DNA of 64,000 nucleotides from a plasmid. A program made the translations under genes and the position numbers. Below the pieces are notes generated by a model. It did no database searches and had not been told where the DNA came from. It saw only the letters and a list, made by a program, of their open reading frames with translations. Below are positions 1-64,000 of the stretch, piece after piece (position 1 is the first letter of the stretch; every line of letters begins with the position of its first letter). The stretch is from sequence record NZ_CP084013.1; one strand, written 5' to 3'.

Positions 1-1
1 C

Positions 2-1840
2 ACGAACACGTACCGGGCGCAGCCCGCCACGGACACGCCGACCGCAGTGAAGGCCGTCTCCGCGTCCGAAGGCAACCACTATAAGCTCAAGGGCGATGAT
101 TTCACGTTCACGCTCCACCGCGTGACCGCGCCCGACGGCGTCACGGCCGAAGCCGACCAGACGAAGACCAACGACGCCCGGGGCAACATCAGGTTCGACC
201 AACTGTCGTTCCCGTTGCCCGGAACCTACGTGTACACCGTTTCGGAACGGGACGTCACCGTCCCCGGCGTCACCAAGGACGGCACCGTCACCACCATCAC
301 CTACACGGTCAAGGACGTCGGCCATGCCGGACGGTTGAAGGTCGTCGATAAGACCATCACCCGTTCGGACGGCAAGACCGCGAACGGCATCCGATTCGAC
401 AACACGTACAATCCGAAAGGCGTCGGCTGCACGCTTGGCGGCGTGAAGACCATCATCAACGCGGATACGGCGACCAACCGCATCCCACAGGATGGCGAGT
501 TCACGTTCGCACTCACCTCGCATGACGGCGCGCCGATGCCCGAGGGGTCGAAGGACGGCGTGAAGACCGTCACCAACACCGGCACCGGTTTCACGTTCGG
601 ACGAATGGACTACGACAAGCCCGGAACCTACGTGTACACCGTCACCGAACAGGCCGGACGTGACCCAACCATCGGGTATTCCACCCAAGCCTATGACGTG
701 ACCGTCACCGTCACCGACCAAGGCGGCATGCTCTCGGCCACCGCCGACCGTCAGGCCAACGACATCCGCTTCGACAACACGTACACGCCGACACCCGTTG
801 ACGTGACCGTGAAGGCGGACAAGCACCTGACCGGACGTGATCTGAACGATGGCGAGTTCGCCGCCGAATTGAAGGATTCCGACGGCAACCTCCTCCAGAC
901 CAAACGGTTCGCCCGCGTTCCACGCGACGCGCAATCCGACAAGGCGACGGACGTCCGCGAAGGGGAAGGAACCCTCGAATTCGACAAGCTCACGTTCGAC
1001 CGGGCCGGCGTGTACACGTACACCGTGACCGAACAGGACGGCAATCTGGGCGGCGTCACCTACGACAGGACCGTCCACACCGTCACCGTCACCGTCACCG
1101 AGGACACGAAGACCCATCGGCTCGTCGCCGCCGTCTCCTACTCCAACGGCGAGGGCGGCGAGGATGGCATCCTCTTCCGCAACACGTACCAGCCGGGGAA
1201 CGTCATGGTCGAACTCGCGGCCAGGAAGAACCTGACCGGACGCGGGCTGAAGGCCGACGAATTCGAGTTCGAACTCGTGGACAAGGACGGCAAGGTCATC
1301 GACAGCGCGAGGAACGACAAGGACGGCGACATCCGGTTCAAGCCGCTCACCTACGGTCGTGACAACAACGGCATCGACGATTGCGGCGAACACCGGTACG
1401 TGATTCGGGAAAGGAACACCGGCGAGAAGAACGTCACCTACGACAGGACGGAACACCACGTGACCGTCACCGTGGGCGACGACCTGCAAGGCAACCTGAC
1501 CGCCAAAGTCGAATACGACCCGACGGACGATACGGCGAAGGATTCCAGCGCCATGCCCGCCACGCCGACCGACAAGACCGACAAGACCGATGGGGATGCC
1601 GTCGGGGACAAGCCGTCCACGACCCCCGGCGTGGTCACAACCACCGGAACCCGACCCGAGTTCACCAACTCGTACATCCCACCGGCGACCCCGGCCATCG
1701 TGAAGACGATTCGCCAACTCGCCAAGACCGGCGTATCCACGCCGACCGTGGCGTTGGCCGCGTTCACGCTCTTGGGAGTGGGATTGATGCTGTTCCGCCG
1801 TCGCGGAAACCAAACCGAGACCGCGCGACACAGGAAGTAA
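2..1840 (+). CDS. Cell-wall-anchored surface protein, 5'-partial (open to window start); repeated isopeptide-pilin/Cna-B-like domains; LAKTG sorting signal + TM + RRRGN tail
   Basis: ORF open from base 2. Repeats of the form DGEFxFxLxxxDG...FDxLTFxxAGxYxYTVTE typical of Spy0128-like pilin isopeptide domains. C-terminus LAKTG followed by hydrophobic stretch and basic tail (sortase substrate, LAXTG type). Confidence 0.7.
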   Translation, partial: TNTYRAQPATDTPTAVKAVSASEGNHYKLKGDDFTFTLHRVTAPDGVTAEADQTKTNDARGNIRFDQLSFPLPGTYVYTVSERDVTVPGVTKDGTVTTITYTVKDVGHAGRLKVVDKTITRSDGKTANGIRFDNTYNPKGVGCTLGGVKTIINADTATNRIPQDGEFTFALTSHDGAPMPEGSKDGVKTVTNTGTGFTFGRMDYDKPGTYVYTVTEQAGRDPTIGYSTQAYDVTVTVTDQGGMLSATADRQANDIRFDNTYTPTPVDVTVKADKHLTGRDLNDGEFAAELKDSDGNLLQTKRFARVPRDAQSDKATDVREGEGTLEFDKLTFDRAGVYTYTVTEQDGNLGGVTYDRTVHTVTVTVTEDTKTHRLVAAVSYSNGEGGEDGILFRNTYQPGNVMVELAARKNLTGRGLKADEFEFELVDKDGKVIDSARNDKDGDIRFKPLTYGRDNNGIDDCGEHRYVIRERNTGEKNVTYDRTEHHVTVTVGDDLQGNLTAKVEYDPTDDTAKDSSAMPATPTDKTDKTDGDAVGDKPSTTPGVVTTTGTRPEFTNSYIPPATPAIVKTIRQLAKTGVSTPTVALAAFTLLGVGLMLFRRRGNQTETARHRK

Positions 1841-1913
1841 GGCCACGGTAGGACAGTAGAAAGGCCGGGCAGGGGAGCGGATTCCCCGCCCTGCCTTTCT
1901 ACTGTTTTCTTAA

Positions 1914-2891
1914 ATGTCGGATACCCTGTTTGTGAGTGGCATTCAGGAGAACGGGAAAAACGTGGAAGACAATCAGCTTAAACGTGGCATGATGCCGCCT
2001 CTGATCGCGGCCGTCTGCGCGGTGATTCTGGTCGCGGCCGGCATCATCGGCTGGAACGCTTACAGCGGCGCGAAGCTCGCGCAGGCGAAGGAAACGTGCG
2101 CCGCCGCCGCCGACACCGTGCGCAACAATGCCAACGAATACAACGCGCTGCTCAACGGCGATGCCGCCGATGCCGCCGCCGTCAAGGCCGAACAGGTCGA
2201 GGACTCGAAGACCGTCGAATCCTTGGGCAAGGAGCTCAAGGCCATGGCACCCGAATACGAGGGCTGCGTGGCCGAAGACGCGCAAGGACTGGATGCCGCC
2301 ACCGTGAAGCTCAATGAACAGGCCGACTGGTACGAGACCCACGAGAAGAGCCTGTCGAAGGCGGTGAGGGCCGTCACCGAATCCAAGGCAGCGAAGAGGC
2401 TGGATGACGCGAAAACGAATCTGACGGCGAAGCTGGACGAGGCGTCGAAGCTGCTCGCGGATTCGGACGGCAAGGTCGCGGACAACGCCACCCGCGACGC
2501 ATTGTCGAACGCCATCGACGCGGCGAACGGGCTGAAGGACGGGAACGATCCGGCGAAGATCGACGGGGCGCGCAAAACGCTGGAGGATGCCATCAACGGC
2601 GTGAACGCGAGCGTCCAGGCAAAGACGGACGCGGATGCGCAAGCCGCCGCAGCGGCCGCAGCGGCAGCCCAGGCTCAGGCGCAGGCCCAATCCACCTACA
2701 GCGGCGTCTCCTCCTACTCCGGAGGCGCGTACAGGCGCACGGAAGGCTCCACTTCCGGCTCCAACACATACCGTGGCACCACATCGGGCGGCTCCGGCCC
2801 GGCCGCCGCCGCCCCAAAGCCGAACCTCAACGGCGCATACGGCTGCGGCAACAGCTGCACCGGCAAGGATGATGGCTATTACCATCACTGA
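1914..2891 (+). CDS. Membrane-anchored (N-terminal TM) Ala-rich coiled-coil protein with Gly/Ser/Tyr-rich C-terminal tail ending in a Cys pair; paralog of 22399..23427
   Basis: TM segment MMPPLIAAVCAVILVAAGIIGW; long A/K/D-rich helical region; tail ...SGGAYRRTEGSTSGSNTYRG...GCGNSCTG. Aligns along its length with the protein at 22399..23427 (e.g. TRDALSNAIDAANGLKDG vs VRTALENAIKSKDGK). Confidence 0.55.
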   Translation: MSDTLFVSGIQENGKNVEDNQLKRGMMPPLIAAVCAVILVAAGIIGWNAYSGAKLAQAKETCAAAADTVRNNANEYNALLNGDAADAAAVKAEQVEDSKTVESLGKELKAMAPEYEGCVAEDAQGLDAATVKLNEQADWYETHEKSLSKAVRAVTESKAAKRLDDAKTNLTAKLDEASKLLADSDGKVADNATRDALSNAIDAANGLKDGNDPAKIDGARKTLEDAINGVNASVQAKTDADAQAAAAAAAAAQAQAQAQSTYSGVSSYSGGAYRRTEGSTSGSNTYRGTTSGGSGPAAAAPKPNLNGAYGCGNSCTGKDDGYYHH

Positions 2892-3245
2892 TCGATGAAT
2901 GGCTGATTATGGCTCGTATCGGGAAACCGGTACGGGCCTTTTTCATGGATTTCGCAAAGGAAAGCCATGTCCCTGTGAACCTGTGCCCCCGCATTCCCGT
3001 GTACCCGTATTGCCGGGAAATACTTCCGGATTTTTTGTAGACGCCATGCTCCGTGGTTCGGCGTGTCGTCTGTGAGGCTTGTTGGTGGCTGCCGGGCCAA
3101 CCGGCGGCTACCTCCCGTTATTCCTGCGGTCGGAAGCCCCGCCACCCCTTGAAAAAAGGCGGCGGGGCCATGACCGGAAAGTTTGAGGGGAGGGGATGAA
3201 CAGACAAGGTTAACGGAGGTTCATTTGAACTTTGGCAGGAAGACG

Positions 3246-4271
3246 ATGAAACCCGGTCTGAGAAAGGTCGCCGCGCTCATACTCGCGTCCGCGATGCTGT
3301 TCGGTTCAGGCGCGTCGGTCGTGTCCGCCGCGTATGCGGACGATACGACCATGGGCACGTCCACGCGAATCCAAGCCGAACCCGACAAGACGACCACAGG
3401 CGGCGACGAGGCCGCGACGAAACCCGACGCCGGTTCCGGCGACGAGGCCGGAACCGGTGCGGACGAACAATCCGGCACCGGTGCGCCCGCGCAATCCGCT
3501 CCGCAGGCGGATGCGGGTCAGGCCGCACCGGCCGTGACCGTCCACGACATGCTCGACACGGACAGCGCCGCCGTGAGCAGGCTCAGGCTCATCGACCGCA
3601 TCACCGGCACCGCGCCGTTCGACAAGGACAATGAGCGCGGCGATGACAAGGACGAGAACAACGACATCGTCCGCTCCTACGATACGGTGACCTACGACTA
3701 CGAGTACACGCTCACCCCCGACTCGACCATGGACTACTATCGGCGCACGCGCGTCGGCTTCCGGTTCGAACTGCCCTACCCGAAGGACAAGGTCACGTTC
3801 GACGCGGAGAAGATGGGCTGGGTGGACCATACGCCCGGCTACGAGCCGAAACTCACCACGGAAACCATCGACGGGATTGTCACGCAGGTGTACACCTGCT
3901 ACCGTCTGTTGGAGCCGACCAGCCAGTCGCCGACCGTGAACCCCGGCACCGGTTCCATCGGCCTGTCGGTCGCCGTCAAGGGCGCGCCCCACGGCTACCG
4001 GTTCCATCCGACCGTCAAGGCGTGGACCCTGACGGTCTCACGGCCGACTGACGAAGCCATCCTTCGGCCGGCCCATGCGCCGGCCGAAGCGCTTTACGAC
4101 AACGGTGGAACCGTCTGGGCTTCATGGACGAGTTCATCCGCACTTCATCCATCGGCCTTCAGCCGTCCGGCATCACGTCCGGCAACGGCATTTCGCTGCG
4201 CTTGCGCGCCTTGCTATTTCTTGATCCCGGGATGCACGAACCTCGATAGGTCGAGGCCGGCGACGGCATGA
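3246..4271 (+). pseudogene. N-terminal fragment (signal peptide + N-terminal domain) of a secreted surface protein; reading frame degenerates after ~aa 270; probable remnant of the adhesin continuing at 5936
   Basis: Signal peptide MKPGLRKVAALILASAMLFGSGASVVSAAYA at 3246. Plausible domain through ...HPTVKAWTLTV, then Arg/Pro/Ser-rich out-of-frame-looking tail to stop at 4271. Downstream adhesin ORF at 5936 lacks a signal peptide and starts mid-repeat. Confidence 0.45.
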
Positions 4272-4427
4272 CCGGAATGAATCGTCGGCGTCATGGGAAT
4301 CGTTTGCCGATGGCCATTCCCTGTCGGCAAACGGCCCCTTTCCTCTACGTGAAATGCGCAACCTCCTGAGACATCATGAAGGCTGGGACCATCATCCCCC
4401 GGGAGACGACAGTCCCAGCCTTGGCTA

Positions 4428-4793
4428 TCAGTCGAAGATGGATTCCCCATCACCCAATACGCCCAGGGAGCGGAGCTCGCCGTCGAACCGGTCATGTTCC
4501 GCCTGCTCGCGCAGTTCCCTCTCCCATATCTCGTAGTCGTCGGCGTGCAGCCCCTCGTCGGGCCCGACCTTCCAGTCGAAGCGTCGCAGCCGGCTGATGC
4601 CGGGCATGACGGTGCCGTCCGGTCGGGTCAGCGGATGGTTGACGACGACCTTGCTGCAGGTAGACCACTCGTCGGTGACGGCGAACCCGGATCCGTCGGC
4701 CAGCGTCTCGTATTCGCCCACGAGCCTCCTGCCTTGCTCGTACCATTCGCACATGTGCAGCGTGAACGACCCGTCCTCATGCTCCTCGTACAT
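4428..4793 (-). CDS. Hypothetical protein (121 aa)
   Basis: Clean ORF, acidic, codon usage consistent with GC-rich coding. Tandem with 4816..5196, inside the block that interrupts the adhesin gene. Confidence 0.4.
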   Translation of the reverse strand: MYEEHEDGSFTLHMCEWYEQGRRLVGEYETLADGSGFAVTDEWSTCSKVVVNHPLTRPDGTVMPGISRLRRFDWKVGPDEGLHADDYEIWERELREQAEHDRFDGELRSLGVLGDGESIFD

Positions 4794-4815
4794 GACCGTC
4801 TCCTCTTCCGCAATC

Positions 4816-5196
4816 CTAGAGCTCGATGTCCTGGGCGAGCATGGTGGCCGCGTCGTTTTTGTGTTCGATCCACCATGCCGCGTCGTTCATCCGCAGCACC
4901 TGCCTGCGCAGTTCGGCGAACGCGTCACGGTCCTCGATGCGCGCGTGGCGGGCGAGCACGTCGACCTGGCTGAGGGTGCGGCGTCGTATCGGCTCCGCCC
5001 GGTCGCACTGGGATTTCGAGCCCCACAGTTCGCAGAACCCGTCAAGCCTGTTGCGCTGCCGGGACGCGATGCCGATGCAGGCGGGACATGACACCCGTTC
5101 CGCGTTCCTCACCCGCTGTTCGACGACCACGTACGGGCCGTCCACGTTGATCCGCTCCTGGTGCCCGCATGCGTGCGTGACGAATCTCCAAGCCAT
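4816..5196 (-). CDS. Hypothetical protein (126 aa) with CxH...CPxC cysteine/histidine cluster
   Basis: ORF with HACGHQ...CPAC motif, possible zinc binding. No recognisable family from sequence alone. Confidence 0.4.
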   Translation of the reverse strand: MAWRFVTHACGHQERINVDGPYVVVEQRVRNAERVSCPACIGIASRQRNRLDGFCELWGSKSQCDRAEPIRRRTLSQVDVLARHARIEDRDAFAELRRQVLRMNDAAWWIEHKNDAATMLAQDIEL

Positions 5197-5375
5197 GACC
5201 TACCGCCTTCCCGGAACAAAACCGAACCAATATTCGAACAAATGTTCTATTAAGGCGGGGACATGCACCCGTTTGACGCCCGGCGGGAACGCTACGACCG
5301 ACACGGGGCGCGCCGCGACTCCGGCCCGTATTCCGACGATGTCATGGTACAATTTATTGTACAAACAGGAGGTGC

Positions 5376-5645
5376 GTGATGACACAGGCCGTGGCCTACA
5401 GCAATTTCAGGGCGAATCTCAAGACCTATATGCGCAAGGTCAACGAGGACGCCGACACCCTTCTCGTGACCAACGCGGACCCGGAGGACAACGTGGTCGT
5501 GATGAGCGCCGACGACTACGATTCGCTCATGGAGACGCTGCGCGTCTACCAGAACCCGTATCTAAGCGACAAGGTGATGCGCGGCATGGCGCAGGTCCGG
5601 CAGGGCCAGACGATGGCCCATGACCTTATCGAAGCGGGCGCGTGA
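5376..5645 (+). CDS. yefM: Type II antitoxin, Phd/YefM family
   Basis: 89 aa. Architecture matches YefM (N-terminal ...YSNFRANL..., NVVVMSADDYDSLMETL). 4-nt ATGA overlap with downstream yoeB. Confidence 0.85.
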   Translation: MMTQAVAYSNFRANLKTYMRKVNEDADTLLVTNADPEDNVVVMSADDYDSLMETLRVYQNPYLSDKVMRGMAQVRQGQTMAHDLIEAGA

Positions 5646-5899
5646 TGCTGCTCTGCTGGACCGAAGACGCCTGGGCCGACTACCTGTACTGGCAGGCTCA
5701 GGACCGCAAGACCCTCAAGCGCGTCAACACGCTCATCCGGGACATGCAGCGAACCCCGTTCGAAGGCATCGGCAAGCCCGAACCCCTCAAATGGGGCCTG
5801 TCCGGCGCATGGTCGCGGCGTATCGATTCGGCCAACCGTATCATCTATACCGTCGCCGACGACAGGCTCTGCATCCTCTCCGCGAAGGACCACTACTGA
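5642..5899 (+). CDS. yoeB: Type II toxin YoeB (Txe/YoeB mRNA interferase)
   Basis: 85 aa. Near-identical motif set to E. coli YoeB: WTEDAWADYLYWQAQDRKTLKRVNTLIRDMQRTPFEGIGKPEPLKWGLSGAWSRRI...DDRLCILSAKDHY. Confidence 0.9.
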   Translation: MMLLCWTEDAWADYLYWQAQDRKTLKRVNTLIRDMQRTPFEGIGKPEPLKWGLSGAWSRRIDSANRIIYTVADDRLCILSAKDHY

Positions 5900-5935
5900 A
5901 TTGCGTGGGACGGAGTTGCTTGCGCCTATTACCAG

Positions 5936-8900
5936 GTGCCCGAAGGACAGAAGAACACGGTATTCATGTTCAAGAGCCTCGAAGGCTTCAAAGAGGTTGA
6001 GACCCTGCCCGGCAACAACGTCGGCAATCTCGTGGACGACATCGAGTTCTCCCGTTCCTACAAGTTGACCTATGACAAGAACGCGTCCGACGCGACCGGC
6101 AAGGTCCCGTCGAATCAGCGTGGCAGGGAGAACGCCGTCGAGCCCGCCGAATCGAAGACTACCGGAAACGTGAAGACGGTGGCGGATAATACGTCGAATC
6201 TGCCGGACCATCTGGTGAACGGCACGTTCGATTATCGCGGCAACGAGATCATCAACGAGAACCAGAGGGTCTACGGCGGGCACGACACAACCTACCTCGC
6301 CATGATCAGCGCGAAGACCGGCATCATCGGCAACCCGCTGCACAGCAAGCTCGACAATTGGGATTCCGGCAAGTTCGGCTGGAAATCCAACGACGACACC
6401 GCCGGCGTCGACGCCGTCGAGGTGCAGCGCCGCAACCACACCCCGTATCCGACCAACGCGGGCAACGTGTGGGGCGAGATCGCCGCAGCCAAGCGAGGCA
6501 AGTACATCTACCAGGACATCGCCACCACGCCCGGCGTCGTGTACAGGTGGAGCCTCAAGCACGCGTCCCGCAACTCGGACCAGGACGACAGCATGCAGGT
6601 CATGATCGGCGAACCCGGAGCCGAGGCCGTGCAGGAGGCAACCCGCACCACATCCAACGGCACCGACAAAGTCGGCGAGAAGTCCACCACGATCACCACG
6701 CACGGCACCGCGCAGGACGGCAGATGGGAGACCTATACCGGCGACTACCTCGCCACCTCGACCACGACCCGCTTCACGTTCAGGAGCGTCAGGGACTCCA
6801 ACGGTCAGGGCCTCGACTTCACCGCCGAAGGCAACTGCGTCGACGACCTAAGCTTCGACAAGGCGTACAAGCTCTCTTACGACAAGAATTCTTCGGACGC
6901 GACCGGCAGCGTGCCATCCAATCAATACGGCAAGGAGAACACCGTACAGCCCGCCAAGTCCAAGACCACGGGCAGTGTCGGACTCGCGGCTGACAAAACC
7001 GCTTCCGGCCTGACGGTGCATGATCTGAAGAAGAACGACAAGGGCAAGGTGCCCTCCAATTCGAAGGCGGATTCCACGCAGCCGGCCGCGTTCAAGGCTC
7101 CGGACGCCAAGGTGGAGACCATCGCCTCCAGGGCCGCGGGCGACGAGCTGGCCGTGAACGGCGGGTTCGACACCCCGAAGTGGACGATCGCCAAGGAGGG
7201 GCAGGGCCTGCCCTGGGTGTATGTGAAGCCCAATGCGGGCACGATCCGCTCCTACGCGCAGGCCATGGCCGGACAGACGGGCGTGAAGGCCGGCGGCCTG
7301 ATCGCCGGCGCCTCCACCAAATACCCGTGGGACGACTGGACCGTCGTCGACCCGATCAACGGCAGATACGCGCGGCACATCGGCGTCGATAAGGACCCCT
7401 GGGCGCCAATCCCGGGATGGGACGCCTCCAAATTCGCATGGAAGTCAACCCAGACCAAGGGAACCAACTGGCAGCAGATCGCACAGGGAGTCGAACTACA
7501 GAAGGACTCCAAGACCGGCAACCAGTACGCGGAACTCGTCGCGGGACAGGCGGGCACCGCCCTCTACCAGGACATCGCCACCATCCCGGGCGTGTCCTAC
7601 CGCTGGGAGTTGAAACACGCCAGCCTCGACAGGACCCACCTCGACGGGATGAGCGTCATGATCGGCGAACCCGGCAAGGAATCCGCCCAAGACGCGACGC
7701 GAACCACCGTCAACGGCAACGGCGACCAGCCGGGCGACGTCGGCAAGGTCATCTCCACGAAGGTGCGCAACAAAGCCGAACTGGGCGGCAGCTCGAACCA
7801 TTCCAGCCGTAACCATGACGGGCAGTGGGAGACCTACACCGGCACGTACATCGCCACCGGGACGGTCACCCGCTTCACCTTCAAATCGGTAAGCTCCAGC
7901 AACAACGTCAACGGCAACATCCTCGACGATCTGAGCTTCACCAAGGCCTACAGGCTCGGCTACGACGCGAACGGCGGAACCGGCCAAGTGCCCTCGCGCA
8001 CCGAGACGGGCAGGACCGAAACCGCCGCATCCGGGACGGATGGCACGGTCAGGCTTGCGGCCGACAAGAGCGCCGGACCGGAATCCGGAACCATCGCGGA
8101 CGACCGCAGGGTGCTGACCGACACGACCGCCAGACAGGATGACGGGACCAGCCAGCGGACGATCACCCGATCCGACGGTTCCGTGCGCGTGGAGACCATC
8201 GCCACGACGGGCGCCGTATCCGGCTGCCAGGTCTATTATCCGGCCGGCACCAGGATCACATTGGCGACCGCGAAGGCCGACTCCGACTGCTGGGATTCCA
8301 GCCAGATCGGCAAGACCAACCGCACGTTCTACGGTTGGAGCGCGAACACGGACGCCAACGACAGGGACGTGCCCGTCGGCGACACCATGGACCGGAACAC
8401 GCTGAACGCGAACGTCAGGACGGAAATCGTCATGCCCGCCAGGGCGAAGACCGTATACGCGTTGTGGGCCATCAACCCCACGCTCTCCTACAACGTGAAC
8501 GCGCCCGCCGGCAGCAACGCGCCCGGCACGCCCGCATCGCAGACCGTGCCCTACAACACGGCCGCCGCCGACAAATCCGGTTGGGCGGCCGGCGACACGG
8601 GCAAGATTCCCGGCTACCGGTTCGACGGCTGGTACACGGCCCCGAACGGCGGAAACAAATACGATTTCAACACGCCGCTCACCGGCAACGTGACCGTGTA
8701 CGCGCACTGGGTCGGCAACGGGTACACAGTCAGATTCGCCGGCAACGGGGCGACCGGCGGCGGCACCCCGGATCAGGCGTTCCAATACAACATCGGCCAG
8801 AACCTGCACCGGAACGGGTTCGTCCGCGACGGATACACGTTCACCGGGTGGAAGCGCGCCGACAACCAGCAGGCGTACGGCGACGGCCAGTGGGTCACGA

Positions 8901-10588
8901 ACCTGACCACGCAGCCGAACGGGATCGTCACCATGGTCGCCCAATGGTCGGCCAACGAGGCCCACATCCGCTACAATCCGAACCCGCCCGCGGGCAAGAC
9001 CACGGGAGGCCAGGGCACCCCCAACTGGGATGGCCACACCGGAGACACGCCGACCATCGGCCAGAACGGCTGGACGATCGACGGGTACACGTTCGCCGGC
9101 TGGGCCACCAGCCCGGACGGGAGCGGCGCCAGGTACGCGCCGGGAGCCAGGTGGACGGCGAACGGCACGCTCACCCTGTACGCGCAGTGGACGCCCGGCC
9201 AGGCCAGCCTCACCTACGACGGCAACGGGGCGACCGGCGGCAAGACCGACCCGCAGACTGGCAAGACCGACGAGAAGATCAACGTGCGCGACAACGGATT
9301 CACCCGCGACGGCTACACGTTCGTCACGTGGAACACTCAGGCCGACTGCAAGGGCAATGCAGTGAAACCTAACAGCGAGTGGACGTTGCGTGGTTCCAGC
9401 ACCCTATATGCCTGCTGGGCCGGTAACGCACAAACCCTCACCTATCACGGCAACGGCGCAACCGGAGGCAACACGGCTGTACAATCCGGCAAGACCGGTG
9501 ACGAACTGACCACAAACGCCAATGGTTTCACCCGCGACGGATACACGTTCGTTCGTTGGGACACCGCCAAGGACGGTTCCGGCACCGCATACGGCGAAGG
9601 CAAGAACGGCGTCAGCCAGTACGTGATGAAGCCAGCAGGCAACGACCTGTACGCCATCTGGAAGGCAAACCCGGCAACCATCCAGTACCGCAACGACTGG
9701 CCGAACACCACAGGCAGCACACCCGACACCACCGGCAACACCGGCGACACGGTGACCATCAGCCAGAACAGCTTCGACCGTCCAGGCTACACGTTCACCG
9801 GCTGGAGCACCAGCAAACGCGGCGACCCAAGCCTGCAACCGGGCGACAAACACACGCTTGAACCGAGAACCACCACCGTGTGGGCCCAATGGAAGGCCGA
9901 CCCCGCACACCTGGTGTACAACAGCAACATCGGAACCGTCGGCTCGGAAACCAAGACGGTGGACGGTGTTGTCGACCAGACCGTGAAGACCATCACGAAC
10001 CCGTTCGACCGTCCTGGTTACACATTCTCCGGCTGGAACACGCAGGCCGACGGCAAGGGCAAGGCATACGCCACGGGAGCCGACTACGTGCTGACGGCCA
10101 ACGACAAGTCCACGCCGAAGAACACCTCCGTGCTCTACGCGCAGTGGAAAATCAACGGTGCCAGCCTGAAGTTCAACCCGAACGGCGGCATCGGCCATGT
10201 CGATGACGTGACCGGCGACGCCTTCTCCACCGTCACCATCCCCGGTGACGCGAAGGAGCCGAAGATCACCCGACCCGGCTACCGGTTCGTCGGATGGAGC
10301 ACGGAGAAGAACCCGCCCGCAGGGAGCACTTTCCTGCAGCCGGGCGAAGGCAAGGTCACACTGCCCGCCGAAGGCAGCACCACCGTGTACGCCCAGTGGG
10401 AGCCGAGCCTGACCACCCTGCCGTTCACGGGCGGACAGGCCCAGGTGCCGACCATCTGGCTGTACGCCGGATTCGCGCTCATGCTGATCGCGCTCGGCGT
10501 GATGATGCCGATGCTACGCATGCGCATGGCCGCAACCAAGCGCACCGGTAAGCACATGCCGATCACCGGCGGAAAGCACGCGAAGTGA
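5936..10588 (+). CDS. Large LPXTG-type (LPFTG) surface adhesin, N-terminally truncated (no signal peptide, starts inside a repeat); 3 CBM-like ~370-aa repeats + Ser/Thr-rich linker + ~9 Listeria-Bacteroides (Flg_new) repeats
   Basis: GTG start right after the yoeB stop in the same frame; no signal peptide. First residues (..TVFMFKSLEGFKEV..NLVDDIEFSRSYKLTYD) match the C-terminal end of the internal repeats (TRFTFKSV...ILDDLSFTKAYRLGYD). Later repeats carry the (R)DGYTFxGW...YAxW signature of Flg_new/InlB B-repeats. C-terminus LPFTG + TM + KRTGKH tail. Confidence 0.75.
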   Translation: MPEGQKNTVFMFKSLEGFKEVETLPGNNVGNLVDDIEFSRSYKLTYDKNASDATGKVPSNQRGRENAVEPAESKTTGNVKTVADNTSNLPDHLVNGTFDYRGNEIINENQRVYGGHDTTYLAMISAKTGIIGNPLHSKLDNWDSGKFGWKSNDDTAGVDAVEVQRRNHTPYPTNAGNVWGEIAAAKRGKYIYQDIATTPGVVYRWSLKHASRNSDQDDSMQVMIGEPGAEAVQEATRTTSNGTDKVGEKSTTITTHGTAQDGRWETYTGDYLATSTTTRFTFRSVRDSNGQGLDFTAEGNCVDDLSFDKAYKLSYDKNSSDATGSVPSNQYGKENTVQPAKSKTTGSVGLAADKTASGLTVHDLKKNDKGKVPSNSKADSTQPAAFKAPDAKVETIASRAAGDELAVNGGFDTPKWTIAKEGQGLPWVYVKPNAGTIRSYAQAMAGQTGVKAGGLIAGASTKYPWDDWTVVDPINGRYARHIGVDKDPWAPIPGWDASKFAWKSTQTKGTNWQQIAQGVELQKDSKTGNQYAELVAGQAGTALYQDIATIPGVSYRWELKHASLDRTHLDGMSVMIGEPGKESAQDATRTTVNGNGDQPGDVGKVISTKVRNKAELGGSSNHSSRNHDGQWETYTGTYIATGTVTRFTFKSVSSSNNVNGNILDDLSFTKAYRLGYDANGGTGQVPSRTETGRTETAASGTDGTVRLAADKSAGPESGTIADDRRVLTDTTARQDDGTSQRTITRSDGSVRVETIATTGAVSGCQVYYPAGTRITLATAKADSDCWDSSQIGKTNRTFYGWSANTDANDRDVPVGDTMDRNTLNANVRTEIVMPARAKTVYALWAINPTLSYNVNAPAGSNAPGTPASQTVPYNTAAADKSGWAAGDTGKIPGYRFDGWYTAPNGGNKYDFNTPLTGNVTVYAHWVGNGYTVRFAGNGATGGGTPDQAFQYNIGQNLHRNGFVRDGYTFTGWKRADNQQAYGDGQWVTNLTTQPNGIVTMVAQWSANEAHIRYNPNPPAGKTTGGQGTPNWDGHTGDTPTIGQNGWTIDGYTFAGWATSPDGSGARYAPGARWTANGTLTLYAQWTPGQASLTYDGNGATGGKTDPQTGKTDEKINVRDNGFTRDGYTFVTWNTQADCKGNAVKPNSEWTLRGSSTLYACWAGNAQTLTYHGNGATGGNTAVQSGKTGDELTTNANGFTRDGYTFVRWDTAKDGSGTAYGEGKNGVSQYVMKPAGNDLYAIWKANPATIQYRNDWPNTTGSTPDTTGNTGDTVTISQNSFDRPGYTFTGWSTSKRGDPSLQPGDKHTLEPRTTTVWAQWKADPAHLVYNSNIGTVGSETKTVDGVVDQTVKTITNPFDRPGYTFSGWNTQADGKGKAYATGADYVLTANDKSTPKNTSVLYAQWKINGASLKFNPNGGIGHVDDVTGDAFSTVTIPGDAKEPKITRPGYRFVGWSTEKNPPAGSTFLQPGEGKVTLPAEGSTTVYAQWEPSLTTLPFTGGQAQVPTIWLYAGFALMLIALGVMMPMLRMRMAATKRTGKHMPITGGKHAK

Positions 10589-11562
10589 CGGCAGCGGCCG
10601 AAACCGACGTGTGGGAGAGCGTCGCGGATGCGGTTCGCGACAAGCGGGCGCGCGACAATCGCGCCCGCCGGCTCGTCCGCCATTCCCGGATCTACGCGGT
10701 CGCCGCAGTCATCTGCCTGATCGCGGGCATGGTGCTTGTCGCCATGCCCCGCATCCAGCAGACGCTCGGCGACCGCGCCGTTGACGAGCAGGCGCGATCC
10801 GTCAGCCAGACGGCCGCGCTGTTTCCGGAATCCTCCCGTCAAAGCGTCATCCAATCTGCCATCGCATATAATCAGCGTCTTTATGAAGGCGGTCAGCCAC
10901 AGATAGGCGAACCTGTGTTCGATGGGAAGACCGAGGGCAATTTCGAGGGCGATGCCGAATACCGGCGTCAACTGTCCGTGAATGGGTTGGATGCCATGGG
11001 TGAGATTCTGATTCCGAAGATCAGCGTCGACATGCCCATCCTCCACGGAGCTGGTCAAGATGTGCTCGAACATGCGGCCGGCCATCTGGCGGGCACCAGT
11101 CTGCCTATCGGTGGCAAGAATACGCGCACCGTAATCACCGGTCATTCGAATCTGAAAGGCGCGACCCTGTTCACCCGGCTCGGTGAACTCGAAGACGGCG
11201 ACCCGTTCTATATCAAGGTCATGGGTAACACGCTCGCCTATCGAGTCACCAGCAAACGCATCGTCTCTCCTACCGACACGAAATCGTTGCGTGTCCATAA
11301 GGGGAAGGACGAGGTCACGCTCCTCACCTGTACGGGGCAGGGCAATACGCTGCGACTGCTTGTCACGGGGGAGCGCAACAGCATGCCCGATCAGGCCCCC
11401 TTGCCCGGAGATGCCACGGGGGACGTAAAAAAGGCGGCTTTTGTTTCGGGCGTCACCGTGACGGGGATATTGGCTGTCGGATTTTCGCTTTGTCGCAGTC
11501 GGCGTGCCGTGGGTCATCATATAGGTTTGCCACAGACACACGATAGCGACAATTTGCGTTAG
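10585..11562 (+). CDS. Sortase (class C-like, membrane anchored at both ends), translationally coupled to the upstream adhesin
   Basis: Catalytic signature ...TGHSNL...TLLTCTG (TLXTC) plus upstream His. N-terminal TM and C-terminal hydrophobic anchor. 4-nt overlap with adhesin stop. Confidence 0.85.
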   Translation: MTAAAETDVWESVADAVRDKRARDNRARRLVRHSRIYAVAAVICLIAGMVLVAMPRIQQTLGDRAVDEQARSVSQTAALFPESSRQSVIQSAIAYNQRLYEGGQPQIGEPVFDGKTEGNFEGDAEYRRQLSVNGLDAMGEILIPKISVDMPILHGAGQDVLEHAAGHLAGTSLPIGGKNTRTVITGHSNLKGATLFTRLGELEDGDPFYIKVMGNTLAYRVTSKRIVSPTDTKSLRVHKGKDEVTLLTCTGQGNTLRLLVTGERNSMPDQAPLPGDATGDVKKAAFVSGVTVTGILAVGFSLCRSRRAVGHHIGLPQTHDSDNLR

Positions 11563-11668
11563 TAAAAAAAAGTGTTACTATATGTTTGTGAAACAAAAAC
11601 ACGTAATCTCCCGACATCGGGGTAAACCCGAAAAGGAAGACACATACACGAGAAAGAAGAAACTCCCC

Positions 11669-14617
11669 ATGACACACGGCATCACCAAGATCACAGTGGC
11701 AACCACCGCCGTGATGGCAACCCTTGCCGCTCCGGCAGTCGCAATGGCCAACGAAACCACAACCACCGGCGACCAAACCAATCAGGCAATCACACAGGCC
11801 CAAGACAGCATCCAGCAGGCACAGCAGAGCACCACCGAAGCCAACCAGGCCATCGCACAGGCATCCCCGACCGGCGTGACCGAAGCACAGGCCAAGGCCG
11901 ACGCCGCCGCAGCCGCACTGGACACCGCCAAGCAGAACCTCGACGCCGCCGCCGCCCAGCAGCAGACAGCCGCGAACGGCCAGCAGCAGGCCCAGAAGAA
12001 TTATGACGACGCCAACAAGGCCCAGCAGCAGGCCGCACAGGATGCGACTGGCACGGCCGACAAGATCGCGGCCGCGCAGCAGGCCGCGAACGCCGCGTCC
12101 AACGCCATCGACGACGCCAACAAGGCCATGCAGCAGGCCTCCGACAACCAGTCGAAGGGCGAAACCGACAAGCAGGCCGCACAGGCCGCGAAGGATGAGG
12201 CCACGGCCGAATCCGCCTCCCATCAGCAGGCTGCCGACAAGGCCCAGACCGATATCGATGCGGCCGACAGGCAGGCCACGGACGCGCAGAAGAAGGCCGA
12301 TGCGGCGGATACCGCCATCAGTGATGCGCAGAAGAAGGCCGACCGGGCCGATGCGGACGCGAAGAAGGCCGCGAGTGACAAGGCCGCCGCCGAGAAGGAG
12401 CTGACGGAAGCCAGGAGGCAGCAGGCTTCGGCGACCGGCGACAAGACGAAGGCCGACGAGGCGGTGAACGCCGCGCAGGCCAAGCTGGATGCGGCCCGGC
12501 AGGCCGAGGCCAAGGCGCTTGAAGCCAAGCGGAAGGCCGACGCCAAGGTCGAGCAATTGTCCAAGGATGATGGAGGTCTTTCCGACCTGGCCGCGAAGCT
12601 CGAAGCGGCGAAGAAGGCCGCAGCCGATGCCGCGGCCGCCCAGCAGAAGGCGGAACAGGCGCAGAAGGATGCCGATAAGGCGGTGTCCGACTCCTCTTCC
12701 AACGCCGAGGCGAAGCAGCAGGCCGCCGCCGATGCCAAGAGCGAGGCCGACGCCAAGAAGGAAGCGGCAGACGAGGCTCAGGACAAGCTGTCTCAGGGCG
12801 CAGTGGCCTACTTCGGCGACAAGGGTGCCTCTCAGGCAGTCAAGGTTCTCACCGATCCGACCGTCACCGAGTATCTTGACGCCATTCATAATGGCGCCAA
12901 GGGTGATGCGACCACGTTGGACAACATGATCGAGGCCCTGAAGTTCATCCAGGAAGCCAATCAGCTTCGCGCGAAGGAAGGCCTGCAGCCCCTCAAGGTC
13001 AGTGACACCCTGATGGCACAGGCCATGGCGGATGCGGATTATGCCAACAACAACGTGAACCATCCACTTCAATTCCCCGCCAGCGAAAACCTCGCCTGGG
13101 GTTACACTGATCCCTTTAAGGGCTGGTACGACACGGAGAAGTCCATGTATGAGAAGGACATGTCCGACGGTGTCCTGGATTGCAAGGCCTCGGACGGCAA
13201 GCCCGTCAAACCCTGCGCTTATGGCCATTACACCACGCTGGTCAACCCCGATTTGACCCTCACCGGTTTCGGCGTCAGCCAGAACGGCAACATCACGGGT
13301 ATCGGCGGGAACACCCATAGTCAGCTGTTCACCGAAAACGCTAACGGAATCGGCTCCGACGCGGGCCGCATCATGGACGTTGACGCATACCTGACTGATT
13401 TGACTGCCTACCGTGATTCCCTGACCGGAGCCGACGCCGCATACCAGACCGCATTGTCCAAGAGCAAGCAGGCCGCACAGGACGCTTCCGATGCGGCCAA
13501 GGCGCTGGCCGCCGCCCAGCAGTCCGCGCAAAAGGCCGCTGAGGAAGCCCAGCAGGCCGCTCAGAAGGCCAGGGATTTGCAGGCTGCCGCCGACGAGGCG
13601 CAGAAAGCGTATGACGAGGCCGTGAAGGCGAACGAGGACAAGGCCAAGGCGTTGGAGGAAGCCAGGAAGGATCAGACGGCGAAGAACGAAGCGTACTCCG
13701 CCGCCCAGCAGTCCACCAAGGAAGCCCGGTCCGAAGCCGACGCCGCCACCGACGCCCAGACCGCAGCCCAGACGGCAGTGGACAAGGCGAACACGGCAGT
13801 CACCGCCGCACAGGCGAAGATCGATACCGCCGACAAGCTGGCCCAGACCGCCGCCAAGAACAAGACGGATGCGGAAGCCGCGATCAAGCAGGCGAACACG
13901 GACAAGACGAAGGCCGCAGCCGACCTGGCCGACGCCAAGGCAGCCAAGGCCGAGGCCGAGAAGGTCAAGCAGGCCGCGCTCGACGCCAAGACCGTTTCCG
14001 ACGCGAAGGTTGAAGCCGCCGCCAAGCAGGTCAAGGCCGCCGACGAGGCCATCGCCGACGCCAAGGCCGCATACGCGAAGGCGAAGGACGACCTCAACAC
14101 GGCCACCGGCAAGCTCAACGACGCCCAGAACACCATCAAGCGTCTGCAGAACGCCGAGGAGAACCTCAAGAAGGCGAACGCGAAGCTGACGGAAGCGCAG
14201 TCCAAGCTGGACGAGGCGAACAAGGCCAAGGATGAGGCCGACAAGGCATACGAGAAAGCCAAGGCCGACTATGATGCCAAGCTCGCCGACAAGCAGGCGT
14301 CCGACAAGGAGCTCGCCGCCGCCAAGCAGGCCGAAGCCGAAGCCAAGAAGCAGGCCGAGGAGGAAGCCAAGAAGCAGCAGGCGGCCCAGCAGAAGGCCGA
14401 CCAAGCCAAGAAGGATGCCGAAGCCAAGAAGCAGAAGGCCGAACAGGCCAAGAAGCAGGCTGCAGGTGTGACGAACAATGGTCTGGCCTCCACCGGATCG
14501 GACACCACCGCAATCGCCACGCTGGCGGCGATCATGACCATCGCCGGTGCTGGCTGCGTGCTCGTGCGTGTACGTTCCGCCAAACATGCCGATGGATGGC
14601 ATGCAGTCGAGGACTGA
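11669..14617 (+). CDS. Secreted M-protein-like Ala/Gln/Lys-rich coiled-coil surface protein with embedded CAP (SCP/PR-1) domain; LAXTG (LASTG) cell-wall anchor
   Basis: Signal peptide MTHGITKITVATTAVMATLAAPAVAMA (ORF-track start 11582 is probably upstream of the real start). Central ~180 aa with CAP motifs (HNGAKGD.., SENLAWGY, CAYGHYTTLV). C-terminus LASTG + TM + basic tail. Confidence 0.7.
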   Translation: MTHGITKITVATTAVMATLAAPAVAMANETTTTGDQTNQAITQAQDSIQQAQQSTTEANQAIAQASPTGVTEAQAKADAAAAALDTAKQNLDAAAAQQQTAANGQQQAQKNYDDANKAQQQAAQDATGTADKIAAAQQAANAASNAIDDANKAMQQASDNQSKGETDKQAAQAAKDEATAESASHQQAADKAQTDIDAADRQATDAQKKADAADTAISDAQKKADRADADAKKAASDKAAAEKELTEARRQQASATGDKTKADEAVNAAQAKLDAARQAEAKALEAKRKADAKVEQLSKDDGGLSDLAAKLEAAKKAAADAAAAQQKAEQAQKDADKAVSDSSSNAEAKQQAAADAKSEADAKKEAADEAQDKLSQGAVAYFGDKGASQAVKVLTDPTVTEYLDAIHNGAKGDATTLDNMIEALKFIQEANQLRAKEGLQPLKVSDTLMAQAMADADYANNNVNHPLQFPASENLAWGYTDPFKGWYDTEKSMYEKDMSDGVLDCKASDGKPVKPCAYGHYTTLVNPDLTLTGFGVSQNGNITGIGGNTHSQLFTENANGIGSDAGRIMDVDAYLTDLTAYRDSLTGADAAYQTALSKSKQAAQDASDAAKALAAAQQSAQKAAEEAQQAAQKARDLQAAADEAQKAYDEAVKANEDKAKALEEARKDQTAKNEAYSAAQQSTKEARSEADAATDAQTAAQTAVDKANTAVTAAQAKIDTADKLAQTAAKNKTDAEAAIKQANTDKTKAAADLADAKAAKAEAEKVKQAALDAKTVSDAKVEAAAKQVKAADEAIADAKAAYAKAKDDLNTATGKLNDAQNTIKRLQNAEENLKKANAKLTEAQSKLDEANKAKDEADKAYEKAKADYDAKLADKQASDKELAAAKQAEAEAKKQAEEEAKKQQAAQQKADQAKKDAEAKKQKAEQAKKQAAGVTNNGLASTGSDTTAIATLAAIMTIAGAGCVLVRVRSAKHADGWHAVED

Positions 14618-14637
14618 TTCTCACCGCACCAAACGTG

Positions 14638-14680
14638 TTTTGCCCGCCTTCGACCCGAAACAGGGGAGAGGCGGGCAAAA
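14638..14680. terminator. GC-rich inverted repeat (TTTTGCCCGCCT...AGGCGGGCAAAA) downstream of the coiled-coil surface protein gene; putative bidirectional intrinsic terminator
   Basis: 8-9 bp perfect stem GCCCGCCT/AGGCGGGC with flanking T/A runs, immediately 3' of the stop at 14617. Confidence 0.35.
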
Positions 14681-14766
14681 CCGTATTCCCACATACCGAA
14701 GCAAAACGGTAGCTTCTTTTGTTACTATCAGAAAAAAGTCAGTGAATTGCGTGAAAGGGTCTGGCT

Positions 14767-15084
14767 ATGAACGATGTGGGCCATGCGCCACTCCCAGGCG
14801 ACGTGCTGCTACACCAATACCTGCAACCAAACAACATCACCATGTACCGTCTGGCGAAAGCCATGAACCTGCCACAAACCACCATCAGTGGCCTGATACA
14901 CGGGAAAAGACGCATCACCACAAGCCTCGCATACCATCTCGCCTACGTGTTGGGCACATCACCGGAATACTGGCTGGAATTGCAGATGAATTACGACATT
15001 GAAAACTACGACAAATTCAACGAAAGCGGACTGACGGTCCTCATTGATAATACGGTCGGCGACACTGTCCAATCAGAACGATGA
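14767..15084 (+). CDS. HigA/VapI-family HTH (XRE) antidote-like protein with no adjacent toxin
   Basis: PGDVLLHQYLQP..ITMYRLAKAMNLPQTTISGLIHGKRRITTSLAYHLAYVLGTSPEYWLELQ matches the HigA addiction-module antidote fold. No HigB/RelE-like ORF on either side. Confidence 0.6.
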   Translation: MNDVGHAPLPGDVLLHQYLQPNNITMYRLAKAMNLPQTTISGLIHGKRRITTSLAYHLAYVLGTSPEYWLELQMNYDIENYDKFNESGLTVLIDNTVGDTVQSER

Positions 15085-15379
15085 CGAGCAGAAGAATCCG
15101 CTAACGCCAGTTTCGTCCATGCCCACTTTGATGGCCTCGATTCCGCCAATTCGTTTTCCGCTGCCGCGCATTGTACTGCTGAGAATATTCTGTGCCGGCG
15201 CTTGTCCTTGTATTTTCTCCCTCGGAGTGGCTGAATAGGGCTCGTTTCCATTGGTTTGCGTTCATAGAATTCTTTCTTAGTTGGGAGAGGGGACTTCTTA
15301 TTGAGAACTATTCCTATCTGACATAAGATACATTATCGGCTAAAAAACGATTTTAGGATAATGCTTGTTTCGCTTCCCC

Positions 15380-16645
15380 CTAGAAGAGCTCGTTTTGTAT
15401 TGGTTTGCTGAGTCGTGCGTGGATCAGCTTGATATAGTCGGGATCGAGTTCGCTTGCCGTGCATTGCATGTGTTCGAGCAGACATGCTTCCAATGTGGTG
15501 CCGCTTCCGGCGAACGGCTCCAGCACGAGACCATCCGCCGGGGTGACGAGACGGACAAGCCAGCGCATGAGTTCGACCGGTTTGACTGTCGGATGGAGGA
15601 TGCCGTCGACTTTCGGCCGTTCAGACGGTGAGGCTTTCGGACAATACCTGAAAACCGGGTAGAATCGACTCGCGCCGCCCATATCGTCATATTCGGCGCC
15701 GGTATGGGTCATGCCCCAGCCGTCACCGGGTTTCGTGCTTGCGCGTGGTTTGCCTTTTCGACTGACGGTGACGCCGGACTGTCGGTCGAGTTCCTTGGCC
15801 GTGGACTGGTCGAACAGCATGTTCGGCGTGAAACGGGCGGCAGCCGTGTAGTCGGTGCGATTCGCTTTGTCCGCACCATATACATGGTTGTCTCTCGGCC
15901 CGGAGCCGAACCGTCCATGCTGGTTCTTGCCCTTCGACTCCGCCTCGTCCGCCGTGTTGCGGAATGGGACGCGGCATGCGTCGATATGCAACGCGCCTGT
16001 CCCGTGTCCGAGCAGATTGTGGGCGAGATTCCCGTCCAACGGCTTGCGGGCCAGACAGATGGGTTCGTGCGCGGGCTTCAGCTGGCTGTACCAGCCTTTG
16101 AACGGTTTCGCCGTCTCGGATCGCGTCGGCTCCACATCCTCGCGGCGTTCCCGGTCGATCATGAGCGTCGCATCCGAACCGTGTGGCATGCCGGACGCGT
16201 ACACCCAGTCGATCTGGTCGCGGATTTCGAAGCCCGCATCCTCGATCGCGCCGGCGAGCCGATGATAGGTGCGGCTCGCGGCGAACGCGGCAACATGCCC
16301 GCCCGGCTTCAGAACGCGCAGGATATCCTTCCACAGGTCCACGTCGAACGCGATGCCTGTGGAATCGAAGCTGCGGTTCATGAAACCGATCTCATACGGC
16401 GGGTCGGTGACGACGGAATCCACGCTGTTGTCCGGTAAGGAGGCGATGAGTCGGCGACAATCCCCCTTGTATAGGCGGAGGTTGTCGCCCAGATCTTCCA
16501 GCTCGTTGACACTCCCGTGGTTGAAACCACGGGATTCCTGCGAACTGGGCTTGCTTGGATTCAGACGATACGCCTGAATCCAGAGGCTTCCCATTTTTAG
16601 CGGGCTATCCCCGGTTGTCGGCCGGTTCCTCTTCTCTTTCGTCAT
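15380..16645 (-). CDS. DNA methyltransferase, beta-class N6-adenine/N4-cytosine (DPPY motif before FxGxG motif); N-terminal ~30 codons overlap the IS200/IS605 right end
   Basis: Motif IV TDPPYEIGF precedes motif I LVLEPFAGSGTT (beta permutation, PF01555-like). Start codon overlaps tnpB stop (ATGA). No restriction endonuclease gene adjacent. Downstream AT-rich region 15230-15370. Confidence 0.8.
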   Translation of the reverse strand: MTKEKRNRPTTGDSPLKMGSLWIQAYRLNPSKPSSQESRGFNHGSVNELEDLGDNLRLYKGDCRRLIASLPDNSVDSVVTDPPYEIGFMNRSFDSTGIAFDVDLWKDILRVLKPGGHVAAFAASRTYHRLAGAIEDAGFEIRDQIDWVYASGMPHGSDATLMIDRERREDVEPTRSETAKPFKGWYSQLKPAHEPICLARKPLDGNLAHNLLGHGTGALHIDACRVPFRNTADEAESKGKNQHGRFGSGPRDNHVYGADKANRTDYTAAARFTPNMLFDQSTAKELDRQSGVTVSRKGKPRASTKPGDGWGMTHTGAEYDDMGGASRFYPVFRYCPKASPSERPKVDGILHPTVKPVELMRWLVRLVTPADGLVLEPFAGSGTTLEACLLEHMQCTASELDPDYIKLIHARLSKPIQNELF

Positions 16646-17814
16646 GCTTCTTCCCGGCTGAGCCGCAATGCCTCGTCGCGGATGTTCAACGCGGCGTTCA
16701 CGTCCCTGTCATGCCGGATATGGCAGTTTTCGCAGGTCCATTCGCGTTCGGACAGCCGCAACTCCTTGTACTTGTGCCCGCAGTCGTGGCAGAGTTTGGA
16801 ACTCGGGTAGAACCTGTCCACTTGGACGAGGGTGCGACCATACCATTCCGCCTTGTGGGAGAGCTTGGCCACGAGGCCGCTCCACCCGTCGCGGAGTATG
16901 GAACGGTTCATCGCGCGTTTGCGTGACTGGCCGTTGCGCATGGGTCTGCCTTCGGCGTCCAGCCTCTTGCGTGCCTTCCGTGTCATGTTCCGTACCATCA
17001 GGGTCTCCATGCCGATGAATTGGTTCTCTTCTATCAGCCTGTGGGACAGTTGGTGCTGGAAGTTATCGCGGTAGTGGCGGAGCTTGGCGTACGCCTTGGC
17101 TACGATCGCCCTCTGCTTGCGGTAGTTGTTCGACCCTTTCGTTCTGTGGGACAGTTTGCGCTGCTCCCATCTGACGTCCTCCTCCAATCGGCGCAGCCGG
17201 TTCGGATAGTCGATTTTCTCGCCGGTGGACAATGTGAGGAGATTCTTGACACCCAAGTCGATGCCGATACGGCCTTCGGCCCGCGTTTTCGGCTGGATGT
17301 CCACGTCGAACAGGAGCACGAGATAGTATGTGCGGTTCTCGCGTTTCACCGTCCAGCTGGACAATGATTCGATTGGATGGCGGAGCCGGTCGCGTTTGCG
17401 GATGCGCACCGAGCCGAGCTTCTTGGTCAACGGGTACCGGTTGCCGTTCATACGGCGTATCGGCATGGTGTTGCGGAACGATTGGATGCTGTCGTTCCTT
17501 GAGGCGAAACGGGGACGATGCTTCTCGTACTGGGCTTTGCGGAAGTACGCGGATTGCGCCTTGCGGAAGTCCATGATGGCGTTGCTCAACGCGTTCGACG
17601 GGATCGGACTGTCCTTGAGCCATCCGTTCGCGTTCTTCATGCCGGTCACGTTCGGATATTCGGGTTTCGGGTTCGTTTCCTTGTCGTACGTGTTGAACGC
17701 CTCGACCTGCTGGTTGTAGGCGAAACGCCTGTCGCCGAAGCATCGTTCCAGCAACGCGGCTTGGGTCTTGGACGGCGTGAACGGTATGCGCTGCGCCACC
17801 TTGCGCATGGTCAT
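16642..17814 (-). CDS. tnpB: TnpB (IS605 OrfB; RuvC-like + zinc-finger, OMEGA-type RNA-guided nuclease family)
   Basis: 390 aa. C-terminal CHDCGH...CENCH zinc finger followed by DRDVNAALNI, characteristic of TnpB/OrfB. Confidence 0.9.
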   Translation of the reverse strand: MTMRKVAQRIPFTPSKTQAALLERCFGDRRFAYNQQVEAFNTYDKETNPKPEYPNVTGMKNANGWLKDSPIPSNALSNAIMDFRKAQSAYFRKAQYEKHRPRFASRNDSIQSFRNTMPIRRMNGNRYPLTKKLGSVRIRKRDRLRHPIESLSSWTVKRENRTYYLVLLFDVDIQPKTRAEGRIGIDLGVKNLLTLSTGEKIDYPNRLRRLEEDVRWEQRKLSHRTKGSNNYRKQRAIVAKAYAKLRHYRDNFQHQLSHRLIEENQFIGMETLMVRNMTRKARKRLDAEGRPMRNGQSRKRAMNRSILRDGWSGLVAKLSHKAEWYGRTLVQVDRFYPSSKLCHDCGHKYKELRLSEREWTCENCHIRHDRDVNAALNIRDEALRLSREEA

Positions 17815-18254
17815 TGCGATTCACGCTCCTTAGACCGTTGGTCGTCGATGTATTTGGCCACCGCCTGCTCGTTGACCGAGCCGATGCTTTCCGCGAAATA
17901 GCTGGGCGACCACAGGCTCCGTTCGCCCTTGCGTTTCCAGTACTGGCTTTTCAGTTCGGGGTGCATGGCGAACAGTCGTAGACTGGATGTGCCCTTCAAT
18001 TGTTTGACGATGCTGCTCACGCTGATTTTCGGCGGCGCTGACACGAACAGGTGGATGTGGTCGTCCAAGCCGACCTCCATATGGGGAATGCGGTAGCCGT
18101 GCTCGTCGGCTATCTCCCTGAGAATCGTCTTCAAATCCGAGTCGATTCCGTTCTTGAGCACCTTGCGGCGGTATTTCGTGCACCAGATGATGTGGTAGTT
18201 CAGATTGTACACCGAAGTCCTACCATGTGTGAACCGTTCATCGCTTGCGCTCAT
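17811..18254 (-). CDS. tnpA: IS200/IS605 TnpA (Y1 HUH transposase)
   Basis: 147 aa. YHIIWCTKYR..., HIHLFV (HUH) and conserved Tyr region, typical of IS200-like transposases. Confidence 0.9.
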   Translation of the reverse strand: MSASDERFTHGRTSVYNLNYHIIWCTKYRRKVLKNGIDSDLKTILREIADEHGYRIPHMEVGLDDHIHLFVSAPPKISVSSIVKQLKGTSSLRLFAMHPELKSQYWKRKGERSLWSPSYFAESIGSVNEQAVAKYIDDQRSKERESQ

Positions 18255-18361
18255 GGGAATAATCGTAGCACATTCGCTACCATATGTAAACTTCGGTACG
18301 CCCTAACCCGGCATTGAAATACCGGGTTTGCGGGCTAAAACCTCATCAATGTCGGAACCGT

Positions 18362-18952
18362 TTAGAATTCCGGGTCGGTGCCGTCGCCGTTCGGATCCGT
18401 GCTGGCTGGCGTGGTCGTAGCCCACGGATCCATTGCGGGCTGTGAGGGTGCCGCAGGTTGCGCCGGTGTCTGTGCGGGAGCCTGTTGGCTGTAACCCTGC
18501 TGCTGGTAGTTGTTGTATGCGCCTTGCTGATAGCCGTTGTTCGGCTGCTGGTATCCGCCGCCGTAATTGTTCTGCCGGTAGCCGTTGCCGTTGGACTGTT
18601 GGCCGCTGGTCTTCTGAAATTGCGCGACGCCGAACCGGAGGCTGGGGCCAAGGTCGGTGACGATCATTTCAAGATTGCTGCGCTGTTGGCCGGTGTTCTT
18701 GTCCGTCCAGCTGTTGGTTTTCATGTATCCGGTGGCTACCACGCGCATGCCCTTATAGCAGGAGCGCATGATGTTCTGGGCAAGGTCTCCGAATGCGGCG
18801 CACCGCATGAATACGGCATCCCCATCCACTGTCTGCCCGTTACGGTCACGTCGACGCGTATTGTGCGCGATGGTGAAAGTGACCGTATCTCCCCTCTGCT
18901 CGGGGTTTGCGGTGATATTGCCTACGAGTGTGAGTGTCGGCTCTCCTGCCAT
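18362..18952 (-). CDS. ssb: Single-stranded DNA-binding protein
   Basis: N-terminal OB-fold (MAGEPTLTLVGNITANPEQRG..), Gly/Gln/Tyr-rich linker and acidic C-terminal tip ...DPNGDGTDPEF. Confidence 0.9.
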   Translation of the reverse strand: MAGEPTLTLVGNITANPEQRGDTVTFTIAHNTRRRDRNGQTVDGDAVFMRCAAFGDLAQNIMRSCYKGMRVVATGYMKTNSWTDKNTGQQRSNLEMIVTDLGPSLRFGVAQFQKTSGQQSNGNGYRQNNYGGGYQQPNNGYQQGAYNNYQQQGYSQQAPAQTPAQPAAPSQPAMDPWATTTPASTDPNGDGTDPEF

Positions 18953-18966
18953 GGGTTCCTGGTCTC

Positions 18967-18993
18967 CTTATTTTTTCTATGTGAACATATTCA
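18967..18993 (-). promoter_or_regulatory. Copy 1 of conserved 26-nt motif (gene-strand TTGTTATACTGAATATGTTCACATAG), 15 nt upstream of the ssb RBS; putative extended -10 promoter + operator
   Basis: Seen directly in the sequence. TGTTATACT resembles TGn-TATAAT. Followed by the conserved box AATATGT(C/T)CACATAG, then AAGGAGACC and ATG. Confidence 0.5.
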
Positions 18994-19152
18994 GTATAAC
19001 AAGCATATACGAAGAAAAGGCATGTCGGATAAGCATCAGGACAGAGGAGAAAAACCTGACACCAATCCGACATACCCCTTTTAGCAGGATGGGCTCACTC
19101 CACTACGGCGGAATGAGCCCATCAAGGTTTCTATCCGATCAGCGTGACCGTC

Positions 19153-22128
19153 TTACAGGCGGATACGCTTCCTCGAACCAGCCAGAGCGAGAGCGATACC
19201 AGCTCCGGCGAGGACCCCGGCCCACAGGAGCATCGGGGTGCCGACACCAGTGGAGGCGAGACCCTTCTCCTTGACGAGCACAGTCTCGTTCGACTTGCGC
19301 GCGTCACCGTAGGAGATAAGCTTGCCGGACTTGTCGTACACCTTCTCACGCCAGTAGTAGGTGCCGGTTTCATGCACGGTCACGGTCGGCGAGTGGGCGC
19401 CGTCCACGGCGTCGACCTTACCGGTGACGGTGATGAGCACGTCTCCCGACTGGTCTCCGTTGGCCTGCTTCCACAGTTCGAATTCGGCCTTGGCTGCCTG
19501 CTCGCAGTTCTTGAGCAGGAGCTCGTCGTGCAGGTCGGCCTTACCGTTCTCGAACGTGACCTCACCCTGGCTCTTGGTGGACACCTCGCACTTCGGCACG
19601 TTGGGCTTCTTGCCTTGGACGCGCACGATTTCGGATGCGAGTCCGAAAGCGTGCTGCACCTTGCCGTGGGTGAGCTGACGCCATGCGAGGGCGGTGAGCG
19701 GATTATGGTTCTGGTCGCCGGTCAGACTCGGTGTCATGACCCAATGCCAGGCGTAGGTGCCGGTGTCAGTCAACGTGAACGAGTCGGTCGTGTAGGTGCC
19801 GAACTTGGTGACGTCCTTGATGTCGGCCTCGTGAACCTTCACCGCGTTTTCGGGCACGGTGTCGGTTTCCTCGATCGCGGCGGACGGGTCGTCACTCACC
19901 TTGTAGAGGACGCCGTGGAAGTCGAGGCTGAGCGGGGTGCTCTTCGCGGTCTCGCCTTCGGTGACGTTGGTCTCCGGGTAGGTGGGCCACACGTCCTTTT
20001 CGTTGGTCTTGGCGACGACGAGCTTGTCGATGGTGGTCTCCCCCGCCTTGACTTCCTTGCTGGACACCGTGGAGTCGAGCTTCGGGGTGAGGCGGATCAT
20101 GACGGTCTCATCCGCAGTGAACGGAGCCTCATGAACATCCTTGGCGAACGGATAGTCCTTGGACGGTTTGATACCGGTCTGGCTTTCCGTGTCCTGATCC
20201 TTGTTCGCGATGTCGAACACGAACGTGGCGTATCCGGATGGCAGGTTCGTCAGATCCACACCATCCTCGGCCTTCCATTGGGCGACAGGCTTGTCCTCGT
20301 CACTGCTGGAAATCAGGTAGTCGCCGGCCTTGTTCGTGGTGAACGTCGCGGTGGCGAGCTTCACGGCCTGTTTGGGTAGTTCGACGGTCTTGCCTGCGGC
20401 GGTATCCTTCTGAGCCTGTTCGGCCTGTTCGCGGGTCATACCACCGTAGATGGAGCCATTCACGGTAAGCGTGATCTGGTTGTCTTCCGTTTCCTTGCCT
20501 TCGCCCTGACCGTCCTTGGTGTGCAGCCAGTCCTGGGTGTCGACCTTGCCGTCACCGTTCACGTCGGTCACGCCCAGCGTGACCTTATCACGGATGATGC
20601 TGCCTTTTTCAAGGTAGACGACATCGGTCTTGTCGGATGCCTGAGCGGAACCGATTTGCACGCTCGGACGTTCGGTGCCGTCGGCGCCGGCCACCGTGCT
20701 CTGATCATTCTTGTAGGCGCCGCTCACACTCGACTTGATGGTCGGCTGCATGTTGCGCACATGCTGAGTGGATTCCGCTTCCAGCACGTTGTCAGACCAG
20801 TCGTAGTCCGTGGACAGGTACTGCCTCATGTTGGCGTCCTGCATGTCGGGCGTGATCTGCCACACCCACGTGTACCAGCCGGTGTCCGGCAGGCTCGACG
20901 GGGTGGCTCCCGGGTGCGTCTTCACGAAGTCGGGGTCCATGGTGATGGAGGCGGCGTCCACGTGATTGGTGGCGCCGTCCTTGTCGCCGGTGACGGTCGC
21001 GGTCGCGGCCTTCACCCCATCCTTGACGGTCGTCTGGCCTTCGACCGGCTTTTTCGCGAAGTAGTAGAGGGTGCCGGTGCTCTTGATGGTCGCGCCTTCA
21101 ATCCAGTCGCCACCGGACGGGTCCACATGCCAGGTCAGATCATCTTCGGGCGCATGCCCGTATTCGATGCGATGATCGGTCTGGTTGGATTCGATGGTCG
21201 GCTTGAAGTTGTTCAGCACCTCGAACTGGATGTTCTTCGACACGGTCTCGGGATCGGTAGCTGCCATCAGGTTCTGGTTCGGCGAGGACAGTTTGGCGGC
21301 CTTCGGAACCTTGTAATTAAAAACAGGCATAACCTTGCCATTGCCGGTTGCGGTCCACGCGACATGCTGCGCAGAATTCGTGGTGGTGCCGCTGATCGTG
21401 TTCTTGCCGGTCTGGTCGAACACGGCCGGGCCCTTCAGGGTCGCGGTGTACGTGATTCCTGAAAGGAAGCCGCCGTTCCCGTTCTGGATGCCGACATCGA
21501 TGGTGCCTTTGCGTTGGCCGATCGTGTACTGGTATCTCATGTCGAGGTTCGAGGGCGTGTTGGCGACCGCCTCATTCCACAACTCGTTCATCTTCTTCGT
21601 GTACGTGTCCCAGCTGGTGCCGTCCTTCCAGCCGAGGCGTTCGATGCCTTTCAGGTATTCTTCACCCATCGGATCGAGCTTCTGGTGGATGAGGCCCGCG
21701 ATCGCGGCCTGCGTGAGGTCGTCCGCGTTCCCGTTGTACTTGTCGGTCAGCCATGCGAGCCGTTGCGCGTCCGGTTTCGTCTTCGCGTCGGTCCACTCGC
21801 CCCACGTGCCCGCCGTGCCCGTGTAGAGCGTGTCGGCCTGGATGCAGTACACGTTCTTCCCGTTGACCTTGTCGACCACGCCGAGCGACTGCTCCATGTC
21901 CTCGTACTTGTGTCCGTTGCTGAACGTGATCGTACCCATGTTCGCCCACAAGCCCGGGTTGCCGTTCTGAATGGAGCGCTCAAACGGATCACGCATGTCG
22001 GCCGCGTCCGCCGTGCCCGCGACGAGCATGCCCGCCGCCAGGGTGGCGGCTGCCGCGACGCCCGCGGCGATCGTGCGGACCACATGCCGGATTGTGGAAC
22101 CGCGAGTGGGATTGTTGTTTCTCCCCAT
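19153..22128 (-). CDS. Large secreted LAXTG (LASTG)-anchored adhesin (991 aa); possible N-terminal thioester-type (TQxA-like) domain and isopeptide-repeat region
   Basis: Signal peptide (..IAAGVAAAATLAAGMLVAGTADA). C-terminus LASTG + TM + RKRIRL. N-terminal YCIQ and LTQAAI motifs resemble thioester-domain Cys/Gln motifs (weak). VaFE-like Bifidobacterium surface protein architecture. Confidence 0.75.
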   Translation of the reverse strand: MGRNNNPTRGSTIRHVVRTIAAGVAAAATLAAGMLVAGTADAADMRDPFERSIQNGNPGLWANMGTITFSNGHKYEDMEQSLGVVDKVNGKNVYCIQADTLYTGTAGTWGEWTDAKTKPDAQRLAWLTDKYNGNADDLTQAAIAGLIHQKLDPMGEEYLKGIERLGWKDGTSWDTYTKKMNELWNEAVANTPSNLDMRYQYTIGQRKGTIDVGIQNGNGGFLSGITYTATLKGPAVFDQTGKNTISGTTTNSAQHVAWTATGNGKVMPVFNYKVPKAAKLSSPNQNLMAATDPETVSKNIQFEVLNNFKPTIESNQTDHRIEYGHAPEDDLTWHVDPSGGDWIEGATIKSTGTLYYFAKKPVEGQTTVKDGVKAATATVTGDKDGATNHVDAASITMDPDFVKTHPGATPSSLPDTGWYTWVWQITPDMQDANMRQYLSTDYDWSDNVLEAESTQHVRNMQPTIKSSVSGAYKNDQSTVAGADGTERPSVQIGSAQASDKTDVVYLEKGSIIRDKVTLGVTDVNGDGKVDTQDWLHTKDGQGEGKETEDNQITLTVNGSIYGGMTREQAEQAQKDTAAGKTVELPKQAVKLATATFTTNKAGDYLISSSDEDKPVAQWKAEDGVDLTNLPSGYATFVFDIANKDQDTESQTGIKPSKDYPFAKDVHEAPFTADETVMIRLTPKLDSTVSSKEVKAGETTIDKLVVAKTNEKDVWPTYPETNVTEGETAKSTPLSLDFHGVLYKVSDDPSAAIEETDTVPENAVKVHEADIKDVTKFGTYTTDSFTLTDTGTYAWHWVMTPSLTGDQNHNPLTALAWRQLTHGKVQHAFGLASEIVRVQGKKPNVPKCEVSTKSQGEVTFENGKADLHDELLLKNCEQAAKAEFELWKQANGDQSGDVLITVTGKVDAVDGAHSPTVTVHETGTYYWREKVYDKSGKLISYGDARKSNETVLVKEKGLASTGVGTPMLLWAGVLAGAGIALALAGSRKRIRL

Positions 22129-22398
22129 ATCGTCTCCTCTGATAAGAAGGATATTTTGTCGCCAGAGATATTCACTGGACTCTTGCGGTTTTTACTGTAA
22201 CGTCAAATCTTGTAATTAACCGGTTTTTTATTGAAATTGACCGATATTTTTTGTGAGCGGCCACCTTGCCGTTGCGCTTGCAAGCTCATACCATTGGATG
22301 CACTCTGAAATTGTCCACGAAACAAGGCCTATCGGCGACCGTGTATTGGAAGCACGGTTCAGCCTGACAGTCAACGACATAGTATAAGGAAAATACAA

Positions 22399-23427
22399 AT
22401 GAACGAGAAAGAAGGACCTATGAACATGAACGTCACGCCACCGGTTGAGCCGGTGACGGAATTCGAAGTCCCCCTGCCTCCGGATCGTAAGCGTCCGAAG
22501 TGGCTGGTTCCGTTGATTGCGGGGAGTACTGCCGTCGTTGTTTTAGCGGCTGTCGGCACCGGTGGATACCTGTATTGGAACCATGATCGGTTGACGGCGG
22601 CTTCAGAGGAATGCGCCACCTCATACGACAGGGCGGTGAAGGCGCGGAAGAAGCTGACGGAGTATCTGGAGTCGGATGCGGTGAAGACCGCAATCAGGGT
22701 CAAGGATTCGGAGGTCAAGGACGCGAAAACGGTCGGGACGTTGGCTTCGACGGTGAAGGCTGTCGAGAAGACGAAGACCGATATCCCCGAATGCCCGGCG
22801 GATGGGTTGAAGGACATCAAGGCCGTGACCGCGCGGCTCGACAAGACCGCGACCGCGTATGAGAAGACCGTGAACGAGGTCAGGGGCAAGGCGAATGCGG
22901 TCAACGCCTCGAAGACCGACAAGACCGTCGCCGACGCGACCAAGGTCCTGGACGACTCCAAGGGCAGGGTGAAGGACGACAAGGTTCGCACCGCATTGGA
23001 GAACGCCATCAAATCGAAGGACGGGAAGGCGATCTCGGACGCCATGAAGGCGGTCAACGACTCCATCAAGGCGAAGTCGGATGCGGACGCGAATGCCAGG
23101 GCCGAAAAGGAGAAGCAGGCGGCGGAGAACACGGCCCAGGCGCCGGACAACGGCTCCTACACGGGCGGAACAACCGGAGGATACACCGGATACACCGGTG
23201 GTGGCTACACGCAATCCCAGGGCGGCGGCTACACGTACACTCCACAGCAGTCCACAGGTGGTTCGACCGGCGGCGGTTATACGCCGACGCCACAGCCGCA
23301 GCCACAGCAGCCTTCCCAGGGCGGTGGCAACGGAGGCGGTTCCACGGGAGGGGGCGACGGATATGAAAATATGTGTTTCGCATATCCCACTGACGGTTCG
23401 CCCGCAATCCAGGTTCCCTGCAGTTAA
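22399..23427 (+). CDS. Membrane-anchored coiled-coil protein with Gly/Tyr/Thr-rich tail and terminal Cys pair; paralog of 1914..2891
   Basis: N-terminal TM (WLVPLIAGSTAVVVLAAVGTGGYLYW). Helical K/D/A-rich region alignable with the 1914 protein. Tail GGYTGYTGGGYTQSQGGGYTYTPQQ...CFAYPTDGSPAIQVPCS. Confidence 0.55.
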   Translation: MNEKEGPMNMNVTPPVEPVTEFEVPLPPDRKRPKWLVPLIAGSTAVVVLAAVGTGGYLYWNHDRLTAASEECATSYDRAVKARKKLTEYLESDAVKTAIRVKDSEVKDAKTVGTLASTVKAVEKTKTDIPECPADGLKDIKAVTARLDKTATAYEKTVNEVRGKANAVNASKTDKTVADATKVLDDSKGRVKDDKVRTALENAIKSKDGKAISDAMKAVNDSIKAKSDADANARAEKEKQAAENTAQAPDNGSYTGGTTGGYTGYTGGGYTQSQGGGYTYTPQQSTGGSTGGGYTPTPQPQPQQPSQGGGNGGGSTGGGDGYENMCFAYPTDGSPAIQVPCS

Positions 23428-23519
23428 CCTATCCTTTTCAGGAGCGAGGGCGACGCATCCTATTCTCATGGGATGTGCCGCCCTCGTCTTTTATGGGACT
23501 GTCGTTTCGGTTTGTCTCT

Positions 23520-23932
23520 TTAGTAGGAGCCGGATGCGGCGAATAGGATGCCTGCGAATACGATCCATAGGATGAAGAGTACGACGTTGATGATCACTGA
23601 AACCAGTGCGCCCTTGCCTGCCATGCCCGCATCACCAGGACGGTCGTTCTTCCAGATCATCCACAGAATAAGCCCGACCAGAGGAATGAAGAAGCCGAGA
23701 ACAGCCCAAACCGAAGGAGCCTGTGTCGGAGGGAGTTCTCCCATAGGATGCCGTGGGCTGCGGGTATACGGGGTTGAACTGGCGGCGCATAGTTCGGCTG
23801 CCCGTAGGCTGGTTGCGGTTGCGCGTATTGAGATTGGTTGGGTGAAGCGTATTGGACTGGCTGTGACGGCTGGACTGGCTGCCCGTAGGCGGGCTGTGGT
23901 GGTTGGGTTGGATATGGTGTTGGATTGCTCAA
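23520..23932 (-). pseudogene. Small membrane protein (Pro/Gln-rich N-terminus + 2 TM, DUF4190/TM2-like) split over two frames; probable frameshift or sequencing error
   Basis: ORF 23657..23932 encodes MSNPTPYPTQPPQPAYGQP...; ORF 23520..23744 encodes the TM hairpin (..WAVLGFFIPLVGLILWMIWKND...VLFILWIVFAG). Frames differ by 1 with an overlap at ~23700-23744. Confidence 0.4.
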
Positions 23933-23974
23933 GTGGGTTCTTGTTGACTATCTTAGGACTTTAGGAACTCCTCT

Positions 23975-24424
23975 TTGTTTGTGACTGGTTCAATGGGAGT
24001 CATGGGAGTTCTTTGGAAAATCAGCAAATGGTATAACCGGTATCAGTTCTTCATGTGGGCTTCAGGAGTACTGACCGCGATAGCCGCTCCCCTGATCGGC
24101 TACGCCGCCTATTTCCTCGGTATCAACAACCAGCATGCGGAACTCGTCTCGGACAGTCCCGAATACGCGAATGATATAACGGCCGGCAGCCTCATCCAAT
24201 GGTTGACCGGCCAAGCACACAGCTACGGTCGAATCCTCGGCATCATCGCCATCATCGGCATCCTGCTCATCATCTTCTGCATCACCTTCACCATCATCGG
24301 ATGGATCAGCCAAAGAACCGAAATCAGCGGCACCGACCAGGTTGACGAAGTACAGGAGAAAGGCCGACGCAAAGCCGAAACGGAAGAACAATACGACGAC
24401 TACGGGCAAACCATGGAGTATTAA
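23975..24424 (+). CDS. Hypothetical membrane protein (149 aa, 3-4 TM)
   Basis: Hydrophobic segments (AIAAPLIGYAAYFLGI; ILGIIAIIGILLIIFCITFTIIGWI). Acidic C-terminus. Confidence 0.4.
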   Translation: MFVTGSMGVMGVLWKISKWYNRYQFFMWASGVLTAIAAPLIGYAAYFLGINNQHAELVSDSPEYANDITAGSLIQWLTGQAHSYGRILGIIAIIGILLIIFCITFTIIGWISQRTEISGTDQVDEVQEKGRRKAETEEQYDDYGQTMEY

Positions 24425-24452
24425 TCATCGGCAAGCGGATTGCACGCCGCTT

Positions 24453-25505
24453 TTAGCGCGAACGTCTCCGATTGTATCCCCGCACAACGGTGCCATCCGC
24501 TTTCCGGTACGGATCGACATGAATCTCCCCACCCGGTTCCGGCATGCCGGCGGCAATCCGCTTGGCTGCAGCACGCATCTGCTCACTGCGAATCCGATCA
24601 GTTTCAGCTTGCTCGGCTTCAGCAAGATCAGCAGAGTCCTCCAAAAGCGGCGCATTCTCTCCCCAATACTCATGCCATTCGTCGGAACAATCTAGGTCGA
24701 CTTCAGAGAGGAGTCGCTGTGCAAGTGTCCAGCACTGTTCTTTGTTTCTGCCTCCAGCTCTGGTATACGTTGCTAGATATTCCGCTTTTTTGCTATCTGG
24801 TATGATTTTCGTGTCATGCCCTTGGTCTCTACGTTCCGCAATCCGGCTGTTATCCCGCAATAAACCCAAATCAGGAGTGTGATGACGCATGATTGTTTCT
24901 ATATCATAGAGATCTTTGCCGTTTCGATTTTCACGGGACAGACCGTTGAGTTTTTCCGCAAGCTGAGCATCGATATCCATCATCCTGGCGGGAGCCATAT
25001 CGAAACCCATGCTTTGGAATATCTCTCGCATGTCGTTGTCCATACGGTATTCAGCATCCGGCAGATGGTCACCTAGGTCGGGTGATGCTTCAAAGTTGAT
25101 GGTGGCGAACCTGATTCCCATGTAGTCTAGGTGGACGCTTAGCGTATCCAACTGGATTCCTGCCGGTGTATGTTTCCTCTCTGCGTGTTCAAACGAACCA
25201 GCGAATCCTTGCCAACCTTCCTGAAGCTTCTTGGCGAATGACTCCTCAAACTCTTCTTCGGAACCCGAGTAAGCCGTATCTATATCACGGGATACTCTCG
25301 ATTCAGACAACGGATACCGCAACGAGATAGCGGAACCTCCTTTGAGGTAGGCTCCATCTGGAATCATCTGTCCCAGCACCCCGGCGATGAAGCTCTTCCT
25401 GAAGGTTTTTGCTTTTGCCGTGTCTGAAAGGCGTATAGTCTGCCTGTCGATCAGCTGTTTAAGTCGCTTAAAGGAATTTGGTCGTTTTGGTTCATTCGAT
25501 CCCAT
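24453..25505 (-). CDS. AbiEii/AbiGii-family nucleotidyltransferase toxin (type IV TA / abortive infection)
   Basis: N-terminal ..YLKGGSAISLRYPLSESRVSRDIDTAY.. (GS...DxD nucleotidyltransferase motif of the DUF1814/AbiEii family). 350 aa. Overlaps upstream partner. Confidence 0.75.
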   Translation of the reverse strand: MGSNEPKRPNSFKRLKQLIDRQTIRLSDTAKAKTFRKSFIAGVLGQMIPDGAYLKGGSAISLRYPLSESRVSRDIDTAYSGSEEEFEESFAKKLQEGWQGFAGSFEHAERKHTPAGIQLDTLSVHLDYMGIRFATINFEASPDLGDHLPDAEYRMDNDMREIFQSMGFDMAPARMMDIDAQLAEKLNGLSRENRNGKDLYDIETIMRHHTPDLGLLRDNSRIAERRDQGHDTKIIPDSKKAEYLATYTRAGGRNKEQCWTLAQRLLSEVDLDCSDEWHEYWGENAPLLEDSADLAEAEQAETDRIRSEQMRAAAKRIAAGMPEPGGEIHVDPYRKADGTVVRGYNRRRSR

Positions 25506-26106
25506 ATTCCGCGCCGACCTTTCTTAAAAAATCCTTGATTCTCGGATATCTTTGCGCAGCGTCATCCAGTACCGTGCGACGTTTGTCATCATCCAGTATC
25601 GGCATGGAGGAAACAATGGCATCCTTCAACGACTGGATAGGCATGCCTTTGTATTTGGAGCGCGTCTTCTTCTTGGTGACGACCCATTTCACGGAGAGCT
25701 GGGGATATCGGCGTGTGGGAACCGCAATATAGAACCCCGGTTCGCCCACGTCGCCTAATTCCATGAACTCCAGTACGCTTGGCCCCCAGAGGAATGCGTC
25801 TTTCCCTGCTTTCGCGAGATATCTGGCGGTTTCGCATACGTCCCAATCGATTTTGTCATCGTCCGTATACCAGACGTATACGCCTCTGGTTCCGTTTTCC
25901 ACGTCAGGGTTGTCTTTGGCCCAGTGACGCAGGGTTGAGGCTTCGACTCCGGCCTCCCGGGCGGCCCACACCGGTATGTTTCCAGCCCACTTGCGCGCTA
26001 TGGGTAGCAGTTTTTGTTCCAGTTTCTTCATGCTTAATATTTTACCACGCTTCATTACATAAGAAGCGGTAATGAAGCGTGATGAAAAACGATGATAAGA
26101 CTGCAA
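25492..26106 (-). CDS. AbiEi-family antitoxin/transcriptional regulator partner of AbiEii (true start probably at internal Met, MKKLEQK...)
   Basis: Gene pair in AbiEi-AbiEii order with overlapping stop/start. N-terminal wHTH-like region (..STLRHWAKDNPDVENGTRGVYVW..). Track start is a TTG. Confidence 0.65.
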   Translation of the reverse strand: MQSYHRFSSRFITASYVMKRGKILSMKKLEQKLLPIARKWAGNIPVWAAREAGVEASTLRHWAKDNPDVENGTRGVYVWYTDDDKIDWDVCETARYLAKAGKDAFLWGPSVLEFMELGDVGEPGFYIAVPTRRYPQLSVKWVVTKKKTRSKYKGMPIQSLKDAIVSSMPILDDDKRRTVLDDAAQRYPRIKDFLRKVGAEYGIE

Positions 26107-26111
26107 TCACT

Positions 26112-26458
26112 TCATACAGCGACAGGTGTCTTGATGATGGGACGATGCTGATAGCCCACGACCTTGAAATCCTCGTACTGGTAGTCGAACAGGGAATCCG
26201 CCTTGCGGATCTCGATGGTCGGGTACGGGTAGGGTTCGCGGCCCAGCTGCTCGAGGAACTGGTCGACGTGATTGTCGTAGACGTGGCGGTCGCCGCCAGC
26301 GAGAACGCGGCTACCAGTCCGCCAATCACGGAGACCGCGTGCAACCCGGACGGGAGCCACGGGACGCCGAAGCCCAGCCGGTCGCAAAGGAACGCCACCA
26401 GCGCCGCGGCCAGGGTGACGGCGAGCGCGATCGCGCCGACCGTCAGCAGGCGGCCCAA
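26112..26458 (-). pseudogene. Small membrane protein gene split across two frames (N-terminal TM part in 26042..26458, C-terminal soluble part in 26112..26471)
   Basis: N-terminal MGRLLTVGAIALAVTLAAALVAFLC...GLHAVSVIGGLVAAF looks genuine, then Ser/Thr/Arg junk. Other frame ends with a genuine-looking ...VYDNHVDQFLEQLGREPYPYPTIEIRKADSLFDYQYEDFKVVGYQHRPII. Confidence 0.3.
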
Positions 26459-26813
26459 TCCGATGAATCACATAAACCCGCGCATGGTTTCCTTCTCCAT
26501 CTTCCCGTACGGGGTGGGTGTTCGTATCGGATGGGCGCCAGCACTCCGACCTGCCCCAACGCCTCGCTTAACAGGTCGTATGCGAGGAACTTCTCATACT
26601 CGTCGAGGCCCGGCGGCTCGTCGTACTGGCATTCGGAACCCGTCCAGCATCCGTGCAGATGCCAGTCCAACGCGGTGAACCAGCGGCCGCACGAGCATTG
26701 GGACTTGAACGGACGCTCCGGATCCGTGACGCCCGTATCCCGGTGCAGGATGAACGTGGAGAGTTCTCTGGACGGAACGGATTCGCGTCGGACATGCGCA
26801 CTTGACGTTTTCA
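26443..26813 (-). CDS. Hypothetical protein (~123 aa), Cys/Trp-containing
   Basis: Genuine-looking C-terminal part of long ORF 26443..27261 starting at MKTSSAHVRRES...; the upstream part of that ORF is Arg/Pro junk overlapping real genes. Confidence 0.35.
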
Positions 26814-27089
26814 TTATCGTTCGTCCCGTTGTGTTGGTCGTTTCCGTTGGTCTTCCTCCATCACCAGAATCGCGCCGCCGAACAGTTGGCTTCCGATGAA
26901 CGAGCAGATCACGAACGCGGCAACCAGAACGACAAGAGGGATTCCCGTCAGAGGGACACAAGCGCCGAATACCAGCGTTCCCGCCGCAATCAGCATCAGA
27001 ACCGCCCCGGCCTGCGCGAACCGTACGGCATGGGCCTTGTCCCGTTCGATGAGTCCGATGACGGAATCCAGGAAAAAGATGTTCCTCAT
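26814..27089 (-). CDS. Small membrane protein (~91 aa, 2 TM)
   Basis: MRNIFFLDSVIGLIERDKAHAVRFAQAGAVLMLIAAGTLVFGACVPLTGIPLVVLVAAFVICSFIGSQLFGG... Start at internal Met of track ORF 26814..27404. Confidence 0.35.
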   Translation of the reverse strand: MRNIFFLDSVIGLIERDKAHAVRFAQAGAVLMLIAAGTLVFGACVPLTGIPLVVLVAAFVICSFIGSQLFGGAILVMEEDQRKRPTQRDER

Positions 27090-27100
27090 GATTTCCTCCT

Positions 27101-27367
27101 TCACGCGTTCGTATGGTCGAGGATCCACCGGGCGACGCTTCGGGCGGTCTCCTCCGGCACGTCCATGCGCATGGATGCGTTGCCGGCCTCCATATAGAAG
27201 CGGACGAGCCCGCGGCCCGCGAGCCGGTCGACTTCCAGCAGATTGTCGGCATCCTCGGCACGGCAGTATTCGCTTGTATCGTTCTTCGCCCGTTCGCGCA
27301 GATGTTCGGGCAGATATTGGTTGGCGAGAATATCGCGGCGTAGTTCGTCGCTGTCGGTGAATTCCAT
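27101..27367 (-). CDS. Hypothetical protein (88 aa)
   Basis: Compact ORF with balanced composition (MEFTDSDELRRDILANQYLPEHLRERAK...). Confidence 0.4.
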   Translation of the reverse strand: MEFTDSDELRRDILANQYLPEHLRERAKNDTSEYCRAEDADNLLEVDRLAGRGLVRFYMEAGNASMRMDVPEETARSVARWILDHTNA

Positions 27368-27370
27368 CGG

Positions 27371-27901
27371 CTACCCTTTCGAATGTTTCGCGCCCGGCTT
27401 CCATACCGGTGTCCCTGGATTCACCGGGGAAACAATCATCCCTTGGTTATCGCGCAGTTCGACGTTTGCCCCGTCGATGCCCAGCGTGCCTTCGACGCGC
27501 CGCCCGTTCCGCTTCCATGAAACCCGGTAGGATCCTTTGATTCGGGGGAAACCGGACAACGGGTCCATATATCCGGGTTCGGCGATCGCGAGACCATCGA
27601 GATTCCACACGTCGCCCACATACTCGTCCATGGTCTTCGGCTTCGGGCCTCGGGGGTTCCAGTTCTCGGCCGGGGACATGAGCGCGAAGGCGACGAACGG
27701 CAGCAGCACCGATGCGCCGACGAGCCTGCCCTCGTCCATCGTGAGATTAGGAAAGCCGTTCCGTGCCATCACCAGGCAATAGGCATACGCCATGAGCGGA
27801 ATGTCCGCGAGGAAGGCATACCAACCGAGAGCATTCAGGACCCTCAACAGCAATGGCATCCGCGAATGGTCCACCGCCTGAGCGTATTCGACAAGCTCCA
27901 T
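27371..27901 (-). CDS. Hypothetical membrane protein (~176 aa)
   Basis: Start taken at MELVEYAQAVDH. TM segments (LGWYAFLADIPLMAYAYCLVMA; ASVLLPFVAFALM). Confidence 0.4.
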   Translation of the reverse strand: MELVEYAQAVDHSRMPLLLRVLNALGWYAFLADIPLMAYAYCLVMARNGFPNLTMDEGRLVGASVLLPFVAFALMSPAENWNPRGPKPKTMDEYVGDVWNLDGLAIAEPGYMDPLSGFPRIKGSYRVSWKRNGRRVEGTLGIDGANVELRDNQGMIVSPVNPGTPVWKPGAKHSKG

Positions 27902-28025
27902 CAGCTGAACCTCCAATGCAGTTCGTGCTGGTTTCGCTGACCGATGGCGTCGGGGAGGATGTTCACGCCGAGCGCGGCGTTGTTCTGATGCTTGGTGAGT
28001 GTTACGCCCGTCTGGTCGAATCTGG

Positions 28026-28319
28026 TCACTTGTCGTTCTCCTGTCTGTATTCGGCCACATGCAGTGGCTTGGCGTCGATTAACCCATGCGTTCTCGCCTG
28101 TTCCAGCAGCCATGCCGCATCTGCCGGACGGCACGCCCCCGTGACGCCCGAACGCCCGTCGGGGACGTGTCCGCGTATCCCGTTCCACCGGTCGGCCACC
28201 GTGTACTCCACCAGCCCGTCCGGCAAGACCAATCGTTCTCGCGCGCACACCAGAAAGCGTCCGTCGCATTCGATTATCGCCCACCAGTACCGGTTCTCAT
28301 GCGCGGGGGAGGAGAACCT
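28026..28319 (-). CDS. Hypothetical small protein (~97 aa)
   Basis: C-terminal part of track ORF 28026..28769 (..AHENRYWWAIIECDGRFLVCARERLVLPDGLVEYTVADRW...). Upstream part of that ORF is Arg-rich junk overlapping the next gene. Confidence 0.3.
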   Translation of the reverse strand, partial: RFSSPAHENRYWWAIIECDGRFLVCARERLVLPDGLVEYTVADRWNGIRGHVPDGRSGVTGACRPADAAWLLEQARTHGLIDAKPLHVAEYRQENDK

Positions 28320-28324
28320 GACTC

Positions 28325-28864
28325 TTACTCCGCGAGTTTCCAAGTCCGGCTCCTTTCCAAGACGAGATGCCGCTGGGTCAGTTCGGAAAGCCGGTATGCG
28401 AACTGGTAGACCGCGTTCAACGAATCGTACAGGGCGAACTTCTCCGATTCGCTTACGGCGTCGTTCAGGTCGTCGGCGAGGTCGGCGTACGCCTGACCGA
28501 TGGCGTCGGGACGGTTTTCCACGTACACGATTCCGTTCTTTTCGACGTCCACTTCGACGCAGTCCATCTCCATGTCCACTACCAGCATGTAGACGAACGC
28601 CTCGTCGGGCAGATAGGCCAGCGGGCGCACGTCCGAGATGACGTTCTTTTCCGTGACCGTGGTCGTGCAGATGACCGGCATGTCGCAGGCGGGGGCGAAC
28701 GGTTCGCGCGGGTCGTCTAGAATCCCCGCGTAATCGACCATGCAGCGGGCGGCGTGATGCCAGTCGCATGGCGTGAAAACGTCGATGAACACGCCCGTCC
28801 TGACGTCGGGTGGAATGCTCAGGAACACCTCTCTGGCGACCGTCTCAAGTTTCCTGTCCCCCAT
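28325..28864 (-). CDS. Hypothetical protein (~180 aa)
   Basis: Start taken at MGDRKLETVAREVFLS. Acidic, no recognisable motif. Confidence 0.4.
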   Translation of the reverse strand: MGDRKLETVAREVFLSIPPDVRTGVFIDVFTPCDWHHAARCMVDYAGILDDPREPFAPACDMPVICTTTVTEKNVISDVRPLAYLPDEAFVYMLVVDMEMDCVEVDVEKNGIVYVENRPDAIGQAYADLADDLNDAVSESEKFALYDSLNAVYQFAYRLSELTQRHLVLERSRTWKLAE

Positions 28865-29399
28865 CGGGGAAGTCCTTTCTAATAGTGGATGAATTGCAGT
28901 TGCTTCGCCTGTTCTGCGGTGAACGTACGACTGAACGGCTTGCCGTTGTATGCGGCACCGCACTCGGACGTAGTGAAGGAACCATTATGTCCAGTTCTGC
29001 CCATGCGGACCATTGCTCCCGGTCTGGAACCAGTTGGACGGACAGGATAATCGGGATACGGGCGTCACTCTCCCTTACCGTCTCCATCAAAGCTGAATCG
29101 TCTTCAAGACCCGGATTCACATGGTCGATAATCAGAAAGGAATCCGGCTCTTCCAAGATGGACGTGGGATCGTTCACCGGAATCACACCTTGCACGGGCT
29201 TGGTATAACCTCGATCCACATACCCGTCAAACATATAGACCCGTTGCCCCATTTCGTTGAGACCAGGTATCAGGGTGTGTGTCAGCCACCAGGTCTTGCC
29301 GCATCCCGCGCCACCCGTCACCAGTAGGTTCCCATCGGAAACCGGGTTCCATGTCGCAACGCCATCATCGACCAATCCGATTGTGAGGCTTTTCACCAT
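28845..29399 (-). CDS. P-loop NTPase (Walker A GGAGCGKT; FtsK/TraG-like small ATPase?), 3' end uncertain
   Basis: LLVTGGAGCGKTWW Walker A; hhhhD Walker-B-like FLIIDH. Last ~40 aa of the ORF look like non-coding read-through. Confidence 0.5.
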   Translation of the reverse strand: MVKSLTIGLVDDGVATWNPVSDGNLLVTGGAGCGKTWWLTHTLIPGLNEMGQRVYMFDGYVDRGYTKPVQGVIPVNDPTSILEEPDSFLIIDHVNPGLEDDSALMETVRESDARIPIILSVQLVPDREQWSAWAELDIMVPSLRPSAVPHTTASRSVVRSPQNRRSNCNSSTIRKDFPDGGQET

Positions 29400-29635
29400 G
29401 CGCAGCTCACCTCCATCCAGATAAGCCCGCGCCCGTCCACAATCGATTTGAACTCGTCTATCCGCCAGCGGAGCGCGGCCGAATCGACCTTGAATGATTC
29501 AAGCCCGCCGTCGCGCAACGATTCGAACAACGCGTCGGCCTCGGCCCGGGTTCCGAACGGTTCCGGCCATGCGACCCATCGGCCGGGGTGGCATGGCAGC
29601 CAGCGTGCCAGCTCTTCGTATTCCTCCTCGTTCAA
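29393..29635 (-). CDS. Hypothetical protein (80 aa)
   Basis: Compact ORF overlapping neighbours by 4-7 nt (operon arrangement). Confidence 0.4.
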   Translation of the reverse strand: MNEEEYEELARWLPCHPGRWVAWPEPFGTRAEADALFESLRDGGLESFKVDSAALRWRIDEFKSIVDGRGLIWMEVSCAW

Positions 29636-30402
29636 TTTTCTGTCTCCTTATCCGCCGGATGCCGGATACCGGCCTCTCGATCCAACCTGTTGACAATGTC
29701 CTGCATGCCCGGGTGGTACCGTTCGATCAGGAGCAGTCCCCGATGATGGTCGTTGCGAATCGAAACCCATGTTGGGCAATAGTCCAAGAACTCGTCGGCC
29801 TGCTCGTTCAGCTTCAGCATCCCATTCCGACGTATGATCGTGTAGCCTTTCGAAGACACGGTGAATATGACCGGCTTGGACCATGGAAGACCGACCCCGA
29901 AAATCGAATCCATACAAACCTGCGCATTCCAGAATTCCGGGACCCCCGGAAGGTCTTCAGGCATCCAAAGCGCAACTATGACAAGAAGAAAAACGCCTGA
30001 GAATAAACCAATGCAGAGCGCGAGTGCGGAATTATCCGGATCCGCTTGGAAAGGCAATACCGCCAAACGCTTTTCCCAGAACGATGGGGGAATCCGTATG
30101 GACAGGATGATGACCCATATCTGGCCCAGTACAAACAGCAGGCGCGATACCGAACCGACGATTTCCGAACCGGACAGAGCTTGTATCAGCAATGCCATGA
30201 CATCATATCTGACGATAACAAAATCGAGGACGAGCAGCGATAGCACTACTGCCGCAATCAGCGTATAAACGGCGATTCCGACAGCCCATTCCCCGATCGT
30301 CCGACCCCACAGCATGAACGCGGGGACGATGGCAGCGCAGACGACTATCGTCAACGCGACGATATGGGGCGGATCAATTCCTTTTCTCATCATGTCTCTC
30401 AT
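29632..30402 (-). CDS. Membrane protein (4-5 TM) with C-terminal soluble domain
   Basis: Multiple hydrophobic helices (IVALTIVVCAAIVPAFMLWG; VGIAVYTLIAAVVLSLLVLDFVIV; LALCIGLFSGVFLLVIVALWM). Confidence 0.5.
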   Translation of the reverse strand: MRDMMRKGIDPPHIVALTIVVCAAIVPAFMLWGRTIGEWAVGIAVYTLIAAVVLSLLVLDFVIVRYDVMALLIQALSGSEIVGSVSRLLFVLGQIWVIILSIRIPPSFWEKRLAVLPFQADPDNSALALCIGLFSGVFLLVIVALWMPEDLPGVPEFWNAQVCMDSIFGVGLPWSKPVIFTVSSKGYTIIRRNGMLKLNEQADEFLDYCPTWVSIRNDHHRGLLLIERYHPGMQDIVNRLDREAGIRHPADKETEN

Positions 30403-30694
30403 TCTTGTGGTCGCGGACGATGAAGATCATCCAGCCGAAGCACGGGAGCATCCGGTATTCGCCGGACCGGGTCAACGCGGCCGCCAGGCGTTCCGCGCCG
30501 GGGCGGGTGGTCCATTCCCGTGAATCCTCGTCGTAGTCCTCGGCGATCCAACCCTTCTTCAACAGGCCGTAATGCGCCTTCTTCCACGCCCAGCTGACGA
30601 TCGCGCCGAACAGATTGCCCGTCAGATACAGGAGCAGGATTCCCAGTATGATCGCGAACGGGGTGAGCACGCCCCACCAGTACCCGTCCATCAG
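30374..30694 (-). CDS. Small membrane protein (~106 aa)
   Basis: Start taken at MDGYWWGVLTPFAIILGILLLYLTGNLFGAIVSWAW.. (internal Met of track ORF 30374..30982). Confidence 0.4.
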   Translation of the reverse strand: MMDGYWWGVLTPFAIILGILLLYLTGNLFGAIVSWAWKKAHYGLLKKGWIAEDYDEDSREWTTRPGAERLAAALTRSGEYRMLPCFGWMIFIVRDHKNERHDEKRN

Positions 30695-31071
30695 AACCGC
30701 CCCAACCGGTGCAGGGCCTCGGCCGAATGGATGCGGGCCTGTTCGCCGCCCGCGCCCTCCGCGGCGTTGACGGCCGTCCCGTTCTCGGCCGGCGAGGCGA
30801 ACATGGGTCGGCGCAGCTCCCCGTACTCCAGCTCGTAATCGGTCGGATCGTGTTGGGCGGCGAGCCGGGCCAATTCCCTGACCTCCTCGCCGGACAGGAT
30901 GATCTGCGCGGTGTCCAGGCCGTCGAGCAATTGGCTTATCGTCCAATCCCCCGTCGCGGGATCCCGCCACGCTTTGCACCATTCGCCCAGATATTCGAAA
31001 TCCTCCGGCGGATGCATGTAGTCGAATGCCATGATCAGTTCCTTTCCGTGGGATCCGGGTCCGGATCCCAT
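30691..31071 (-). CDS. Hypothetical protein (acidic, ~113-126 aa)
   Basis: ..MAFDYMHPPEDFEYLGEWCKAWRDPATGDWTISQLLDGLDTAQIILSGEEVRELARLAAQHDPTDYELEYGELRRPMF.. Confidence 0.4.
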   Translation of the reverse strand: MGSGPGSHGKELIMAFDYMHPPEDFEYLGEWCKAWRDPATGDWTISQLLDGLDTAQIILSGEEVRELARLAAQHDPTDYELEYGELRRPMFASPAENGTAVNAAEGAGGEQARIHSAEALHRLGRF

Positions 31072-31331
31072 CCGCGTATGCGTGCGATGAGCCGGCAGAC
31101 GCCGGCCGGCATGAGCAGTATGAAAAACGTGGCGGCGGCGGCCTGCGAGATGGCGGTCATGATGCGGATGCCGGACAGGAGCCGCAGCAGGAGCGCGCCG
31201 CCCAGGGTGGCGAGGGCGCCGAACGCCATGAGCAGGAGCGCCATGGCGAGGCTGGCTGCCAGCAGTCCCGGCTCCACGCCCGCCGCCGGCCGGGGCTCCC
31301 CCATGTGTCGGGATGATGCGCCGTGCCTCAT
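31035..31331 (-). CDS. Small membrane protein (~98 aa)
   Basis: Start taken at MRHGASS...; TM segments LLAASLAMALLLMAFGALATLGGALLL and AISQAAAATFFILLMPAGV. Confidence 0.35.
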   Translation of the reverse strand: MRHGASSRHMGEPRPAAGVEPGLLAASLAMALLLMAFGALATLGGALLLRLLSGIRIMTAISQAAAATFFILLMPAGVCRLIARIRGWDPDPDPTERN

Positions 31332-31626
31332 CGTCGTCCGCCTTTCACATGCCGCCGGCGTCCGGGCTGTCCGATATAGGAGAGCGTCCATTCCCCGGCG
31401 TCCCGCGTACGGTCGAGTGAATTTTCAACGTTTGCGTTTTCGTTGTTCGTTGTCGTGTTTGGTGTCCGTCTTGTCGCCTGTTTCTTTTCCGGCGAAGGCG
31501 AGCACTATCGTGCAGATGAGGCACGTGATGAGGATGAGCGTGGTTCCTGGGTCGATTGCCATCAGGCTCGCTGCCCTGTTGTTTGATGTTTTCCGAGCAT
31601 GATTGGTGCCTTCTACGAAAATTTTA

Positions 31627-31653
31627 TGTGGACTAATTCAGTATAACAGGTAT
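31627..31653 (-). promoter_or_regulatory. Copy 2 of conserved 26-nt motif (gene-strand CCTGTTATACTGAATTAGTCCACATAA), reading leftward into the small-gene operon (first tiny ORFs at ~31600 and ~31585-31450)
   Basis: Seen directly. Divergent partner of copy 3, ~80 bp apart. Followed by GAAGG RBS-like element and ATG. Confidence 0.5.
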
Positions 31654-31731
31654 TGCCGATTTCGCGACATCACGGCTTCTCGCCAAAACGGGAGGCCGGA
31701 CCCCTAGAATTGTCTCCGAACGACAATATGC

Positions 31732-31759
31732 CTGTTATGCTGAATATGTCCACATAGAA
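31732..31759 (+). promoter_or_regulatory. Copy 3 of conserved motif (CTGTTATGCTGAATATGTCCACATAGAA) immediately followed by AAGGAGAG RBS and ATG of 31771 gene
   Basis: Seen directly. -10-like element here is TATGCT. Confidence 0.5.
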
Positions 31760-31770
31760 GGAGAGTTCCA

Positions 31771-32781
31771 ATGACCAACCAAAACAAGTCAGACCAAGCC
31801 CGCCAACGACGCCGCAGCTCGGACGGACGATTCGCGGACGAAGACAAGCAGGACAGCCTCCCCTCCGACACAAAAATCCAACAGGTGGCCAGCCTCCTCA
31901 CCGACGACACGGAGCCTGACTTCAACCAGCTGCTCACAGCCACCGGCGCATTCGACGACCCCTACGAGGCACGCCATATCGAATTCGACATGCCCGACGG
32001 ATCCACCCTCAACGGCTACGCCTTGGACGATGGGCGAATCGACCGCAACAAGGTGCCGGCCGGCTGGCACGCCTACTCCGTAATGGAAAGCGACGGCGAC
32101 GAAGACGGGGAAACCACCCTGTCCATCGACCATGACGGGTACGTGAACCACAGGATGGACTTCATCACCACCGAAGACCTCAGCCAACGCATAGACAGCG
32201 GCCAACTGACCGAAATCCACGGCGACGACTGGGGCTTCACCGACAACGACCTCGTGGACGATCTCGCCGAAAAATCCGGGGATGACGACTTCGACCTCGA
32301 CACTGAACTGGAGGAGAAACGCCACGACATGATGGATTCCGCCATCCGAGACCAGATCTTCTTCAAACCCGACGAGGAGAACATGACCGCGTTGAAGGCC
32401 GCCGCATGGCAGACCATCAACCACGACGAGCAGAACAAGGGCGAATCCACGATCGGCGACCTGCGCATAGCCCCATCCATCAACCCCCACGACCTGCATC
32501 TGGAAGACATGAGCGAGGAACAGATCAAAGAGGCCCGCAAGTACGGTGGATGGGACCCCGACAAGCACAAGTACGTGCACTTCAACCAAGACGGCGACTT
32601 GGAAGGCCTCACCGAGAAACAGGCTGACAAGCTGATCTGGGACAACCGGCAGCGCATCCTACAAGCAGTCCGTGACGACGATTCCGCGAACTTCAGCACC
32701 GTCAACCTGCTGCATAACTGTTTCAACCGTGAACGACAGGTACGCGAACACGACTACACGACACCGGGCGACAAGCGATAA
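31771..32781 (+). CDS. Highly acidic protein (336 aa) with conserved Arg-rich N-terminal leader (family member 1 of 5)
   Basis: MTNQNKSDQARQRRRSSDGRFADEDKQDSLPSD... then very D/E-rich body. Leader shared with the 34308, 49955, 50564 and 51108 proteins. Confidence 0.6.
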   Translation: MTNQNKSDQARQRRRSSDGRFADEDKQDSLPSDTKIQQVASLLTDDTEPDFNQLLTATGAFDDPYEARHIEFDMPDGSTLNGYALDDGRIDRNKVPAGWHAYSVMESDGDEDGETTLSIDHDGYVNHRMDFITTEDLSQRIDSGQLTEIHGDDWGFTDNDLVDDLAEKSGDDDFDLDTELEEKRHDMMDSAIRDQIFFKPDEENMTALKAAAWQTINHDEQNKGESTIGDLRIAPSINPHDLHLEDMSEEQIKEARKYGGWDPDKHKYVHFNQDGDLEGLTEKQADKLIWDNRQRILQAVRDDDSANFSTVNLLHNCFNRERQVREHDYTTPGDKR

Positions 32782-32795
32782 AGGAGAGATAGCAC

Positions 32796-33458
32796 ATGGC
32801 AGAGGCCATCAACGAAATGGAACGTAGGCTCGCGGAATCAAACCCGCATGCCGGCCCGAACGCGAAGACCGAAGACTTCAACCAGCAACCACCCTCGGTG
32901 AAACCAGCAGGGAAACGCCACCGCACATCACCGGCACCGAGAAAAACGGATGAGGACACGAAAACCGCTGCAGAAACCCCATCACAGCAGGCCGAAGAGA
33001 CCTGGCAGACTCAAACCGGAAGGCCGTTCTGCATCATTCCGAAACCCACATGGCAGGAGCTGGCCCATGCGGCACTCCCCCAGCTACTGCAAGCCGTCGG
33101 ACTACTCATCCTGGTCATCGTATCCCTGCTGGCAAGGCAAACCGCATTGGCGGTCATCTGCCTGCTCGCCCTGATCGCATTCGTCGGCTGGCGGCTTGCG
33201 ACCTACGGCTGGACTCCCATGGAAACCGTTCGTCGAACCATCGAACATGGTTACGGTGTGGCGGTCGTCCGTCTCCTGAACGCAGATGACATGAACCAGC
33301 CAGTCCGGGTCATCACCGAAGGCGGACAGTATGTCGCCTGGTATACGGACGGCAGGGAGAATCGCATCCACACCGCCATTCTCATAGTCAACAAGGGTCG
33401 AATCGCATTGACCACACCGGACATGGGCATCCTGCCCACCCTAGGGGCGACAATTTGA
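32796..33458 (+). CDS. Membrane protein (220 aa, 2 TM)
   Basis: TM helices LPQLLQAVGLLILVIVSLLA and LAVICLLALIAFVGWRL. 4-nt overlap with the next gene. Confidence 0.45.
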   Translation: MAEAINEMERRLAESNPHAGPNAKTEDFNQQPPSVKPAGKRHRTSPAPRKTDEDTKTAAETPSQQAEETWQTQTGRPFCIIPKPTWQELAHAALPQLLQAVGLLILVIVSLLARQTALAVICLLALIAFVGWRLATYGWTPMETVRRTIEHGYGVAVVRLLNADDMNQPVRVITEGGQYVAWYTDGRENRIHTAILIVNKGRIALTTPDMGILPTLGATI

Positions 33459-34222
33459 TGCGCACATTGTTCGTCGGCGACCTGCATGCGAAAGCAGACC
33501 TGTTGCCGCTAATCACCCGAGTCGCCAGACGAGAGCATGCGGAACGCATCGTGCTATTGGGCGACATCTGCGATGACTGGAACGTGTCGAACAACGGGCT
33601 GGTCCGGTTCTTCGATACGTTTGCCGCATGGTATCGGCGTGAATCCCTTGAACGTGAGGTGATTCCACTGCTCGGCAATCATGATGTGCCGTACTTCCTG
33701 AAGCAAGGCTCCTCCTCCTATGCGCGAGTGCGCGCACTGGCGCCCGGCTTCAAACCCGGCGCCCATCGCAAGGTGCATGAGCTGATGCAAAATATCCCAT
33801 TCCAACTGGCTTGGTCGGATGGGAACATTCTGGCCACGCACGCCGGGCTCACCCGTGCATGGGGGCGACGGCGGCTGGGCGCCGATTACATGGACATGCC
33901 GGTCGAGGAAGTCGCGGATCGCTTGAACCGAATGCTCCTCCATCCGGCCTCACTGGTCGTGCCCATGACGGACATCGGCCCGGCGCGCGGCGGCGCAGGA
34001 ACGCCTTCTCCCCTATGGTGCGATCGCGGCGAGTTCGCCGAAGACGGGGACATGCACCTGACTCAGGTGGTCGGGCATACGCCCGTACCGACCGTATTGC
34101 ATGAGCATGATGCGTGGTTCTGCGACACGTTTTCCACGATGAGCAACGGTACTCCCATTGGCGACGGGTCTCTGCTCATGTATTCGGAGAGCGGATTCTA
34201 TCCAGTGCCTCTTCTTGGCTGA
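33455..34222 (+). CDS. Metallophosphoesterase (calcineurin-like Ser/Thr phosphatase / ApaH / lambda-PPase type)
   Basis: Motifs GDLHA, GDICDDW, GNHD, ...H in canonical order (FVGDLHAK...LLGDICDDWN...LLGNHDVPY...ATHAGL...). Confidence 0.75.
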   Translation: MMRTLFVGDLHAKADLLPLITRVARREHAERIVLLGDICDDWNVSNNGLVRFFDTFAAWYRRESLEREVIPLLGNHDVPYFLKQGSSSYARVRALAPGFKPGAHRKVHELMQNIPFQLAWSDGNILATHAGLTRAWGRRRLGADYMDMPVEEVADRLNRMLLHPASLVVPMTDIGPARGGAGTPSPLWCDRGEFAEDGDMHLTQVVGHTPVPTVLHEHDAWFCDTFSTMSNGTPIGDGSLLMYSESGFYPVPLLG

Positions 34223-34307
34223 TTTGCTTTCGTCCGGCCTGCTTCCTTTTTTCAAGGCGCGATTAGAATCAAAGACAAACAACACTCGTCGAAAGAACAC
34301 CAAAACA

Positions 34308-34991
34308 TTGACGACATCCAGCCGAACAGCACAAGCGAAACACCGGAGACGCACCCCAGACGGACGATTCGCAGACGAACTCAACAGCTTCGGCTTCCCC
34401 GACGCGGCAACACTAAGCGCATACGAGCAACAGACCTCGCAGATCCCAGTACTCCAGCGCCTGCAAAAGCACGGCAAAATCACCCCACCACCAATCACGC
34501 TGCCGGACGGATGGACGGAAGCCGGAACAAAACATGACGGCAACGCCGACGGATATGGCAGCTACCATGAGGACACACGCCGTTTCACAGGCCCCGACAA
34601 CAGCACCCTGACGGTCACGCACAGTTCGGGATTCGAAAAAGATTTCGGCCTATACGACTACCAGACCGTCGAATACCAGTCCGGCAACGTCACCATCAAA
34701 CGAATCATCCCACCCACCTCAAACCCTGACATCAACGAGCTGGAGGAAACAGGCCAACGGCTCGAACGGCAGCGCGCGGAACTCAACGCACACGCTTCCG
34801 GACGGTGGAGCGCTCCCATAACGCGGCTTACAGCATCCACCAGCGAGACAGGCTACACGTTCATCCTACCGGAATACGGGGAGCCGCCGAAGAAGCCGGT
34901 ACTCCCATGGAACCGAGCCGCATGGGACAAGGCACGAAAGCAGGAAAAAGAAAACAGAAAGTCTGGTGTGGCTGAGATTCCGCCCCGTTGA
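34308..34991 (+). CDS. Protein with conserved Arg-rich N-terminal leader (family member 2), probable TTG start
   Basis: Track ORF 34158..34991 overlaps the upstream gene and has no ATG. In-frame TTG at ~34308 gives (M)TTSSRTAQAKHRRRTPDGRFADELNSFGFPDAATLSAYEQQTSQ..., matching the leader of the 31771 protein. Confidence 0.45.
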   Translation: MTTSSRTAQAKHRRRTPDGRFADELNSFGFPDAATLSAYEQQTSQIPVLQRLQKHGKITPPPITLPDGWTEAGTKHDGNADGYGSYHEDTRRFTGPDNSTLTVTHSSGFEKDFGLYDYQTVEYQSGNVTIKRIIPPTSNPDINELEETGQRLERQRAELNAHASGRWSAPITRLTASTSETGYTFILPEYGEPPKKPVLPWNRAAWDKARKQEKENRKSGVAEIPPR

Positions 34992-35358
34992 TCCGCTTCT
35001 CCTGCAATGCCGCGAACAGGCGCCCTGTCGCGCCGTTCCTGGACCAGCGGTTGAACAGTTGGCAGACGGTGACCCACTTGCCGCAGCACTCCGGCAGGTC
35101 CCTCCACGGGCTCCCGTGCGGCACATCCACGGCAGGGCGTTGACGAACGTGTGGTTGTCGACCGCCACGTTGCCGTGCTATCGCGGCAACGGATGCGCGA
35201 CCCTCATGAACCGGTCAGGCGTGATGTCATACCTCGGCGTACGCATACGACAATCATCACGCAAAACTTAAATAGGGTAAACACACCCCTAGTTTTTTTG
35301 ATATTCGCCGACCCGTTTCCTTTTTTTGGGGAGGCGGGTTTTGTCTTATCCTATTTGT

Positions 35359-35383
35359 CTGTTATACTGAATATGTCCACATA
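35359..35383 (+). promoter_or_regulatory. Copy 4 of conserved motif (CTGTTATACTGAATATGTCCACATAAAA), followed by AGAGGAAACC and ATG of 35402 gene; possible -35 TTGTCT 16 nt upstream
   Basis: Seen directly in the sequence. Confidence 0.5.
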
Positions 35384-35401
35384 AAAACGAAAGAGGAAAC
35401 C

Positions 35402-35593
35402 ATGAAGCGCTACGCCATCAACTATGAGGAAACCTACTCAGGCACCTTCACCGTCGAACTCGACGACGACTCCACCGAACAGGATGCCATCAACGAACTC
35501 CTCAACAACGCCGACGAATACCGTCTAGGCGAACAGGTCGAACTCAGCGACAGTGACGCACAGGTCATCAAGACCGAAAATGTGGAGGACTGA
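35402..35593 (+). CDS. Small acidic protein (63 aa)
   Basis: MKRYAINYEETYSGTFTVELDDDSTEQDAINELLNNADEYRLGEQVELSDSDAQVIKTENVED. Strong RBS. Downstream of motif copy 4. A 30-aa ORF follows at ~35597-35689. Confidence 0.5.
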   Translation: MKRYAINYEETYSGTFTVELDDDSTEQDAINELLNNADEYRLGEQVELSDSDAQVIKTENVED

Positions 35594-35693
35594 CTCATGA
35601 CGGACACTATGGAACAGGTCACGGAAGATGTACTCGACGCTTTCAAGCGGAACGGCTGGATTGTCGTCGCGCCGAAGAACTGGAACTGACGAA

Positions 35694-36239
35694 ATGAAAA
35701 CACGCGACATCCTCATCACCGTCACCCGCATACTGCCGGGCTGGCATGTGTACAACGACCACCAGTTCGGACGCATCACCGCATTCGACCCTCAAGCGGG
35801 ATACGAGGTCACCGTCAACATTCCCGACAGCGACACCATCCGCATCGTCCGCACGCGGTACGAGCTTGTCGAGGATAACACCGTCCTCGATACAGCCGAC
35901 ATGGGCGAGGAGCAGGCATTGGACGAACTGGCCCGCCTGCTGGCTTCGCCCATGCCGCGCACCGACCGTCTCATGCGGTTGAAAGACAAGTTCGAGAAGA
36001 CCGCCGAATGGTGCCGGGACACGCTTGGCGACGAACAGGAGGCGAAGGATGTGGAAGACATGGCCGAACACTACATGCATGTGTGCGAAGCCTGCAACAA
36101 CAAATACTCCGGCCGACATGACCCGGTGTCCGTGTTCGAGGGGTGGCTGCTGGGCGAGGAACTCGGCACCCCGTATGAGACGCGCCGTCAGGCCGCGTCG
36201 CGCATGCTGAGCAACGTGCACCGACTGGACAAGGAGTGA
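35694..36239 (+). CDS. Hypothetical protein (~181 aa)
   Basis: Start taken at MKTRDILITV (internal Met of track ORF 35628..36239). Contains HYMHVCEACNNKYSG Cys cluster. Confidence 0.45.
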   Translation: MKTRDILITVTRILPGWHVYNDHQFGRITAFDPQAGYEVTVNIPDSDTIRIVRTRYELVEDNTVLDTADMGEEQALDELARLLASPMPRTDRLMRLKDKFEKTAEWCRDTLGDEQEAKDVEDMAEHYMHVCEACNNKYSGRHDPVSVFEGWLLGEELGTPYETRRQAASRMLSNVHRLDKE

Positions 36240-36242
36240 ACC

Positions 36243-36866
36243 ATGTTGGACATCGAGAAGACGCTGCAATCCGTCCGCGACCTATTGGACAGGCTGGGCA
36301 AGGAAGGCGTGGAGTTCGCTCTGGTCGAATCGGAATACTCCGACTACGTAGCGGACATCCGCAACCCTAACAAGGTGTACGTGTTCCTTGAATGCTCGAT
36401 TCGTCCGAACGGCACCTTCGTCTGGCGGGATTACGACCATCATAAAGGAGTCTGCGACTTCGACGAGTTCCGCGTGCGGATAATCACCCTCACAGCGAAC
36501 AAATACCTCGACAAGGCGAAAGACAAGCGCAAACAGTGGGCGAGCCTGTGCGAAGGTACAGATACGCCCATGCCGGAGTCGCTGGCCGTCACCGTATCCG
36601 ACATGGAAGACAAGGCCAACCGTCTGAAAGCGTTGCTGGAACCCGACGACCCGCCACTGTTGGACGGGCGGGACATCGCAATCCTGAAAGAGCTTAAACC
36701 GTATGGCGTGGTCAAACCGGCGGAGGAATCGCAACGACTACGTGAGCTGGGCGTGCTGGAACGCAGATACTACATCGACCAAGTGTTCGACGCGCTGACC
36801 GACAAGGGCGAGAAGGCATTGGAATTCGCGTCGCACGTAGAACGGACGAAAAGGAGAACATCATGA
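36243..36866 (+). CDS. Hypothetical protein (207 aa)
   Basis: Clean ORF. 4-nt overlap with the next gene. Confidence 0.5.
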   Translation: MLDIEKTLQSVRDLLDRLGKEGVEFALVESEYSDYVADIRNPNKVYVFLECSIRPNGTFVWRDYDHHKGVCDFDEFRVRIITLTANKYLDKAKDKRKQWASLCEGTDTPMPESLAVTVSDMEDKANRLKALLEPDDPPLLDGRDIAILKELKPYGVVKPAEESQRLRELGVLERRYYIDQVFDALTDKGEKALEFASHVERTKRRTS

Positions 36867-37201
36867 AAACAGCATCTTTCCACACGACCGCCCGCAAGGC
36901 GATACTCGCTACACTGCAAGCCAACCGAGACGACCTGCGCGTGCGCGATACGCGCGAATGGCGCTTTCTTACTGACGAGGAATTCCGACGGCTCGGCCAT
37001 GCGAAGCCGTCGGACGTGTCGTATGCGGGCGATCTGGACGACTACGGCATGTTCGACGGCGCCTGGCGTGCGGCCGTGGATTGCGGCGACGCGTTGCCTC
37101 ATGCGAGCGAATACAGCATATCCGGCATGCTCATCGCATTCGACGACAAGACCGTATGGGAGACGGTATGCGCCGGACTTGACCTGTTAGGCAAGGAATG
37201 A
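36863..37201 (+). CDS. Hypothetical protein (112 aa)
   Basis: Clean ORF in operon context. Confidence 0.45.
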   Translation: MKTASFHTTARKAILATLQANRDDLRVRDTREWRFLTDEEFRRLGHAKPSDVSYAGDLDDYGMFDGAWRAAVDCGDALPHASEYSISGMLIAFDDKTVWETVCAGLDLLGKE

Positions 37202-37213
37202 AAAGGAACCATC

Positions 37214-37483
37214 ATGAACGCGAACGAAACCTGCGAAGATTCAATCCACGGCCCGTACGAGCCGGATGACGTGGCTGACCACTGCGGCGGTTGCGGCATA
37301 CCGTTGTGTGAGGAGCATGCGAGGAAATGCCCCTGTTGCGGGCGCGTCAACTGCACGGACTGCAGCGAGATATGTGAGGCCTGCTGGCGTCTGGTATGCC
37401 GTGAGCACGCCAAGTGGAATCCCGAATACGCGCAATACGAATGCCCCGCATGCTACGACCGTTGGGATTGCGGGGAAAGGTAG
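37214..37483 (+). CDS. Cys-rich small protein (89 aa; 16 Cys, multiple CxxC pairs), probable zinc-ribbon protein
   Basis: HCGGCGIPLCEEHARKCPCCGRVNCTDCSEICEACWRLVCREHAK...CPACYDRWDCG. Confidence 0.45.
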   Translation: MNANETCEDSIHGPYEPDDVADHCGGCGIPLCEEHARKCPCCGRVNCTDCSEICEACWRLVCREHAKWNPEYAQYECPACYDRWDCGER

Positions 37484-37491
37484 AGAGGACG

Positions 37492-38040
37492 ATGAATCCG
37501 GTTGACGAACGCTTCGAGCATCGGCTGCTCGACCGGTTCCATTACGACGATCGGCAGGACGGCGACGGCTATGGTCCGGATTCGCCGCGCGTCGGCGACA
37601 AGGGTTGGATCATCTGGCAGACCGCGTTCAACGAGTTGGACCGTCCGTTCGAGATTGTGCGCGACGAGGGGCGCGGCCGCACCGGCCTGCCCCTGCTGCT
37701 GGTCGGCATGGAGGACAACTACGGCGACGACTGGCATATCCGCGAAAACGATGACAGCCAATACATGAGCCTGCTGGAAGCCGGACTGGACGGCGCGAGC
37801 CTAACGCTCATGGAACGCAAGCACGGCATCGCACGATGGCGGTCGGAGCGGGGCGAGTCGAAACCGATCGAACTGACGGCGCCGGACGGGAAGCCGACGG
37901 ACACCGTATACGCCTACCAGTCCGAGCCCGACGAATGGCGGATATACGACAAGTATAGCGGGCGGTCGCTTGGCGGCGAACCGGGCGAAACCATCACGGA
38001 CGCGCTGCGCCACATCGGATACCAGTTGGAGGAATCATGA
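37492..38040 (+). CDS. Hypothetical acidic protein (~182 aa)
   Basis: Start taken at MNPVDERFEHR (internal Met of track ORF 37414..38040). Confidence 0.45.
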   Translation: MNPVDERFEHRLLDRFHYDDRQDGDGYGPDSPRVGDKGWIIWQTAFNELDRPFEIVRDEGRGRTGLPLLLVGMEDNYGDDWHIRENDDSQYMSLLEAGLDGASLTLMERKHGIARWRSERGESKPIELTAPDGKPTDTVYAYQSEPDEWRIYDKYSGRSLGGEPGETITDALRHIGYQLEES

Positions 38041-38456
38041 GTATCGAAACAAGCATCATATACACCACTTCGGATGGCAAGCAGTTCGATGACAGGCAGG
38101 AAGCGGAAACGCATGAGCAATGGCTGGCGGACGAACCGGAGGCGCGCGAGGCCGACAGGCAGCGCGGCTGGACCGACTACACACCGCCACAACCAGAATG
38201 GAAGCCGGAACCCAAACCGGCCACACCGGATATCACCGACCATGACGGACCGCGTTCGGTATCCGAAGCGGACTGGCTGGAATTCAATACGGAGGCCAAC
38301 GATTACGGGGTGCCCGACCGTGCGGGCCTGCAATCCGTCATCGATGTGATAGGCGAACACTACCTGCATCTCGCCCGCGAATGGGGTTGGAACGACACCG
38401 AGGTGCGCGACGCCATGTATGTGGAGACGAAACAGAGAGGATGGTGCAGGGAATGA
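38037..38456 (+). CDS. Hypothetical acidic protein (139 aa)
   Basis: 4-nt overlaps on both sides. Confidence 0.45.
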   Translation: MSIETSIIYTTSDGKQFDDRQEAETHEQWLADEPEAREADRQRGWTDYTPPQPEWKPEPKPATPDITDHDGPRSVSEADWLEFNTEANDYGVPDRAGLQSVIDVIGEHYLHLAREWGWNDTEVRDAMYVETKQRGWCRE

Positions 38457-39241
38457 GCGTCGTCACGCCCGAGATTCGTTTCTTCGCAGACTGTCACTGG
38501 TTGATGGCCGACAACATCATTCTGCTCAGAATCACGCCGATGTTACCGTACGAATGGTCGAACCTGAGAAGACTGTTCGACTGCAAATCCACATTCGAAA
38601 CACGAAGCGGACCGTTCGACTACTGGCGCATTCGCCTTGAATTCGACGGGAACCTGATCCACTGGACGGTTTCCGACGGCTGGTGGCATCCGAAAACAAC
38701 GACCTTCGACACCGACTATGAGACGACCATGACGGTCCTGTTCGGCGTCGGATACGACCAGTGGCGCAAGGACCGCGGCATCATGGACGAGGCCGACAAG
38801 GCCGTGAAACGGTTGAACGATTCAGGTATCCCCGCCACGCGCTCTTCGGATCCGGACTATCTGGTGTTCGAGGTCGGCGAAAGCGTGTTCCGTGCGCTAT
38901 TGTCCGCCGATCCGACGCATGCGGCAAGTCGGCTGATCGAAGCGGTCAGAAATCGCGGGAAGATTCTCGATGACTACCGTGAGGCCGTCGTCGGTCTTGG
39001 CAGGGTCGAGGCGTTGGATGCGGATGACGTGTATTGGGATGACCTGTTCTCGAACGGCGACCCGGTCGAAATCGGCGCCGTCATCTTCCAGACCCAACGC
39101 GGGGAGGAGCATCCCGTCGGCCTGGACCTGCTGATCATGTCGGATGGCACATGGCGGCCGGACGGTTTCGACACCGGCAAGGAAGGCGCTGCCGGCGACG
39201 TGCGCGACTATCTGGCCCAATGGATGAAGGAGCAATCATGA
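38453..39241 (+). CDS. Hypothetical protein (~262 aa)
   Basis: Start taken at MSVVTPEIRFF (ATGA overlap with upstream stop). Confidence 0.45.
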   Translation: MSVVTPEIRFFADCHWLMADNIILLRITPMLPYEWSNLRRLFDCKSTFETRSGPFDYWRIRLEFDGNLIHWTVSDGWWHPKTTTFDTDYETTMTVLFGVGYDQWRKDRGIMDEADKAVKRLNDSGIPATRSSDPDYLVFEVGESVFRALLSADPTHAASRLIEAVRNRGKILDDYREAVVGLGRVEALDADDVYWDDLFSNGDPVEIGAVIFQTQRGEEHPVGLDLLIMSDGTWRPDGFDTGKEGAAGDVRDYLAQWMKEQS

Positions 39242-39894
39242 TTGAACGCATCACCGTGGAGACCAACGATGAGACCGGCAACAATCCGGTCGAATACGAT
39301 TGGGAGTTCGACCCGGACGGTGTCTGCCACATGACCGGTGACGGGGACATGCCCGCCGTCTTCGAGGGGTCCGCCGCCATCGTGGAGGCGTTCAACCATG
39401 TCGGCATGAGCATCGTGAGCGGGGAGCGGACACCGCTGAAGGACGGCGATCACGCACTGCTCGCCCTTCTTGCCGCCGTCCTCGCCACCCTCGTCCCGTT
39501 CGTGGAGGGGAAGGACGGCGACCAAGTGGGATTCATGATGGGCGATACATCGAACGGCTTCAACGTCAATATCACGTCGGCGGAGTTCCTGGCCTGCTGC
39601 CGCTCCATGTGGATCGGCGCAGATGTCCTCCGTGGATTCGGCCGATATCTGAACTTCCGTTGGAATACGGTCCGCGAGGCGTGGGTGGAAGCCGGTTCCG
39701 GTCTCGCGTTCATCGGGGCGGACAGTCAGGTGGCATACATGCTGGAGACCGCCACGTCGAAAGGCGACAGCATCCGCTTCGACCCCATGGAAGGCAAGGA
39801 GGAAACCGTCCAACTGTTCCGTCTCCTGTTGGAGACGGCGAAATGCGCGGACATCCCGGTCCGATTCGCAGGAGGCCTCCGACAAGGTGAATGA
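39238..39894 (+). CDS. Hypothetical protein (~218 aa)
   Basis: Start taken at MIERITVETNDE (ATGA overlap with upstream stop). Confidence 0.45.
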   Translation: MIERITVETNDETGNNPVEYDWEFDPDGVCHMTGDGDMPAVFEGSAAIVEAFNHVGMSIVSGERTPLKDGDHALLALLAAVLATLVPFVEGKDGDQVGFMMGDTSNGFNVNITSAEFLACCRSMWIGADVLRGFGRYLNFRWNTVREAWVEAGSGLAFIGADSQVAYMLETATSKGDSIRFDPMEGKEETVQLFRLLLETAKCADIPVRFAGGLRQGE

Positions 39895-41147
39895 CGCACG
39901 AGATAACGACGATAGCATTCGTTCTAAGCAGCGAGACGGTAAAACGGAAGTTAGTCAACCAAACCGTATCCGGGAAGAAAGAAAGACTAATGGGAAGACA
40001 TGCCGCCTCAAGACCCGGCCGACTCCGTCCTCAGCACAATACTGACGACATTTCGCTCCGGAATATTGAAGAGAACACCGTTCCTAAGAGAGAAGACAGA
40101 CAATCACAAGGAGTGGGTTACCGGCTGTTGCAATTGTTCGCAGGCATGTCGATTTTCCTCGCCATCATCCTAGTAATGCACGTCGGATGGGTATACATCG
40201 GCAACGGAATGGACCAGATCCACACCCAACAAACCATCGTCACCAACCAAGGATTCAAAACAGCCCAACCCACTAAAACCGACGGTTCAACCCGCATCGC
40301 CAAACCCCAAACCGGAGAACCACCCACCGAACCGGAACCCGAATACTCGACAGTGATCGGCTGGATGCGAATCCCCCGGTTCGGCACCGAATGGCAACGA
40401 GCCATCCAAGAAGGCACCGATCTGCAAGTCCTTGACAACTACGGTATCGGACACTATCAAGGAACCGTCATGCCCGGAAGCATCGGCAACAGCTCCTACG
40501 CCGGACACCGCACCCCCGGCGACCTAGGGCCGGCGGACACGTTGAAACCCGGGGATCCGATCATCATTCAGACAGCCGACCACTGGTACGTGTATGAAAT
40601 GCAATCATCTTGGATGACGACCCCCGATGATGCCGCCGTCATCGCCGACCAGACAGACCAAAAAGACGCGCGCCTCATCACGCTCACCACCTGTAAATAC
40701 TCGCTAGATGAACAGGACAGTCTGAGTGCTAGACTCATCGTCCGCGGACGGTTCAAATATTGGGCCAACACTGCTGACGGAATACCGCAAGAACTTGCCC
40801 CCAAACAATCAACTCCCATACAACAGGCAAAAGCCACCATCGCACGCAGTATCCAAAAAGCCAGCAAATACGCTCCAGTCAGCCAACTCCTGTTCACCGC
40901 AACACTAACAATCTGGTGCATCCTCACAGGCCTGTCATGGCTCATCTGGCACAAAGACCGCCAGAAGAAAACAACATCATGGAACCTCATGACACTAATC
41001 TGGCGCATCCAATCAGGCCCAATCATCCTACGCGCAACCACCTGCCTATTCTTCTGGGTAACGCTACTATTCGCCGAATGGGCATGGATCAGCCCACTAC
41101 TTTCCCAACCAATCACACTATCCACCGGTACCGCCACCCTAAACTAA
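39891..41147 (+). CDS. Sortase, class E-like (LAXTG-recognising type), with N-terminal TM and extra C-terminal TM helices
   Basis: NSSYAGHRTPGDLGPADTLKPGDPIII...LITLTTCKY (His...TLXTC) catalytic signature. Hydrophobic N-terminal anchor. C-terminal multi-TM extension. Confidence 0.75.
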   Translation: MTHEITTIAFVLSSETVKRKLVNQTVSGKKERLMGRHAASRPGRLRPQHNTDDISLRNIEENTVPKREDRQSQGVGYRLLQLFAGMSIFLAIILVMHVGWVYIGNGMDQIHTQQTIVTNQGFKTAQPTKTDGSTRIAKPQTGEPPTEPEPEYSTVIGWMRIPRFGTEWQRAIQEGTDLQVLDNYGIGHYQGTVMPGSIGNSSYAGHRTPGDLGPADTLKPGDPIIIQTADHWYVYEMQSSWMTTPDDAAVIADQTDQKDARLITLTTCKYSLDEQDSLSARLIVRGRFKYWANTADGIPQELAPKQSTPIQQAKATIARSIQKASKYAPVSQLLFTATLTIWCILTGLSWLIWHKDRQKKTTSWNLMTLIWRIQSGPIILRATTCLFFWVTLLFAEWAWISPLLSQPITLSTGTATLN

Positions 41148-41273
41148 AAACATCAGGCAATACGCAAAACCCGTACGCCAACAACAACCGGTGACAAAGA
41201 AGGGTCGACGCGCGTCGTTCGGACAGAGAACCGGAAAACGCGCACCGACCCTTTCCACACAGTATAGCGTGCC

Positions 41274-41984
41274 CTAGCCGAGCAGACGATAATATCCCAT
41301 GCCGGGCATGACGGCCGTGACCTTCGTGCCATCGACCGGGTTCATCGCATGGATCATCAGACCGTTGCCGATGTAAATGCCCGCATGCCCCGCGTTTGCC
41401 ATAAGATCACCCGGCTGCGGGTCAGTAACGGGCGTGCCGACCGTGGCCTGCATGCCGGACGGGTGCGGCAATTGGATGCCGAACCGCGCGTACACGTATT
41501 GGGTGAAACCACTGCAATCCCAGCCGGCAGGCGTATTGCCCCCGTACACGTATGGCGCGCCCTGGTATTGGAGCGCGTAGGAGACCAGGGCGGCGGCCGT
41601 ATCCGAGGCGGGTTTCTCCTTGTCACCTGTCGTCGGCGCCGATATGACCGGTGTGCGTGGTTCGGCGCGTGACGCAGCCTCCGACTGTCGCGCCTGTTCG
41701 GCTTGGATGCGCGTGGCCTGTTCCTCGGGGCTTTCCGTATGCGGCACGTCCAAGGTTTCGATGCCTCCCCATGAGCCGTCCACGTCGGTCGATACGGCCT
41801 CACTGAACGAACGATGCGGAACCAAGTGTTTCGGGAACGATCTGACACTGCTCGCCATGTGGATTGGAGCCGAATCGACGGCGTCCGCCCATGCCGGGAT
41901 CGTCGGCATGGCGAGCATGACGATTGGCAGGAGAACCGTCAGGACAATGGGAGCTCTTCTAATAGTGGATGTACTGGTATGCAT
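41274..41984 (-). CDS. Secreted NlpC/P60 (C40) peptidoglycan endopeptidase
   Basis: Signal peptide. C-terminal domain with YVYGGNTPAGWDCSGFTQYVYARFGIQLPH...GHAGIYIGNGLMIHA (Cys-His-His catalytic arrangement of NlpC/P60). Confidence 0.8.
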   Translation of the reverse strand: MHTSTSTIRRAPIVLTVLLPIVMLAMPTIPAWADAVDSAPIHMASSVRSFPKHLVPHRSFSEAVSTDVDGSWGGIETLDVPHTESPEEQATRIQAEQARQSEAASRAEPRTPVISAPTTGDKEKPASDTAAALVSYALQYQGAPYVYGGNTPAGWDCSGFTQYVYARFGIQLPHPSGMQATVGTPVTDPQPGDLMANAGHAGIYIGNGLMIHAMNPVDGTKVTAVMPGMGYYRLLG

Positions 41985-42711
41985 GCGTCTGTTTCGCCTC
42001 GATGGTGCGTCGGAACGGGCCGACCTGCCCGTTCACATTGGCTTCGCTAATCTCGATGGAACCGTCGCCGTTGACCTTCTCCACGATGGCGACGTGCCCC
42101 CATGCGTTGTTGACCTGCGCCGGGCTGAACACGATCACATCCCCTTGTCGGGGAGTATCATCCACCCAATAGCCGAGCGCCTTGGCGGAATCGGCCCACA
42201 TGCCGCCATCCCCCAGATGGCTACCGACCGGCAATCCCAGTTGCGCGCGCCGCACATACGCCCACCATGTGCATTGCCCGTACGCGTACGCATTGCCCGT
42301 GTCGCCGGTCGCATGGTCCGGATTGAATCCGGTCGGAGTCTGATCCTCGTCGCGCCCGTTGATCAGGTCACGGACCACTGGATTGTCCGCGTGGATGATG
42401 GTGAGCTTGCGGTCCGGCTGGTCGCCCATATCCCATGTGCCGTCCGCCGTGAGGTCTCCCCTTTGACTGCTCCTGCTAGCCGCATCATCGATGCTTGATG
42501 CTGTCAACTGTTCCGTGGTTAATGCGGTGGACTGGTTGAAACGTTCACCTGCGTATGCGGTTTCATTATGCGGCAGAAAAAGACATGCCATTCCGCCTGA
42601 CAAAATCATTGCCGACATCAGACATAGGGCGACACGTCGTTGGAATCGGTTCTTCCTTCTTACGGCTGATCGGCTTACTGGTTGAACGGTCTTATGTGCT
42701 GCCCCGCTCAA
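41959..42711 (-). CDS. Secreted CHAP-domain amidase/peptidase
   Basis: YGQCTWWAY...GHVAIVE (CHAP Cys/His signature). N-terminal TM/signal. Overlaps the NlpC/P60 gene by ~26 nt. Confidence 0.75.
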   Translation of the reverse strand: MSGAAHKTVQPVSRSAVRRKNRFQRRVALCLMSAMILSGGMACLFLPHNETAYAGERFNQSTALTTEQLTASSIDDAASRSSQRGDLTADGTWDMGDQPDRKLTIIHADNPVVRDLINGRDEDQTPTGFNPDHATGDTGNAYAYGQCTWWAYVRRAQLGLPVGSHLGDGGMWADSAKALGYWVDDTPRQGDVIVFSPAQVNNAWGHVAIVEKVNGDGSIEISEANVNGQVGPFRRTIEAKQTHAYQYIHY

Positions 42712-43166
42712 TCTGCACGCTCCTGAATAAATTCCGGAGAGGCGATGTTGTCGTCGAACCGGTAGGTGTCGGGTTGTCCGAGCATGCGTCGGAGAAGAGG
42801 CGAATGCCGGGTGACGAGCCGGTTGAACCAGCCTTTAGCCTGCCAGGTCACGTTGATTACACGCCCGTTCTCATTATCCACTGAGGCTTGATGCACGACT
42901 TGTTCACGACCTTGAGCTGTTTGACGGCCTGCTGGCAGGAAGATGAAAGCGATTTTCTGCCCGGCGTATATGTCTGCGGGAATAATGGTGTTATCGATGA
43001 ATATCTTAATTCTTCGCATCGGCGCAGCATCCTTTTTTAAGACAACGTTCTGGAAGATTGACCGGCTTTTCCTGTTCCGAAGTTGGGTGGAGGAAAACCG
43101 GACGGATACTACGATTATCATTCGTTCAAAGAACGATTCTTGAAGAAAATCTGAAAACCGTGGCAT
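42708..43166 (-). CDS. Hypothetical protein, start uncertain, in AT-rich segment
   Basis: ORF in lower-GC DNA adjacent to the IS607 left end. Likely real start at internal Met (MRRIKIFIDN...). Confidence 0.3.
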   Translation of the reverse strand: MPRFSDFLQESFFERMIIVVSVRFSSTQLRNRKSRSIFQNVVLKKDAAPMRRIKIFIDNTIIPADIYAGQKIAFIFLPAGRQTAQGREQVVHQASVDNENGRVINVTWQAKGWFNRLVTRHSPLLRRMLGQPDTYRFDDNIASPEFIQERAD

Positions 43167-43241
43167 TAACCCGCTTTAGGGCTGTTGCCTGTTACCGAAC
43201 TGTTTTGTTTTCTTAAGTAATCCTATGTTATAATAAATCCC

Positions 43242-43835
43242 ATGTTGGTAAAGGAATGGGCCAGACTGGAAGGATTGCATCCGCAGACCGTGTGGAAATG
43301 GTGCCGTCAGGGCACCATGCCCGTTCCTGTGGAACAGACGCCGACCGGCATGTGGCTCATCCACGACCCGAAATACGAGACCATGCCGCAATCGAAAAGC
43401 ATGGAACCCCGCACCGTCTGCTATGCGCGAGTATCCAGCGGCGACCAAAAGAACGACCTGCAACGTCAAGCCGACCGGTTGAAGGCGTTCGCTCTGAACA
43501 TGGGTGTCGAGCGGCCGGAGGTGGTCATGGAGACCGGTTCAGGCATGGACGACAGGCGGCGCAAGCTCAACCGGCTATTGTCCGACCCGACCGTGGGCAC
43601 GCTGATCGTGGAGCACAGGGACAGGCTCGCCCGCATGAACGCGGGACTGGTGGAGAGCGCGTTGAAGGCGCAGGGACGCCGAATCATCGTGGTGGACGAC
43701 ACGGAGCTGGACGACGATCTGGTGCGCGACATGACCGAGGTGCTGACCTCGTTCTGCGCGAGACTGTACGGACGCCGCGCGGCCAAGCATCGTGCGGAGA
43801 AGGCGTTGGAGGCGATGCGCGATGAGCGCGTATGA
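43242..43835 (+). CDS. tnpA: IS607-type serine recombinase transposase (MerR-like HTH + resolvase catalytic domain)
   Basis: N-terminal HTH (MLVKEWARLEGLHPQTVWKWCRQG). Catalytic CYARVSSGDQ serine motif. 197 aa. Confidence 0.85.
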   Translation: MLVKEWARLEGLHPQTVWKWCRQGTMPVPVEQTPTGMWLIHDPKYETMPQSKSMEPRTVCYARVSSGDQKNDLQRQADRLKAFALNMGVERPEVVMETGSGMDDRRRKLNRLLSDPTVGTLIVEHRDRLARMNAGLVESALKAQGRRIIVVDDTELDDDLVRDMTEVLTSFCARLYGRRAAKHRAEKALEAMRDERV

Positions 43836-45144
43836 GGCCGTTAGGATTCGGCTCGACCCAACCCCACGGCAGACACGGCTGTTGGAATCCCATGCGGGCG
43901 GCGCGCGTTTCGCATACAATCTGATGCTCGCTCACGTCCAGCGCCAAATCTCCTTGGGTGAGAAACCGGACTGGACGTTGTACGCGATGCGCCGCTGGTG
44001 GAACGAGTGGAAGGACGAAATCGCCCCGTGGTGGCGGGAGAACAGCAAGGAGGCGTACAACAGCGCGTTTGAATGGCTGTCCCAAGCGTTGAGGAACTGG
44101 TCGGACAGCAGGAAGGGCAGGCGCGCGGGCCGCAGGGTGGGCTGGCCGAAATACAAGTCGAAACGCTCCGGTGTCCCGCGTTTCGCATACACGACCGGCA
44201 GCTTCGGCCTTATCGAGGACGACCCGAAGGCGTTGAAACTGCCACGCATCGGACGCGTGCACTGCATGGAGAACGCCACCGAACGCGTCCACGGCAGACG
44301 AATCGTGCGCATGACCGTCAGTCGCCATGCGGGCTTCTGGTATGCGGCCCTCACCGTCGAACGTCCCACCGAAAGCGTTCCCGCGAAAAACAGAAAACAG
44401 AAGAACCGTAATCGTCAGGTCGGCGTGGATTTGGGCGTCAGGACCCTCGCCACCCTCTCGGATGGCACCACGTTCCCCAATCCACGCAACTACGTCCGCA
44501 TGCAACGGAAACTCCGCCACGCCCAACAGGCGTTAAGCCGCCGCGACAGGGGCATGAGCCATGGATGCGGGTCGAAACGGTACAACAGGGCGTTGGGGCG
44601 CGTGCGCCGAATCCACGCCCGCATAGCCGCCCAACGAGCCGACAACATCAGCAAGCTCACCACGTGGCTCGCCGACAATTATTCCGACATCAGCATCGAA
44701 GACCTCAACGTGCAAGGCATGAGCCATAACAGGAGGCTTGCCAAACACATACTGGACGCGGACTTCCACGAGTTCCGCCGCCAACTGGAATACAAGACCG
44801 CACGCGCCGGCACGAGGCTCCATGTCATCGACCGCTGGTATCCAAGCTCGAAGACCTGTTCGAACTGCGGGACGGTGAAAGCCAAACTGCCCCTGTCCGA
44901 ACGCGTCTACCATTGCGGCAAGTGCGGACTTGTCATCGACCGTGATGTGAACGCGGCCATCAACATCCAAGTCGCCGGGAGTGCCCCGGAGACGTTAAAC
45001 GCGCGTGGAGGAAGCGTAAGACAGACCCGCCTTGAGTGCGGGACAATGCGGCATCCGGCGAAACGCGAACCAAGCGGCGGCGACAGTCGCGTGAGACTTG
45101 GAGCTGGTCTCGGCAACGAGGCCATGCAGATGACTCCGCTCTAG
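43825..45144 (+). CDS. tnpB: TnpB (OrfB) of the IS607 element
   Basis: Start taken at MSAYEAVRIRLDPTPRQ. C-terminal CSNCG...CGKCG zinc finger + DRDVNAAINI. Confidence 0.85.
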   Translation, partial: SAYEAVRIRLDPTPRQTRLLESHAGGARFAYNLMLAHVQRQISLGEKPDWTLYAMRRWWNEWKDEIAPWWRENSKEAYNSAFEWLSQALRNWSDSRKGRRAGRRVGWPKYKSKRSGVPRFAYTTGSFGLIEDDPKALKLPRIGRVHCMENATERVHGRRIVRMTVSRHAGFWYAALTVERPTESVPAKNRKQKNRNRQVGVDLGVRTLATLSDGTTFPNPRNYVRMQRKLRHAQQALSRRDRGMSHGCGSKRYNRALGRVRRIHARIAAQRADNISKLTTWLADNYSDISIEDLNVQGMSHNRRLAKHILDADFHEFRRQLEYKTARAGTRLHVIDRWYPSSKTCSNCGTVKAKLPLSERVYHCGKCGLVIDRDVNAAINIQVAGSAPETLNARGGSVRQTRLECGTMRHPAKREPSGGDSRVRLGAGLGNEAMQMTPL

Positions 45145-45162
45145 CGACAAGCTAAAACAAAG

Positions 45163-45438
45163 TCATCTACAACGGTGCAACATGTCCACTAGTTTCTGTG
45201 GTATTCCGTCCTCGATATCCCATTCGACGGTTTCGAACCGGCTGTTCGAGGCGGCGGCCCGATCGTCGCCAACCTCAATGCTCACATCGGAGCCGTCCGG
45301 GAAATACTTGATCAACGTCATAGTGCCGCGGCCGGGCGGAAAGCTCACGTGGAACCCGCCGCCCAATGCGGTGGCGATATCGACCGCATTGCATGCTGCC
45401 TCGCCGCTCACATAGGTCAGCCGTTCGCATTCATCCAT
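45163..45438 (-). CDS. Hypothetical small protein (~91 aa)
   Basis: Genuine-looking C-terminal part of track ORF 45163..45660 starting at MMDECERLTYVSGEAACNAVDIA... Confidence 0.3.
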   Translation of the reverse strand: MDECERLTYVSGEAACNAVDIATALGGGFHVSFPPGRGTMTLIKYFPDGSDVSIEVGDDRAAASNSRFETVEWDIEDGIPQKLVDMLHRCR

Positions 45439-45932
45439 CATTCGCCGTCCCCGTTGTTCTTCCGATACTCTTCGCTGGCGATGTACGTGACCGCGAAGTC
45501 GGCTATCTGGTCGCGCAGCCTCGGAAACGCCTCCCTGCCCGCCTTCTGGCGCCGGTCCATGATCCATGCGAACAAGCCGAAAAGGATGCAGCCGCCCAGC
45601 AGCCCGTAGCAGTTCGCGTCGGCCGGCTGATGCGATGAAAGGGCCGCCAGGCCTGCCCACCAGCCGATGCCGAGCATGATGCCAAGCGCGTGCATGCCGA
45701 TCGCGAACGGGGTCTCGTCATCATCCACGATGTCCAGCCAGCATTGCAATCCAAGGACGACGAGCAGGAACGCGACAAGCCACAACGGCGAGTGGAGAAG
45801 TCCGACGAGCAGCGGCGTATGGTTCGCGGCCAGCCAGGCGAGGATCGGCCCGTGGTTGAATGCGAACACGATCGCCATAATAAATAGGACGATCGCCGTC
45901 CACGCGAGACGGCGCACGGCTTCCAGACTCAT
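45438..45932 (-). CDS. Membrane protein (164 aa, 4-5 TM)
   Basis: Hydrophobic helices throughout (LAWTAIVLFIMAIVFAF; LWLVAFLLVVLGLQCW; LGIMLGIGWWAGLAAL; CILFGLFAWIM). Confidence 0.45.
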   Translation of the reverse strand: MSLEAVRRLAWTAIVLFIMAIVFAFNHGPILAWLAANHTPLLVGLLHSPLWLVAFLLVVLGLQCWLDIVDDDETPFAIGMHALGIMLGIGWWAGLAALSSHQPADANCYGLLGGCILFGLFAWIMDRRQKAGREAFPRLRDQIADFAVTYIASEEYRKNNGDGE

Positions 45933-46011
45933 GATTCCTCCCCCTGCTGCCTTCCTGTCCGATTCAGCCGATCATGCCGCAGTTCCGCGGCCCACCAATC
46001 GTATGTGTTCA

Positions 46012-46608
46012 TCATCGCCTGCCCTCCATCATCAAATCCAATATGACGGCCAATGGCACCACGTCATGACTGGCGTGGGCCTTACACACGGGACCGTACC
46101 AGCCGGTTTCGGGCATATCCTCACAGTCGGGGCCGTCCGTCCGCATCCAACGGCGGATCGCGACCACGGGTTTGCCGCAGGATTCGTAGTCGCCGTCGCG
46201 GGATACGCCGGCCGTGCATCCTAGACGCAGCCAGGACGGGTCGCATAAGGCGAAGACGCGCATCGGGTCGTATGGCCATACGCCCGATAGCGGTGGCATG
46301 AGCGACGGATCATGCTTCCAGCAGCCGGCATCGGCCACGGCCTTCAACACCTCCGATAGCGGGACGACATCATGGTTGGCATGCAGCTTGCACGCGGGTC
46401 CGTAGACGCCCTCCTTGGGTAAAAATTCGCTATCGTCGTACCCGTCGTCGCGTGTCCAACGGCGGATGGCGACCGGCGGCCTGCCGCACTGTTTGAAATT
46501 CTCGCCCTTCCAGCAGCCGGCCGCGCAGCCGAGCCGCAGGGCCAACGGGTTGCATCGTTCGGCGATGAGCTTCGGATCGTACGGCGTTGGTTTCTTGCAT
46601 TTGGTCAT
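46012..46608 (-). CDS. Cys-rich protein made of two tandem ~95-aa repeats (hypothetical)
   Basis: Internal duplication: ..DPKLIAERCNPLALRLGCAAGCW...CGRPPVAIRRWTRDDG...GVYGPACKLHANHDVVPL.. repeated as ..DPMRVFALCDPSWLRLGCTAGVS...CGKPVVAIRRWMRTDG...GWYGPVCKAHASHDVVPL.. Confidence 0.5.
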   Translation of the reverse strand: MTKCKKPTPYDPKLIAERCNPLALRLGCAAGCWKGENFKQCGRPPVAIRRWTRDDGYDDSEFLPKEGVYGPACKLHANHDVVPLSEVLKAVADAGCWKHDPSLMPPLSGVWPYDPMRVFALCDPSWLRLGCTAGVSRDGDYESCGKPVVAIRRWMRTDGPDCEDMPETGWYGPVCKAHASHDVVPLAVILDLMMEGRR

Positions 46609-46664
46609 TGCTTTTTCTCGTTTCCGACTTTACTTTATATACCTTATATGGTATATTTATGGGT

Positions 46665-47024
46665 ATGTGGCAGATAGAGATGGAACCCATCAAGGACTGG
46701 CTTGACGGACTTGACAAACAGACCGCCTACCAGGTCTACGCGGCCCTTGACCTCCTTCGGGAACGCGGACCGAACCTCAAACGCCCCCTGGTGGGGAAAA
46801 TCGAGGGCTCCATCATCGGCTCCATGAAGGAACTGAGACCCGGTTCGACAGGTCGAAGCGAAGTCCGAATCCTGTTCGTCTTCGACCCGGAACGCAAAGC
46901 GGTCCTATTGGTCGGCGGAGACAAACAGAACAAATGGAACAAATGGTATAAGACAGCCATCCGCGAAGCCGAACGACGGTACATCCGGTGGCTGGAAGAA
47001 CAACATGGGAAGGACACGAAATGA
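46665..47024 (+). CDS. Type II toxin, Gp49/HigB-like (RelE/ParE superfamily; phage-derived killer protein DUF891)
   Basis: MWQIEMEPIKDWLDGLDKQT...GKIEGS...MKELRPGS...RILFVFDPERKAVLLVGGDKQNK. Paired with a downstream XRE HTH with ATGA overlap. Near-palindrome TACCTTATATGGTA just upstream (possible operator). Confidence 0.7.
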   Translation: MWQIEMEPIKDWLDGLDKQTAYQVYAALDLLRERGPNLKRPLVGKIEGSIIGSMKELRPGSTGRSEVRILFVFDPERKAVLLVGGDKQNKWNKWYKTAIREAERRYIRWLEEQHGKDTK

Positions 47025-47329
47025 GCTACACGTTGGAGGACTTCAAGGCCGATCACGACCTTGACCAGAAGACCATCGACGAGCGCAAGGAACAGCTTCT
47101 TGAGGAGATGCGCCTGTATGAGCTGAAAGAAGCGCGCAAACAGCAGGACGTGACCCAGAAGCAGCTCGCCGAACGCATGGGCGTCAGCCAGAAGCGGGTC
47201 AGCAGTCTCGAATCCGGCGACGTCGACAAGACCGAAATCCGTACGCTGCGCCGCTATCTCGACGCCATCGGCGGCAGGCTTCAGGTCAACGCGATCATGC
47301 CGGACGGGCGCACCCTGCAACTGGTCTGA
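47021..47329 (+). CDS. XRE-family HTH antitoxin (HigA-like) partner of the Gp49-like toxin
   Basis: ...ARKQQDVTQKQLAERMGVSQKRVSSLESGDVDKTEIRTLRRYLDAIGGRL. Start MSYTLEDFK overlaps the toxin stop. Confidence 0.75.
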   Translation: MSYTLEDFKADHDLDQKTIDERKEQLLEEMRLYELKEARKQQDVTQKQLAERMGVSQKRVSSLESGDVDKTEIRTLRRYLDAIGGRLQVNAIMPDGRTLQLV

Positions 47330-47343
47330 GATCAGGTAACCCG

Positions 47344-47637
47344 TCATGCCACCGGCTTCCACCCCAGATTCGGTTTCCCCGCCTTCATCCACGCCTTGTA
47401 GTTGATGCGATGCCGGCGGGTCAGACCGTGGATGACGTATTTCAGTTCGGCGATGAAGCCGGATACCGTACGCGTACTGTCATCCTCGATGAGGGTCTCA
47501 TCGCAGGGAATGCAGGACAGGCCGCATGTCGGGTTCGGCCAATGCGGGACGAGGAGAAGGAAGCCCAACGCCAGAAGGCCGAATACGACGGGAAAAGTGA
47601 CGAATCCGGCGGCATATCCAATCCAGAACATGCTCAT
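47344..47637 (-). CDS. Small membrane protein (~97 aa)
   Basis: Start taken at MSMFWIGYAAGFVTFPVVFGLLALGFLLLV (internal Met of track ORF), adjacent to the stop of the upstream small gene. Confidence 0.35.
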   Translation of the reverse strand: MSMFWIGYAAGFVTFPVVFGLLALGFLLLVPHWPNPTCGLSCIPCDETLIEDDSTRTVSGFIAELKYVIHGLTRRHRINYKAWMKAGKPNLGWKPVA

Positions 47638-47801
47638 CGCGTCACGAAGTGGGTAATCATCAGTGTTCCTGAGGTTGCGAATCCGATTGATGCGATGACC
47701 ATTGCGAGCCCTGTGACTCTCCACATGAAGCATGCGCAGAGGACGCATGTTATGGCGAGTATGATGTTGGCGTTTTTTTCGAAGTTCTTGTACGTGTTCA
47801 T
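47634..47801 (-). CDS. Small membrane protein (~55 aa); start probably the second ATG (MNTYKNFEKN...)
   Basis: ILAITCVLCACFMW...GLAMVIASIGFATSGTLMI. Directly downstream of motif copy 5. Confidence 0.4.
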   Translation of the reverse strand: MNTYKNFEKNANIILAITCVLCACFMWRVTGLAMVIASIGFATSGTLMITHFVTR

Positions 47802-47817
47802 TGTGGTTTCTTTCATT

Positions 47818-47842
47818 CTATGTGGACATATTCAGTATAACA
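47818..47842 (-). promoter_or_regulatory. Copy 5 of conserved motif (gene-strand TGTTATACTGAATATGTCCACATAGAATGA) upstream of small membrane-protein operon
   Basis: Seen directly in the sequence. Confidence 0.5.
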
Positions 47843-47913
47843 TATAAATGAAAAAATTATGCAAGGTTTGAAATAAAAAATCCCCCGATGCCATACGGCG
47901 CCGGAGGATTATT

Positions 47914-47929
47914 TGTCCACATAGAATGA
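47914..47929 (+). promoter_or_regulatory. Partial inverted copy of the motif's downstream box only (TGTCCACATAGAATGA), ~70 bp from copy 5 in opposite orientation
   Basis: Shares 21/23 nt (ATTATTTGTCCACATAGAATGA vs GAATATGTCCACATAGAATGA) but lacks the TGTTATACT -10 part. Intervening 70 bp contains a GC-rich imperfect hairpin. Confidence 0.4.
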
Positions 47930-48130
47930 CGTTTCATAGAAACCAATGATCCTACGACAGCAAAAGCTGCAAGACCCAAAGTAGGTGAACTACTGGACAT
48001 GCTCACACAAGATGCTATGGCGCGGAAAAATCACTCGCCGTCCATAATTTTTTAGGCAGGGTACCACGACCCTTGTGGTCGTGGGTGAATGCCTTTCCTT
48101 TCCACTAACATTATGATATAATGTTTTTTA

Positions 48131-49342
48131 TTGGAGGTGAAGCATATGGTGGAACTCGCATTGACCATGAAAGTCAAGCTCACGACCAACAAACACGAGT
48201 CTGAAGCCCTTAACCGCCTATGTGACAATTACACCTCCTGTTGCAACGAAGTATCCGATTGGATTGGAGAACACCACACCCTCAGCCAGAGGAAAATCAA
48301 CGAGGCTGTCTATCACCCGCTACGCGACAAATACGGACTGTTGGCCCAGATGACCCAATCTTCGATACGGCGGGTCATCGCGTCCTACAAGGCAATTCAC
48401 TCGCGCATGGAACGCCGGAACGGAGAAAACCCCAAGAGAAAGAGGACGGCATACTATTCCACCAGACCAAAGTACTCGTCCGCCGGTGTTGACCTGCTGT
48501 GGAACCGCGACTACTCCTATTCGCCCATGACGGGAATGTTCAGCCTTCCCGTCATGGGCGGGAGAATCAAAGTGAAAGCCCAATGGAAGGGAACCCCGGA
48601 CGAATACCGTACGGCACGTTTCGGTACCGCCCGACTGATATCGAAACGAGGCAAATGGTACCTGCATATTCCCATCATCCTACAGGTTCCCGACCCAACC
48701 CCAAGCCCCAAAAACATAGTGGGCGTGGACTTGGGCATCCGAATGCTCGCCACCAGTTATGACGGCGAAACCACCGTCTTCCAACATGGAGGGGAGGTGA
48801 AAAGCAAGCGCGGCAAATACAAGCGGCTCCGTCAACAGTTGCAGAAACGCGGCACCCGAAGCGCTCGCAGACGACTCAAGACCATAGGCGACAGAGAAAA
48901 CCGTTGGATGACTGATGTGAACCATCAGGCGTCTAAGGCACTCGTCAACCATTACGACAGGGATACGATGTTCGTTCTCGAAGACCTTACGGGAATCCGC
49001 AATGCGACCGAACAGGTCAGGGTCAAGGACAGGTATGTTCAGGTCAGTTGGAGTTTCCACCAATTCCGGCAGATGGTCGAATACAAGGCGAAACGCAACG
49101 GTCAGAAAGTCGTGTTCGTTGACCCGGCCTACACAAGCCAGACCTGCCCGAAATGCGGGAAAATCCGCAAAGCCAACCGTGACAAGAAACGCCACCTGTA
49201 TGTCTGCCGCAACTGCGGATACCGGTCCAACGACGACCGGATAGCCGCGATGAACCTGCGACACAAAGGCTACGACCTTTTGAGCTCGCAGTACGCCGCC
49301 AGCATGACTGACGGCGTAAGGGTGCAGTCAACCACCCTATGA
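48131..49342 (+). CDS. tnpB: Stand-alone TnpB (IS1341/IS605 OrfB-type RNA-guided nuclease homolog); no tnpA adjacent
   Basis: 403 aa. RuvC-like core. C-terminal CPKCG...CRNCG zinc finger + DDRIAAMNL. AT-rich upstream region. Confidence 0.85.
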   Translation: MEVKHMVELALTMKVKLTTNKHESEALNRLCDNYTSCCNEVSDWIGEHHTLSQRKINEAVYHPLRDKYGLLAQMTQSSIRRVIASYKAIHSRMERRNGENPKRKRTAYYSTRPKYSSAGVDLLWNRDYSYSPMTGMFSLPVMGGRIKVKAQWKGTPDEYRTARFGTARLISKRGKWYLHIPIILQVPDPTPSPKNIVGVDLGIRMLATSYDGETTVFQHGGEVKSKRGKYKRLRQQLQKRGTRSARRRLKTIGDRENRWMTDVNHQASKALVNHYDRDTMFVLEDLTGIRNATEQVRVKDRYVQVSWSFHQFRQMVEYKAKRNGQKVVFVDPAYTSQTCPKCGKIRKANRDKKRHLYVCRNCGYRSNDDRIAAMNLRHKGYDLLSSQYAASMTDGVRVQSTTL

Positions 49343-49507
49343 TGTTCCGTCAATTAAAGGTAGGAGAACGGTTACAGCCGTTCACTGGCACTACCGGACA
49401 GGGACAAGCCGCAATGCTCGTCATTGCGGTCGTTGACATACAATTCCTCGTCCGCGATCTCCTCGCTTCCCTCGAACACGATCGCGCCTTCATCGTCACG
49501 ATGCTCG

Positions 49508-49801
49508 TCAAACCACGCTTTGGCCTCCTTTCCTGCTGGTCTTAGTAGGAGGGGTTTCTTTGAGCCACATCTCGAGGAGTTCTGGTGAGTTGATTTCGGC
49601 AGACAGCTTTTCGACGTATGCCTTGTCGCGCTTGTACTGGCAGTTGGGGCACCGTTGGCAGCGTTCCATCCAGCTTTTCTGGCAGGCGCTGATGTCCTCG
49701 TAGACGCGCTTGTGCCCGCAAATGAAGGTGACTTCGCGGGTGGCGAGGATGTCGTGGTCGAGGTCGTTGGTTTCGTGTTGTTCTTCGATGGTGAGTGCCA
49801 T
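49508..49801 (-). CDS. Small Cys-rich protein (97 aa; CxxxH...CxxxxxxxC..CxxC), possible zinc-ribbon/HNH-like
   Basis: ..FICGHKRVYEDISACQKSWMERCQRCPNCQYKRDK.. Immediately downstream of motif copy 7 with RBS AGAGGAAACC. Confidence 0.45.
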   Translation of the reverse strand: MALTIEEQHETNDLDHDILATREVTFICGHKRVYEDISACQKSWMERCQRCPNCQYKRDKAYVEKLSAEINSPELLEMWLKETPPTKTSRKGGQSVV

Positions 49802-49820
49802 TGGTTTCCTCTTTCATTAT

Positions 49821-49847
49821 CTTTATGTGGACATACTCAGTATAACA
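49821..49847 (-). promoter_or_regulatory. Copy 7 (6th full copy) of conserved motif (gene-strand CTGTTATACTGAGTATGTCCACATAAAGA)
   Basis: Seen directly. One substitution in the spacer (GAGTATG vs GAATATG). Confidence 0.5.
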
Positions 49848-49939
49848 GATATCTTGGTGGTGAGATAACGAAGAAACAGGAGAAAACCAGAAAACAATAG
49901 ATAACGTGGAACCAGAAAAACACGACAGCCCCTTCCAAC

Positions 49940-49949
49940 GAAAAAAAAA
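49940..49949 (+). repeat. A10 homopolymer 5 nt upstream of the ATG of the 49955 leader-family gene
   Basis: cgAAAAAAAAAAcaacATG seen directly. Confidence 0.5.
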
Positions 49950-49954
49950 ACAAC

Positions 49955-50548
49955 ATGCCAGCCAACAAATCAATCCAAGCCCGCCAACAGCTGCGAGACC
50001 CCAACACCGGACGATTCCGAGACGAGCACCGTCAATCCGGTATGCCAACCGACGAATCCATACGAAAATACGAACAGCAACCCCGGCCGCCATTGCCTCC
50101 CCCCACCGAAGTACCCCTACCCCCAGCGAAAGCAAGACAAGCGAGCTCCAGAACCATTCCGGTGGACGGAAGACCAGGCTCCACGCTCACCGTGCAAGAC
50201 GTGCCGGACCAGACACACGGCATGAAACGTCACACGCAATTCCAATCCCCCACCACCTCCATCAGATTGGAAACGCCGATATCGAAAAATATCAACCTCC
50301 CGAAGATGGAAAAGGTCGCCGACGATCTGGAGACATGGCGAACCCGTTCCAATGAGAAACGTGGCGAATACGATGCGCCGATCGCGCGGATGGAGGCATC
50401 CGGAACCGGATTGAACCGGCTGACGGTACGCCCGGTATTCGGGACGCCTCCCCGTAGACCTTGGCAGCCATGGAAATGGAAAGCATGGCAAAAAGCGAGG
50501 GAGCGAGAGTCCCTGGCCTCGAATGGATTCGACTACATACACAATTAG
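49955..50548 (+). CDS. Protein with conserved N-terminal leader (family member 3; 197 aa)
   Basis: MPANKSIQARQQLRDPNTGRFRDEHRQSGMPTDESIRKYEQQ... A10 run immediately upstream of the ATG. Confidence 0.55.
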   Translation: MPANKSIQARQQLRDPNTGRFRDEHRQSGMPTDESIRKYEQQPRPPLPPPTEVPLPPAKARQASSRTIPVDGRPGSTLTVQDVPDQTHGMKRHTQFQSPTTSIRLETPISKNINLPKMEKVADDLETWRTRSNEKRGEYDAPIARMEASGTGLNRLTVRPVFGTPPRRPWQPWKWKAWQKARERESLASNGFDYIHN

Positions 50549-50563
50549 CAGAAAAGAGCAGAA

Positions 50564-51040
50564 ATGGTAGATACGGTCAGATCAGCGCAGGCGAGACGCC
50601 AACTGAGGGAACCCGAGAGCGGCCGGTTCAAGGACGAACACAAAAAAGCCGGGTTCCCGAATGCTGACGCCTTGGAAAAATATGAGCGGCAAACATCCGT
50701 CGTGTCTCCGCCCGCATCCTATTACGACGGGACCATGAGCGAAGAGAATCGTGAACTGTGGGCCGAAGGGATGGACGCACTCCAAGACAACTCCCCCTAT
50801 GTAGGTTTTTCCGGAGGATTCGACGAACAGGATGACGCATCAATCGACGGATGGCGCATACACCGAAGGAACACTCCGACAGGAAACACAGTGTACGAGT
50901 TTCGAGACGCGAAAAGCTCAACCCCAAACCGAGTGGCGTACCTGATCAAGCAATCGGATATTGACGCCGGTCATTCCCCCACATGGTTGGATGAACGGCA
51001 GCGGTCATTCTTCACCGTTCTGACAAACGGCAAAAGGTAA
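50564..51040 (+). CDS. Protein with conserved N-terminal leader (family member 4; 158 aa)
   Basis: MVDTVRSAQARRQLREPESGRFKDEHKKAGFPNADALEKYERQ... Confidence 0.55.
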   Translation: MVDTVRSAQARRQLREPESGRFKDEHKKAGFPNADALEKYERQTSVVSPPASYYDGTMSEENRELWAEGMDALQDNSPYVGFSGGFDEQDDASIDGWRIHRRNTPTGNTVYEFRDAKSSTPNRVAYLIKQSDIDAGHSPTWLDERQRSFFTVLTNGKR

Positions 51041-51107
51041 GAGCTGCGGCAGACAGCTCGAAAACGTAAATAGACAACCTCCCTACACAAAATAGCAAGG
51101 AGAAACA

Positions 51108-51953
51108 ATGGTCGACTCCAGAAAATCAGCACAGGCAAAACAGCAACGTCGAAACCGTGACGGCACTTATGCGGATGAAGGCAAAACTAGTAGCATGCCG
51201 AGCGGGGACATCCTTGAACGTTTCGAACAACGTCAGCAAACCAATACTGGTGATGCGCCGGTTGAAACCTATGAGGCAGGCGTGAAGCGTATGCAGGAGC
51301 TGGATCAGAGGCTTATCGACATTGCCAACAAGGAGTATGAGGAACGTAAGTTCGGCCCGGACGATGAAGCGTATCGCGTGGAGTCGGGCATGTATGTCAG
51401 CAAGGAGGAGTTCGAGAAGCTGCCGGAATTGGATCGCAACCGGTATATCGCATGGGGCAACGACTGCATGGATGACAACGAGGATGCGTGGAACGATCCT
51501 CAAAGAATGGAAGAGCTTGCCCGAGAGTCAGCGGAGGATGATGATGCCGAAGTGTATTTGACCGAACCGGAGCTGACTTACACGGATGACATGGATTATT
51601 CCTTCGGAGAGTATCTGGAATCCAAGGGTTGCAACCCACAGTCGGCGGAGGAAGGCGCCAACATGGCGCTCCAAGGCCATCCCAATCTGGAAGTGACCGG
51701 CAACACGTATCCGCAGGTGTGGCCAACCGACACTGGCAACAACCATCGACGTGCGAAACTCTTCTACCTAGGTGGCAGCAAAGGATGGCGAGTCACCTTC
51801 TCGGACGGTCGCGGCGACGTGAACAAAACCGTCATCGACTATAAGAAAAGCGACATGGGCAGCGACTACTACGATCAGACCAACACCGCACGAGAAGCGT
51901 TCAAGACCGCATTCGACTGGGTGGACGGCGGAAACAAAAAGAAGAAGCACTGA
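51108..51953 (+). CDS. Acidic protein with conserved N-terminal leader (family member 5; 281 aa)
   Basis: MVDSRKSAQAKQQRRNRDGTYADEGKTSSMPSGDILERFEQRQQ... then strongly D/E-rich body. Confidence 0.55.
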   Translation: MVDSRKSAQAKQQRRNRDGTYADEGKTSSMPSGDILERFEQRQQTNTGDAPVETYEAGVKRMQELDQRLIDIANKEYEERKFGPDDEAYRVESGMYVSKEEFEKLPELDRNRYIAWGNDCMDDNEDAWNDPQRMEELARESAEDDDAEVYLTEPELTYTDDMDYSFGEYLESKGCNPQSAEEGANMALQGHPNLEVTGNTYPQVWPTDTGNNHRRAKLFYLGGSKGWRVTFSDGRGDVNKTVIDYKKSDMGSDYYDQTNTAREAFKTAFDWVDGGNKKKKH

Positions 51954-52028
51954 CATTCATGGGTTCTTGACCCGTATTTCTTCCGAAAGAAGTCCACGCC
52001 AAGAACCCGGTCTGCCTTTGCCAATATC

Positions 52029-52394
52029 TTGGGGAATATGCCTGATATTTCCTTGAACTGCACGAGACTCGATTCGAACGTAATCGAAATCGAGTTTGAT
52101 GATGGTCTGCTGCATTACCGTTTGAATCTGTCTTCGAATGCTGCACATACGCTGCTTACGCTTATCGACAGCGTGCTTAAGGAACCATCCGCGAACAAAC
52201 TAGAGAGAATAGAAGACCTGCGATTCGATGTTTGGGACGATGGAGGAAATCGTTATGGCATCAGGGTATCAAACCACGGTGCAAGCATAACCGGCCGTGT
52301 ATCGGCAATCGAATTGGATACATTCGCGGACAAGCTGGAACAATTCGAATTCGGCGTACAGACGGGAGTCGGCCTCAGCAAGCCAGAAGAATAG
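52029..52394 (+). CDS. Hypothetical protein (121 aa) in lower-GC DNA
   Basis: Clean ORF. Composition differs from flanking high-GC genes. Confidence 0.4.
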   Translation: MGNMPDISLNCTRLDSNVIEIEFDDGLLHYRLNLSSNAAHTLLTLIDSVLKEPSANKLERIEDLRFDVWDDGGNRYGIRVSNHGASITGRVSAIELDTFADKLEQFEFGVQTGVGLSKPEE

Positions 52395-52456
52395 AACAAT
52401 GTGGCCAGTCTTCCTTGATCCCCCGTACAAGACAGATAGGCCACATTGCAATGCAA

Positions 52457-52900
52457 TCAGTCCTGATTTTTTTGAAGCCAATCGACTAGATCGGCAGCGG
52501 TCAGATCAGACAGCCTTCTATTGGTTCTCAATTGTCGCGCAACTTCATAGTCGTGAAGAAAATCGCTGATTTCGGACGTGGTCCAATCCTTGTTTCTCAA
52601 ATGTCGTTTCAATCGTTCCAAAGGCCAGTAAATGCGATGAGCCTCCAACATCAGCTCTTCAGCGTCTCTTCTATCTGTATCCCATTCAAAGACGAGAAGA
52701 TTGATTGCCTTCTGCCTGTCAATACCTAATTCAGCGAATACACGAGCAATATGCTTCCTTTCCTGTTTCCGTTCGAAAGCTAACGCCTGATTGACTTCCT
52801 CATTGACATTGTCTATTGCATTATCCTGGGCCGCATCTAATGCGACTGAACCTATTTGACTAATGGTGTCTACGATTAGATTTTTGTCTACCACTGTCAC
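52457..52900 (-). CDS. Hypothetical protein (147 aa) translationally coupled (GTGA overlap) to the 3' end of the MmeI-family RM gene
   Basis: GTG start overlapping the RM enzyme stop. Lower GC. No recognisable motif. Confidence 0.45.
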   Translation of the reverse strand: MTVVDKNLIVDTISQIGSVALDAAQDNAIDNVNEEVNQALAFERKQERKHIARVFAELGIDRQKAINLLVFEWDTDRRDAEELMLEAHRIYWPLERLKRHLRNKDWTTSEISDFLHDYEVARQLRTNRRLSDLTAADLVDWLQKNQD

Positions 52901-55686
52901 ACCTCACTGCTACCTGTCATACGAGTGTATGACTTAAACAACACTTGCAGGCGCGTATCGTCATCGTCCTTCAGCCATTTCCCCGCGCCGAACGCCACGT
53001 CCGCGATCTTGTCCAGCTCCAGGTGGGCGGCGCGTAGGTCGGTCGGCATGTAGTCGGGGTCGTACAGGTCTGCCAAAGACTGGCCGGGATGGTTCGCTCG
53101 CGCCGCCAGCACGTTCCTGCCGGCCTCGATCAATGCGGCGCGGGTGTCGTCGTCGAGGGCGGGCAGAGGCAGGTTGTTCCAAACCACCGTGTTGCTGAAA
53201 CGGTAGTCTGATTTCAGTCGTCCGCCGACCGCCGCCTGCCAGACAATGAACATACGCGATTCGATGACCGCGAACGCCAGTCCGTCCGGATCGGGGCTGG
53301 TATAGCAAAGGTCGCTCACGATTACATTGGGTTCCAACGACAGGCAGGTGGCGTACTCACGACGGCCGCTGAATACTTTGGGAAGGCAGAGAAAGCGACC
53401 GGTAGGCTGGTGGTTCTCGTCGAACAGCCATGAGGTCGTGGCCTTCGCACGGGTAGGGGCCTTCTTCGAGGCGAGTCTCATCTCCCTGACGGCATCCACG
53501 CGTCGACGAAGGAATGCGGAGTTCCTGATTTCGGCGGGCTCCACATCGACAAGCCACAGGCACCAGCGTTCGATCCCGTTGATGAGTTCGCGCGACCCTC
53601 GGAACGGCCTCACGTATTTTGCCGCGATTGGGTCGGATATCGCTTGGTCGTGCTCCTCCCGATTGTCGAGGATGAGGTTGCCGCCGTCCGTGGGCTGGGA
53701 TCCGCGTCCGGCCGGAGACAGTTCCGAACTGAGCGGTTTCATTCTTTTCTCCACGAACACGTTCGGATCGTCGAGCAGGTATCCGTTGATGTTGTCCACG
53801 GTGCGGGCGGCTGGTTCCCCGTCAATGTCCGTGTATTCGAACAGGATCGGCGCCGGTTCCGACGTTTTGTCCATGCCGACGATGACGACATGCACGTGCG
53901 CGTTGTCGGTGGACTGGGCGTCCCAGGCGAACGTGCGGTGCGCGAACCGGATGCGCCATCCCTCGTCGAACAGGGGTCGGAACAGGCTGGGCACGGGCTG
54001 GCCCTGACTGATGCTGTTCGTGGACACGAACGCGAACGCCGCCCCCGGTTTGGCCAGGTATTCACTGGCCTTGCGATGCCAGCCTGTCGCGTAGTCGAGA
54101 TACCCGTCATAGCCTTTGTCCCATATAAGCCTCATGTCCTCTTTTTGACTGTCGCTCATGAGGTATTGTCCGATGAACGGCGGGTTGCCCATCACATAGT
54201 CGCAGTGGTCGCCGGGTAATAGTTCGTTCCAGTCGAGGCGCAGCGCGTTGCCTTGCCGGATGTGTGCCGTATCGGTGAACGGGAGTCGGGGCAGGCCGCT
54301 GATGGTCGACTCGGTGTCGTCCAACGCCTGCTGTTCCGCGATCCAGAGCGCGGTTCTTGCTACGGCGCATGCGAATCCGTTGATTTCGATGCCATGGAAG
54401 TGGCTGATGCTGACTTTGACCGGGTTGATGTCGTCGCCGAGGTCGAGGGCGAGTTGTCCGTCCTTGTCCAAATCGGCGAGGATCCGATTCTCGATGCGGC
54501 GCAATTCCAGATACGTTTCGGTCAGGAAGTTGCCGGAACCGCAGGCGGGGTCGAGGAACCGGAGGCCGGCGATTTTGTCATGCAACTTGTTGAGCGCGTT
54601 GGTGCGGGAACCGCCTGCGACCGGCCTGGCCTCCGCCCCCTCGAGTTCGGCTTTCAAACCGTCGAGGAACAACGGGTCGATGAGCCTGTGGATGTTCTTG
54701 ACGGACGTGTAGTGCATGCCGCCTTTGCGTCGTTCGTCATGGCTGAGGGTTTCCTCCATGAGGGAACCGAAGATGACGGGGCTGATGCCGCTCCAGTCGA
54801 AGCCTTCGCTGATTTCCAGCAGAGCGTCACGCAGTTCCTCGGTTAAAGGTGGTACGTCGATTTGGTCGGCGAACAGGCCACCGTCCACGTAGGGGAACGC
54901 TTTCAACGGTTCCGGCAGGTAACGACGCCGCTTCTCGATTGGTGTGTCCAACGCTTCGAACAGGTCGTACAGGTCTTCGCCCAGACGTTCGGGCGTGGAT
55001 GCCGCCACATAGTCGCGGAGCGCGTCCGGTTTGAACAGGTTCGCGTCCTCCGCATACAGACAGAACACGAGGCGCACGGTCAGCATCGCCAGCGCGTCAT
55101 GTTCAGACGGGTCATCGGGATGTTCGAAGCATTTCGCCAGGGAATCATGCAGTCTGGCGACTCGTTGGCCTGCTTTGACGGACAGTTTCTCCTGTTGGAC
55201 GACACGGGAGTTCTCGTGCGCGAACAGACGGCCAATCTCGTTGATATGCTCCGGCAGTTCCGCAAGCGTGAACTCCGATTGCGGCGTACGGGCCAAAGGG
55301 TCGGCTTCCAGATCGTAGAGGCGGAACAATCCGAAATTGCAGGTGATGAGCACGGACGGGTGTTCCGATGGCGGCAGGCTGTCGGAATACCGTTTCGCCT
55401 GTTCCACCGGGGTGACCATGGTTCCCTGACGTGGTTCCGGCTTGTCCAAATCCACGCCGAGGCTCTTCTGCTCGACGAGCACACGGGCTTGGATCATCAG
55501 CGCGTCGATGAACCCGTCCAATGCGGTGCGCCGTTCGAACCAGAGCGTCTGCCTGTCGCTCGTGTTCGGGATGAGCAGCACCTTGTCCAACAGGTCACGC
55601 CAGTACTGTTGGGTCTCGGATTTCTCGTCGCCTCGTCCCGCCCATGATTCGGCGAACCTGGCCGCCCTGCTCTTCAGATCATCCAT
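52897..55686 (-). CDS. MmeI-family Type IIL (IIG) single-chain restriction-modification enzyme (N-terminal endonuclease + gamma-class N6-adenine MTase + TRD)
   Basis: Colinear motif-by-motif match to MmeI: LITCNFGLFRLYDL, VRLVFCLYAED, AFPYVDGGLF, WSGISPVIFGSL, GMHYTSVKNIHRLIDPLFLD, FLDPACGSGNFL (motif I), GNPPFIG (motif IV), FAHRTFAW, PTDGGNL, RWCLWL, LYDPDYMPTDLRAAH. Start taken at MDDLKSRAARF (track ORF extends 97 codons further upstream through Arg-rich junk). Confidence 0.9.
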   Translation of the reverse strand: MDDLKSRAARFAESWAGRGDEKSETQQYWRDLLDKVLLIPNTSDRQTLWFERRTALDGFIDALMIQARVLVEQKSLGVDLDKPEPRQGTMVTPVEQAKRYSDSLPPSEHPSVLITCNFGLFRLYDLEADPLARTPQSEFTLAELPEHINEIGRLFAHENSRVVQQEKLSVKAGQRVARLHDSLAKCFEHPDDPSEHDALAMLTVRLVFCLYAEDANLFKPDALRDYVAASTPERLGEDLYDLFEALDTPIEKRRRYLPEPLKAFPYVDGGLFADQIDVPPLTEELRDALLEISEGFDWSGISPVIFGSLMEETLSHDERRKGGMHYTSVKNIHRLIDPLFLDGLKAELEGAEARPVAGGSRTNALNKLHDKIAGLRFLDPACGSGNFLTETYLELRRIENRILADLDKDGQLALDLGDDINPVKVSISHFHGIEINGFACAVARTALWIAEQQALDDTESTISGLPRLPFTDTAHIRQGNALRLDWNELLPGDHCDYVMGNPPFIGQYLMSDSQKEDMRLIWDKGYDGYLDYATGWHRKASEYLAKPGAAFAFVSTNSISQGQPVPSLFRPLFDEGWRIRFAHRTFAWDAQSTDNAHVHVVIVGMDKTSEPAPILFEYTDIDGEPAARTVDNINGYLLDDPNVFVEKRMKPLSSELSPAGRGSQPTDGGNLILDNREEHDQAISDPIAAKYVRPFRGSRELINGIERWCLWLVDVEPAEIRNSAFLRRRVDAVREMRLASKKAPTRAKATTSWLFDENHQPTGRFLCLPKVFSGRREYATCLSLEPNVIVSDLCYTSPDPDGLAFAVIESRMFIVWQAAVGGRLKSDYRFSNTVVWNNLPLPALDDDTRAALIEAGRNVLAARANHPGQSLADLYDPDYMPTDLRAAHLELDKIADVAFGAGKWLKDDDDTRLQVLFKSYTRMTGSSEV

Positions 55687-55711
55687 GATTCCCAATGGTA
55701 TCCGGTTTCCC

Positions 55712-56302
55712 TCATGCCGGTCGGATATCGACCACATCATGCGGCGTGATCGTCCATAGGCAGGCCTGGATCCACCGGTCCGGCAGCCGTTTCGGATCCG
55801 CGATCGCGTTCGCCCTGTACTGGAGCCGTTTCTTTTCGGCCAGATCGTCCCAATGCTCGTCCAGCCACCGGTCGTACTCCTCAGGCGGCCATGTGCCGGC
55901 ATCCAGCGGGGCGCACGGACACCGGTTGATGACGCAATGGTATTGGTCGAAATCCGTGCAAAGCACCCGGTTCTCATCGACCCGCAGATGCAGGAGCTCC
56001 AACCCGTCGTACTGGTTGCGGAAGCCCGGATACCGTCGGTCGGGACGCGTATGCGCCCTGCCTTTCGAATCGACCCAGCGCGCCCACGCCCACAAGGGGG
56101 CCGCGTCCGGGTCCGGACGCGGCATGCCCTTGTGCTCCATTTCGCCCATCATCCACTCATAGGCGGGGCTGATGCCGTCCCACCAGTCCGAATCCCCGTC
56201 CTCGGCAATGGATTTCGCGCGCGCGGCGCTCCATGATGGAGTGTACGAACCGGAACGGTCGAACGCGGCCCTGACATCCGGCCACCGCTGGAACGAATAC
56301 AA
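55712..56302 (-). CDS. Hypothetical Trp-rich protein (196 aa) immediately upstream of the RM gene in the same operon
   Basis: Clean ORF, 26-nt gap to RM start. No recognisable motif. Confidence 0.45.
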   Translation of the reverse strand: MYSFQRWPDVRAAFDRSGSYTPSWSAARAKSIAEDGDSDWWDGISPAYEWMMGEMEHKGMPRPDPDAAPLWAWARWVDSKGRAHTRPDRRYPGFRNQYDGLELLHLRVDENRVLCTDFDQYHCVINRCPCAPLDAGTWPPEEYDRWLDEHWDDLAEKKRLQYRANAIADPKRLPDRWIQACLWTITPHDVVDIRPA

Positions 56303-56326
56303 ATCGATCAGAAAAACCTCCTTTAG

Positions 56327-56674
56327 TCAGCATTCCCACTTGACGCGGCGACGGTACAGCCGGGGATCATCCCAATCGTCGTCCATGAGGCCGGTGTTCG
56401 CCCCGCGCACGGCGATGCGGCAACGATCGCGAACCGTATGGCGGCCCACGTAATCCGGATACCAGTCATCCTCGTAGTCATGCCAGCCGTGCCAGCGATG
56501 CCCGGATGGGATGTGCTCTTTCCGTCCCCGCGAGTACGAGTATGCAGCCACATCTCCTTCGACGGTTGGCGGTTCGGTCGGGTGCATCCAGTTGTGTCGC
56601 AGGTACGTGTAGCCGTGTTCCAGCGCCTCGCGTTTGAGCACGCGGTACGGCTTGTCTTTGAACGTGCGGGACAT
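56327..56674 (-). CDS. Hypothetical protein (~116 aa), first gene of the RM operon
   Basis: Start taken at MSRTFKDKPYRV (internal Met of track ORF 56327..56947). His/Trp/Tyr-rich (HRWHGWHDYEDDWYPDY). Confidence 0.4.
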   Translation of the reverse strand: MSRTFKDKPYRVLKREALEHGYTYLRHNWMHPTEPPTVEGDVAAYSYSRGRKEHIPSGHRWHGWHDYEDDWYPDYVGRHTVRDRCRIAVRGANTGLMDDDWDDPRLYRRRVKWEC

Positions 56675-56837
56675 TCGTTTTTCCCTTCCACTAGGTTTTA
56701 GTCCGCCTAATAGAAGTCGTGGGGTTGCAACATCGCTTTTCCTTTCCGATAGCCAACTATACAAAGAACAAACGAATAGTCTTTGATGCGTATCCAATGT
56801 ATTGATATGTACGTCAAGTTGACGTACAATATACGGT

Positions 56838-57116
56838 ATGACAAGCACTATTACGGAACCGGCACGCAGCTCACGCCTCAACATGCGCCTCACGCCAGAA
56901 CAGCGCCAAACCATAGATATAGCGGCCTCTCTCAAAGGCTCCTCCATAACTCAATGGGCCATCGACCATCTCGTCACCGACGCACGCCGGGATATCGAAG
57001 AGGAGACCGTCACCCGTCTACCCTCCAAGGCATTCGACGAATTTCTCAAGGCGCTTGACAGACCCATGCCGAAGGCCGCGAAGGATCTCATCGAAATGGA
57101 ACCCGACTGGATATGA
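56838..57116 (+). CDS. DUF1778/TacA-family antitoxin (RHH) of GNAT-toxin TA system
   Basis: ..SSRLNMRLTPEQRQTIDIAASLKGSSITQWAIDHLV...FDEFLKALDRPMP.. matches the DUF1778 antitoxin pattern. ATGA overlap with the GNAT gene. Confidence 0.8.
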   Translation: MTSTITEPARSSRLNMRLTPEQRQTIDIAASLKGSSITQWAIDHLVTDARRDIEEETVTRLPSKAFDEFLKALDRPMPKAAKDLIEMEPDWI

Positions 57117-57604
57117 GATTCACCACACCACGGCGCATAGAGTCCTCCGACATGCTCGATGGCTTTGACTGCGGCATTACGCTCATTGATGAATGGCTGT
57201 CCACGAGATCCCGTTCTGCCGAAAAACAGGGAACGGCCGTCGCGTACGTCACCTACGCCGAATCAGGGGAACTCGCCGGATTCTACTCTCTCAGCGCACA
57301 CGCGATGGAACGCTCCAATATCGCCGGTGGATGGCTACAGAGGAACGTTCCAGAGCGAGTGCCCATGATACTGCTCGGTATGCTCGGCGTGGACAGACGT
57401 TTCCAAGGCGAAGGCCTCGGCAGGAAACTGTTGCACGATGCGGTCATACGTTCCTTGAACATCAGCTCCGAACTCGGGGCGAGGGCCCTCATAGTGGATC
57501 CCGTGGATTCAGCCGCAGCTAGATTCTACGAGAACAACGGTTTCCAGCACATTCCGGAATCAGAACGAATGTTCCTCAAACTCGCGGGCAAGCATCTCGT
57601 CTAG
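57113..57604 (+). CDS. GNAT-family acetyltransferase toxin (TacT/AtaT-like)
   Basis: 163 aa with acetyl-CoA-binding RRFQGEGLGRKLL motif. Paired with the DUF1778 antitoxin. Confidence 0.8.
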   Translation: MRFTTPRRIESSDMLDGFDCGITLIDEWLSTRSRSAEKQGTAVAYVTYAESGELAGFYSLSAHAMERSNIAGGWLQRNVPERVPMILLGMLGVDRRFQGEGLGRKLLHDAVIRSLNISSELGARALIVDPVDSAAARFYENNGFQHIPESERMFLKLAGKHLV

Positions 57605-58255
57605 CATTCTTGGCTTCCTCCATCCAGCAGATCGCGCAGCACCCACAGGGCGAACCGGGCGCCGTTCAGCGCATCCTCGGGAAGGCCGCACGGATATGAG
57701 ACCTCGACCCCCGCATGCACGTTCCCGTCCGCATCCACGCCATCCAGCATGGTGACGGCCAGGGTCAGGCATCGCAATCCGCGTTCGGGCGTCGCGTCCC
57801 CGCGGACGAGCAGCCAGACTGGCGGCATCGCCATCGGCTTGCCGGGATCGAACGAACGCGCCTCGTCGGCGACGATACCCGGTCCGAACGGTTCCCGCAG
57901 TTCCAGCCCGTACGTGATGTTCCCGGCACGATATTCGAGCTTGATGCGGGCCGTCGTGCCGGACGGTTCGGATGTTTCGGATTCGACGGCGTACAGCCGG
58001 TAGCGGATGGAATCAAGCATTATCCCCATGGTAGTCCGGGTGCGCGGTTCCTGTTCTCGTGGGGGCCGTCGCGTGCCGTCCGCGTTGAACTGGGCGAGCT
58101 GCCCGATCGCATTGCCCGTGTTCTGCAACGCGCCATTGAGTAGACGCACACGCTCCCCCCATATCGTTGGTCTCCAACGCGAGACGCAGCTGGCCGATGG
58201 CCGCGTTCACCTGATTGCGGTACGTGTAGTTATTGTTCTCGGATGGCGCCGTCAT
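57601..58255 (-). pseudogene. Hypothetical gene with internal repeat, split by +1 frameshift at a G6 homopolymer (58153-58160 region)
   Basis: Frame A: MTAPSENNNYTYRNQVNAAIGQLRLALETNDMGG... Frame B (GTG start just after the G-run): ..LLNGALQNTGNAIGQLAQFNADG...MLDSIRYRLYAVESE... Removing one G fuses them into a ~218-aa ORF with a duplicated NxxNAIGQL segment. Confidence 0.4.
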
Positions 58256-58295
58256 GCCATCCGCCTTCCTTTCGTCCTTAGAACTGATATGCGTT

Positions 58296-58865
58296 TCAGC
58301 GAATCAGCTCCAGAAGCCCTCGGTTCTCGTTCCTGCCGAACCGGTGCAGTCTTGAATATTCCTTGAGCGCGTGTTCGAGCCGGCCGGGCTCAGCCCAGTA
58401 TCGTTCCAGCCATGCGCGGCTTTTCACCTGCTTCATGCCCAGTTCTCTTTTGCAATAGTCGGAGGGCTTCAGCCGTTTGGAGCCGTTCGTGTATTTGCCG
58501 TACATGCCCTCGTTGATGATGACCAGCATTTCGATTTCGGGATGGGTTCGCAGGTTCACGACCTCGGCCGCATGCTCGTAGCCTCGAGGTATGCGCAGTA
58601 CATCCGAGTCCGAGTCGACTATACGTATGATCAGCAGCGGGTGTTTGCCGTATGACATGTTGAGGAACCGGTCGAGCATCCGCTTCGATTCCTTGCGGGT
58701 GAAATACCATGTGCCTCGCAGCTGATTAGGCACGATAAGCTCGTTCGGCACGGTCAGTTCGCCGCGTTCGATAAGGGTCGTGAGTATGTACTGTTCGGCC
58801 ACGCCCTCGCAGACGAACAGCACATACTGGCCTTCCGCATTAAGCATGCACGTACCTTTCCGCAT
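58296..58865 (-). CDS. TOPRIM-domain (OLD-family / DUF4435-like) nuclease; AriB-like component
   Basis: VLFVCEGVAEQYIL (TOPRIM ExG) ... LLIIRIVDSDSD (DxD). ~183 aa from MLNAEGQ. Overlaps the upstream ATPase gene. Confidence 0.6.
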   Translation of the reverse strand: MRKGTCMLNAEGQYVLFVCEGVAEQYILTTLIERGELTVPNELIVPNQLRGTWYFTRKESKRMLDRFLNMSYGKHPLLIIRIVDSDSDVLRIPRGYEHAAEVVNLRTHPEIEMLVIINEGMYGKYTNGSKRLKPSDYCKRELGMKQVKSRAWLERYWAEPGRLEHALKEYSRLHRFGRNENRGLLELIR

Positions 58866-60021
58866 AATCCTGGAGGGCGCGGACGGCCGCGTATGAGGGC
58901 GCGGTACCGGGTACCCGGTTGGCGAAGAAGGAAACGCTCTTCTTCAAATCGGTGCGGCCCAGATATGCGCCCAGATTCCGGAGGGCGAAGCCTTTTCCAT
59001 CGCGGACGGCGAACCATATCGAATCCTTGCGGGTGAAATGATCCAGCAGCTCCGGATAGTGGGTGGAGAACAGGAGCGTGGCCCCATGCGGGTTCGTGAC
59101 CGGGGAGGCGAACAGGTCCATGATGGCGAATACGAGCTGCTTGTTGATGCTGTTCTCCAGTTCGTCCACAATCAGATAGCCACCCGCGCGCAGTGTCTCC
59201 AATGCTCGGCCGACCAGTGCGCCGCCTCTCAGGGTACCGGATGAGACCATGTTGACCAGCGAGTTCGGGGTGACCTCCCGCTCCTTGCCCTCATTGCGGA
59301 ATTTCAGATGGATTCCGTCCTTGTCGTAGTCGAGACGTTCGATGCTGGCATCGAACAGCGTCACGACGGGGCGGGCCGGGCTGACGGTGAGCGTCGGGGA
59401 CACCGGCAGCAGTTCGGTCGCGATGTCGGTGTCCTTGACGAAGGCCCCGCAAATACTCCGGTCGGGCGGCAGATACCGTTTCGCGTCGGCGGACAGTTCG
59501 CCCCGGACGCCGGGCCTGCCCACGTTGCGGGATGAGAGCACGGTCCACCGTTCCGGATCCAACGTGCCGTTCATGGCGGAGGCAAGCATTTTCTTGCTGA
59601 GCTTGCCATGGTGGATGCTCAGGGTCTCACGGATGAACCTCAACGGCGTGCGACCCTCGCCTGTCCGCTCGAGCAGGCTGTCGATGAGATGGAAGCGACC
59701 GTCCTGTTCGAACAGCGCGCGCACCCCGATCCGGTCGTCCATGGTGTCGTACAAAGGGAACAGGTCGGGGTTCAACGATCCCAGCGACATGCCGCCGGCG
59801 ACGGCGAGGGCGAGTTCGGTGACCCTCAACGCGGTGGTCTTGCCGGAGGCGTTGATGCCGGCGACGCCGATGGCCGTGTTGATGCTGATGTTGCGTGCGG
59901 CGCCGTCGAGCATGTGCGTGTATCCGGGTTCCCTTACGGCGTCGATGGCGTACAGGTCCATCCTGCATTCATGGTTTTCGTATAGGCGCAGGCCGCTGAT
60001 GGCGTAGCTCAACAACCTCAT
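58840..60021 (-). CDS. ABC-type/AAA_21-like ATPase (OLD N-terminal-domain-like; AriA-like)
   Basis: Walker A GINASGKTTALR, Walker B LIVDELENSINK, H-loop ATLLFSTHYPELL. Start taken at MRLLSYAISGL. Immediately upstream of the TOPRIM gene. Confidence 0.65.
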   Translation of the reverse strand: MRLLSYAISGLRLYENHECRMDLYAIDAVREPGYTHMLDGAARNISINTAIGVAGINASGKTTALRVTELALAVAGGMSLGSLNPDLFPLYDTMDDRIGVRALFEQDGRFHLIDSLLERTGEGRTPLRFIRETLSIHHGKLSKKMLASAMNGTLDPERWTVLSSRNVGRPGVRGELSADAKRYLPPDRSICGAFVKDTDIATELLPVSPTLTVSPARPVVTLFDASIERLDYDKDGIHLKFRNEGKEREVTPNSLVNMVSSGTLRGGALVGRALETLRAGGYLIVDELENSINKQLVFAIMDLFASPVTNPHGATLLFSTHYPELLDHFTRKDSIWFAVRDGKGFALRNLGAYLGRTDLKKSVSFFANRVPGTAPSYAAVRALQDYAERYVHA

Positions 60022-61147
60022 GCTTTCTCCCTTGTAAACGTTTTTTCTGTATACATAGGCTATCACTGAATGGAGACCGTCGATACCCGGAAACCGTCAG
60101 ATCGCCTCCCCCCCCCCTGACTCCCAGGCAGCCGGGCGTCGCCGTCCGTTTCGGGTCGGGCATGAACTGAGCCGGATTATTCCCGATCGCCGTCAGCAAT
60201 GCGTCCATGTCGAGCGCGTACAGGCCGCTGTTCGACTGCGGGTTCAGCTCGATCACATGCGGCCGCCCGGCATCATCCAGATACAGGTCCATCACGTATG
60301 GGCCTTCGACTTCGCCGCGTATCGCATGCGCCGCCTCGTGCGCGAACGCCTCATACAACCGTGCGATGTCGGGATGCGATTCGATGCGCCCGCTGTTGCG
60401 CGTCTCCTCCATGCGCGGATCATACCGGTCACCCCGATTGTCGGCGGGCGTGAACCGTTCGATGCAGCCGGCGCCGCACACCGGTTTCCCGCCTATCACC
60501 TGCATCCGGTATTCGTAGCGCATGCGCGCCTTTTGCTGGACGAGCACCGCGTCCGGCTCGCCCTCGAACAGTGCGAGATCGTAGCCGGCCCACCGCCAGG
60601 CGGCGAACGGGATATGCTCCGGCTTCCCGCCATACTCGTCCGTCTGCATGAACGTGCCGTCCGGGTCGATGAACGCGAGCGGCAGGCGTTTCTCCCTGAG
60701 CATGAACTTGGCGACCACGCCCGAACCGGGATGCCGGTCGAGCATGCCCCGCGCCGCCACATCGATCGCATCCCCGTCGCAGGCGACGGATCGCGCGTCG
60801 CGCCCCAGAAACGGGCGCAGCGAGGGCATGAGATCCCACCGGTCGACGTTCGAGGCGGGCAACGTCAGCTGATCCATATACGGCCTGATTCTCACCACGC
60901 CGTAATGGGCTAGCGTCATCGGATCCGGCCCCCCGTACGATCGGCCGGCCACGCGCACATGCGGGTCCGGGAGGATACGTGCCGCGGCCTCCAGGCGCGC
61001 CGCCTGTTCGCGCCAATCCTCCGGATCCCCGTCGCCCGGCACAACCTCGCCGACGTATCGTCCCCATGCGGCGCGATACGCTTCCGGCGCGTCCATCACG
61101 TCGGACGGGCGTTCCGTGGGGATGATGTCGATAAGCCAGCCGGTCAA
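59969..61147 (-). CDS. ATP-grasp-like enzyme (C-terminal ~45 aa after the G10 tract look non-genuine)
   Basis: ..GPYVMDLYLDDAGRPHVIELNPQSNSGLYALD.. resembles the ATP-grasp C-terminal lobe. Upstream KFMLREKRLPLAFIDPDG... 4-nt overlap with the upstream paralog. Confidence 0.45.
   Translation of the reverse strand: MTGWLIDIIPTERPSDVMDAPEAYRAAWGRYVGEVVPGDGDPEDWREQAARLEAAARILPDPHVRVAGRSYGGPDPMTLAHYGVVRIRPYMDQLTLPASNVDRWDLMPSLRPFLGRDARSVACDGDAIDVAARGMLDRHPGSGVVAKFMLREKRLPLAFIDPDGTFMQTDEYGGKPEHIPFAAWRWAGYDLALFEGEPDAVLVQQKARMRYEYRMQVIGGKPVCGAGCIERFTPADNRGDRYDPRMEETRNSGRIESHPDIARLYEAFAHEAAHAIRGEVEGPYVMDLYLDDAGRPHVIELNPQSNSGLYALDMDALLTAIGNNPAQFMPDPKRTATPGCLGVRGGGGDLTVSGYRRSPFSDSLCIQKKRLQGRKHEVVELRHQRPAPIRKP
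60108..60117. repeat. C10/G10 homopolymer tract located in the 3' end of the ATP-grasp-like ORF, ~50-100 nt upstream of the ABC ATPase start
   Basis: cgcctCCCCCCCCCCtga seen directly. Length-variable tracts of this kind are slipped-strand mispairing hot spots. Confidence 0.6.
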
Positions 61148-62568
61148 TGTTCTCCCTCCAGTTCGGGCATCCAGTTCTCCACCATCGGCCGACGCTTTCC
61201 TTTCGGCACCGTCCGTTCGTAGAAGGTGCTGCGTTCGGCGGGCGCCATGTCGATGAGCCAGTAGTCGTCGCCGTCGCGCATGATGTCAAGCGACCATTGG
61301 CCCGCCAGGTCGAGACCGGGCAGCAATCCGGCCACGTGCGTGGCGACCAGGTCCTTCGTGGCCTCGTATTCGCGCATGAGCGACGGTTCTCGCAGCTTGT
61401 AGGTGACCGCGTCGTGCCGCATGTGCGGGTTGTCGGAATCCGGCCAGTCGCGGAAACGATGGTTCATCACCTTGGGATCCCAGTACGGGTGGATGCCCAG
61501 CAGCTCATCCGTGTCGCAGTCGATGAAGCAACGGTATTCGCATCGCAGCGGCAGGCCCATGTAGATGGTCGGCAGGTCATGCGTATCGGGGATGTATTCG
61601 CGGACCACCATCTCGTTCGTCGTGGAAACCCCGTACGTGGCAGGTTGGCTCAACGGTCCGGCCATTTCGACCGCTTGGGATTGGAGGTACAACAGGTATT
61701 CGCCGATCTGCATGACCTCGTGCGGTTCGGTGACGTGCGCGTTGCGGAAATCATACTTGTTGCTGAACGTGCCGGTCTTGAGGAAATAAGATTCGTCCGG
61801 TTTCAGGCGGAACGCGGCCTGCGCCCACCGATCCACCACATCCAATGTGGCGGCGGTCAGCGACTCGTATTCGACGCGCGACAATTGCAACAGGGTCAAC
61901 GGCGCTTTGGCTATCGTGGTCTTCGGGATGCGGAAGAACGTCTTGCCTTCGTTCGCCTTGACCAATGCGGGCAGCCAATGGCCTATGCTCGCCGGGTTCA
62001 TGTCGAGCATTCGGTACATGACCGGATCCAGGTCGAGCAGGTCGAGGCCGGTGCGGAACATGCCGTACGCCTCATGCCGTTGCCTCGCGGAACGTTTCGG
62101 ATCCGTGGCGCGCCGCCACATATCCAACAGGAGCGGATAGTTCACCGCATCAATCTGACGGTGGATGAGCTCGCCCGCCAACTGGGGGCGCTCCCCCGTC
62201 TGCAGGGCATTCACGTCCGATTCCGTCACATACTTTTCCGGGACGGGAGCCAATGCCGGAATCGTGGTCAGACGTTCCCCGTCGAACCGGATGACGCCTG
62301 TATCCGACAGCAGTTCGCGCACGATGCGCGCATCCAACGCCAACGCCTCGTCCGACAGCCCGTGTCCGGAACGGGATTCGACAACGGTCTTCGCGTCCGG
62401 ACCCAATGGTCCCGTGGGCGCATTCTTCCGGTCGAGCACGTTCGCATGGTAGGAGCGTTCGAACTCGCGCAATAGTCCGGGCGTGGTGCTGAGCATGGCG
62501 GCCGCCGTGTCCACGTCCAACGGTTGCGGCTTATCCGCGTGCAGCAGCCGGTCGAGAAAGCCGGTCAT
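61144..62568 (-). CDS. ATP-grasp-like enzyme, larger paralog (~475 aa)
   Basis: Start taken at MTGFLDRLLH. C-terminal ..WSLDIMRDGDDYWLIDMAPAERSTFYE.. parallels the motif of the downstream paralog. Confidence 0.45.
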   Translation of the reverse strand: MTGFLDRLLHADKPQPLDVDTAAAMLSTTPGLLREFERSYHANVLDRKNAPTGPLGPDAKTVVESRSGHGLSDEALALDARIVRELLSDTGVIRFDGERLTTIPALAPVPEKYVTESDVNALQTGERPQLAGELIHRQIDAVNYPLLLDMWRRATDPKRSARQRHEAYGMFRTGLDLLDLDPVMYRMLDMNPASIGHWLPALVKANEGKTFFRIPKTTIAKAPLTLLQLSRVEYESLTAATLDVVDRWAQAAFRLKPDESYFLKTGTFSNKYDFRNAHVTEPHEVMQIGEYLLYLQSQAVEMAGPLSQPATYGVSTTNEMVVREYIPDTHDLPTIYMGLPLRCEYRCFIDCDTDELLGIHPYWDPKVMNHRFRDWPDSDNPHMRHDAVTYKLREPSLMREYEATKDLVATHVAGLLPGLDLAGQWSLDIMRDGDDYWLIDMAPAERSTFYERTVPKGKRRPMVENWMPELEGEH

Positions 62569-63038
62569 GATTCCTCCAGATCCCTGATTTGTTGCTCCAG
62601 TTTCCCGCAGGTCTTCGCCTGACCCAACGCCTTGCGCAGCCGTGGCACCAGCTCCTCGCATGAAAGTTGCCGACTGTCCTGCGGTATCGCCTCCAACAGT
62701 TCCTGCAACGTGTCCAATCCGTCATCCAACAGGGCTTTCAAGGTATTCGTTTCCCGATTTCTCCTCAACACGTCGATCCACGCTTCGGCAAGGCGGCCGC
62801 CCTCGAACAGGCGTCCGCCATGCCATTTCGCAAACACCCTGCCTCCATCGAATGCGAGAATCGTACGTGTCCGGTCGTACCGTTCCACCGGCTCCCCGTT
62901 CATGTCCACGCGGCCCAGATACAATGCCGTCACATCATCGTCATCGGTGAACGACCAGACACGATAGTGCGGATCCTCGCGGCGCAACCGTTCCTCCGCC
63001 ATGCCGGCGAACCGGATTTCAGTATCGATTTTGTCCAT
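62565..63038 (-). CDS. Hypothetical protein (~157 aa), first gene of the ATP-grasp/ATPase/TOPRIM operon
   Basis: Start taken at MDKIDTEIRF. 4-nt overlap with the next gene. Confidence 0.4.
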   Translation of the reverse strand: MDKIDTEIRFAGMAEERLRREDPHYRVWSFTDDDDVTALYLGRVDMNGEPVERYDRTRTILAFDGGRVFAKWHGGRLFEGGRLAEAWIDVLRRNRETNTLKALLDDGLDTLQELLEAIPQDSRQLSCEELVPRLRKALGQAKTCGKLEQQIRDLEES

Positions 63039-63190
63039 CAGTTGTTCCTTTCCGCATCGGTTCCCGTATGCGTTCCACATTTCGATGCCGCCATCGGAAT
63101 GTTCCGGCTCTTCTCGGAAGGATGGTGGATATTACAAAATGGGTGTACATTTGTATACATATATGTATATATTCCTTTTGGAGGTTTGCG

Positions 63191-63475
63191 ATGGCAGCAG
63201 AAACGATCACCGTCCCATTGGACACGATTGTTCCGATCAGCAAATTCGGGCATGCGGGGGCAAGCAGCGAGTTCGCCAAGGTTGAGGACGATACACCTGT
63301 CACCGTGCTCCGCAACGGAGAACCCACCTATTTCATCATCAACGCGCACGACTACCGCATCTACCGGCAGGCGGTCATAGCTGCCGAAAACAGGCAGGCG
63401 AGACACGAGGCGCTGAACGGTATCGGCAAAAGGTTCGGCAGCGTGGACGATCTGATGGCGGACCTCGATGCTTAA
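63191..63475 (+). CDS. Phd/YefM-type antitoxin (DinJ-YafQ-type pair)
   Basis: MAAETITVPLDTIVPISKFG...TPVTVLRNGEPTYFIINAHDYRIYRQ... Overlaps the downstream toxin start. Confidence 0.75.
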   Translation: MAAETITVPLDTIVPISKFGHAGASSEFAKVEDDTPVTVLRNGEPTYFIINAHDYRIYRQAVIAAENRQARHEALNGIGKRFGSVDDLMADLDA

Positions 63476-63770
63476 CGACATATCCCGGACGCCTACCTTC
63501 GAACGAGACTGGAAACGTCTGAGACGGAAGCACTACGATTCCGCCAAACTGCGTAAGGCGATACAAACCCTGATGGCCGAAGACGCGGATACGCTGATCC
63601 ACACGTACCGGGATCACTCGCTGAAAGGCGAATGGGCGGGATTCCGCGAACTCCACATCGAGGGTGACTGGCTTCTTATCTACCGGATCGATCATGGCGA
63701 ACTGTGCCTCGTGCTCACCCGCACCGGCTCGCACGATGCCTTGTTTGGTCGTGGAGGGAAGAACTTCTGA
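63468..63770 (+). CDS. yafQ: YafQ/RelE-family mRNA interferase toxin
   Basis: ..HTYRDHSLKGEWAGFRELHIEGDWLLIYRIDHGELCLVLTRTGSHDALF matches the YafQ C-terminal signature. Confidence 0.8.
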   Translation: MLNDISRTPTFERDWKRLRRKHYDSAKLRKAIQTLMAEDADTLIHTYRDHSLKGEWAGFRELHIEGDWLLIYRIDHGELCLVLTRTGSHDALFGRGGKNF

Positions 63771-63775
63771 CCGGT

Positions 63776-63997
63776 TCACGACGACACTTCGACCAGGATC
63801 AGTCCGACAATCGCAAACGCGAGAATCCATACACCGAACAGCACGTACCGTGCGCAGCGCATGCCCGTCAGATACCGGTCGAACATGCGGTTCCGTTCGT
63901 CGAGCATCCGGCACCAAGCATCTTCGCACCGGTCGAAATCGGCCGGGCTCATACGGGTGCCGCCGTACGCTTCCAAATGCTCGCGCAGGGACGGCAT
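63776..63997 (-). CDS. Small protein with C-terminal TM helix (73 aa); start near the window edge
   Basis: ..RYVLFGVWILAFAIVGLILVEVSS. ORF begins at 63997, 3 nt from the window end. Confidence 0.35.
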   Translation of the reverse strand: MPSLREHLEAYGGTRMSPADFDRCEDAWCRMLDERNRMFDRYLTGMRCARYVLFGVWILAFAIVGLILVEVSS

Positions 63998-64000
63998 GGG

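Follow-up and report, generated by a model that had tools for sequence, protein, structure and literature searches.

The window, that is, the whole stretch of 64,000 nucleotides of plasmid record NZ_CP084013.1 that was analysed, comes from a B. longum megaplasmid that belongs to the pMP7017 family and carries six full copies of a 26-nt box, TGTTATACTGAATATGTCCACATAGA, each of which is best explained as a transcription cassette specific to these megaplasmids. We prefer to read the box as a sigma-A promoter whose start site is overlaid by an operator, to which the host initiator DnaA may bind. In this complete form the reading is tentative, but the promoter-plus-operator architecture by itself is very probable. 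Although the sequence-only reading had taken the motif to be undescribed, the box as such is already known: it was published in January 2024 as a 34-bp motif overlapping the -10, 5'-AWAYATGYTATACTGAATATGTCCACATAAAAWA-3' (Dineen, Bottacini, O'Connell-Motherway, van Sinderen, Microb Biotechnol 17:e14405; PMC10832533). That study reports 19 copies in pMP7017 and none on chromosomes, proposes a regulon of 56 genes, and reads the motif as a transcription-factor site of a plasmid-specific regulon, naming no regulator and not mentioning DnaA. What may be new is the likeness of the most conserved part of the box to a DnaA binding site.

The published motif and the box of the window are identical in sequence, lie over the -10 just upstream of start codons and belong to one plasmid family; both sets include the ssb/methylase and LPD28 operons, and the published interpretation, a transcription-factor site of a plasmid-specific regulon without chromosomal copies, is ours too. 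They differ in the 5' flank (TTTRCY in the B. longum relative of the window versus AWAYA in the published motif) and in the number of pMP7017 copies, which is 24 in our count.

Copies of the box in the window

Allowing up to three mismatches, TGTTATACTGAATATGTCCACATAGA occurs exactly six times in the window (1, 3, 1, 1, 0 and 2 mismatches, in order of position), in addition to one 13-nt partial copy; none of 100 dinucleotide-preserving shuffles of the window contained a full copy. In a position-weight-matrix scan the six copies scored 50-60 bits and everything else in the window at most 12 bits, with no comparable match in shuffles. The repeated motif is thus real, although its coordinates had been off by 1-9 nt and the G+C content of the window is about 59% (0.52-0.65 per 2 kb), not above 65% as claimed. 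Each full copy is oriented toward a gene, with a purine-rich Shine-Dalgarno sequence between box and ATG. The placement upstream of ribosome-binding site and start codon therefore stands, but the spacing is wider than the 12-15 nt first given (23, 22, 12, 16, 15 and 20 nt from box end to ATG).

Copy 1 (TGTTATACTGAATATGTTCACATAGA, 18976-19001, minus strand) is the promoter of ssb (18362-18952, minus), whose product matches Pfam SSB at 1.8e-17, in agreement with the initial assignment. The operon extends beyond an inserted IS200/IS605 tnpA-tnpB as far as an N6_N4 DNA methylase gene (15380-16645, minus), and the copy is orthologous to the pMP7017 ssb site, with p0197/p0198 in the published regulon. 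Copies 2 and 3 form a divergent pair. Copy 2 (TGTTATACTGAATTAGTCCACATAAA, 31623-31648, minus), orthologous to pMP7017 181665-181690, is followed by a 12-codon ORF (31562-31600) that overlaps the start of a 45-aa membrane-protein ORF (31425-31562). On the other arm, copy 3 (TGTTATGCTGAATATGTCCACATAGA, 31733-31758, plus), orthologous to pMP7017 183006, is the promoter of a gene for an LPD28-domain protein (31771-32781), 3' of which lies a metallophosphoesterase gene (33455-34222). Copy 4 (TGTTATACTGAATATGTCCACATAAA, 35360-35385, plus) directly follows a terminator-like hairpin (35310-35340) and serves a gene for an acidic 63-aa protein of pI 4.05 (35402-35593) together with downstream genes; its promoter reads TTGTCT-16 nt-TATACT, with TG ahead of the second hexamer.

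Copy 5 (47817-47842, minus) is the exact consensus and the promoter of a gene for a predicted membrane protein of 60 aa (47634-47816). It is faced by the partial copy, a stand-alone 3' half of 13 nt (TTGTCCACATAGA, 47913-47925, plus) with no -10 upstream; the two together make a 19-nt inverted repeat, and the half is kept in pDS1566 at 61746-61754. Copy 6 (TGTTATACTGAGTATGTCCACATAAA, 49822-49847, minus) serves as promoter for a 97-aa protein gene (49508-49801) and has the same flanks as its counterpart in pDS1566 at 61512-61537. The 97-aa product is Cys-rich with a pI of 5.9, so that the term acidic in the sequence-only reading does not apply to it; the acidic product is the one behind copy 4.

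Anatomy, conservation and distribution

Positions 1-9 of the box are an extended -10, TGnTATACT, as had been recognized at the outset, and are nearly invariant in the 51 unique copies of three plasmids. No fixed -35 was found at the copies, and some carry TTGACA or TTGACT at 16-nt spacing. A conserved CTGAAT separates the -10 from a DnaA-like 9-mer, positions 16-24 form an invariant asymmetric block, GTCCACATA, and the leader after the box is short, unstructured and A-rich, with a Shine-Dalgarno sequence. The host primary sigma factor would read TG-n-TATACT and, from the usual spacing of 6-8 nt after the -10, transcription is predicted to start at about position 16. This prediction uses the spacing together with RNA-seq coverage, and it would put the invariant block on the start site, making the block an operator at +1. 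By binding to it, a protein would determine how often RNA polymerase can open or leave about 25 plasmid promoters together. Published RNA-seq places transcript starts at motif sites and finds six motif-headed genes highly expressed (PMC10832533). About 320 nt separate one copy from a highly transcribed tmRNA gene and a run of 23 tRNA genes downstream, which indicates that the box serves transcription and not translation. Since motif promoters, that of the tmRNA included, are highly active in growing cells, any repression would be partial.

The conservation of the 3' half beyond what a promoter needs, claimed from the start, is supported, as is its recurrence alone, which the 5' half never shows. 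At 14 orthologous sites the box is kept while the upstream flanks have diverged beyond alignment. The role proposed for it as an operator or leader-RNA site survives in its first part, a regulator site, which PMC10832533 also proposes; for a leader RNA neither covariation nor structure was found. The TATG-N4-CATA inverted repeat is not supported as a functional pairing: its arms TATGT/ACATA show no compensatory change in the 51 copies, no better than shuffled controls, and the left arm varies in 11-14 of the 51 whereas the right arm is fixed, which speaks against both a hairpin and a symmetric dyad. It is accordingly very unlikely that the 3' half works in the RNA, as a leader element at the 5' end that forms a hairpin, binds a protein or sRNA, or enhances translation. 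The stand-alone halves do begin virtually at the predicted transcription start, and two are followed in sense orientation by a Shine-Dalgarno sequence and ATG; but the left arm would fall upstream of that start, the leaders are predicted to be unstructured (z-scores -0.2 to +1.4), Rfam yields no matching family, and the untranslated tmRNA/tRNA transcript is box-driven as well.

A different account dispenses with any factor: the box, together with the initial transcribed sequence and leader, would be a strong promoter sufficient in itself. This cassette would have spread and would be kept uniform through duplication, recombination or gene conversion, and the repeats may also help to exchange gene modules between plasmids. 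Paralogous likeness does reach into the leader (AATGAAAGAGGAAA in B. longum plasmids versus ATAATYGAAAGAGGAAA in pMP7017) and the Shine-Dalgarno sequence, growing weaker farther from the box. Each lineage has flanks of its own, as homogenisation within a plasmid predicts, several copies stand directly 3' of a terminator like portable units, the tmRNA copy, which no ORF follows, retains a leader-like AATGAAAGAGG, and expression from motif promoters is high (PMC10832533). We nevertheless consider this account unlikely. RNA polymerase has no known base-specific contacts from +1 to +9 that could keep nine positions unchanged, the 3' half is conserved between plasmids even alone and without a -10, the core stays fixed at orthologous sites whose nearby flanks are wholly replaced, and 26 bp of identity is at or below the usual minimum for efficient homologous recombination.

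Beyond the window, the complete plasmids hold 25 copies (pDS1566; 10 plus, 15 minus) and 24 copies (pMP7017), with none in shuffles. The box thus heads about 25 operons spread over both strands of the whole 190-kb megaplasmid, among them ssb, parA, the dnaB operon, cas genes, divIVA/secE/secG and the tmRNA-tRNA array. A search of 185,579 species-representative genomes returned a single match, and the IMG/VR matches are all megaplasmid relatives; the element is a conjugative megaplasmid rather than the integrative element suggested for checking. This distribution, maintenance genes included, does not fit the leading-region or early regulon first envisaged, with single-stranded DNA promoters like those of ssb, ardA and psiB. 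Targets such as ssb, the orphan methylase and the LPD28 protein are all typical establishment genes, and a strong hairpin precedes the ssb copy, but the -10 lies outside that hairpin, the other copies have none, the copies face both ways, and box promoters are active in established, growing cells (PMC10832533). In the variant of this idea a sigma factor or RNA polymerase of the plasmid reads the box, whose 26-bp conservation is reminiscent of phage RNA polymerase promoters. Neither enzyme is annotated on the plasmids, their large orphan proteins match no Pfam family and lack a convincing DxDGD catalytic motif, and the box is already a good host-type extended -10. Both forms are extremely improbable.

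Candidate factors on the box

For the factor on the box our preferred candidate is DnaA, a tentative choice drawn from the following likeness. At positions 14-22 the box reads ATGTCCACA, which agrees with the actinobacterial DnaA box TTGTCCACA in eight of nine bases, and the invariant GTCCACA of the consensus corresponds to DnaA-box positions 3-9. The high-affinity DnaA box of M. tuberculosis and S. coelicolor is TTGTCCACA (PMC4285127), a type also included in the oriC of B. longum (PMC2430713). Relative to TTGTCCACA, 33 of the 51 copies have at most one mismatch and 46 at most two; such a match is expected by chance in 0.3-0.4% of 26-mers, a rate several-fold higher given that several known operators were informally compared. 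The stand-alone halves match better than the full copies, and window positions 47913-47921 are a perfect TTGTCCACA. In both complete plasmids another stand-alone half, CTGTCCACATAAAA, adjoins TTATCCACA and ATCCACA on the same strand. Variation among copies tracks known DnaA-box degeneracy (Y at position 2, R at position 3, C/T at position 5), and what remains unchanged between the B. breve and B. longum lineages is what a host protein could read, whereas the flanks differ by lineage. Against DnaA, T23 and A24 lie outside the 9-mer yet vary no more than the DnaA-box core, DnaA does not account for the conserved CTGAAT either, and DnaA-box position 1 is A instead of T in 40 of the 51 copies. Outside the motif, RTCCACA is not enriched in pDS1566 (47 found versus 44 expected) and mildly enriched in pMP7017 (66 versus 43). 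Neither dnaA nor dnaN is among the host genes changed by plasmid carriage, and there is thus no sign of DnaA titration by the plasmid. If the DnaA reading is true, plasmid gene expression would be tied to host DnaA and replication status.

Alternatively, a plasmid-encoded regulator would bind the whole box of about 34 bp, with the DnaA-box likeness a coincidence, which we regard as possible but doubtful. The box is restricted to the pMP7017 family (our searches; PMC10832533), and its conservation extends past the DnaA 9-mer on both sides. The 5' flank shifts in concert between lineages, which would fit co-evolution with a plasmid factor: an A directly precedes TGT in 22 of 24 pMP7017 copies versus 2 of 23 in pDS1566. 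Both lineages encode two candidates, a 215-aa XRE-type HTH protein whose gene is divergent to a box-bearing promoter, and an HTH_26 protein with an ImmA/IrrE protease and a zinc-ribbon protein encoded after it (79% and 57% identity between pMP7017 and pDS1566). A repB promoter fusion was 1.6-fold less active with pMP7017, and RepB does not bind its own promoter (PMC8313286); the repB upstream region adjoins a box, which the cloned fragment may have included. However, neither HTH candidate is linked to the box, whose core is identical in both lineages despite the divergence of these proteins. The strong asymmetry of the box is unusual for dimeric HTH repressors, and no recognisable DNA-binding domain occurs among the first genes behind boxes.

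Comparable systems

DnaA boxes serve as promoter operators at E. coli dnaA, mioC, nrdAB and guaB and in the B. subtilis DnaA regulon, and DnaA stimulates lambda pR. Like the megaplasmid box, these promoters have an asymmetric, local 9-mer of high-affinity type in fixed orientation on or just downstream of the start. The known cases are, however, single chromosomal or phage promoters, whereas here about 25 promoters of one plasmid carry it, always equally far from the -10, the conserved stretch exceeds the 9-mer by 2-4 nt, and DnaA binding is a prediction. The operator networks of broad-host-range plasmids (KorA and KorB of IncP RK2/RP4, the R388 repressor network) coordinate replication, maintenance and transfer genes; they too place one short sequence at many conjugative-plasmid promoters, overlapping core promoter elements. 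Their operators are palindromes with known plasmid repressors, unlike the asymmetric box, which has the -10 within the repeated unit. With Frpo-type single-stranded DNA promoters the box shares the driving of ssb and anti-restriction-type genes, but it has no hairpin building a -35/-10, lies on both strands of the whole plasmid and is active in established cells.

Repeats of phages are a further parallel: the asymmetric stoperators of mycobacteriophage L5, the start-associated sequences of Cluster K actinobacteriophages, and the T4-type PeSLs, which are mobile promoter cassettes. We know of no circular or mobile intermediate of the box. In contrast to the box, stoperators are binding sites of the phage repressor, most of them away from promoters, and Cluster K start-associated sequences sit at the ribosome-binding site. 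Phage repeats and box alike comprise dozens of near-identical asymmetric sites in one orientation with respect to transcription, in short intergenic gaps adjoining start codons, some of them following terminator hairpins like portable units.

A published motif in the megaplasmid family

We searched the window for the box, the repeated 26-nt promoter motif, using the 26-mer of the sequence-only reading with up to 3 mismatches and 100 dinucleotide-preserving shuffles as a control. Exactly six matches were found, with 0-3 mismatches, and none in the 100 shuffles: copy 1 at ssb (18976-19001, minus strand), the divergent copies 2 (31623-31648, minus) and 3 (31733-31758, plus; LPD28 gene), copy 4 at the gene of a 63-aa acidic protein (35360-35385, plus), copy 5 at that of a 60-aa membrane protein (47817-47842, minus) and copy 6 at that of a 97-aa Cys-rich protein (49822-49847, minus). 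A partial copy, TTGTCCACATAGA, faces copy 5 (47913-47925, plus). Under a weight matrix built from 51 copies, the six score 50-60 bits and the rest of the window and the shuffles at most 12 bits; a site in the window is therefore either a full box or none. These searches bear out the six full copies and one partial copy noted from the sequence. Every full copy has an ORF ahead of it, with a purine-rich ribosome-binding site in between, as had been described; the distance from box end to start codon is less uniform than was stated (12-23 nt), and the G+C content, put at more than 65%, averages 59% in the window.

B. longum plasmids of 184-198 kb align with most of the window at 91-97% identity, the best being NZ_CP146883.1 (pDS1566), and the B. 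breve JCM 7017 plasmid pMP7017 aligns at 80-91%; this speaks against an integrative element as the carrier. A phage collection searched with the window DNA gave no match. We compared both complete plasmids, pDS1566 and pMP7017, together with their annotation. pMP7017 is a conjugative plasmid, as shown by experiment, and no large conjugative plasmids other than those of its type are known in Bifidobacterium. The family also carries phage-like replication genes (Enc34-type ssDNA-binding protein/DUF2815, PD-(D/E)XK nuclease, DnaB, exonuclease), and the matching IMG/VR contigs listed (9-171 kb) are Bifidobacterium megaplasmid sequences entered as viral genomes.

The transcriptome of pMP7017 was analysed by Dineen et al. 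2024 (PMC10832533), who published the motif as 34 bp, with 13 further copies and a proposed regulon of 56 genes, or ~24% of the coding capacity. Their regulon table includes ssb with its methylase (p0197/p0198) and the LPD28 operon (p0215-p0223), the counterparts of window copies 1 and 3. With 0-3 mismatches, all six copies of the window fit the 26-nt core of the published consensus AWAYATGYTATACTGAATATGTCCACATAAAAWA, whose 5' AWAYA is replaced by TTTRCY in the window's lineage. Like the published motif, the box resides on a pMP7017-type megaplasmid, lies less than 60 bp upstream of translation starts, overlaps the -10 and stands before the same genes; pMP7017 has orthologous sites for the ssb, LPD28 and divergent-arm copies. 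The motif, initially thought undescribed, is already known (PMC10832533), and our scan is a rediscovery of published work, to which we make two small, directly testable additions: a likeness to DnaA boxes and lineage-specific flanks. One box controls about one quarter of the genes of a megaplasmid whose type occurs in ~10% of metagenome samples from the human gut, for the most part those of infants and mothers (PMC10832533). No regulator is named in that study, and our literature search returned no later paper naming one for the pMP7017 motif.

Promoter anatomy and distribution of the box

Copies were grouped into 76 independent flank contexts, and conservation per position was computed from 51 unique copies of three plasmids. 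At box positions 1-9, TGTTATACT is nearly invariant and has a TG one base upstream of a TAnnnT hexamer; the near-constant TGnTATACT upholds the extended -10 read from the sequence. We found no conserved -35 over the 76 flank contexts, only a T-rich stretch; a few copies have TTGACA or TTGACT 16 nt upstream, and a promoter scan of copy 4 gives TTGTCT-16 nt-TATACT with the TG. Positions T9, G10, C21, A22 and T23 are invariant in the 51 copies, and G2, T4, A5, A7, G16, T17, C18, C19, A20 and A24 are kept in at least 90% of them. The usual spacing from a -10 hexamer to the transcription start is 6-8 nt. Judged by this spacing, transcription should begin near G16, and the conserved asymmetric block GTCCACATA (positions 16-24) would therefore sit on the start site. 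'Presumed' transcription start sites have been reported from RNA-seq coverage of pMP7017 (PMC10832533).

The inverted repeat TATG-N4-CATA, earlier taken as a sign of an operator or leader-RNA site, does not behave as a paired structure. In its extended form, TATGT-CC-ACATA, the left arm shows variation in 11-14 of the 51 copies, against almost none in the right; among these copies we found no compensatory change, no pair being altered on both sides, and shuffled controls give the same covariation score. KorA/KorB-type plasmid operators are symmetric repeats with both arms conserved, whereas in the box only the right arm is fixed, and we rejected a palindromic operator of this type. A structured RNA leader or hairpin was likewise rejected, by the covariation test, by leader folding (predicted leaders fold no better than shuffled sequence) and by Rfam, where no family matches the box. 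One copy lies ~320 nt upstream of the tmRNA gene, which is followed on the same strand by 23 tRNA genes (pDS1566 181311-189108). Given the lack of covariation, the unfolded leaders, the absence of an Rfam family and an untranslated RNA array being driven, we place the function of the box in DNA and not in RNA. The tmRNA of pMP7017 is highly transcribed (PMC10832533).

With up to 7 mismatches and a shuffle control, the complete plasmids carry 25 copies (pDS1566; 10 on the plus and 15 on the minus strand) and 24 copies (pMP7017), and the shuffles none. They are spread all around both plasmids, ahead of ssb, parA, the dnaB-containing operon, cas6e-casA-casB and DUF4192, as well as a 3'-5' exonuclease gene, divIVA-secE-secG, an RNA-ligase operon and many orphan genes. 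Because copies are found plasmid-wide, on both strands and at maintenance genes too, the proposed leading-region or early regulon of an integrative element fails; the box is the general promoter type of the plasmid. Of the initial interpretation there remain the extended -10 and an operator. The suggested likeness to the ssDNA promoters of conjugative plasmids was also lost. Frpo-type promoters have their -35 and -10 inside a long imperfect hairpin of the transferred strand, on one strand and in one region, unlike the box on either count: no hairpin containing the -10 was found at the copies, which occur on both strands around the plasmid. Two strong hairpins, with 22-nt and 14-nt arms, do lie directly upstream of the ssb box (19019-19076 and 19088-19123), and a 251-nt stretch there, folded as DNA, gives a z-score of -5.2. 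Of the two, the distal one is probably the terminator of the surface-protein gene, and nothing like the proximal one was seen at other copies.

Absence from chromosomes, a trait of the published motif, holds here as well: beyond the family, a scan of 185,579 species, one genome each, gave a single match, TGTTATACTGAATGCGTCCACATA in B. ramosum DSM 100688 (contig 13, 7885-7908 of the excerpt examined, minus strand), the sole copy found outside the megaplasmids and in a context unrelated to them. It lies 30 nt upstream of the gene of a 311-aa protein, in DNA without similarity to the plasmids. In IMG/VR, at least 117 stretches carry the box, and among the matches listed all are megaplasmid relatives; the median share of their length that aligns is 95%.

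Other genes on the plasmids include secY, secE, secG, those of DivIVA-like proteins, and type I-E cas genes without an annotated cas3. The last CRISPR repeat of pDS1566 adjoins a box copy; interference by the plasmid's type I-E system was rejected as an explanation, no spacer of the pDS1566 array matching the box. TnpB copies are numerous in the family. In the window's ssb operon, an IS200/IS605 element (16642-18254, minus strand; tnpA 17811-18254, tnpB 16642-17814) separates ssb from the N6_N4 DNA methylase gene, and the two genes are directly adjacent in pDS1566. Rfam places a Transposase-2 RNA (RF03015, 84.8 bits) at 45060-45128 (plus), at the 3' end of a same-strand 450-aa ORF (43792-45144), in a region that aligns with an IS607-family tnpB of a B. 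pullorum plasmid. Guidance by TnpB and omega-RNA was discarded, as no tnpB gene has a box sub-string of at least 11 nt close to its 3' end, and only promoter copies and stand-alone halves were found. In pDS1566, 87570-89966 holds five tandem ~480-bp genes, four of which encode the identical protein WP_338715618.1.

DnaA-box likeness and candidate factors

The best-supported mechanism, in which we have considerable confidence, is an extended -10 promoter read by a host sigma factor and carrying a protein-binding block on its start site; such an arrangement would operate at about 25 plasmid operons. As to the protein, TTGTCCACA serves as the high-affinity DnaA box in M. tuberculosis and S. coelicolor (PMC4285127), and the oriC of B. 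longum reportedly includes TTATCCACA- and TTGTCCACA-type boxes along with others (PMC2430713). Box positions 14-22 read ATGTCCACA, matching TTGTCCACA at 8 of 9 positions, and the conserved GTCCACA corresponds to DnaA-box positions 3-9. A match of at least 8/9 somewhere in a random or shuffled 26-mer has a chance of 0.3-0.4%. Against TTGTCCACA, 33 of the 51 copies have at most one mismatch and 46 at most two; in the window, five of six have one and the ssb copy two. The partial copy contains a perfect TTGTCCACA (47913-47921), stand-alone halves being better DnaA boxes than full copies, and the variation among copies stays within the known DnaA-box tolerance (Y2, R3, C/T5). On the other side, T23 and A24, just outside the 9-mer, are as fixed as the DnaA-box core, DnaA-box position 1 is usually A, and the conserved CTGAAT is left unexplained by a DnaA reading. 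RTCCACA is not enriched elsewhere in pDS1566, and the host genes that change when the plasmid is carried include neither dnaA nor dnaN.

From this likeness, we tentatively suggest that the host's DnaA may be what binds the block. With slightly greater reserve, DnaA might be the factor of the published regulon, the ~25 promoters having a DnaA box at a fixed position relative to the start site, through which the plasmid would read the replication state of its host. It would then sense DnaA and replication, set the expression of about one quarter of its genes accordingly, and bring some 25-30 high-affinity DnaA sites into the cell with each copy. Were the box a DnaA operator, the plasmid would be unusual among mobile elements in tying most of its transcription to the initiator of host replication, and the box would offer a simple means of adjusting expression from bifidobacterial vectors. 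Neither of the two pMP7017 papers links the motif with DnaA or reports binding of the box by DnaA domain IV (PMC10832533, PMC8313286): the 2024 text does not mention DnaA, and the 2021 replicon study (PMC8313286) sought DnaA boxes in the replicon only and reported none in B. longum megaplasmid replicons. A literature search with the bare TTGTCCACA returned only primer sequences.

Both plasmids also have three DnaA-box-like sites (TTATCCACA, ATCCACA, CTGTCCACA) on one strand within 29 bp (pDS1566 155594-155622; pMP7017 60351-60379), just downstream of the gene following the plasmid dnaB; CTGTCCACATAAAA comes 6 nt after ATCCACA and 13 nt after the perfect TTATCCACA. The cluster is identical in both lineages while its flanks differ, and could be a DnaA-dependent regulatory or replication site.

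A regulator encoded by the plasmid itself, binding the box in place of host DnaA, ranks next and appears rather unlikely to us. In its favour, two HTH proteins are conserved in both lineages: a 215-aa XRE-type protein encoded divergently from the box-bearing DUF2815 promoter, and an HTH_26 protein followed by an ImmA/IrrE protease and a zinc-ribbon protein. Moreover, the activity of a repB promoter fusion fell 1.6-fold in the presence of pMP7017, and RepB did not bind the repB promoter (PMC8313286). A box lies next to the repB upstream region, and the drop hints at a plasmid-borne repressor; it would bear on the box only if the cloned fragment included it. Among 38 products encoded behind or close to boxes, Pfam scans assigned few functions and showed no DNA-binding protein encoded by a first gene. 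With a plasmid-encoded factor, the box would be the entry point to the plasmid's master regulator.

Other candidates were rejected. The protein p0202, published as 'DnaA', is an AAA_16/ORC-like ATPase without the DnaA DNA-binding domain, and we found no homologue of it in pDS1566, the window or the IMG/VR loci. A WhiB-like protein is present in pMP7017, and its operon is IS-interrupted in pDS1566; it is therefore not universal. A plasmid-encoded RNA polymerase was considered among the large orphan proteins, which have neither a Pfam match nor a convincing DxDGD motif. An antisense promoter using TGGACA, the reverse complement of TGTCCA, came from one scan call, and a matching -10, judged by eye on alignments of both lineages, is conserved in neither.

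Modularity and lineage-specific flanks

The 5' half of the box was never found without a 3' half. The 3' half does stand alone, at 47913-47925 of the window (a site kept in pDS1566), at pDS1566 155614 and at several pMP7017 sites. Across 14 orthologous promoter pairs of pMP7017 and pDS1566, identity among the downstream genes runs from 70 to 97% and the box is retained; the 25 nt upstream of it are no longer alignable. An A directly precedes TGT in 22 of 24 pMP7017 copies (flank AWAYA) versus 2 of 23 pDS1566 copies (flank TTTRCY), and among the IMG/VR matches listed, ~40 contigs have the B. longum flank pattern and one isolate contig that of pMP7017. The leader differs as well, being ATAATYGAAAGAGG in pMP7017 and AATGAAAGAGG in the B. 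longum plasmids, so that 5' flank and leader differ in concert between lineages, even at orthologous promoters. Either homogenisation (gene conversion) among dispersed copies or co-evolution with a factor reading those positions could produce this difference. That the box is a factor-free, self-propagating promoter cassette we regard as improbable, more so than a plasmid regulator.

One pDS1566 promoter keeps the 5' half and has a degenerate 3' half, ACATCTGCA (32144-32169, minus strand), and may therefore escape any factor that binds GTCCACATA. It serves an operon with a 1,439-aa ATPase and a lysozyme, which is probably the transfer apparatus.

Follow-up and report, generated by a model that had tools for sequence, protein, structure and literature searches.

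The window is a stretch of 64,000 nucleotides (NZ_CP084013.1) from a Bifidobacterium conjugative megaplasmid of the pMP7017 family, and pMP7017 and B. longum megaplasmids match it with 91-95% identity and an unchanged gene order. A prophage origin, prompted by IMG/VR matches, was rejected in favor of a megaplasmid after PLSDB matches had been obtained. The five minus-strand open reading frames of the original prediction were all present where it had placed them. In the order of transcription, g1 (62565-63038) encodes a hypothetical protein of 157 aa, g2 (61144-62568) a probable Cdc123-like ATP-grasp protein of 474 aa from a phage-associated family, and g3 (59969-61147) an R2K-family ATP-grasp ligase with a TTG start, here as a frameshift allele of 392 aa. 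They are followed by g4 (58840-60021), an AbiLi-like ABC-type ATPase (AAA_21) of 393 aa, and g5 (58296-58847), a small alpha/beta protein of 183 aa with TOPRIM-like acidic residues that is presumed to be a nuclease effector. The flanking YafQ toxin-antitoxin pair and MmeI-like gene were confirmed through the annotations of relatives, as was a flanking DUF3841 gene.

The genes had been described as overlapping by 4-26 nt, which holds for g1/g2 (4 nt, ATGA) and g2/g3 (4 nt) and fails for g3/g4, where the overlap is 53 nt because of a ten-G allele in g3 that alone creates it. The start of g5 is most likely at 58847, as in database gene calls, rather than at 58865, and from there the gene overlaps g4 by 8 nt (ATGCTTAA). 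Ribosome-binding sites precede g1 (GGAAAGGA) and the g4 start (GGGAGA). In a promoter and terminator scan, neither a minus-strand promoter nor an internal terminator was found, and the sole consensus promoter lay on the plus strand at 63144-63173. We infer a minus-strand promoter within the AT-rich region between the divergent g1 and Phd-YafQ pair (63039-63190), the presumed promoter region. Downstream, 33 nt past the g5 stop, a GC-rich hairpin of 9 bp (58240-58263, strand unassigned) was detected on the plus strand and has no U-tail on the minus strand; a terminator role is possible. No Rfam match was obtained over 56000-64000. Considering that the genes are co-directional with 4-nt overlaps, and that no terminator or internal promoter was detected, joint expression is possible and the five genes may be co-transcribed in this plasmid.

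The first gene appears to be optional. It matched nothing in Pfam, PADLOC, NCBIfam or PHROG. The segment 63046-62577 is precisely missing from three related loci (L015, L023 and L026), and a 44%-identical allele takes the place of g1 in two others (L005 and L024). As such, g1 would be small and dispensable.

The pair of ATPase and presumed nuclease

The motifs predicted for the last two genes could be read directly from the sequence: GINASGKTT, LIVDELE and FSTHY in g4, where Walker A, Walker B, signature and H-loop motifs are all present, and FVCEG and IVDSDSD in g5. The pair had been assigned the AriA/AriB architecture of PARIS. That assignment stands in so far as a split ABC ATPase is joined to a small TOPRIM-like gene, and among named systems AbiL is closer than PARIS. 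Apart from a match to Pfam AAA_21 (1.5e-12), g4 matched the PADLOC model of AbiLi over residues 3-358 (94 bits, E 1.7e-27) and was thereby identified as AbiLi-type, whereas its match to AriA in PADLOC was weaker (5e-13) and confined to residues 229-327. Neither g5 nor 55 of its relatives matched AriB, the DUF4435-type TOPRIM effector of PARIS, in Pfam or PADLOC. The g5 family consists of proteins of about 180 aa with acidic residues at the TOPRIM positions and has no Pfam or PADLOC model; g5 itself did not match the AbiLii model of PADLOC, which was matched by one member of its family at 9e-5. A Foldseek search of g5 against the PDB returned nothing significant, and PDB sequence searches with g2, g3, g4 and g5 returned nothing useful.

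We compared the pair with known systems. AbiL of Lactococcus (AbiLi and AbiLii), which has been grouped with PARIS and whose architecture has been described in a review (PMC13064643), is likewise an operon of two genes, the first for an ABC/Rad50-like ATPase and the second for a small protein of TOPRIM/OLD-like type. The pair studied here differs from it in that g5 lies outside the AbiLii model, that the host is an actinobacterial megaplasmid, and that a role in phage resistance is putative. PARIS (AriA and AriB) shares the separation of an ABC ATPase from a TOPRIM nuclease, and has a toxin-antitoxin-like logic. In class 1 and class 2 OLD nucleases and in GajA of Gabija, by contrast, a single polypeptide contains both the ATPase and the TOPRIM domain, whereas g4 and g5 are separate genes in the loci of the g4 family where both were found, so that the pair is not of the OLD or Gabija kind; nor does a helicase such as the GajB of Gabija adjoin it. 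On the whole, g4-g5 would be an autonomous two-gene module of the AbiL/PARIS type. By analogy with PARIS, the ABC ATPase g4 would serve to hold and to sense, and g5, the presumed nuclease effector, would on its release become a nuclease toxin.

A housekeeping role for the pair had also been considered in the original prediction. In a rival reading, g4 would be a plasmid RecF/SMC-like ATPase of DNA repair or partition, as annotated for p0170 of pMP7017, for which RecF/SMC matches are given in Table S2 of the transcriptome study (B7017_p0170; PMC10832533). Such a role is extremely improbable, since the best specific match of g4 is AbiLi, no RecF or SMC family was reported for it in NCBIfam or Pfam, it is paired with a small TOPRIM-like gene in most loci, and it is missing from sister megaplasmids. 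Nor is g4-g5 a RecF/RecR pair, as no RecF/RecR family was reported and the genes are carried by a plasmid-borne cassette that is present or absent. We regard g4-g5 as a module of the AbiL/PARIS kind, which lies beside an R2K ligase pair that had been noted before.

Ligases and cassette among relatives

Both enzymes encoded upstream had been called ATP-grasp-like, which is supported for both, firmly for g3 and as probable for g2. The product of g3 matched the Pfam family R2K_3 (PF14243) at 30.8 bits (E 3.9e-7), above the cutoff of 26.3 bits, and K147, E212-Y-R (the EYR motif), E300 and N302 (ExN) are invariant among 18 homologues; with a family-model match, the conserved lysine and the Mg-binding ExN, g3 belongs to the R2K clade. 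A model built from g2, which has about 180 additional aa at its N-terminus, matched Cdc123 first and then a long series of ATP-grasp enzymes, while no R2K or D123 model of Pfam was matched and its family has no Pfam model. The description of the two as paralogous was dropped, since neither BLASTP nor profile-profile comparison gave significant similarity between them, and they are separate genes rather than fused as had been stated. The best explanation of g2 and g3 is that both are R2K-clade ATP-grasp ligases, related to each other only very distantly and derived from mobile elements and phages, which would probably tag protein targets with amino acids or peptides.

R2K ligases have been predicted to play roles in conflict, and two R2K genes per operon (R2K.2 and R2K.3) have been described in actinobacteria and firmicutes, where an ADP-ribosylglycohydrolase accompanies some of them (Burroughs et al. 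2015, PMC4431377); Figure 2 of that study has a B. longum entry. An ADP-ribosylglycohydrolase neighbor is also seen in the related locus L007. The present pair resembles the R2K-clade pairs (Cdc123, R2K.2 and R2K.3) in that g3 falls in a Pfam R2K family and g2 is probably Cdc123-like by fold, and differs from the published pairs in that it lies on a conjugative megaplasmid beside Lar and that g2 falls outside the R2K and D123 models. In the supplements of the R2K and pMP7017 transcriptome papers, g1, g2, g3 and g5 have no entries.

To the original prediction, the five genes were one system with ATP-grasp partners, and the conserved linkage of ATP-grasp, ATPase and TOPRIM genes was proposed as a check. 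In a metagenome scan with the g4 alignment as query, g4 and g5 were adjacent in most loci, at GC contents from 34% to 65%, down to 27% identity and in diverse taxa, and in many of these loci the genes on both sides lie on the opposite strand. Within 8 kb of the distant g4-g5 loci (g4 identity of 69% or less), no g2 or g3 was detected by HMM at E 1e-5 or better, except in L007 and L113, the latter of which has the junction of the window. Conversely, g2-g3 occurs without g4-g5 in L015, L018, L023, L025 and the B. longum plasmid CP146883, g3 occurs alone in the sister B. longum plasmid CP143940, and 68 divergent IMG/VR loci as well as SPbeta-like, Maintenon, Javan420 and phiFN37 phages carry g2 by itself. 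A scan of genome contigs with g3 gave four loci, none of which carries g4-g5. A five-gene system with ATP-grasp partners is thus not supported, and the adjacency of the ligases to the pair appears to be coincidental, which the original prediction had named as a refuting outcome.

The edges of the pair were found to be sharp. In L015, L018 and L023, homology to the window breaks off at 60112 and starts again at 58222, which defines a minus-strand cassette of about 1.9 kb (58222-60112) comprising the leader, g4, g5 and the hairpin. It is missing from CP146883 and CP143940, and 142 nt occupy its position in L015 and L023. Among loci with both genes complete, g4 stays 97-100% identical over g3 backgrounds with only 83-91% identity to the window, and some relatives carry a TnpB insertion at the g2/g3 junction.

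Two observations were counted against a modular reading: all five genes point the same way, with overlaps of 4 nt, and L007 again has an R2K ligase upstream of g4-g5, about 1.4 kb from the pair (42%, 36% and 39% identity for g3, g4 and g5, respectively). Together with the conflict roles predicted by Burroughs et al., the tight arrangement and the joint occurrence of g3, g4 and g5 at about 40% identity in L007 would fit a single defence system. Its ligases would modify one of the components or a target, and by doing so arm or regulate the ATPase and nuclease or sense on their behalf. We consider such a system very unlikely, given the distant pairs without g2 or g3, the ligase pairs without g4-g5, and the solitary g3 and g2. 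Moreover, other cargo genes of L007 also occur in this plasmid family, and a shared hot spot can account for the linkage seen there. Taken all together, there is a probability of roughly 75% that independent cargo modules (g1; g2 and g3; g4-g5) have come to lie side by side in this lineage, in a variable region from Lar to MmeI, with a slippage-prone G-run at the cassette junction. The five genes would probably be co-transcribed here, yet they would not make up one conserved system.

The G-run at the junction

The predicted run of ten G residues was confirmed at 60108-60117 (minus strand; C10 on the plus strand), in the last codons of the g3 tail, 87 nt upstream of the g4 ATG and at the left junction of the cassette. 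It is the only G/C run of at least 8 in the window. As about 0.5 runs of at least 10 are expected under an i.i.d. composition model, G10 alone is not improbable, and it is the length polymorphism among relatives that makes the run more than chance. As had been anticipated, its length varies: G6, G7, G8, G9 and G10 occur among loci with identical flanks and populate all three frames. Homologues of g3 finish with ...CLGVR(G/E)xxx(I/V/F) at 348-350 aa, and the canonical g3 of about 349 aa would stop near 60097. The +1 allele G10 makes g3 longer by 43 residues, while G9 restores the canonical ...GVRGGEAI end. When the alleles were simulated, g3 was 348-349, 360 or 391-392 aa long, with the full ATP-grasp domain in all. 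With G7 and G10, g3 translation crosses the ribosome-binding site and start codon of g4, whereas it stops 75 nt upstream of the g4 start with G6 and G9 and 41 nt upstream with G8.

The fact that G9 gives the canonical end, and that G homopolymers are prone to sequencing errors (PMC9187656), raises the suspicion that G10 is an error of sequencing or assembly for a true G9. This is quite unlikely, as an independent IMG/VR contig (L126) has G10 too, a cluster of 247 sequences has the matching 392-aa protein as its representative, and a span of 6 to 10 exceeds typical one-base errors. G10 is thus better taken as an allele, which would lengthen the g3 tail and carry g3 translation across the g4 start.

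In Bifidobacterium, replication slippage at G-tracts has been described, with G10 and G11 slipping at high frequency and acting as switches in the pilus genes of B. breve (PMC9187656). Those tracts, in the same genus, range from G9 to G12 and vary between and within populations, compared with G6 to G10 here. The pilus tract turns the first gene of its operon on and off, whereas the effect of the G-run is confined to the C-terminal tail of g3 and its spacing from the g4 start. Accordingly, no on/off switching of a gene product by frame was seen, since only the g3 tail differs. A phase-variation switch that tunes g4-g5 through translational coupling or occlusion, or that switches tail isoforms of g3, would be consistent with the three populated frames, with the crossing of the g4 start by G7 and G10 alone, with the pilus precedent, and with the sizes of the two protein clusters (247 sequences for the 392-aa form and 1589 for the G9 form). 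We nevertheless regard it as unlikely. As the tract lies beyond the catalytic domain, g3 is inactivated by none of the alleles; other sub-lineages, pMP7017 included, carry an interrupted tract (GGGAGGAG) with the same cassette; and the g4 leader RNA with G6, G9 or G10 folds no better than shuffled sequences. The tract also falls on a recombination junction, and this alone could account for its origin. Rather than a switch, the G-run would be a homopolymer prone to slippage that lies where the cassette was joined by recombination. It is highly doubtful that it acts as a population-level switch setting the dose of the AbiL-like module through ribosomes that cross the g4 start, and/or that the R2K ligases gate the module, as hinted by L007.

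These results re-annotate p0170/p0171 of pMP7017 and their relatives as a module of the AbiL/PARIS type, p0170 having formerly been listed as a RecF/SMC-like ATPase. A family of about 600 clusters of small TOPRIM-like partner proteins was defined that current Pfam and PADLOC models miss, and a phage-borne Cdc123-like ATP-grasp family lacking a Pfam model was flagged. The stretch from Lar to MmeI in bifidobacterial megaplasmids is a hot spot that swaps defence and counter-defence cargo. Current understanding is not overturned, and the one point of mechanism that stays curious is the slippery G-run where the cassette joins g3: if it were a switch after all, it would determine how large the dose of a toxin-antitoxin-like defence module is on the conjugative megaplasmid of a gut commensal.

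Gene layout and protein families

Five consecutive ORFs (g1 to g5) lie on the minus strand at 58296-63038, in agreement with the original prediction apart from two coordinates. The first gene, g1 (62565-63038, minus strand), which encodes a 157-aa hypothetical protein without a family match, shares an ATGA overlap with g2 (61144-62568, minus strand), and g2 overlaps the TTG-started g3 (59969-61147, minus strand) by 4 nt. The g4 gene (58840-60021, minus strand) is preceded by a GGGAGA ribosome-binding site, and its overlap with g3 is 53 nt, outside the range of 4-26 nt first described. The start of g5 (minus strand), previously placed at 58865, is most plausibly 58847; the resulting 183 aa is the length called in the databases, and this start gives an 8-nt overlap with g4. 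Since a promoter and terminator scan found no internal promoter or terminator among the five genes, we infer that they are co-transcribed on this plasmid. A 9-bp GC-rich hairpin at 58240-58263, 33 nt past the g5 stop and within the g4-g5 cassette boundary, overlaps the beginning of the next small ORF (58013-58255).

The upstream genes had been predicted to be paralogous ATP-grasp enzymes. The ATP-grasp assignment held, with g2 a probable member and g3 above the Pfam cutoff for the R2K family PF14243 and K147, the EYR motif and E300-x-N302 kept in g3 homologues down to 27% identity; no sequence similarity between g2 and g3 was detectable, so that the term paralogous was dropped. Neither the 474-aa g2 nor 26 of its relatives gave an ATP-grasp, R2K or Cdc123 match in Pfam, and g2 matched phrog_12834 (2.4e-52); K264 and K271 of g2 are invariant. 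Paired R2K genes in actinobacteria, plus a B. longum entry, have been reported, and R2K ligases were proposed as protein-modifying enzymes in mobile-element conflicts (PMC4431377).

In IMG/VR, the g2 family has 185 relatives, and g3, g4 and g5 were absent from all 68 divergent g2 loci examined. A lone g2-type gene is found in phages (Staphylococcus SPbeta-like, Clostridium Maintenon, Streptococcus Javan420 and Fusobacterium phiFN37), and its neighbours in the two contexts examined, SPbeta-like and Maintenon, are early genes (SSB, primase, Lar-like protein). The g2-type gene of an SPbeta-like phage is located within a few kb of a Lar-like restriction-alleviation gene (L154 4752-5798, 9246-9434), as is that of the megaplasmids (L156 3130-3384 in pMP7017), which suggests an early-entry gene set shared by SPbeta-like phages and megaplasmids. 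At another locus (L001 5747-9443), a divergent g2 homologue (47%) directly follows an RVT_1 reverse-transcriptase gene and a D12 methyltransferase gene; downstream are two uncharacterised ~400-aa genes, then HSDR_N and SNIPE/T5orf172 genes, and the context looks like a defence island.

The 393-aa g4 protein matched AAA_21 in Pfam (1.5e-12). Its best PADLOC match was AbiLi (1.7e-27) over nearly the full length, whereas the match to AriA of PARIS was weaker and partial (5e-13); the AbiL/PARIS-like assignment of g4-g5 stands. In g4, the Walker A and B motifs, the signature and the H-loop are all intact. For g5, no match was obtained in Pfam, PADLOC, NCBIfam or PHROGs. A profile search defined its family as 616 cluster representatives, stand-alone proteins of ~180 aa; among 55 sampled members, none matched a relevant Pfam family and one matched AbiLii of PADLOC (9e-5). 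In the AF2 model of g5, which is confident (pLDDT 94), the invariant E14 lies directly after strand 1, the invariant D78 (DSDSD) directly after strand 3, and E104 and E106 after strand 4. Considering that this modeled placement is the TOPRIM arrangement, g5 is likely a TOPRIM nuclease. The pMP7017 transcriptome paper gives p0170, the g4 counterpart, as RecF/SMC-like and is silent on ATP-grasp and Abi functions (PMC10832533).

Modular occurrence of the five genes

Scans with a g4 alignment yielded 60 loci, and L007 came from a separate earlier search. A g5 homologue lies immediately downstream of g4 in most loci with g4 at 27-69% identity. The distant g4-g5 loci belong to genomes of 34-65% GC, their neighbours are often on the opposite strand, and no g2 or g3 homologue was found within 8 kb of them except at L007 and at L113, which has the window's own junction. 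The g2-g3 pair is present and g4-g5 absent in L015, L018, L023 and L025. For L015, L018 and L023, the DNA match with the window breaks off at 60112, inside the G-run, and restarts at 58222, just beyond the hairpin after g5; g4-g5 is therefore a cassette of ~1.9 kb in close relatives. Where both genes are complete, g4 is 97-100% identical while g3 backgrounds are 83-91% identical to the window, and this near identity on divergent backgrounds indicates that the cassette spread recently by recombination.

The remaining genes vary as well. An exact deletion of g1 (L015, L023, L026) and a 44%-identical allele in its place (L005, L024) were observed, and g1 is an optional gene. A 492-aa TnpB/OrfB-type IS element separates g2 from g3 in L017 (9428-11040), its insertion point coinciding exactly with the g2 stop and the g3 start, and the same is true of L018, L026 and CP146883 (50405-51865). 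The insertion creates a new g3 N-terminus, MTGLAAQAPSFKTGVNG..., also seen in P0122 (representative of a cluster of 1589 sequences) and P0128 (representative of 960). On the B. longum plasmid CP143940, g3 occurs without g1, g2, g4 and g5.

The sole independent recurrence of the linkage is L007, with the order g3-like (42%), 140-aa gene, ADP-ribosylglycohydrolase, g4-like (36%) and g5-like (39%), which echoes the association of R2K with ADP-ribosylglycohydrolase (Burroughs et al., PMC4431377). Behind the g3-like gene (L007 7778-9168), the ADP-ribosylglycohydrolase is split into 53 + 264 aa. As L007 has another cargo gene in common with the megaplasmid family, a common cargo hot spot accounts for its linkage no less well than functional coupling would. 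The proposed five-gene system with ATP-grasp partners was not borne out: g4-g5 occur elsewhere without ligases, g2 and g3 occur alone, and the ATP-grasp genes are probably only coincidentally adjacent.

Length alleles of the G-run

The G10 run (C10 on the plus strand) at 60108-60117 is the only G/C run of at least 8 in the window; since a composition model expects ~0.5 runs of 10 or more, it is by itself unremarkable. An A10 homopolymer lies at 49941-49950, and the sole further run of at least 8 is A8 at 11564. Within the sub-lineage with the window junction AGGCGATCTGACGG, independent assemblies carry G6, G7, G8, G9 and G10. The tract is interrupted in L099 (GGGGAGGGG), with a downstream flank differing by one base, and GGGAGGAG replaces it in other sub-lineages including pMP7017, which keep the same cassette.

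The g3 C-terminus usual among homologues is ...CLGVR(E/G)xxx(I/V/F), at 348-350 aa. When tract lengths were simulated, G6 and G9 gave g3 of 348 and 349 aa with a stop 75 nt upstream of the g4 ATG, G8 gave 360 aa with a stop 41 nt upstream, and G7 and G10 gave 391 and 392 aa with an overlapping stop 53 nt downstream. The g3 catalytic domain is untouched in all alleles. G10 is probably a real allele, because the 392-aa form stands for a cluster of 247 sequences and a G9 form for one of 1589. No significant RNA structure was found in the g4 leader. Slippage of G-tracts during replication has been described for Bifidobacterium (PMC9187656), and a putative slippage-controlled coupling between ligase and defence cassette seems improbable here.

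Host plasmid and proposed function

The window is part of a conjugative Bifidobacterium megaplasmid of the pMP7017 family: at 91-95% identity, g5 and the region as a whole match pMP7017 from B. breve JCM 7017 as well as B. longum megaplasmids related to it (plasmids compared: NZ_KM406416, NZ_CP146883, NZ_CP065396/8, NZ_CP143940). In pMP7017, Lar (p0162) is followed by one hypothetical gene, a YafQ toxin-antitoxin pair, g1, g2, a 126-aa gene, g3, AAA ATPase (p0170), g5, a 67-aa gene, DUF3841 and MmeI (p0174); the 126-aa gene (135918-136298; L156 6345-6725) is missing from the window. The MmeI-like type IIL gene (52897-55977) is immediately preceded by the DUF3841 gene (55712-56302), all related plasmids examined (L005, L156, L157, L158) show the same adjacency, and DUF3841 may be a conserved partner of this restriction-modification enzyme. 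The plasmid also carries pilus (FctA/SpaA), CHAP, NlpC/P60, LPD28 and DNA methylase genes, and at least three TnpB (OrfB_IS605/Cas12f-like) genes (16642-17814, 43242-45144, 48131-49342), one of which adjoins a serine resolvase in an IS607-like arrangement.

By analogy with AbiL/PARIS, and following the PARIS mechanism as summarised in PMC13064643, the g4 ATPase would sequester and sense, and the released TOPRIM-like g5 would cleave nucleic acid. After PMC4431377, g2 and g3 would be protein-modifying ligases serving mobile elements in conflicts. Taken together, the ATP-grasp and AbiL/PARIS-like assignments and the tract variability stand, and the originally predicted five-gene system with unusual partners does not; the locus is an AbiL-like pair next to an R2K pair that had been noted before, in a cargo region prone to recombination.
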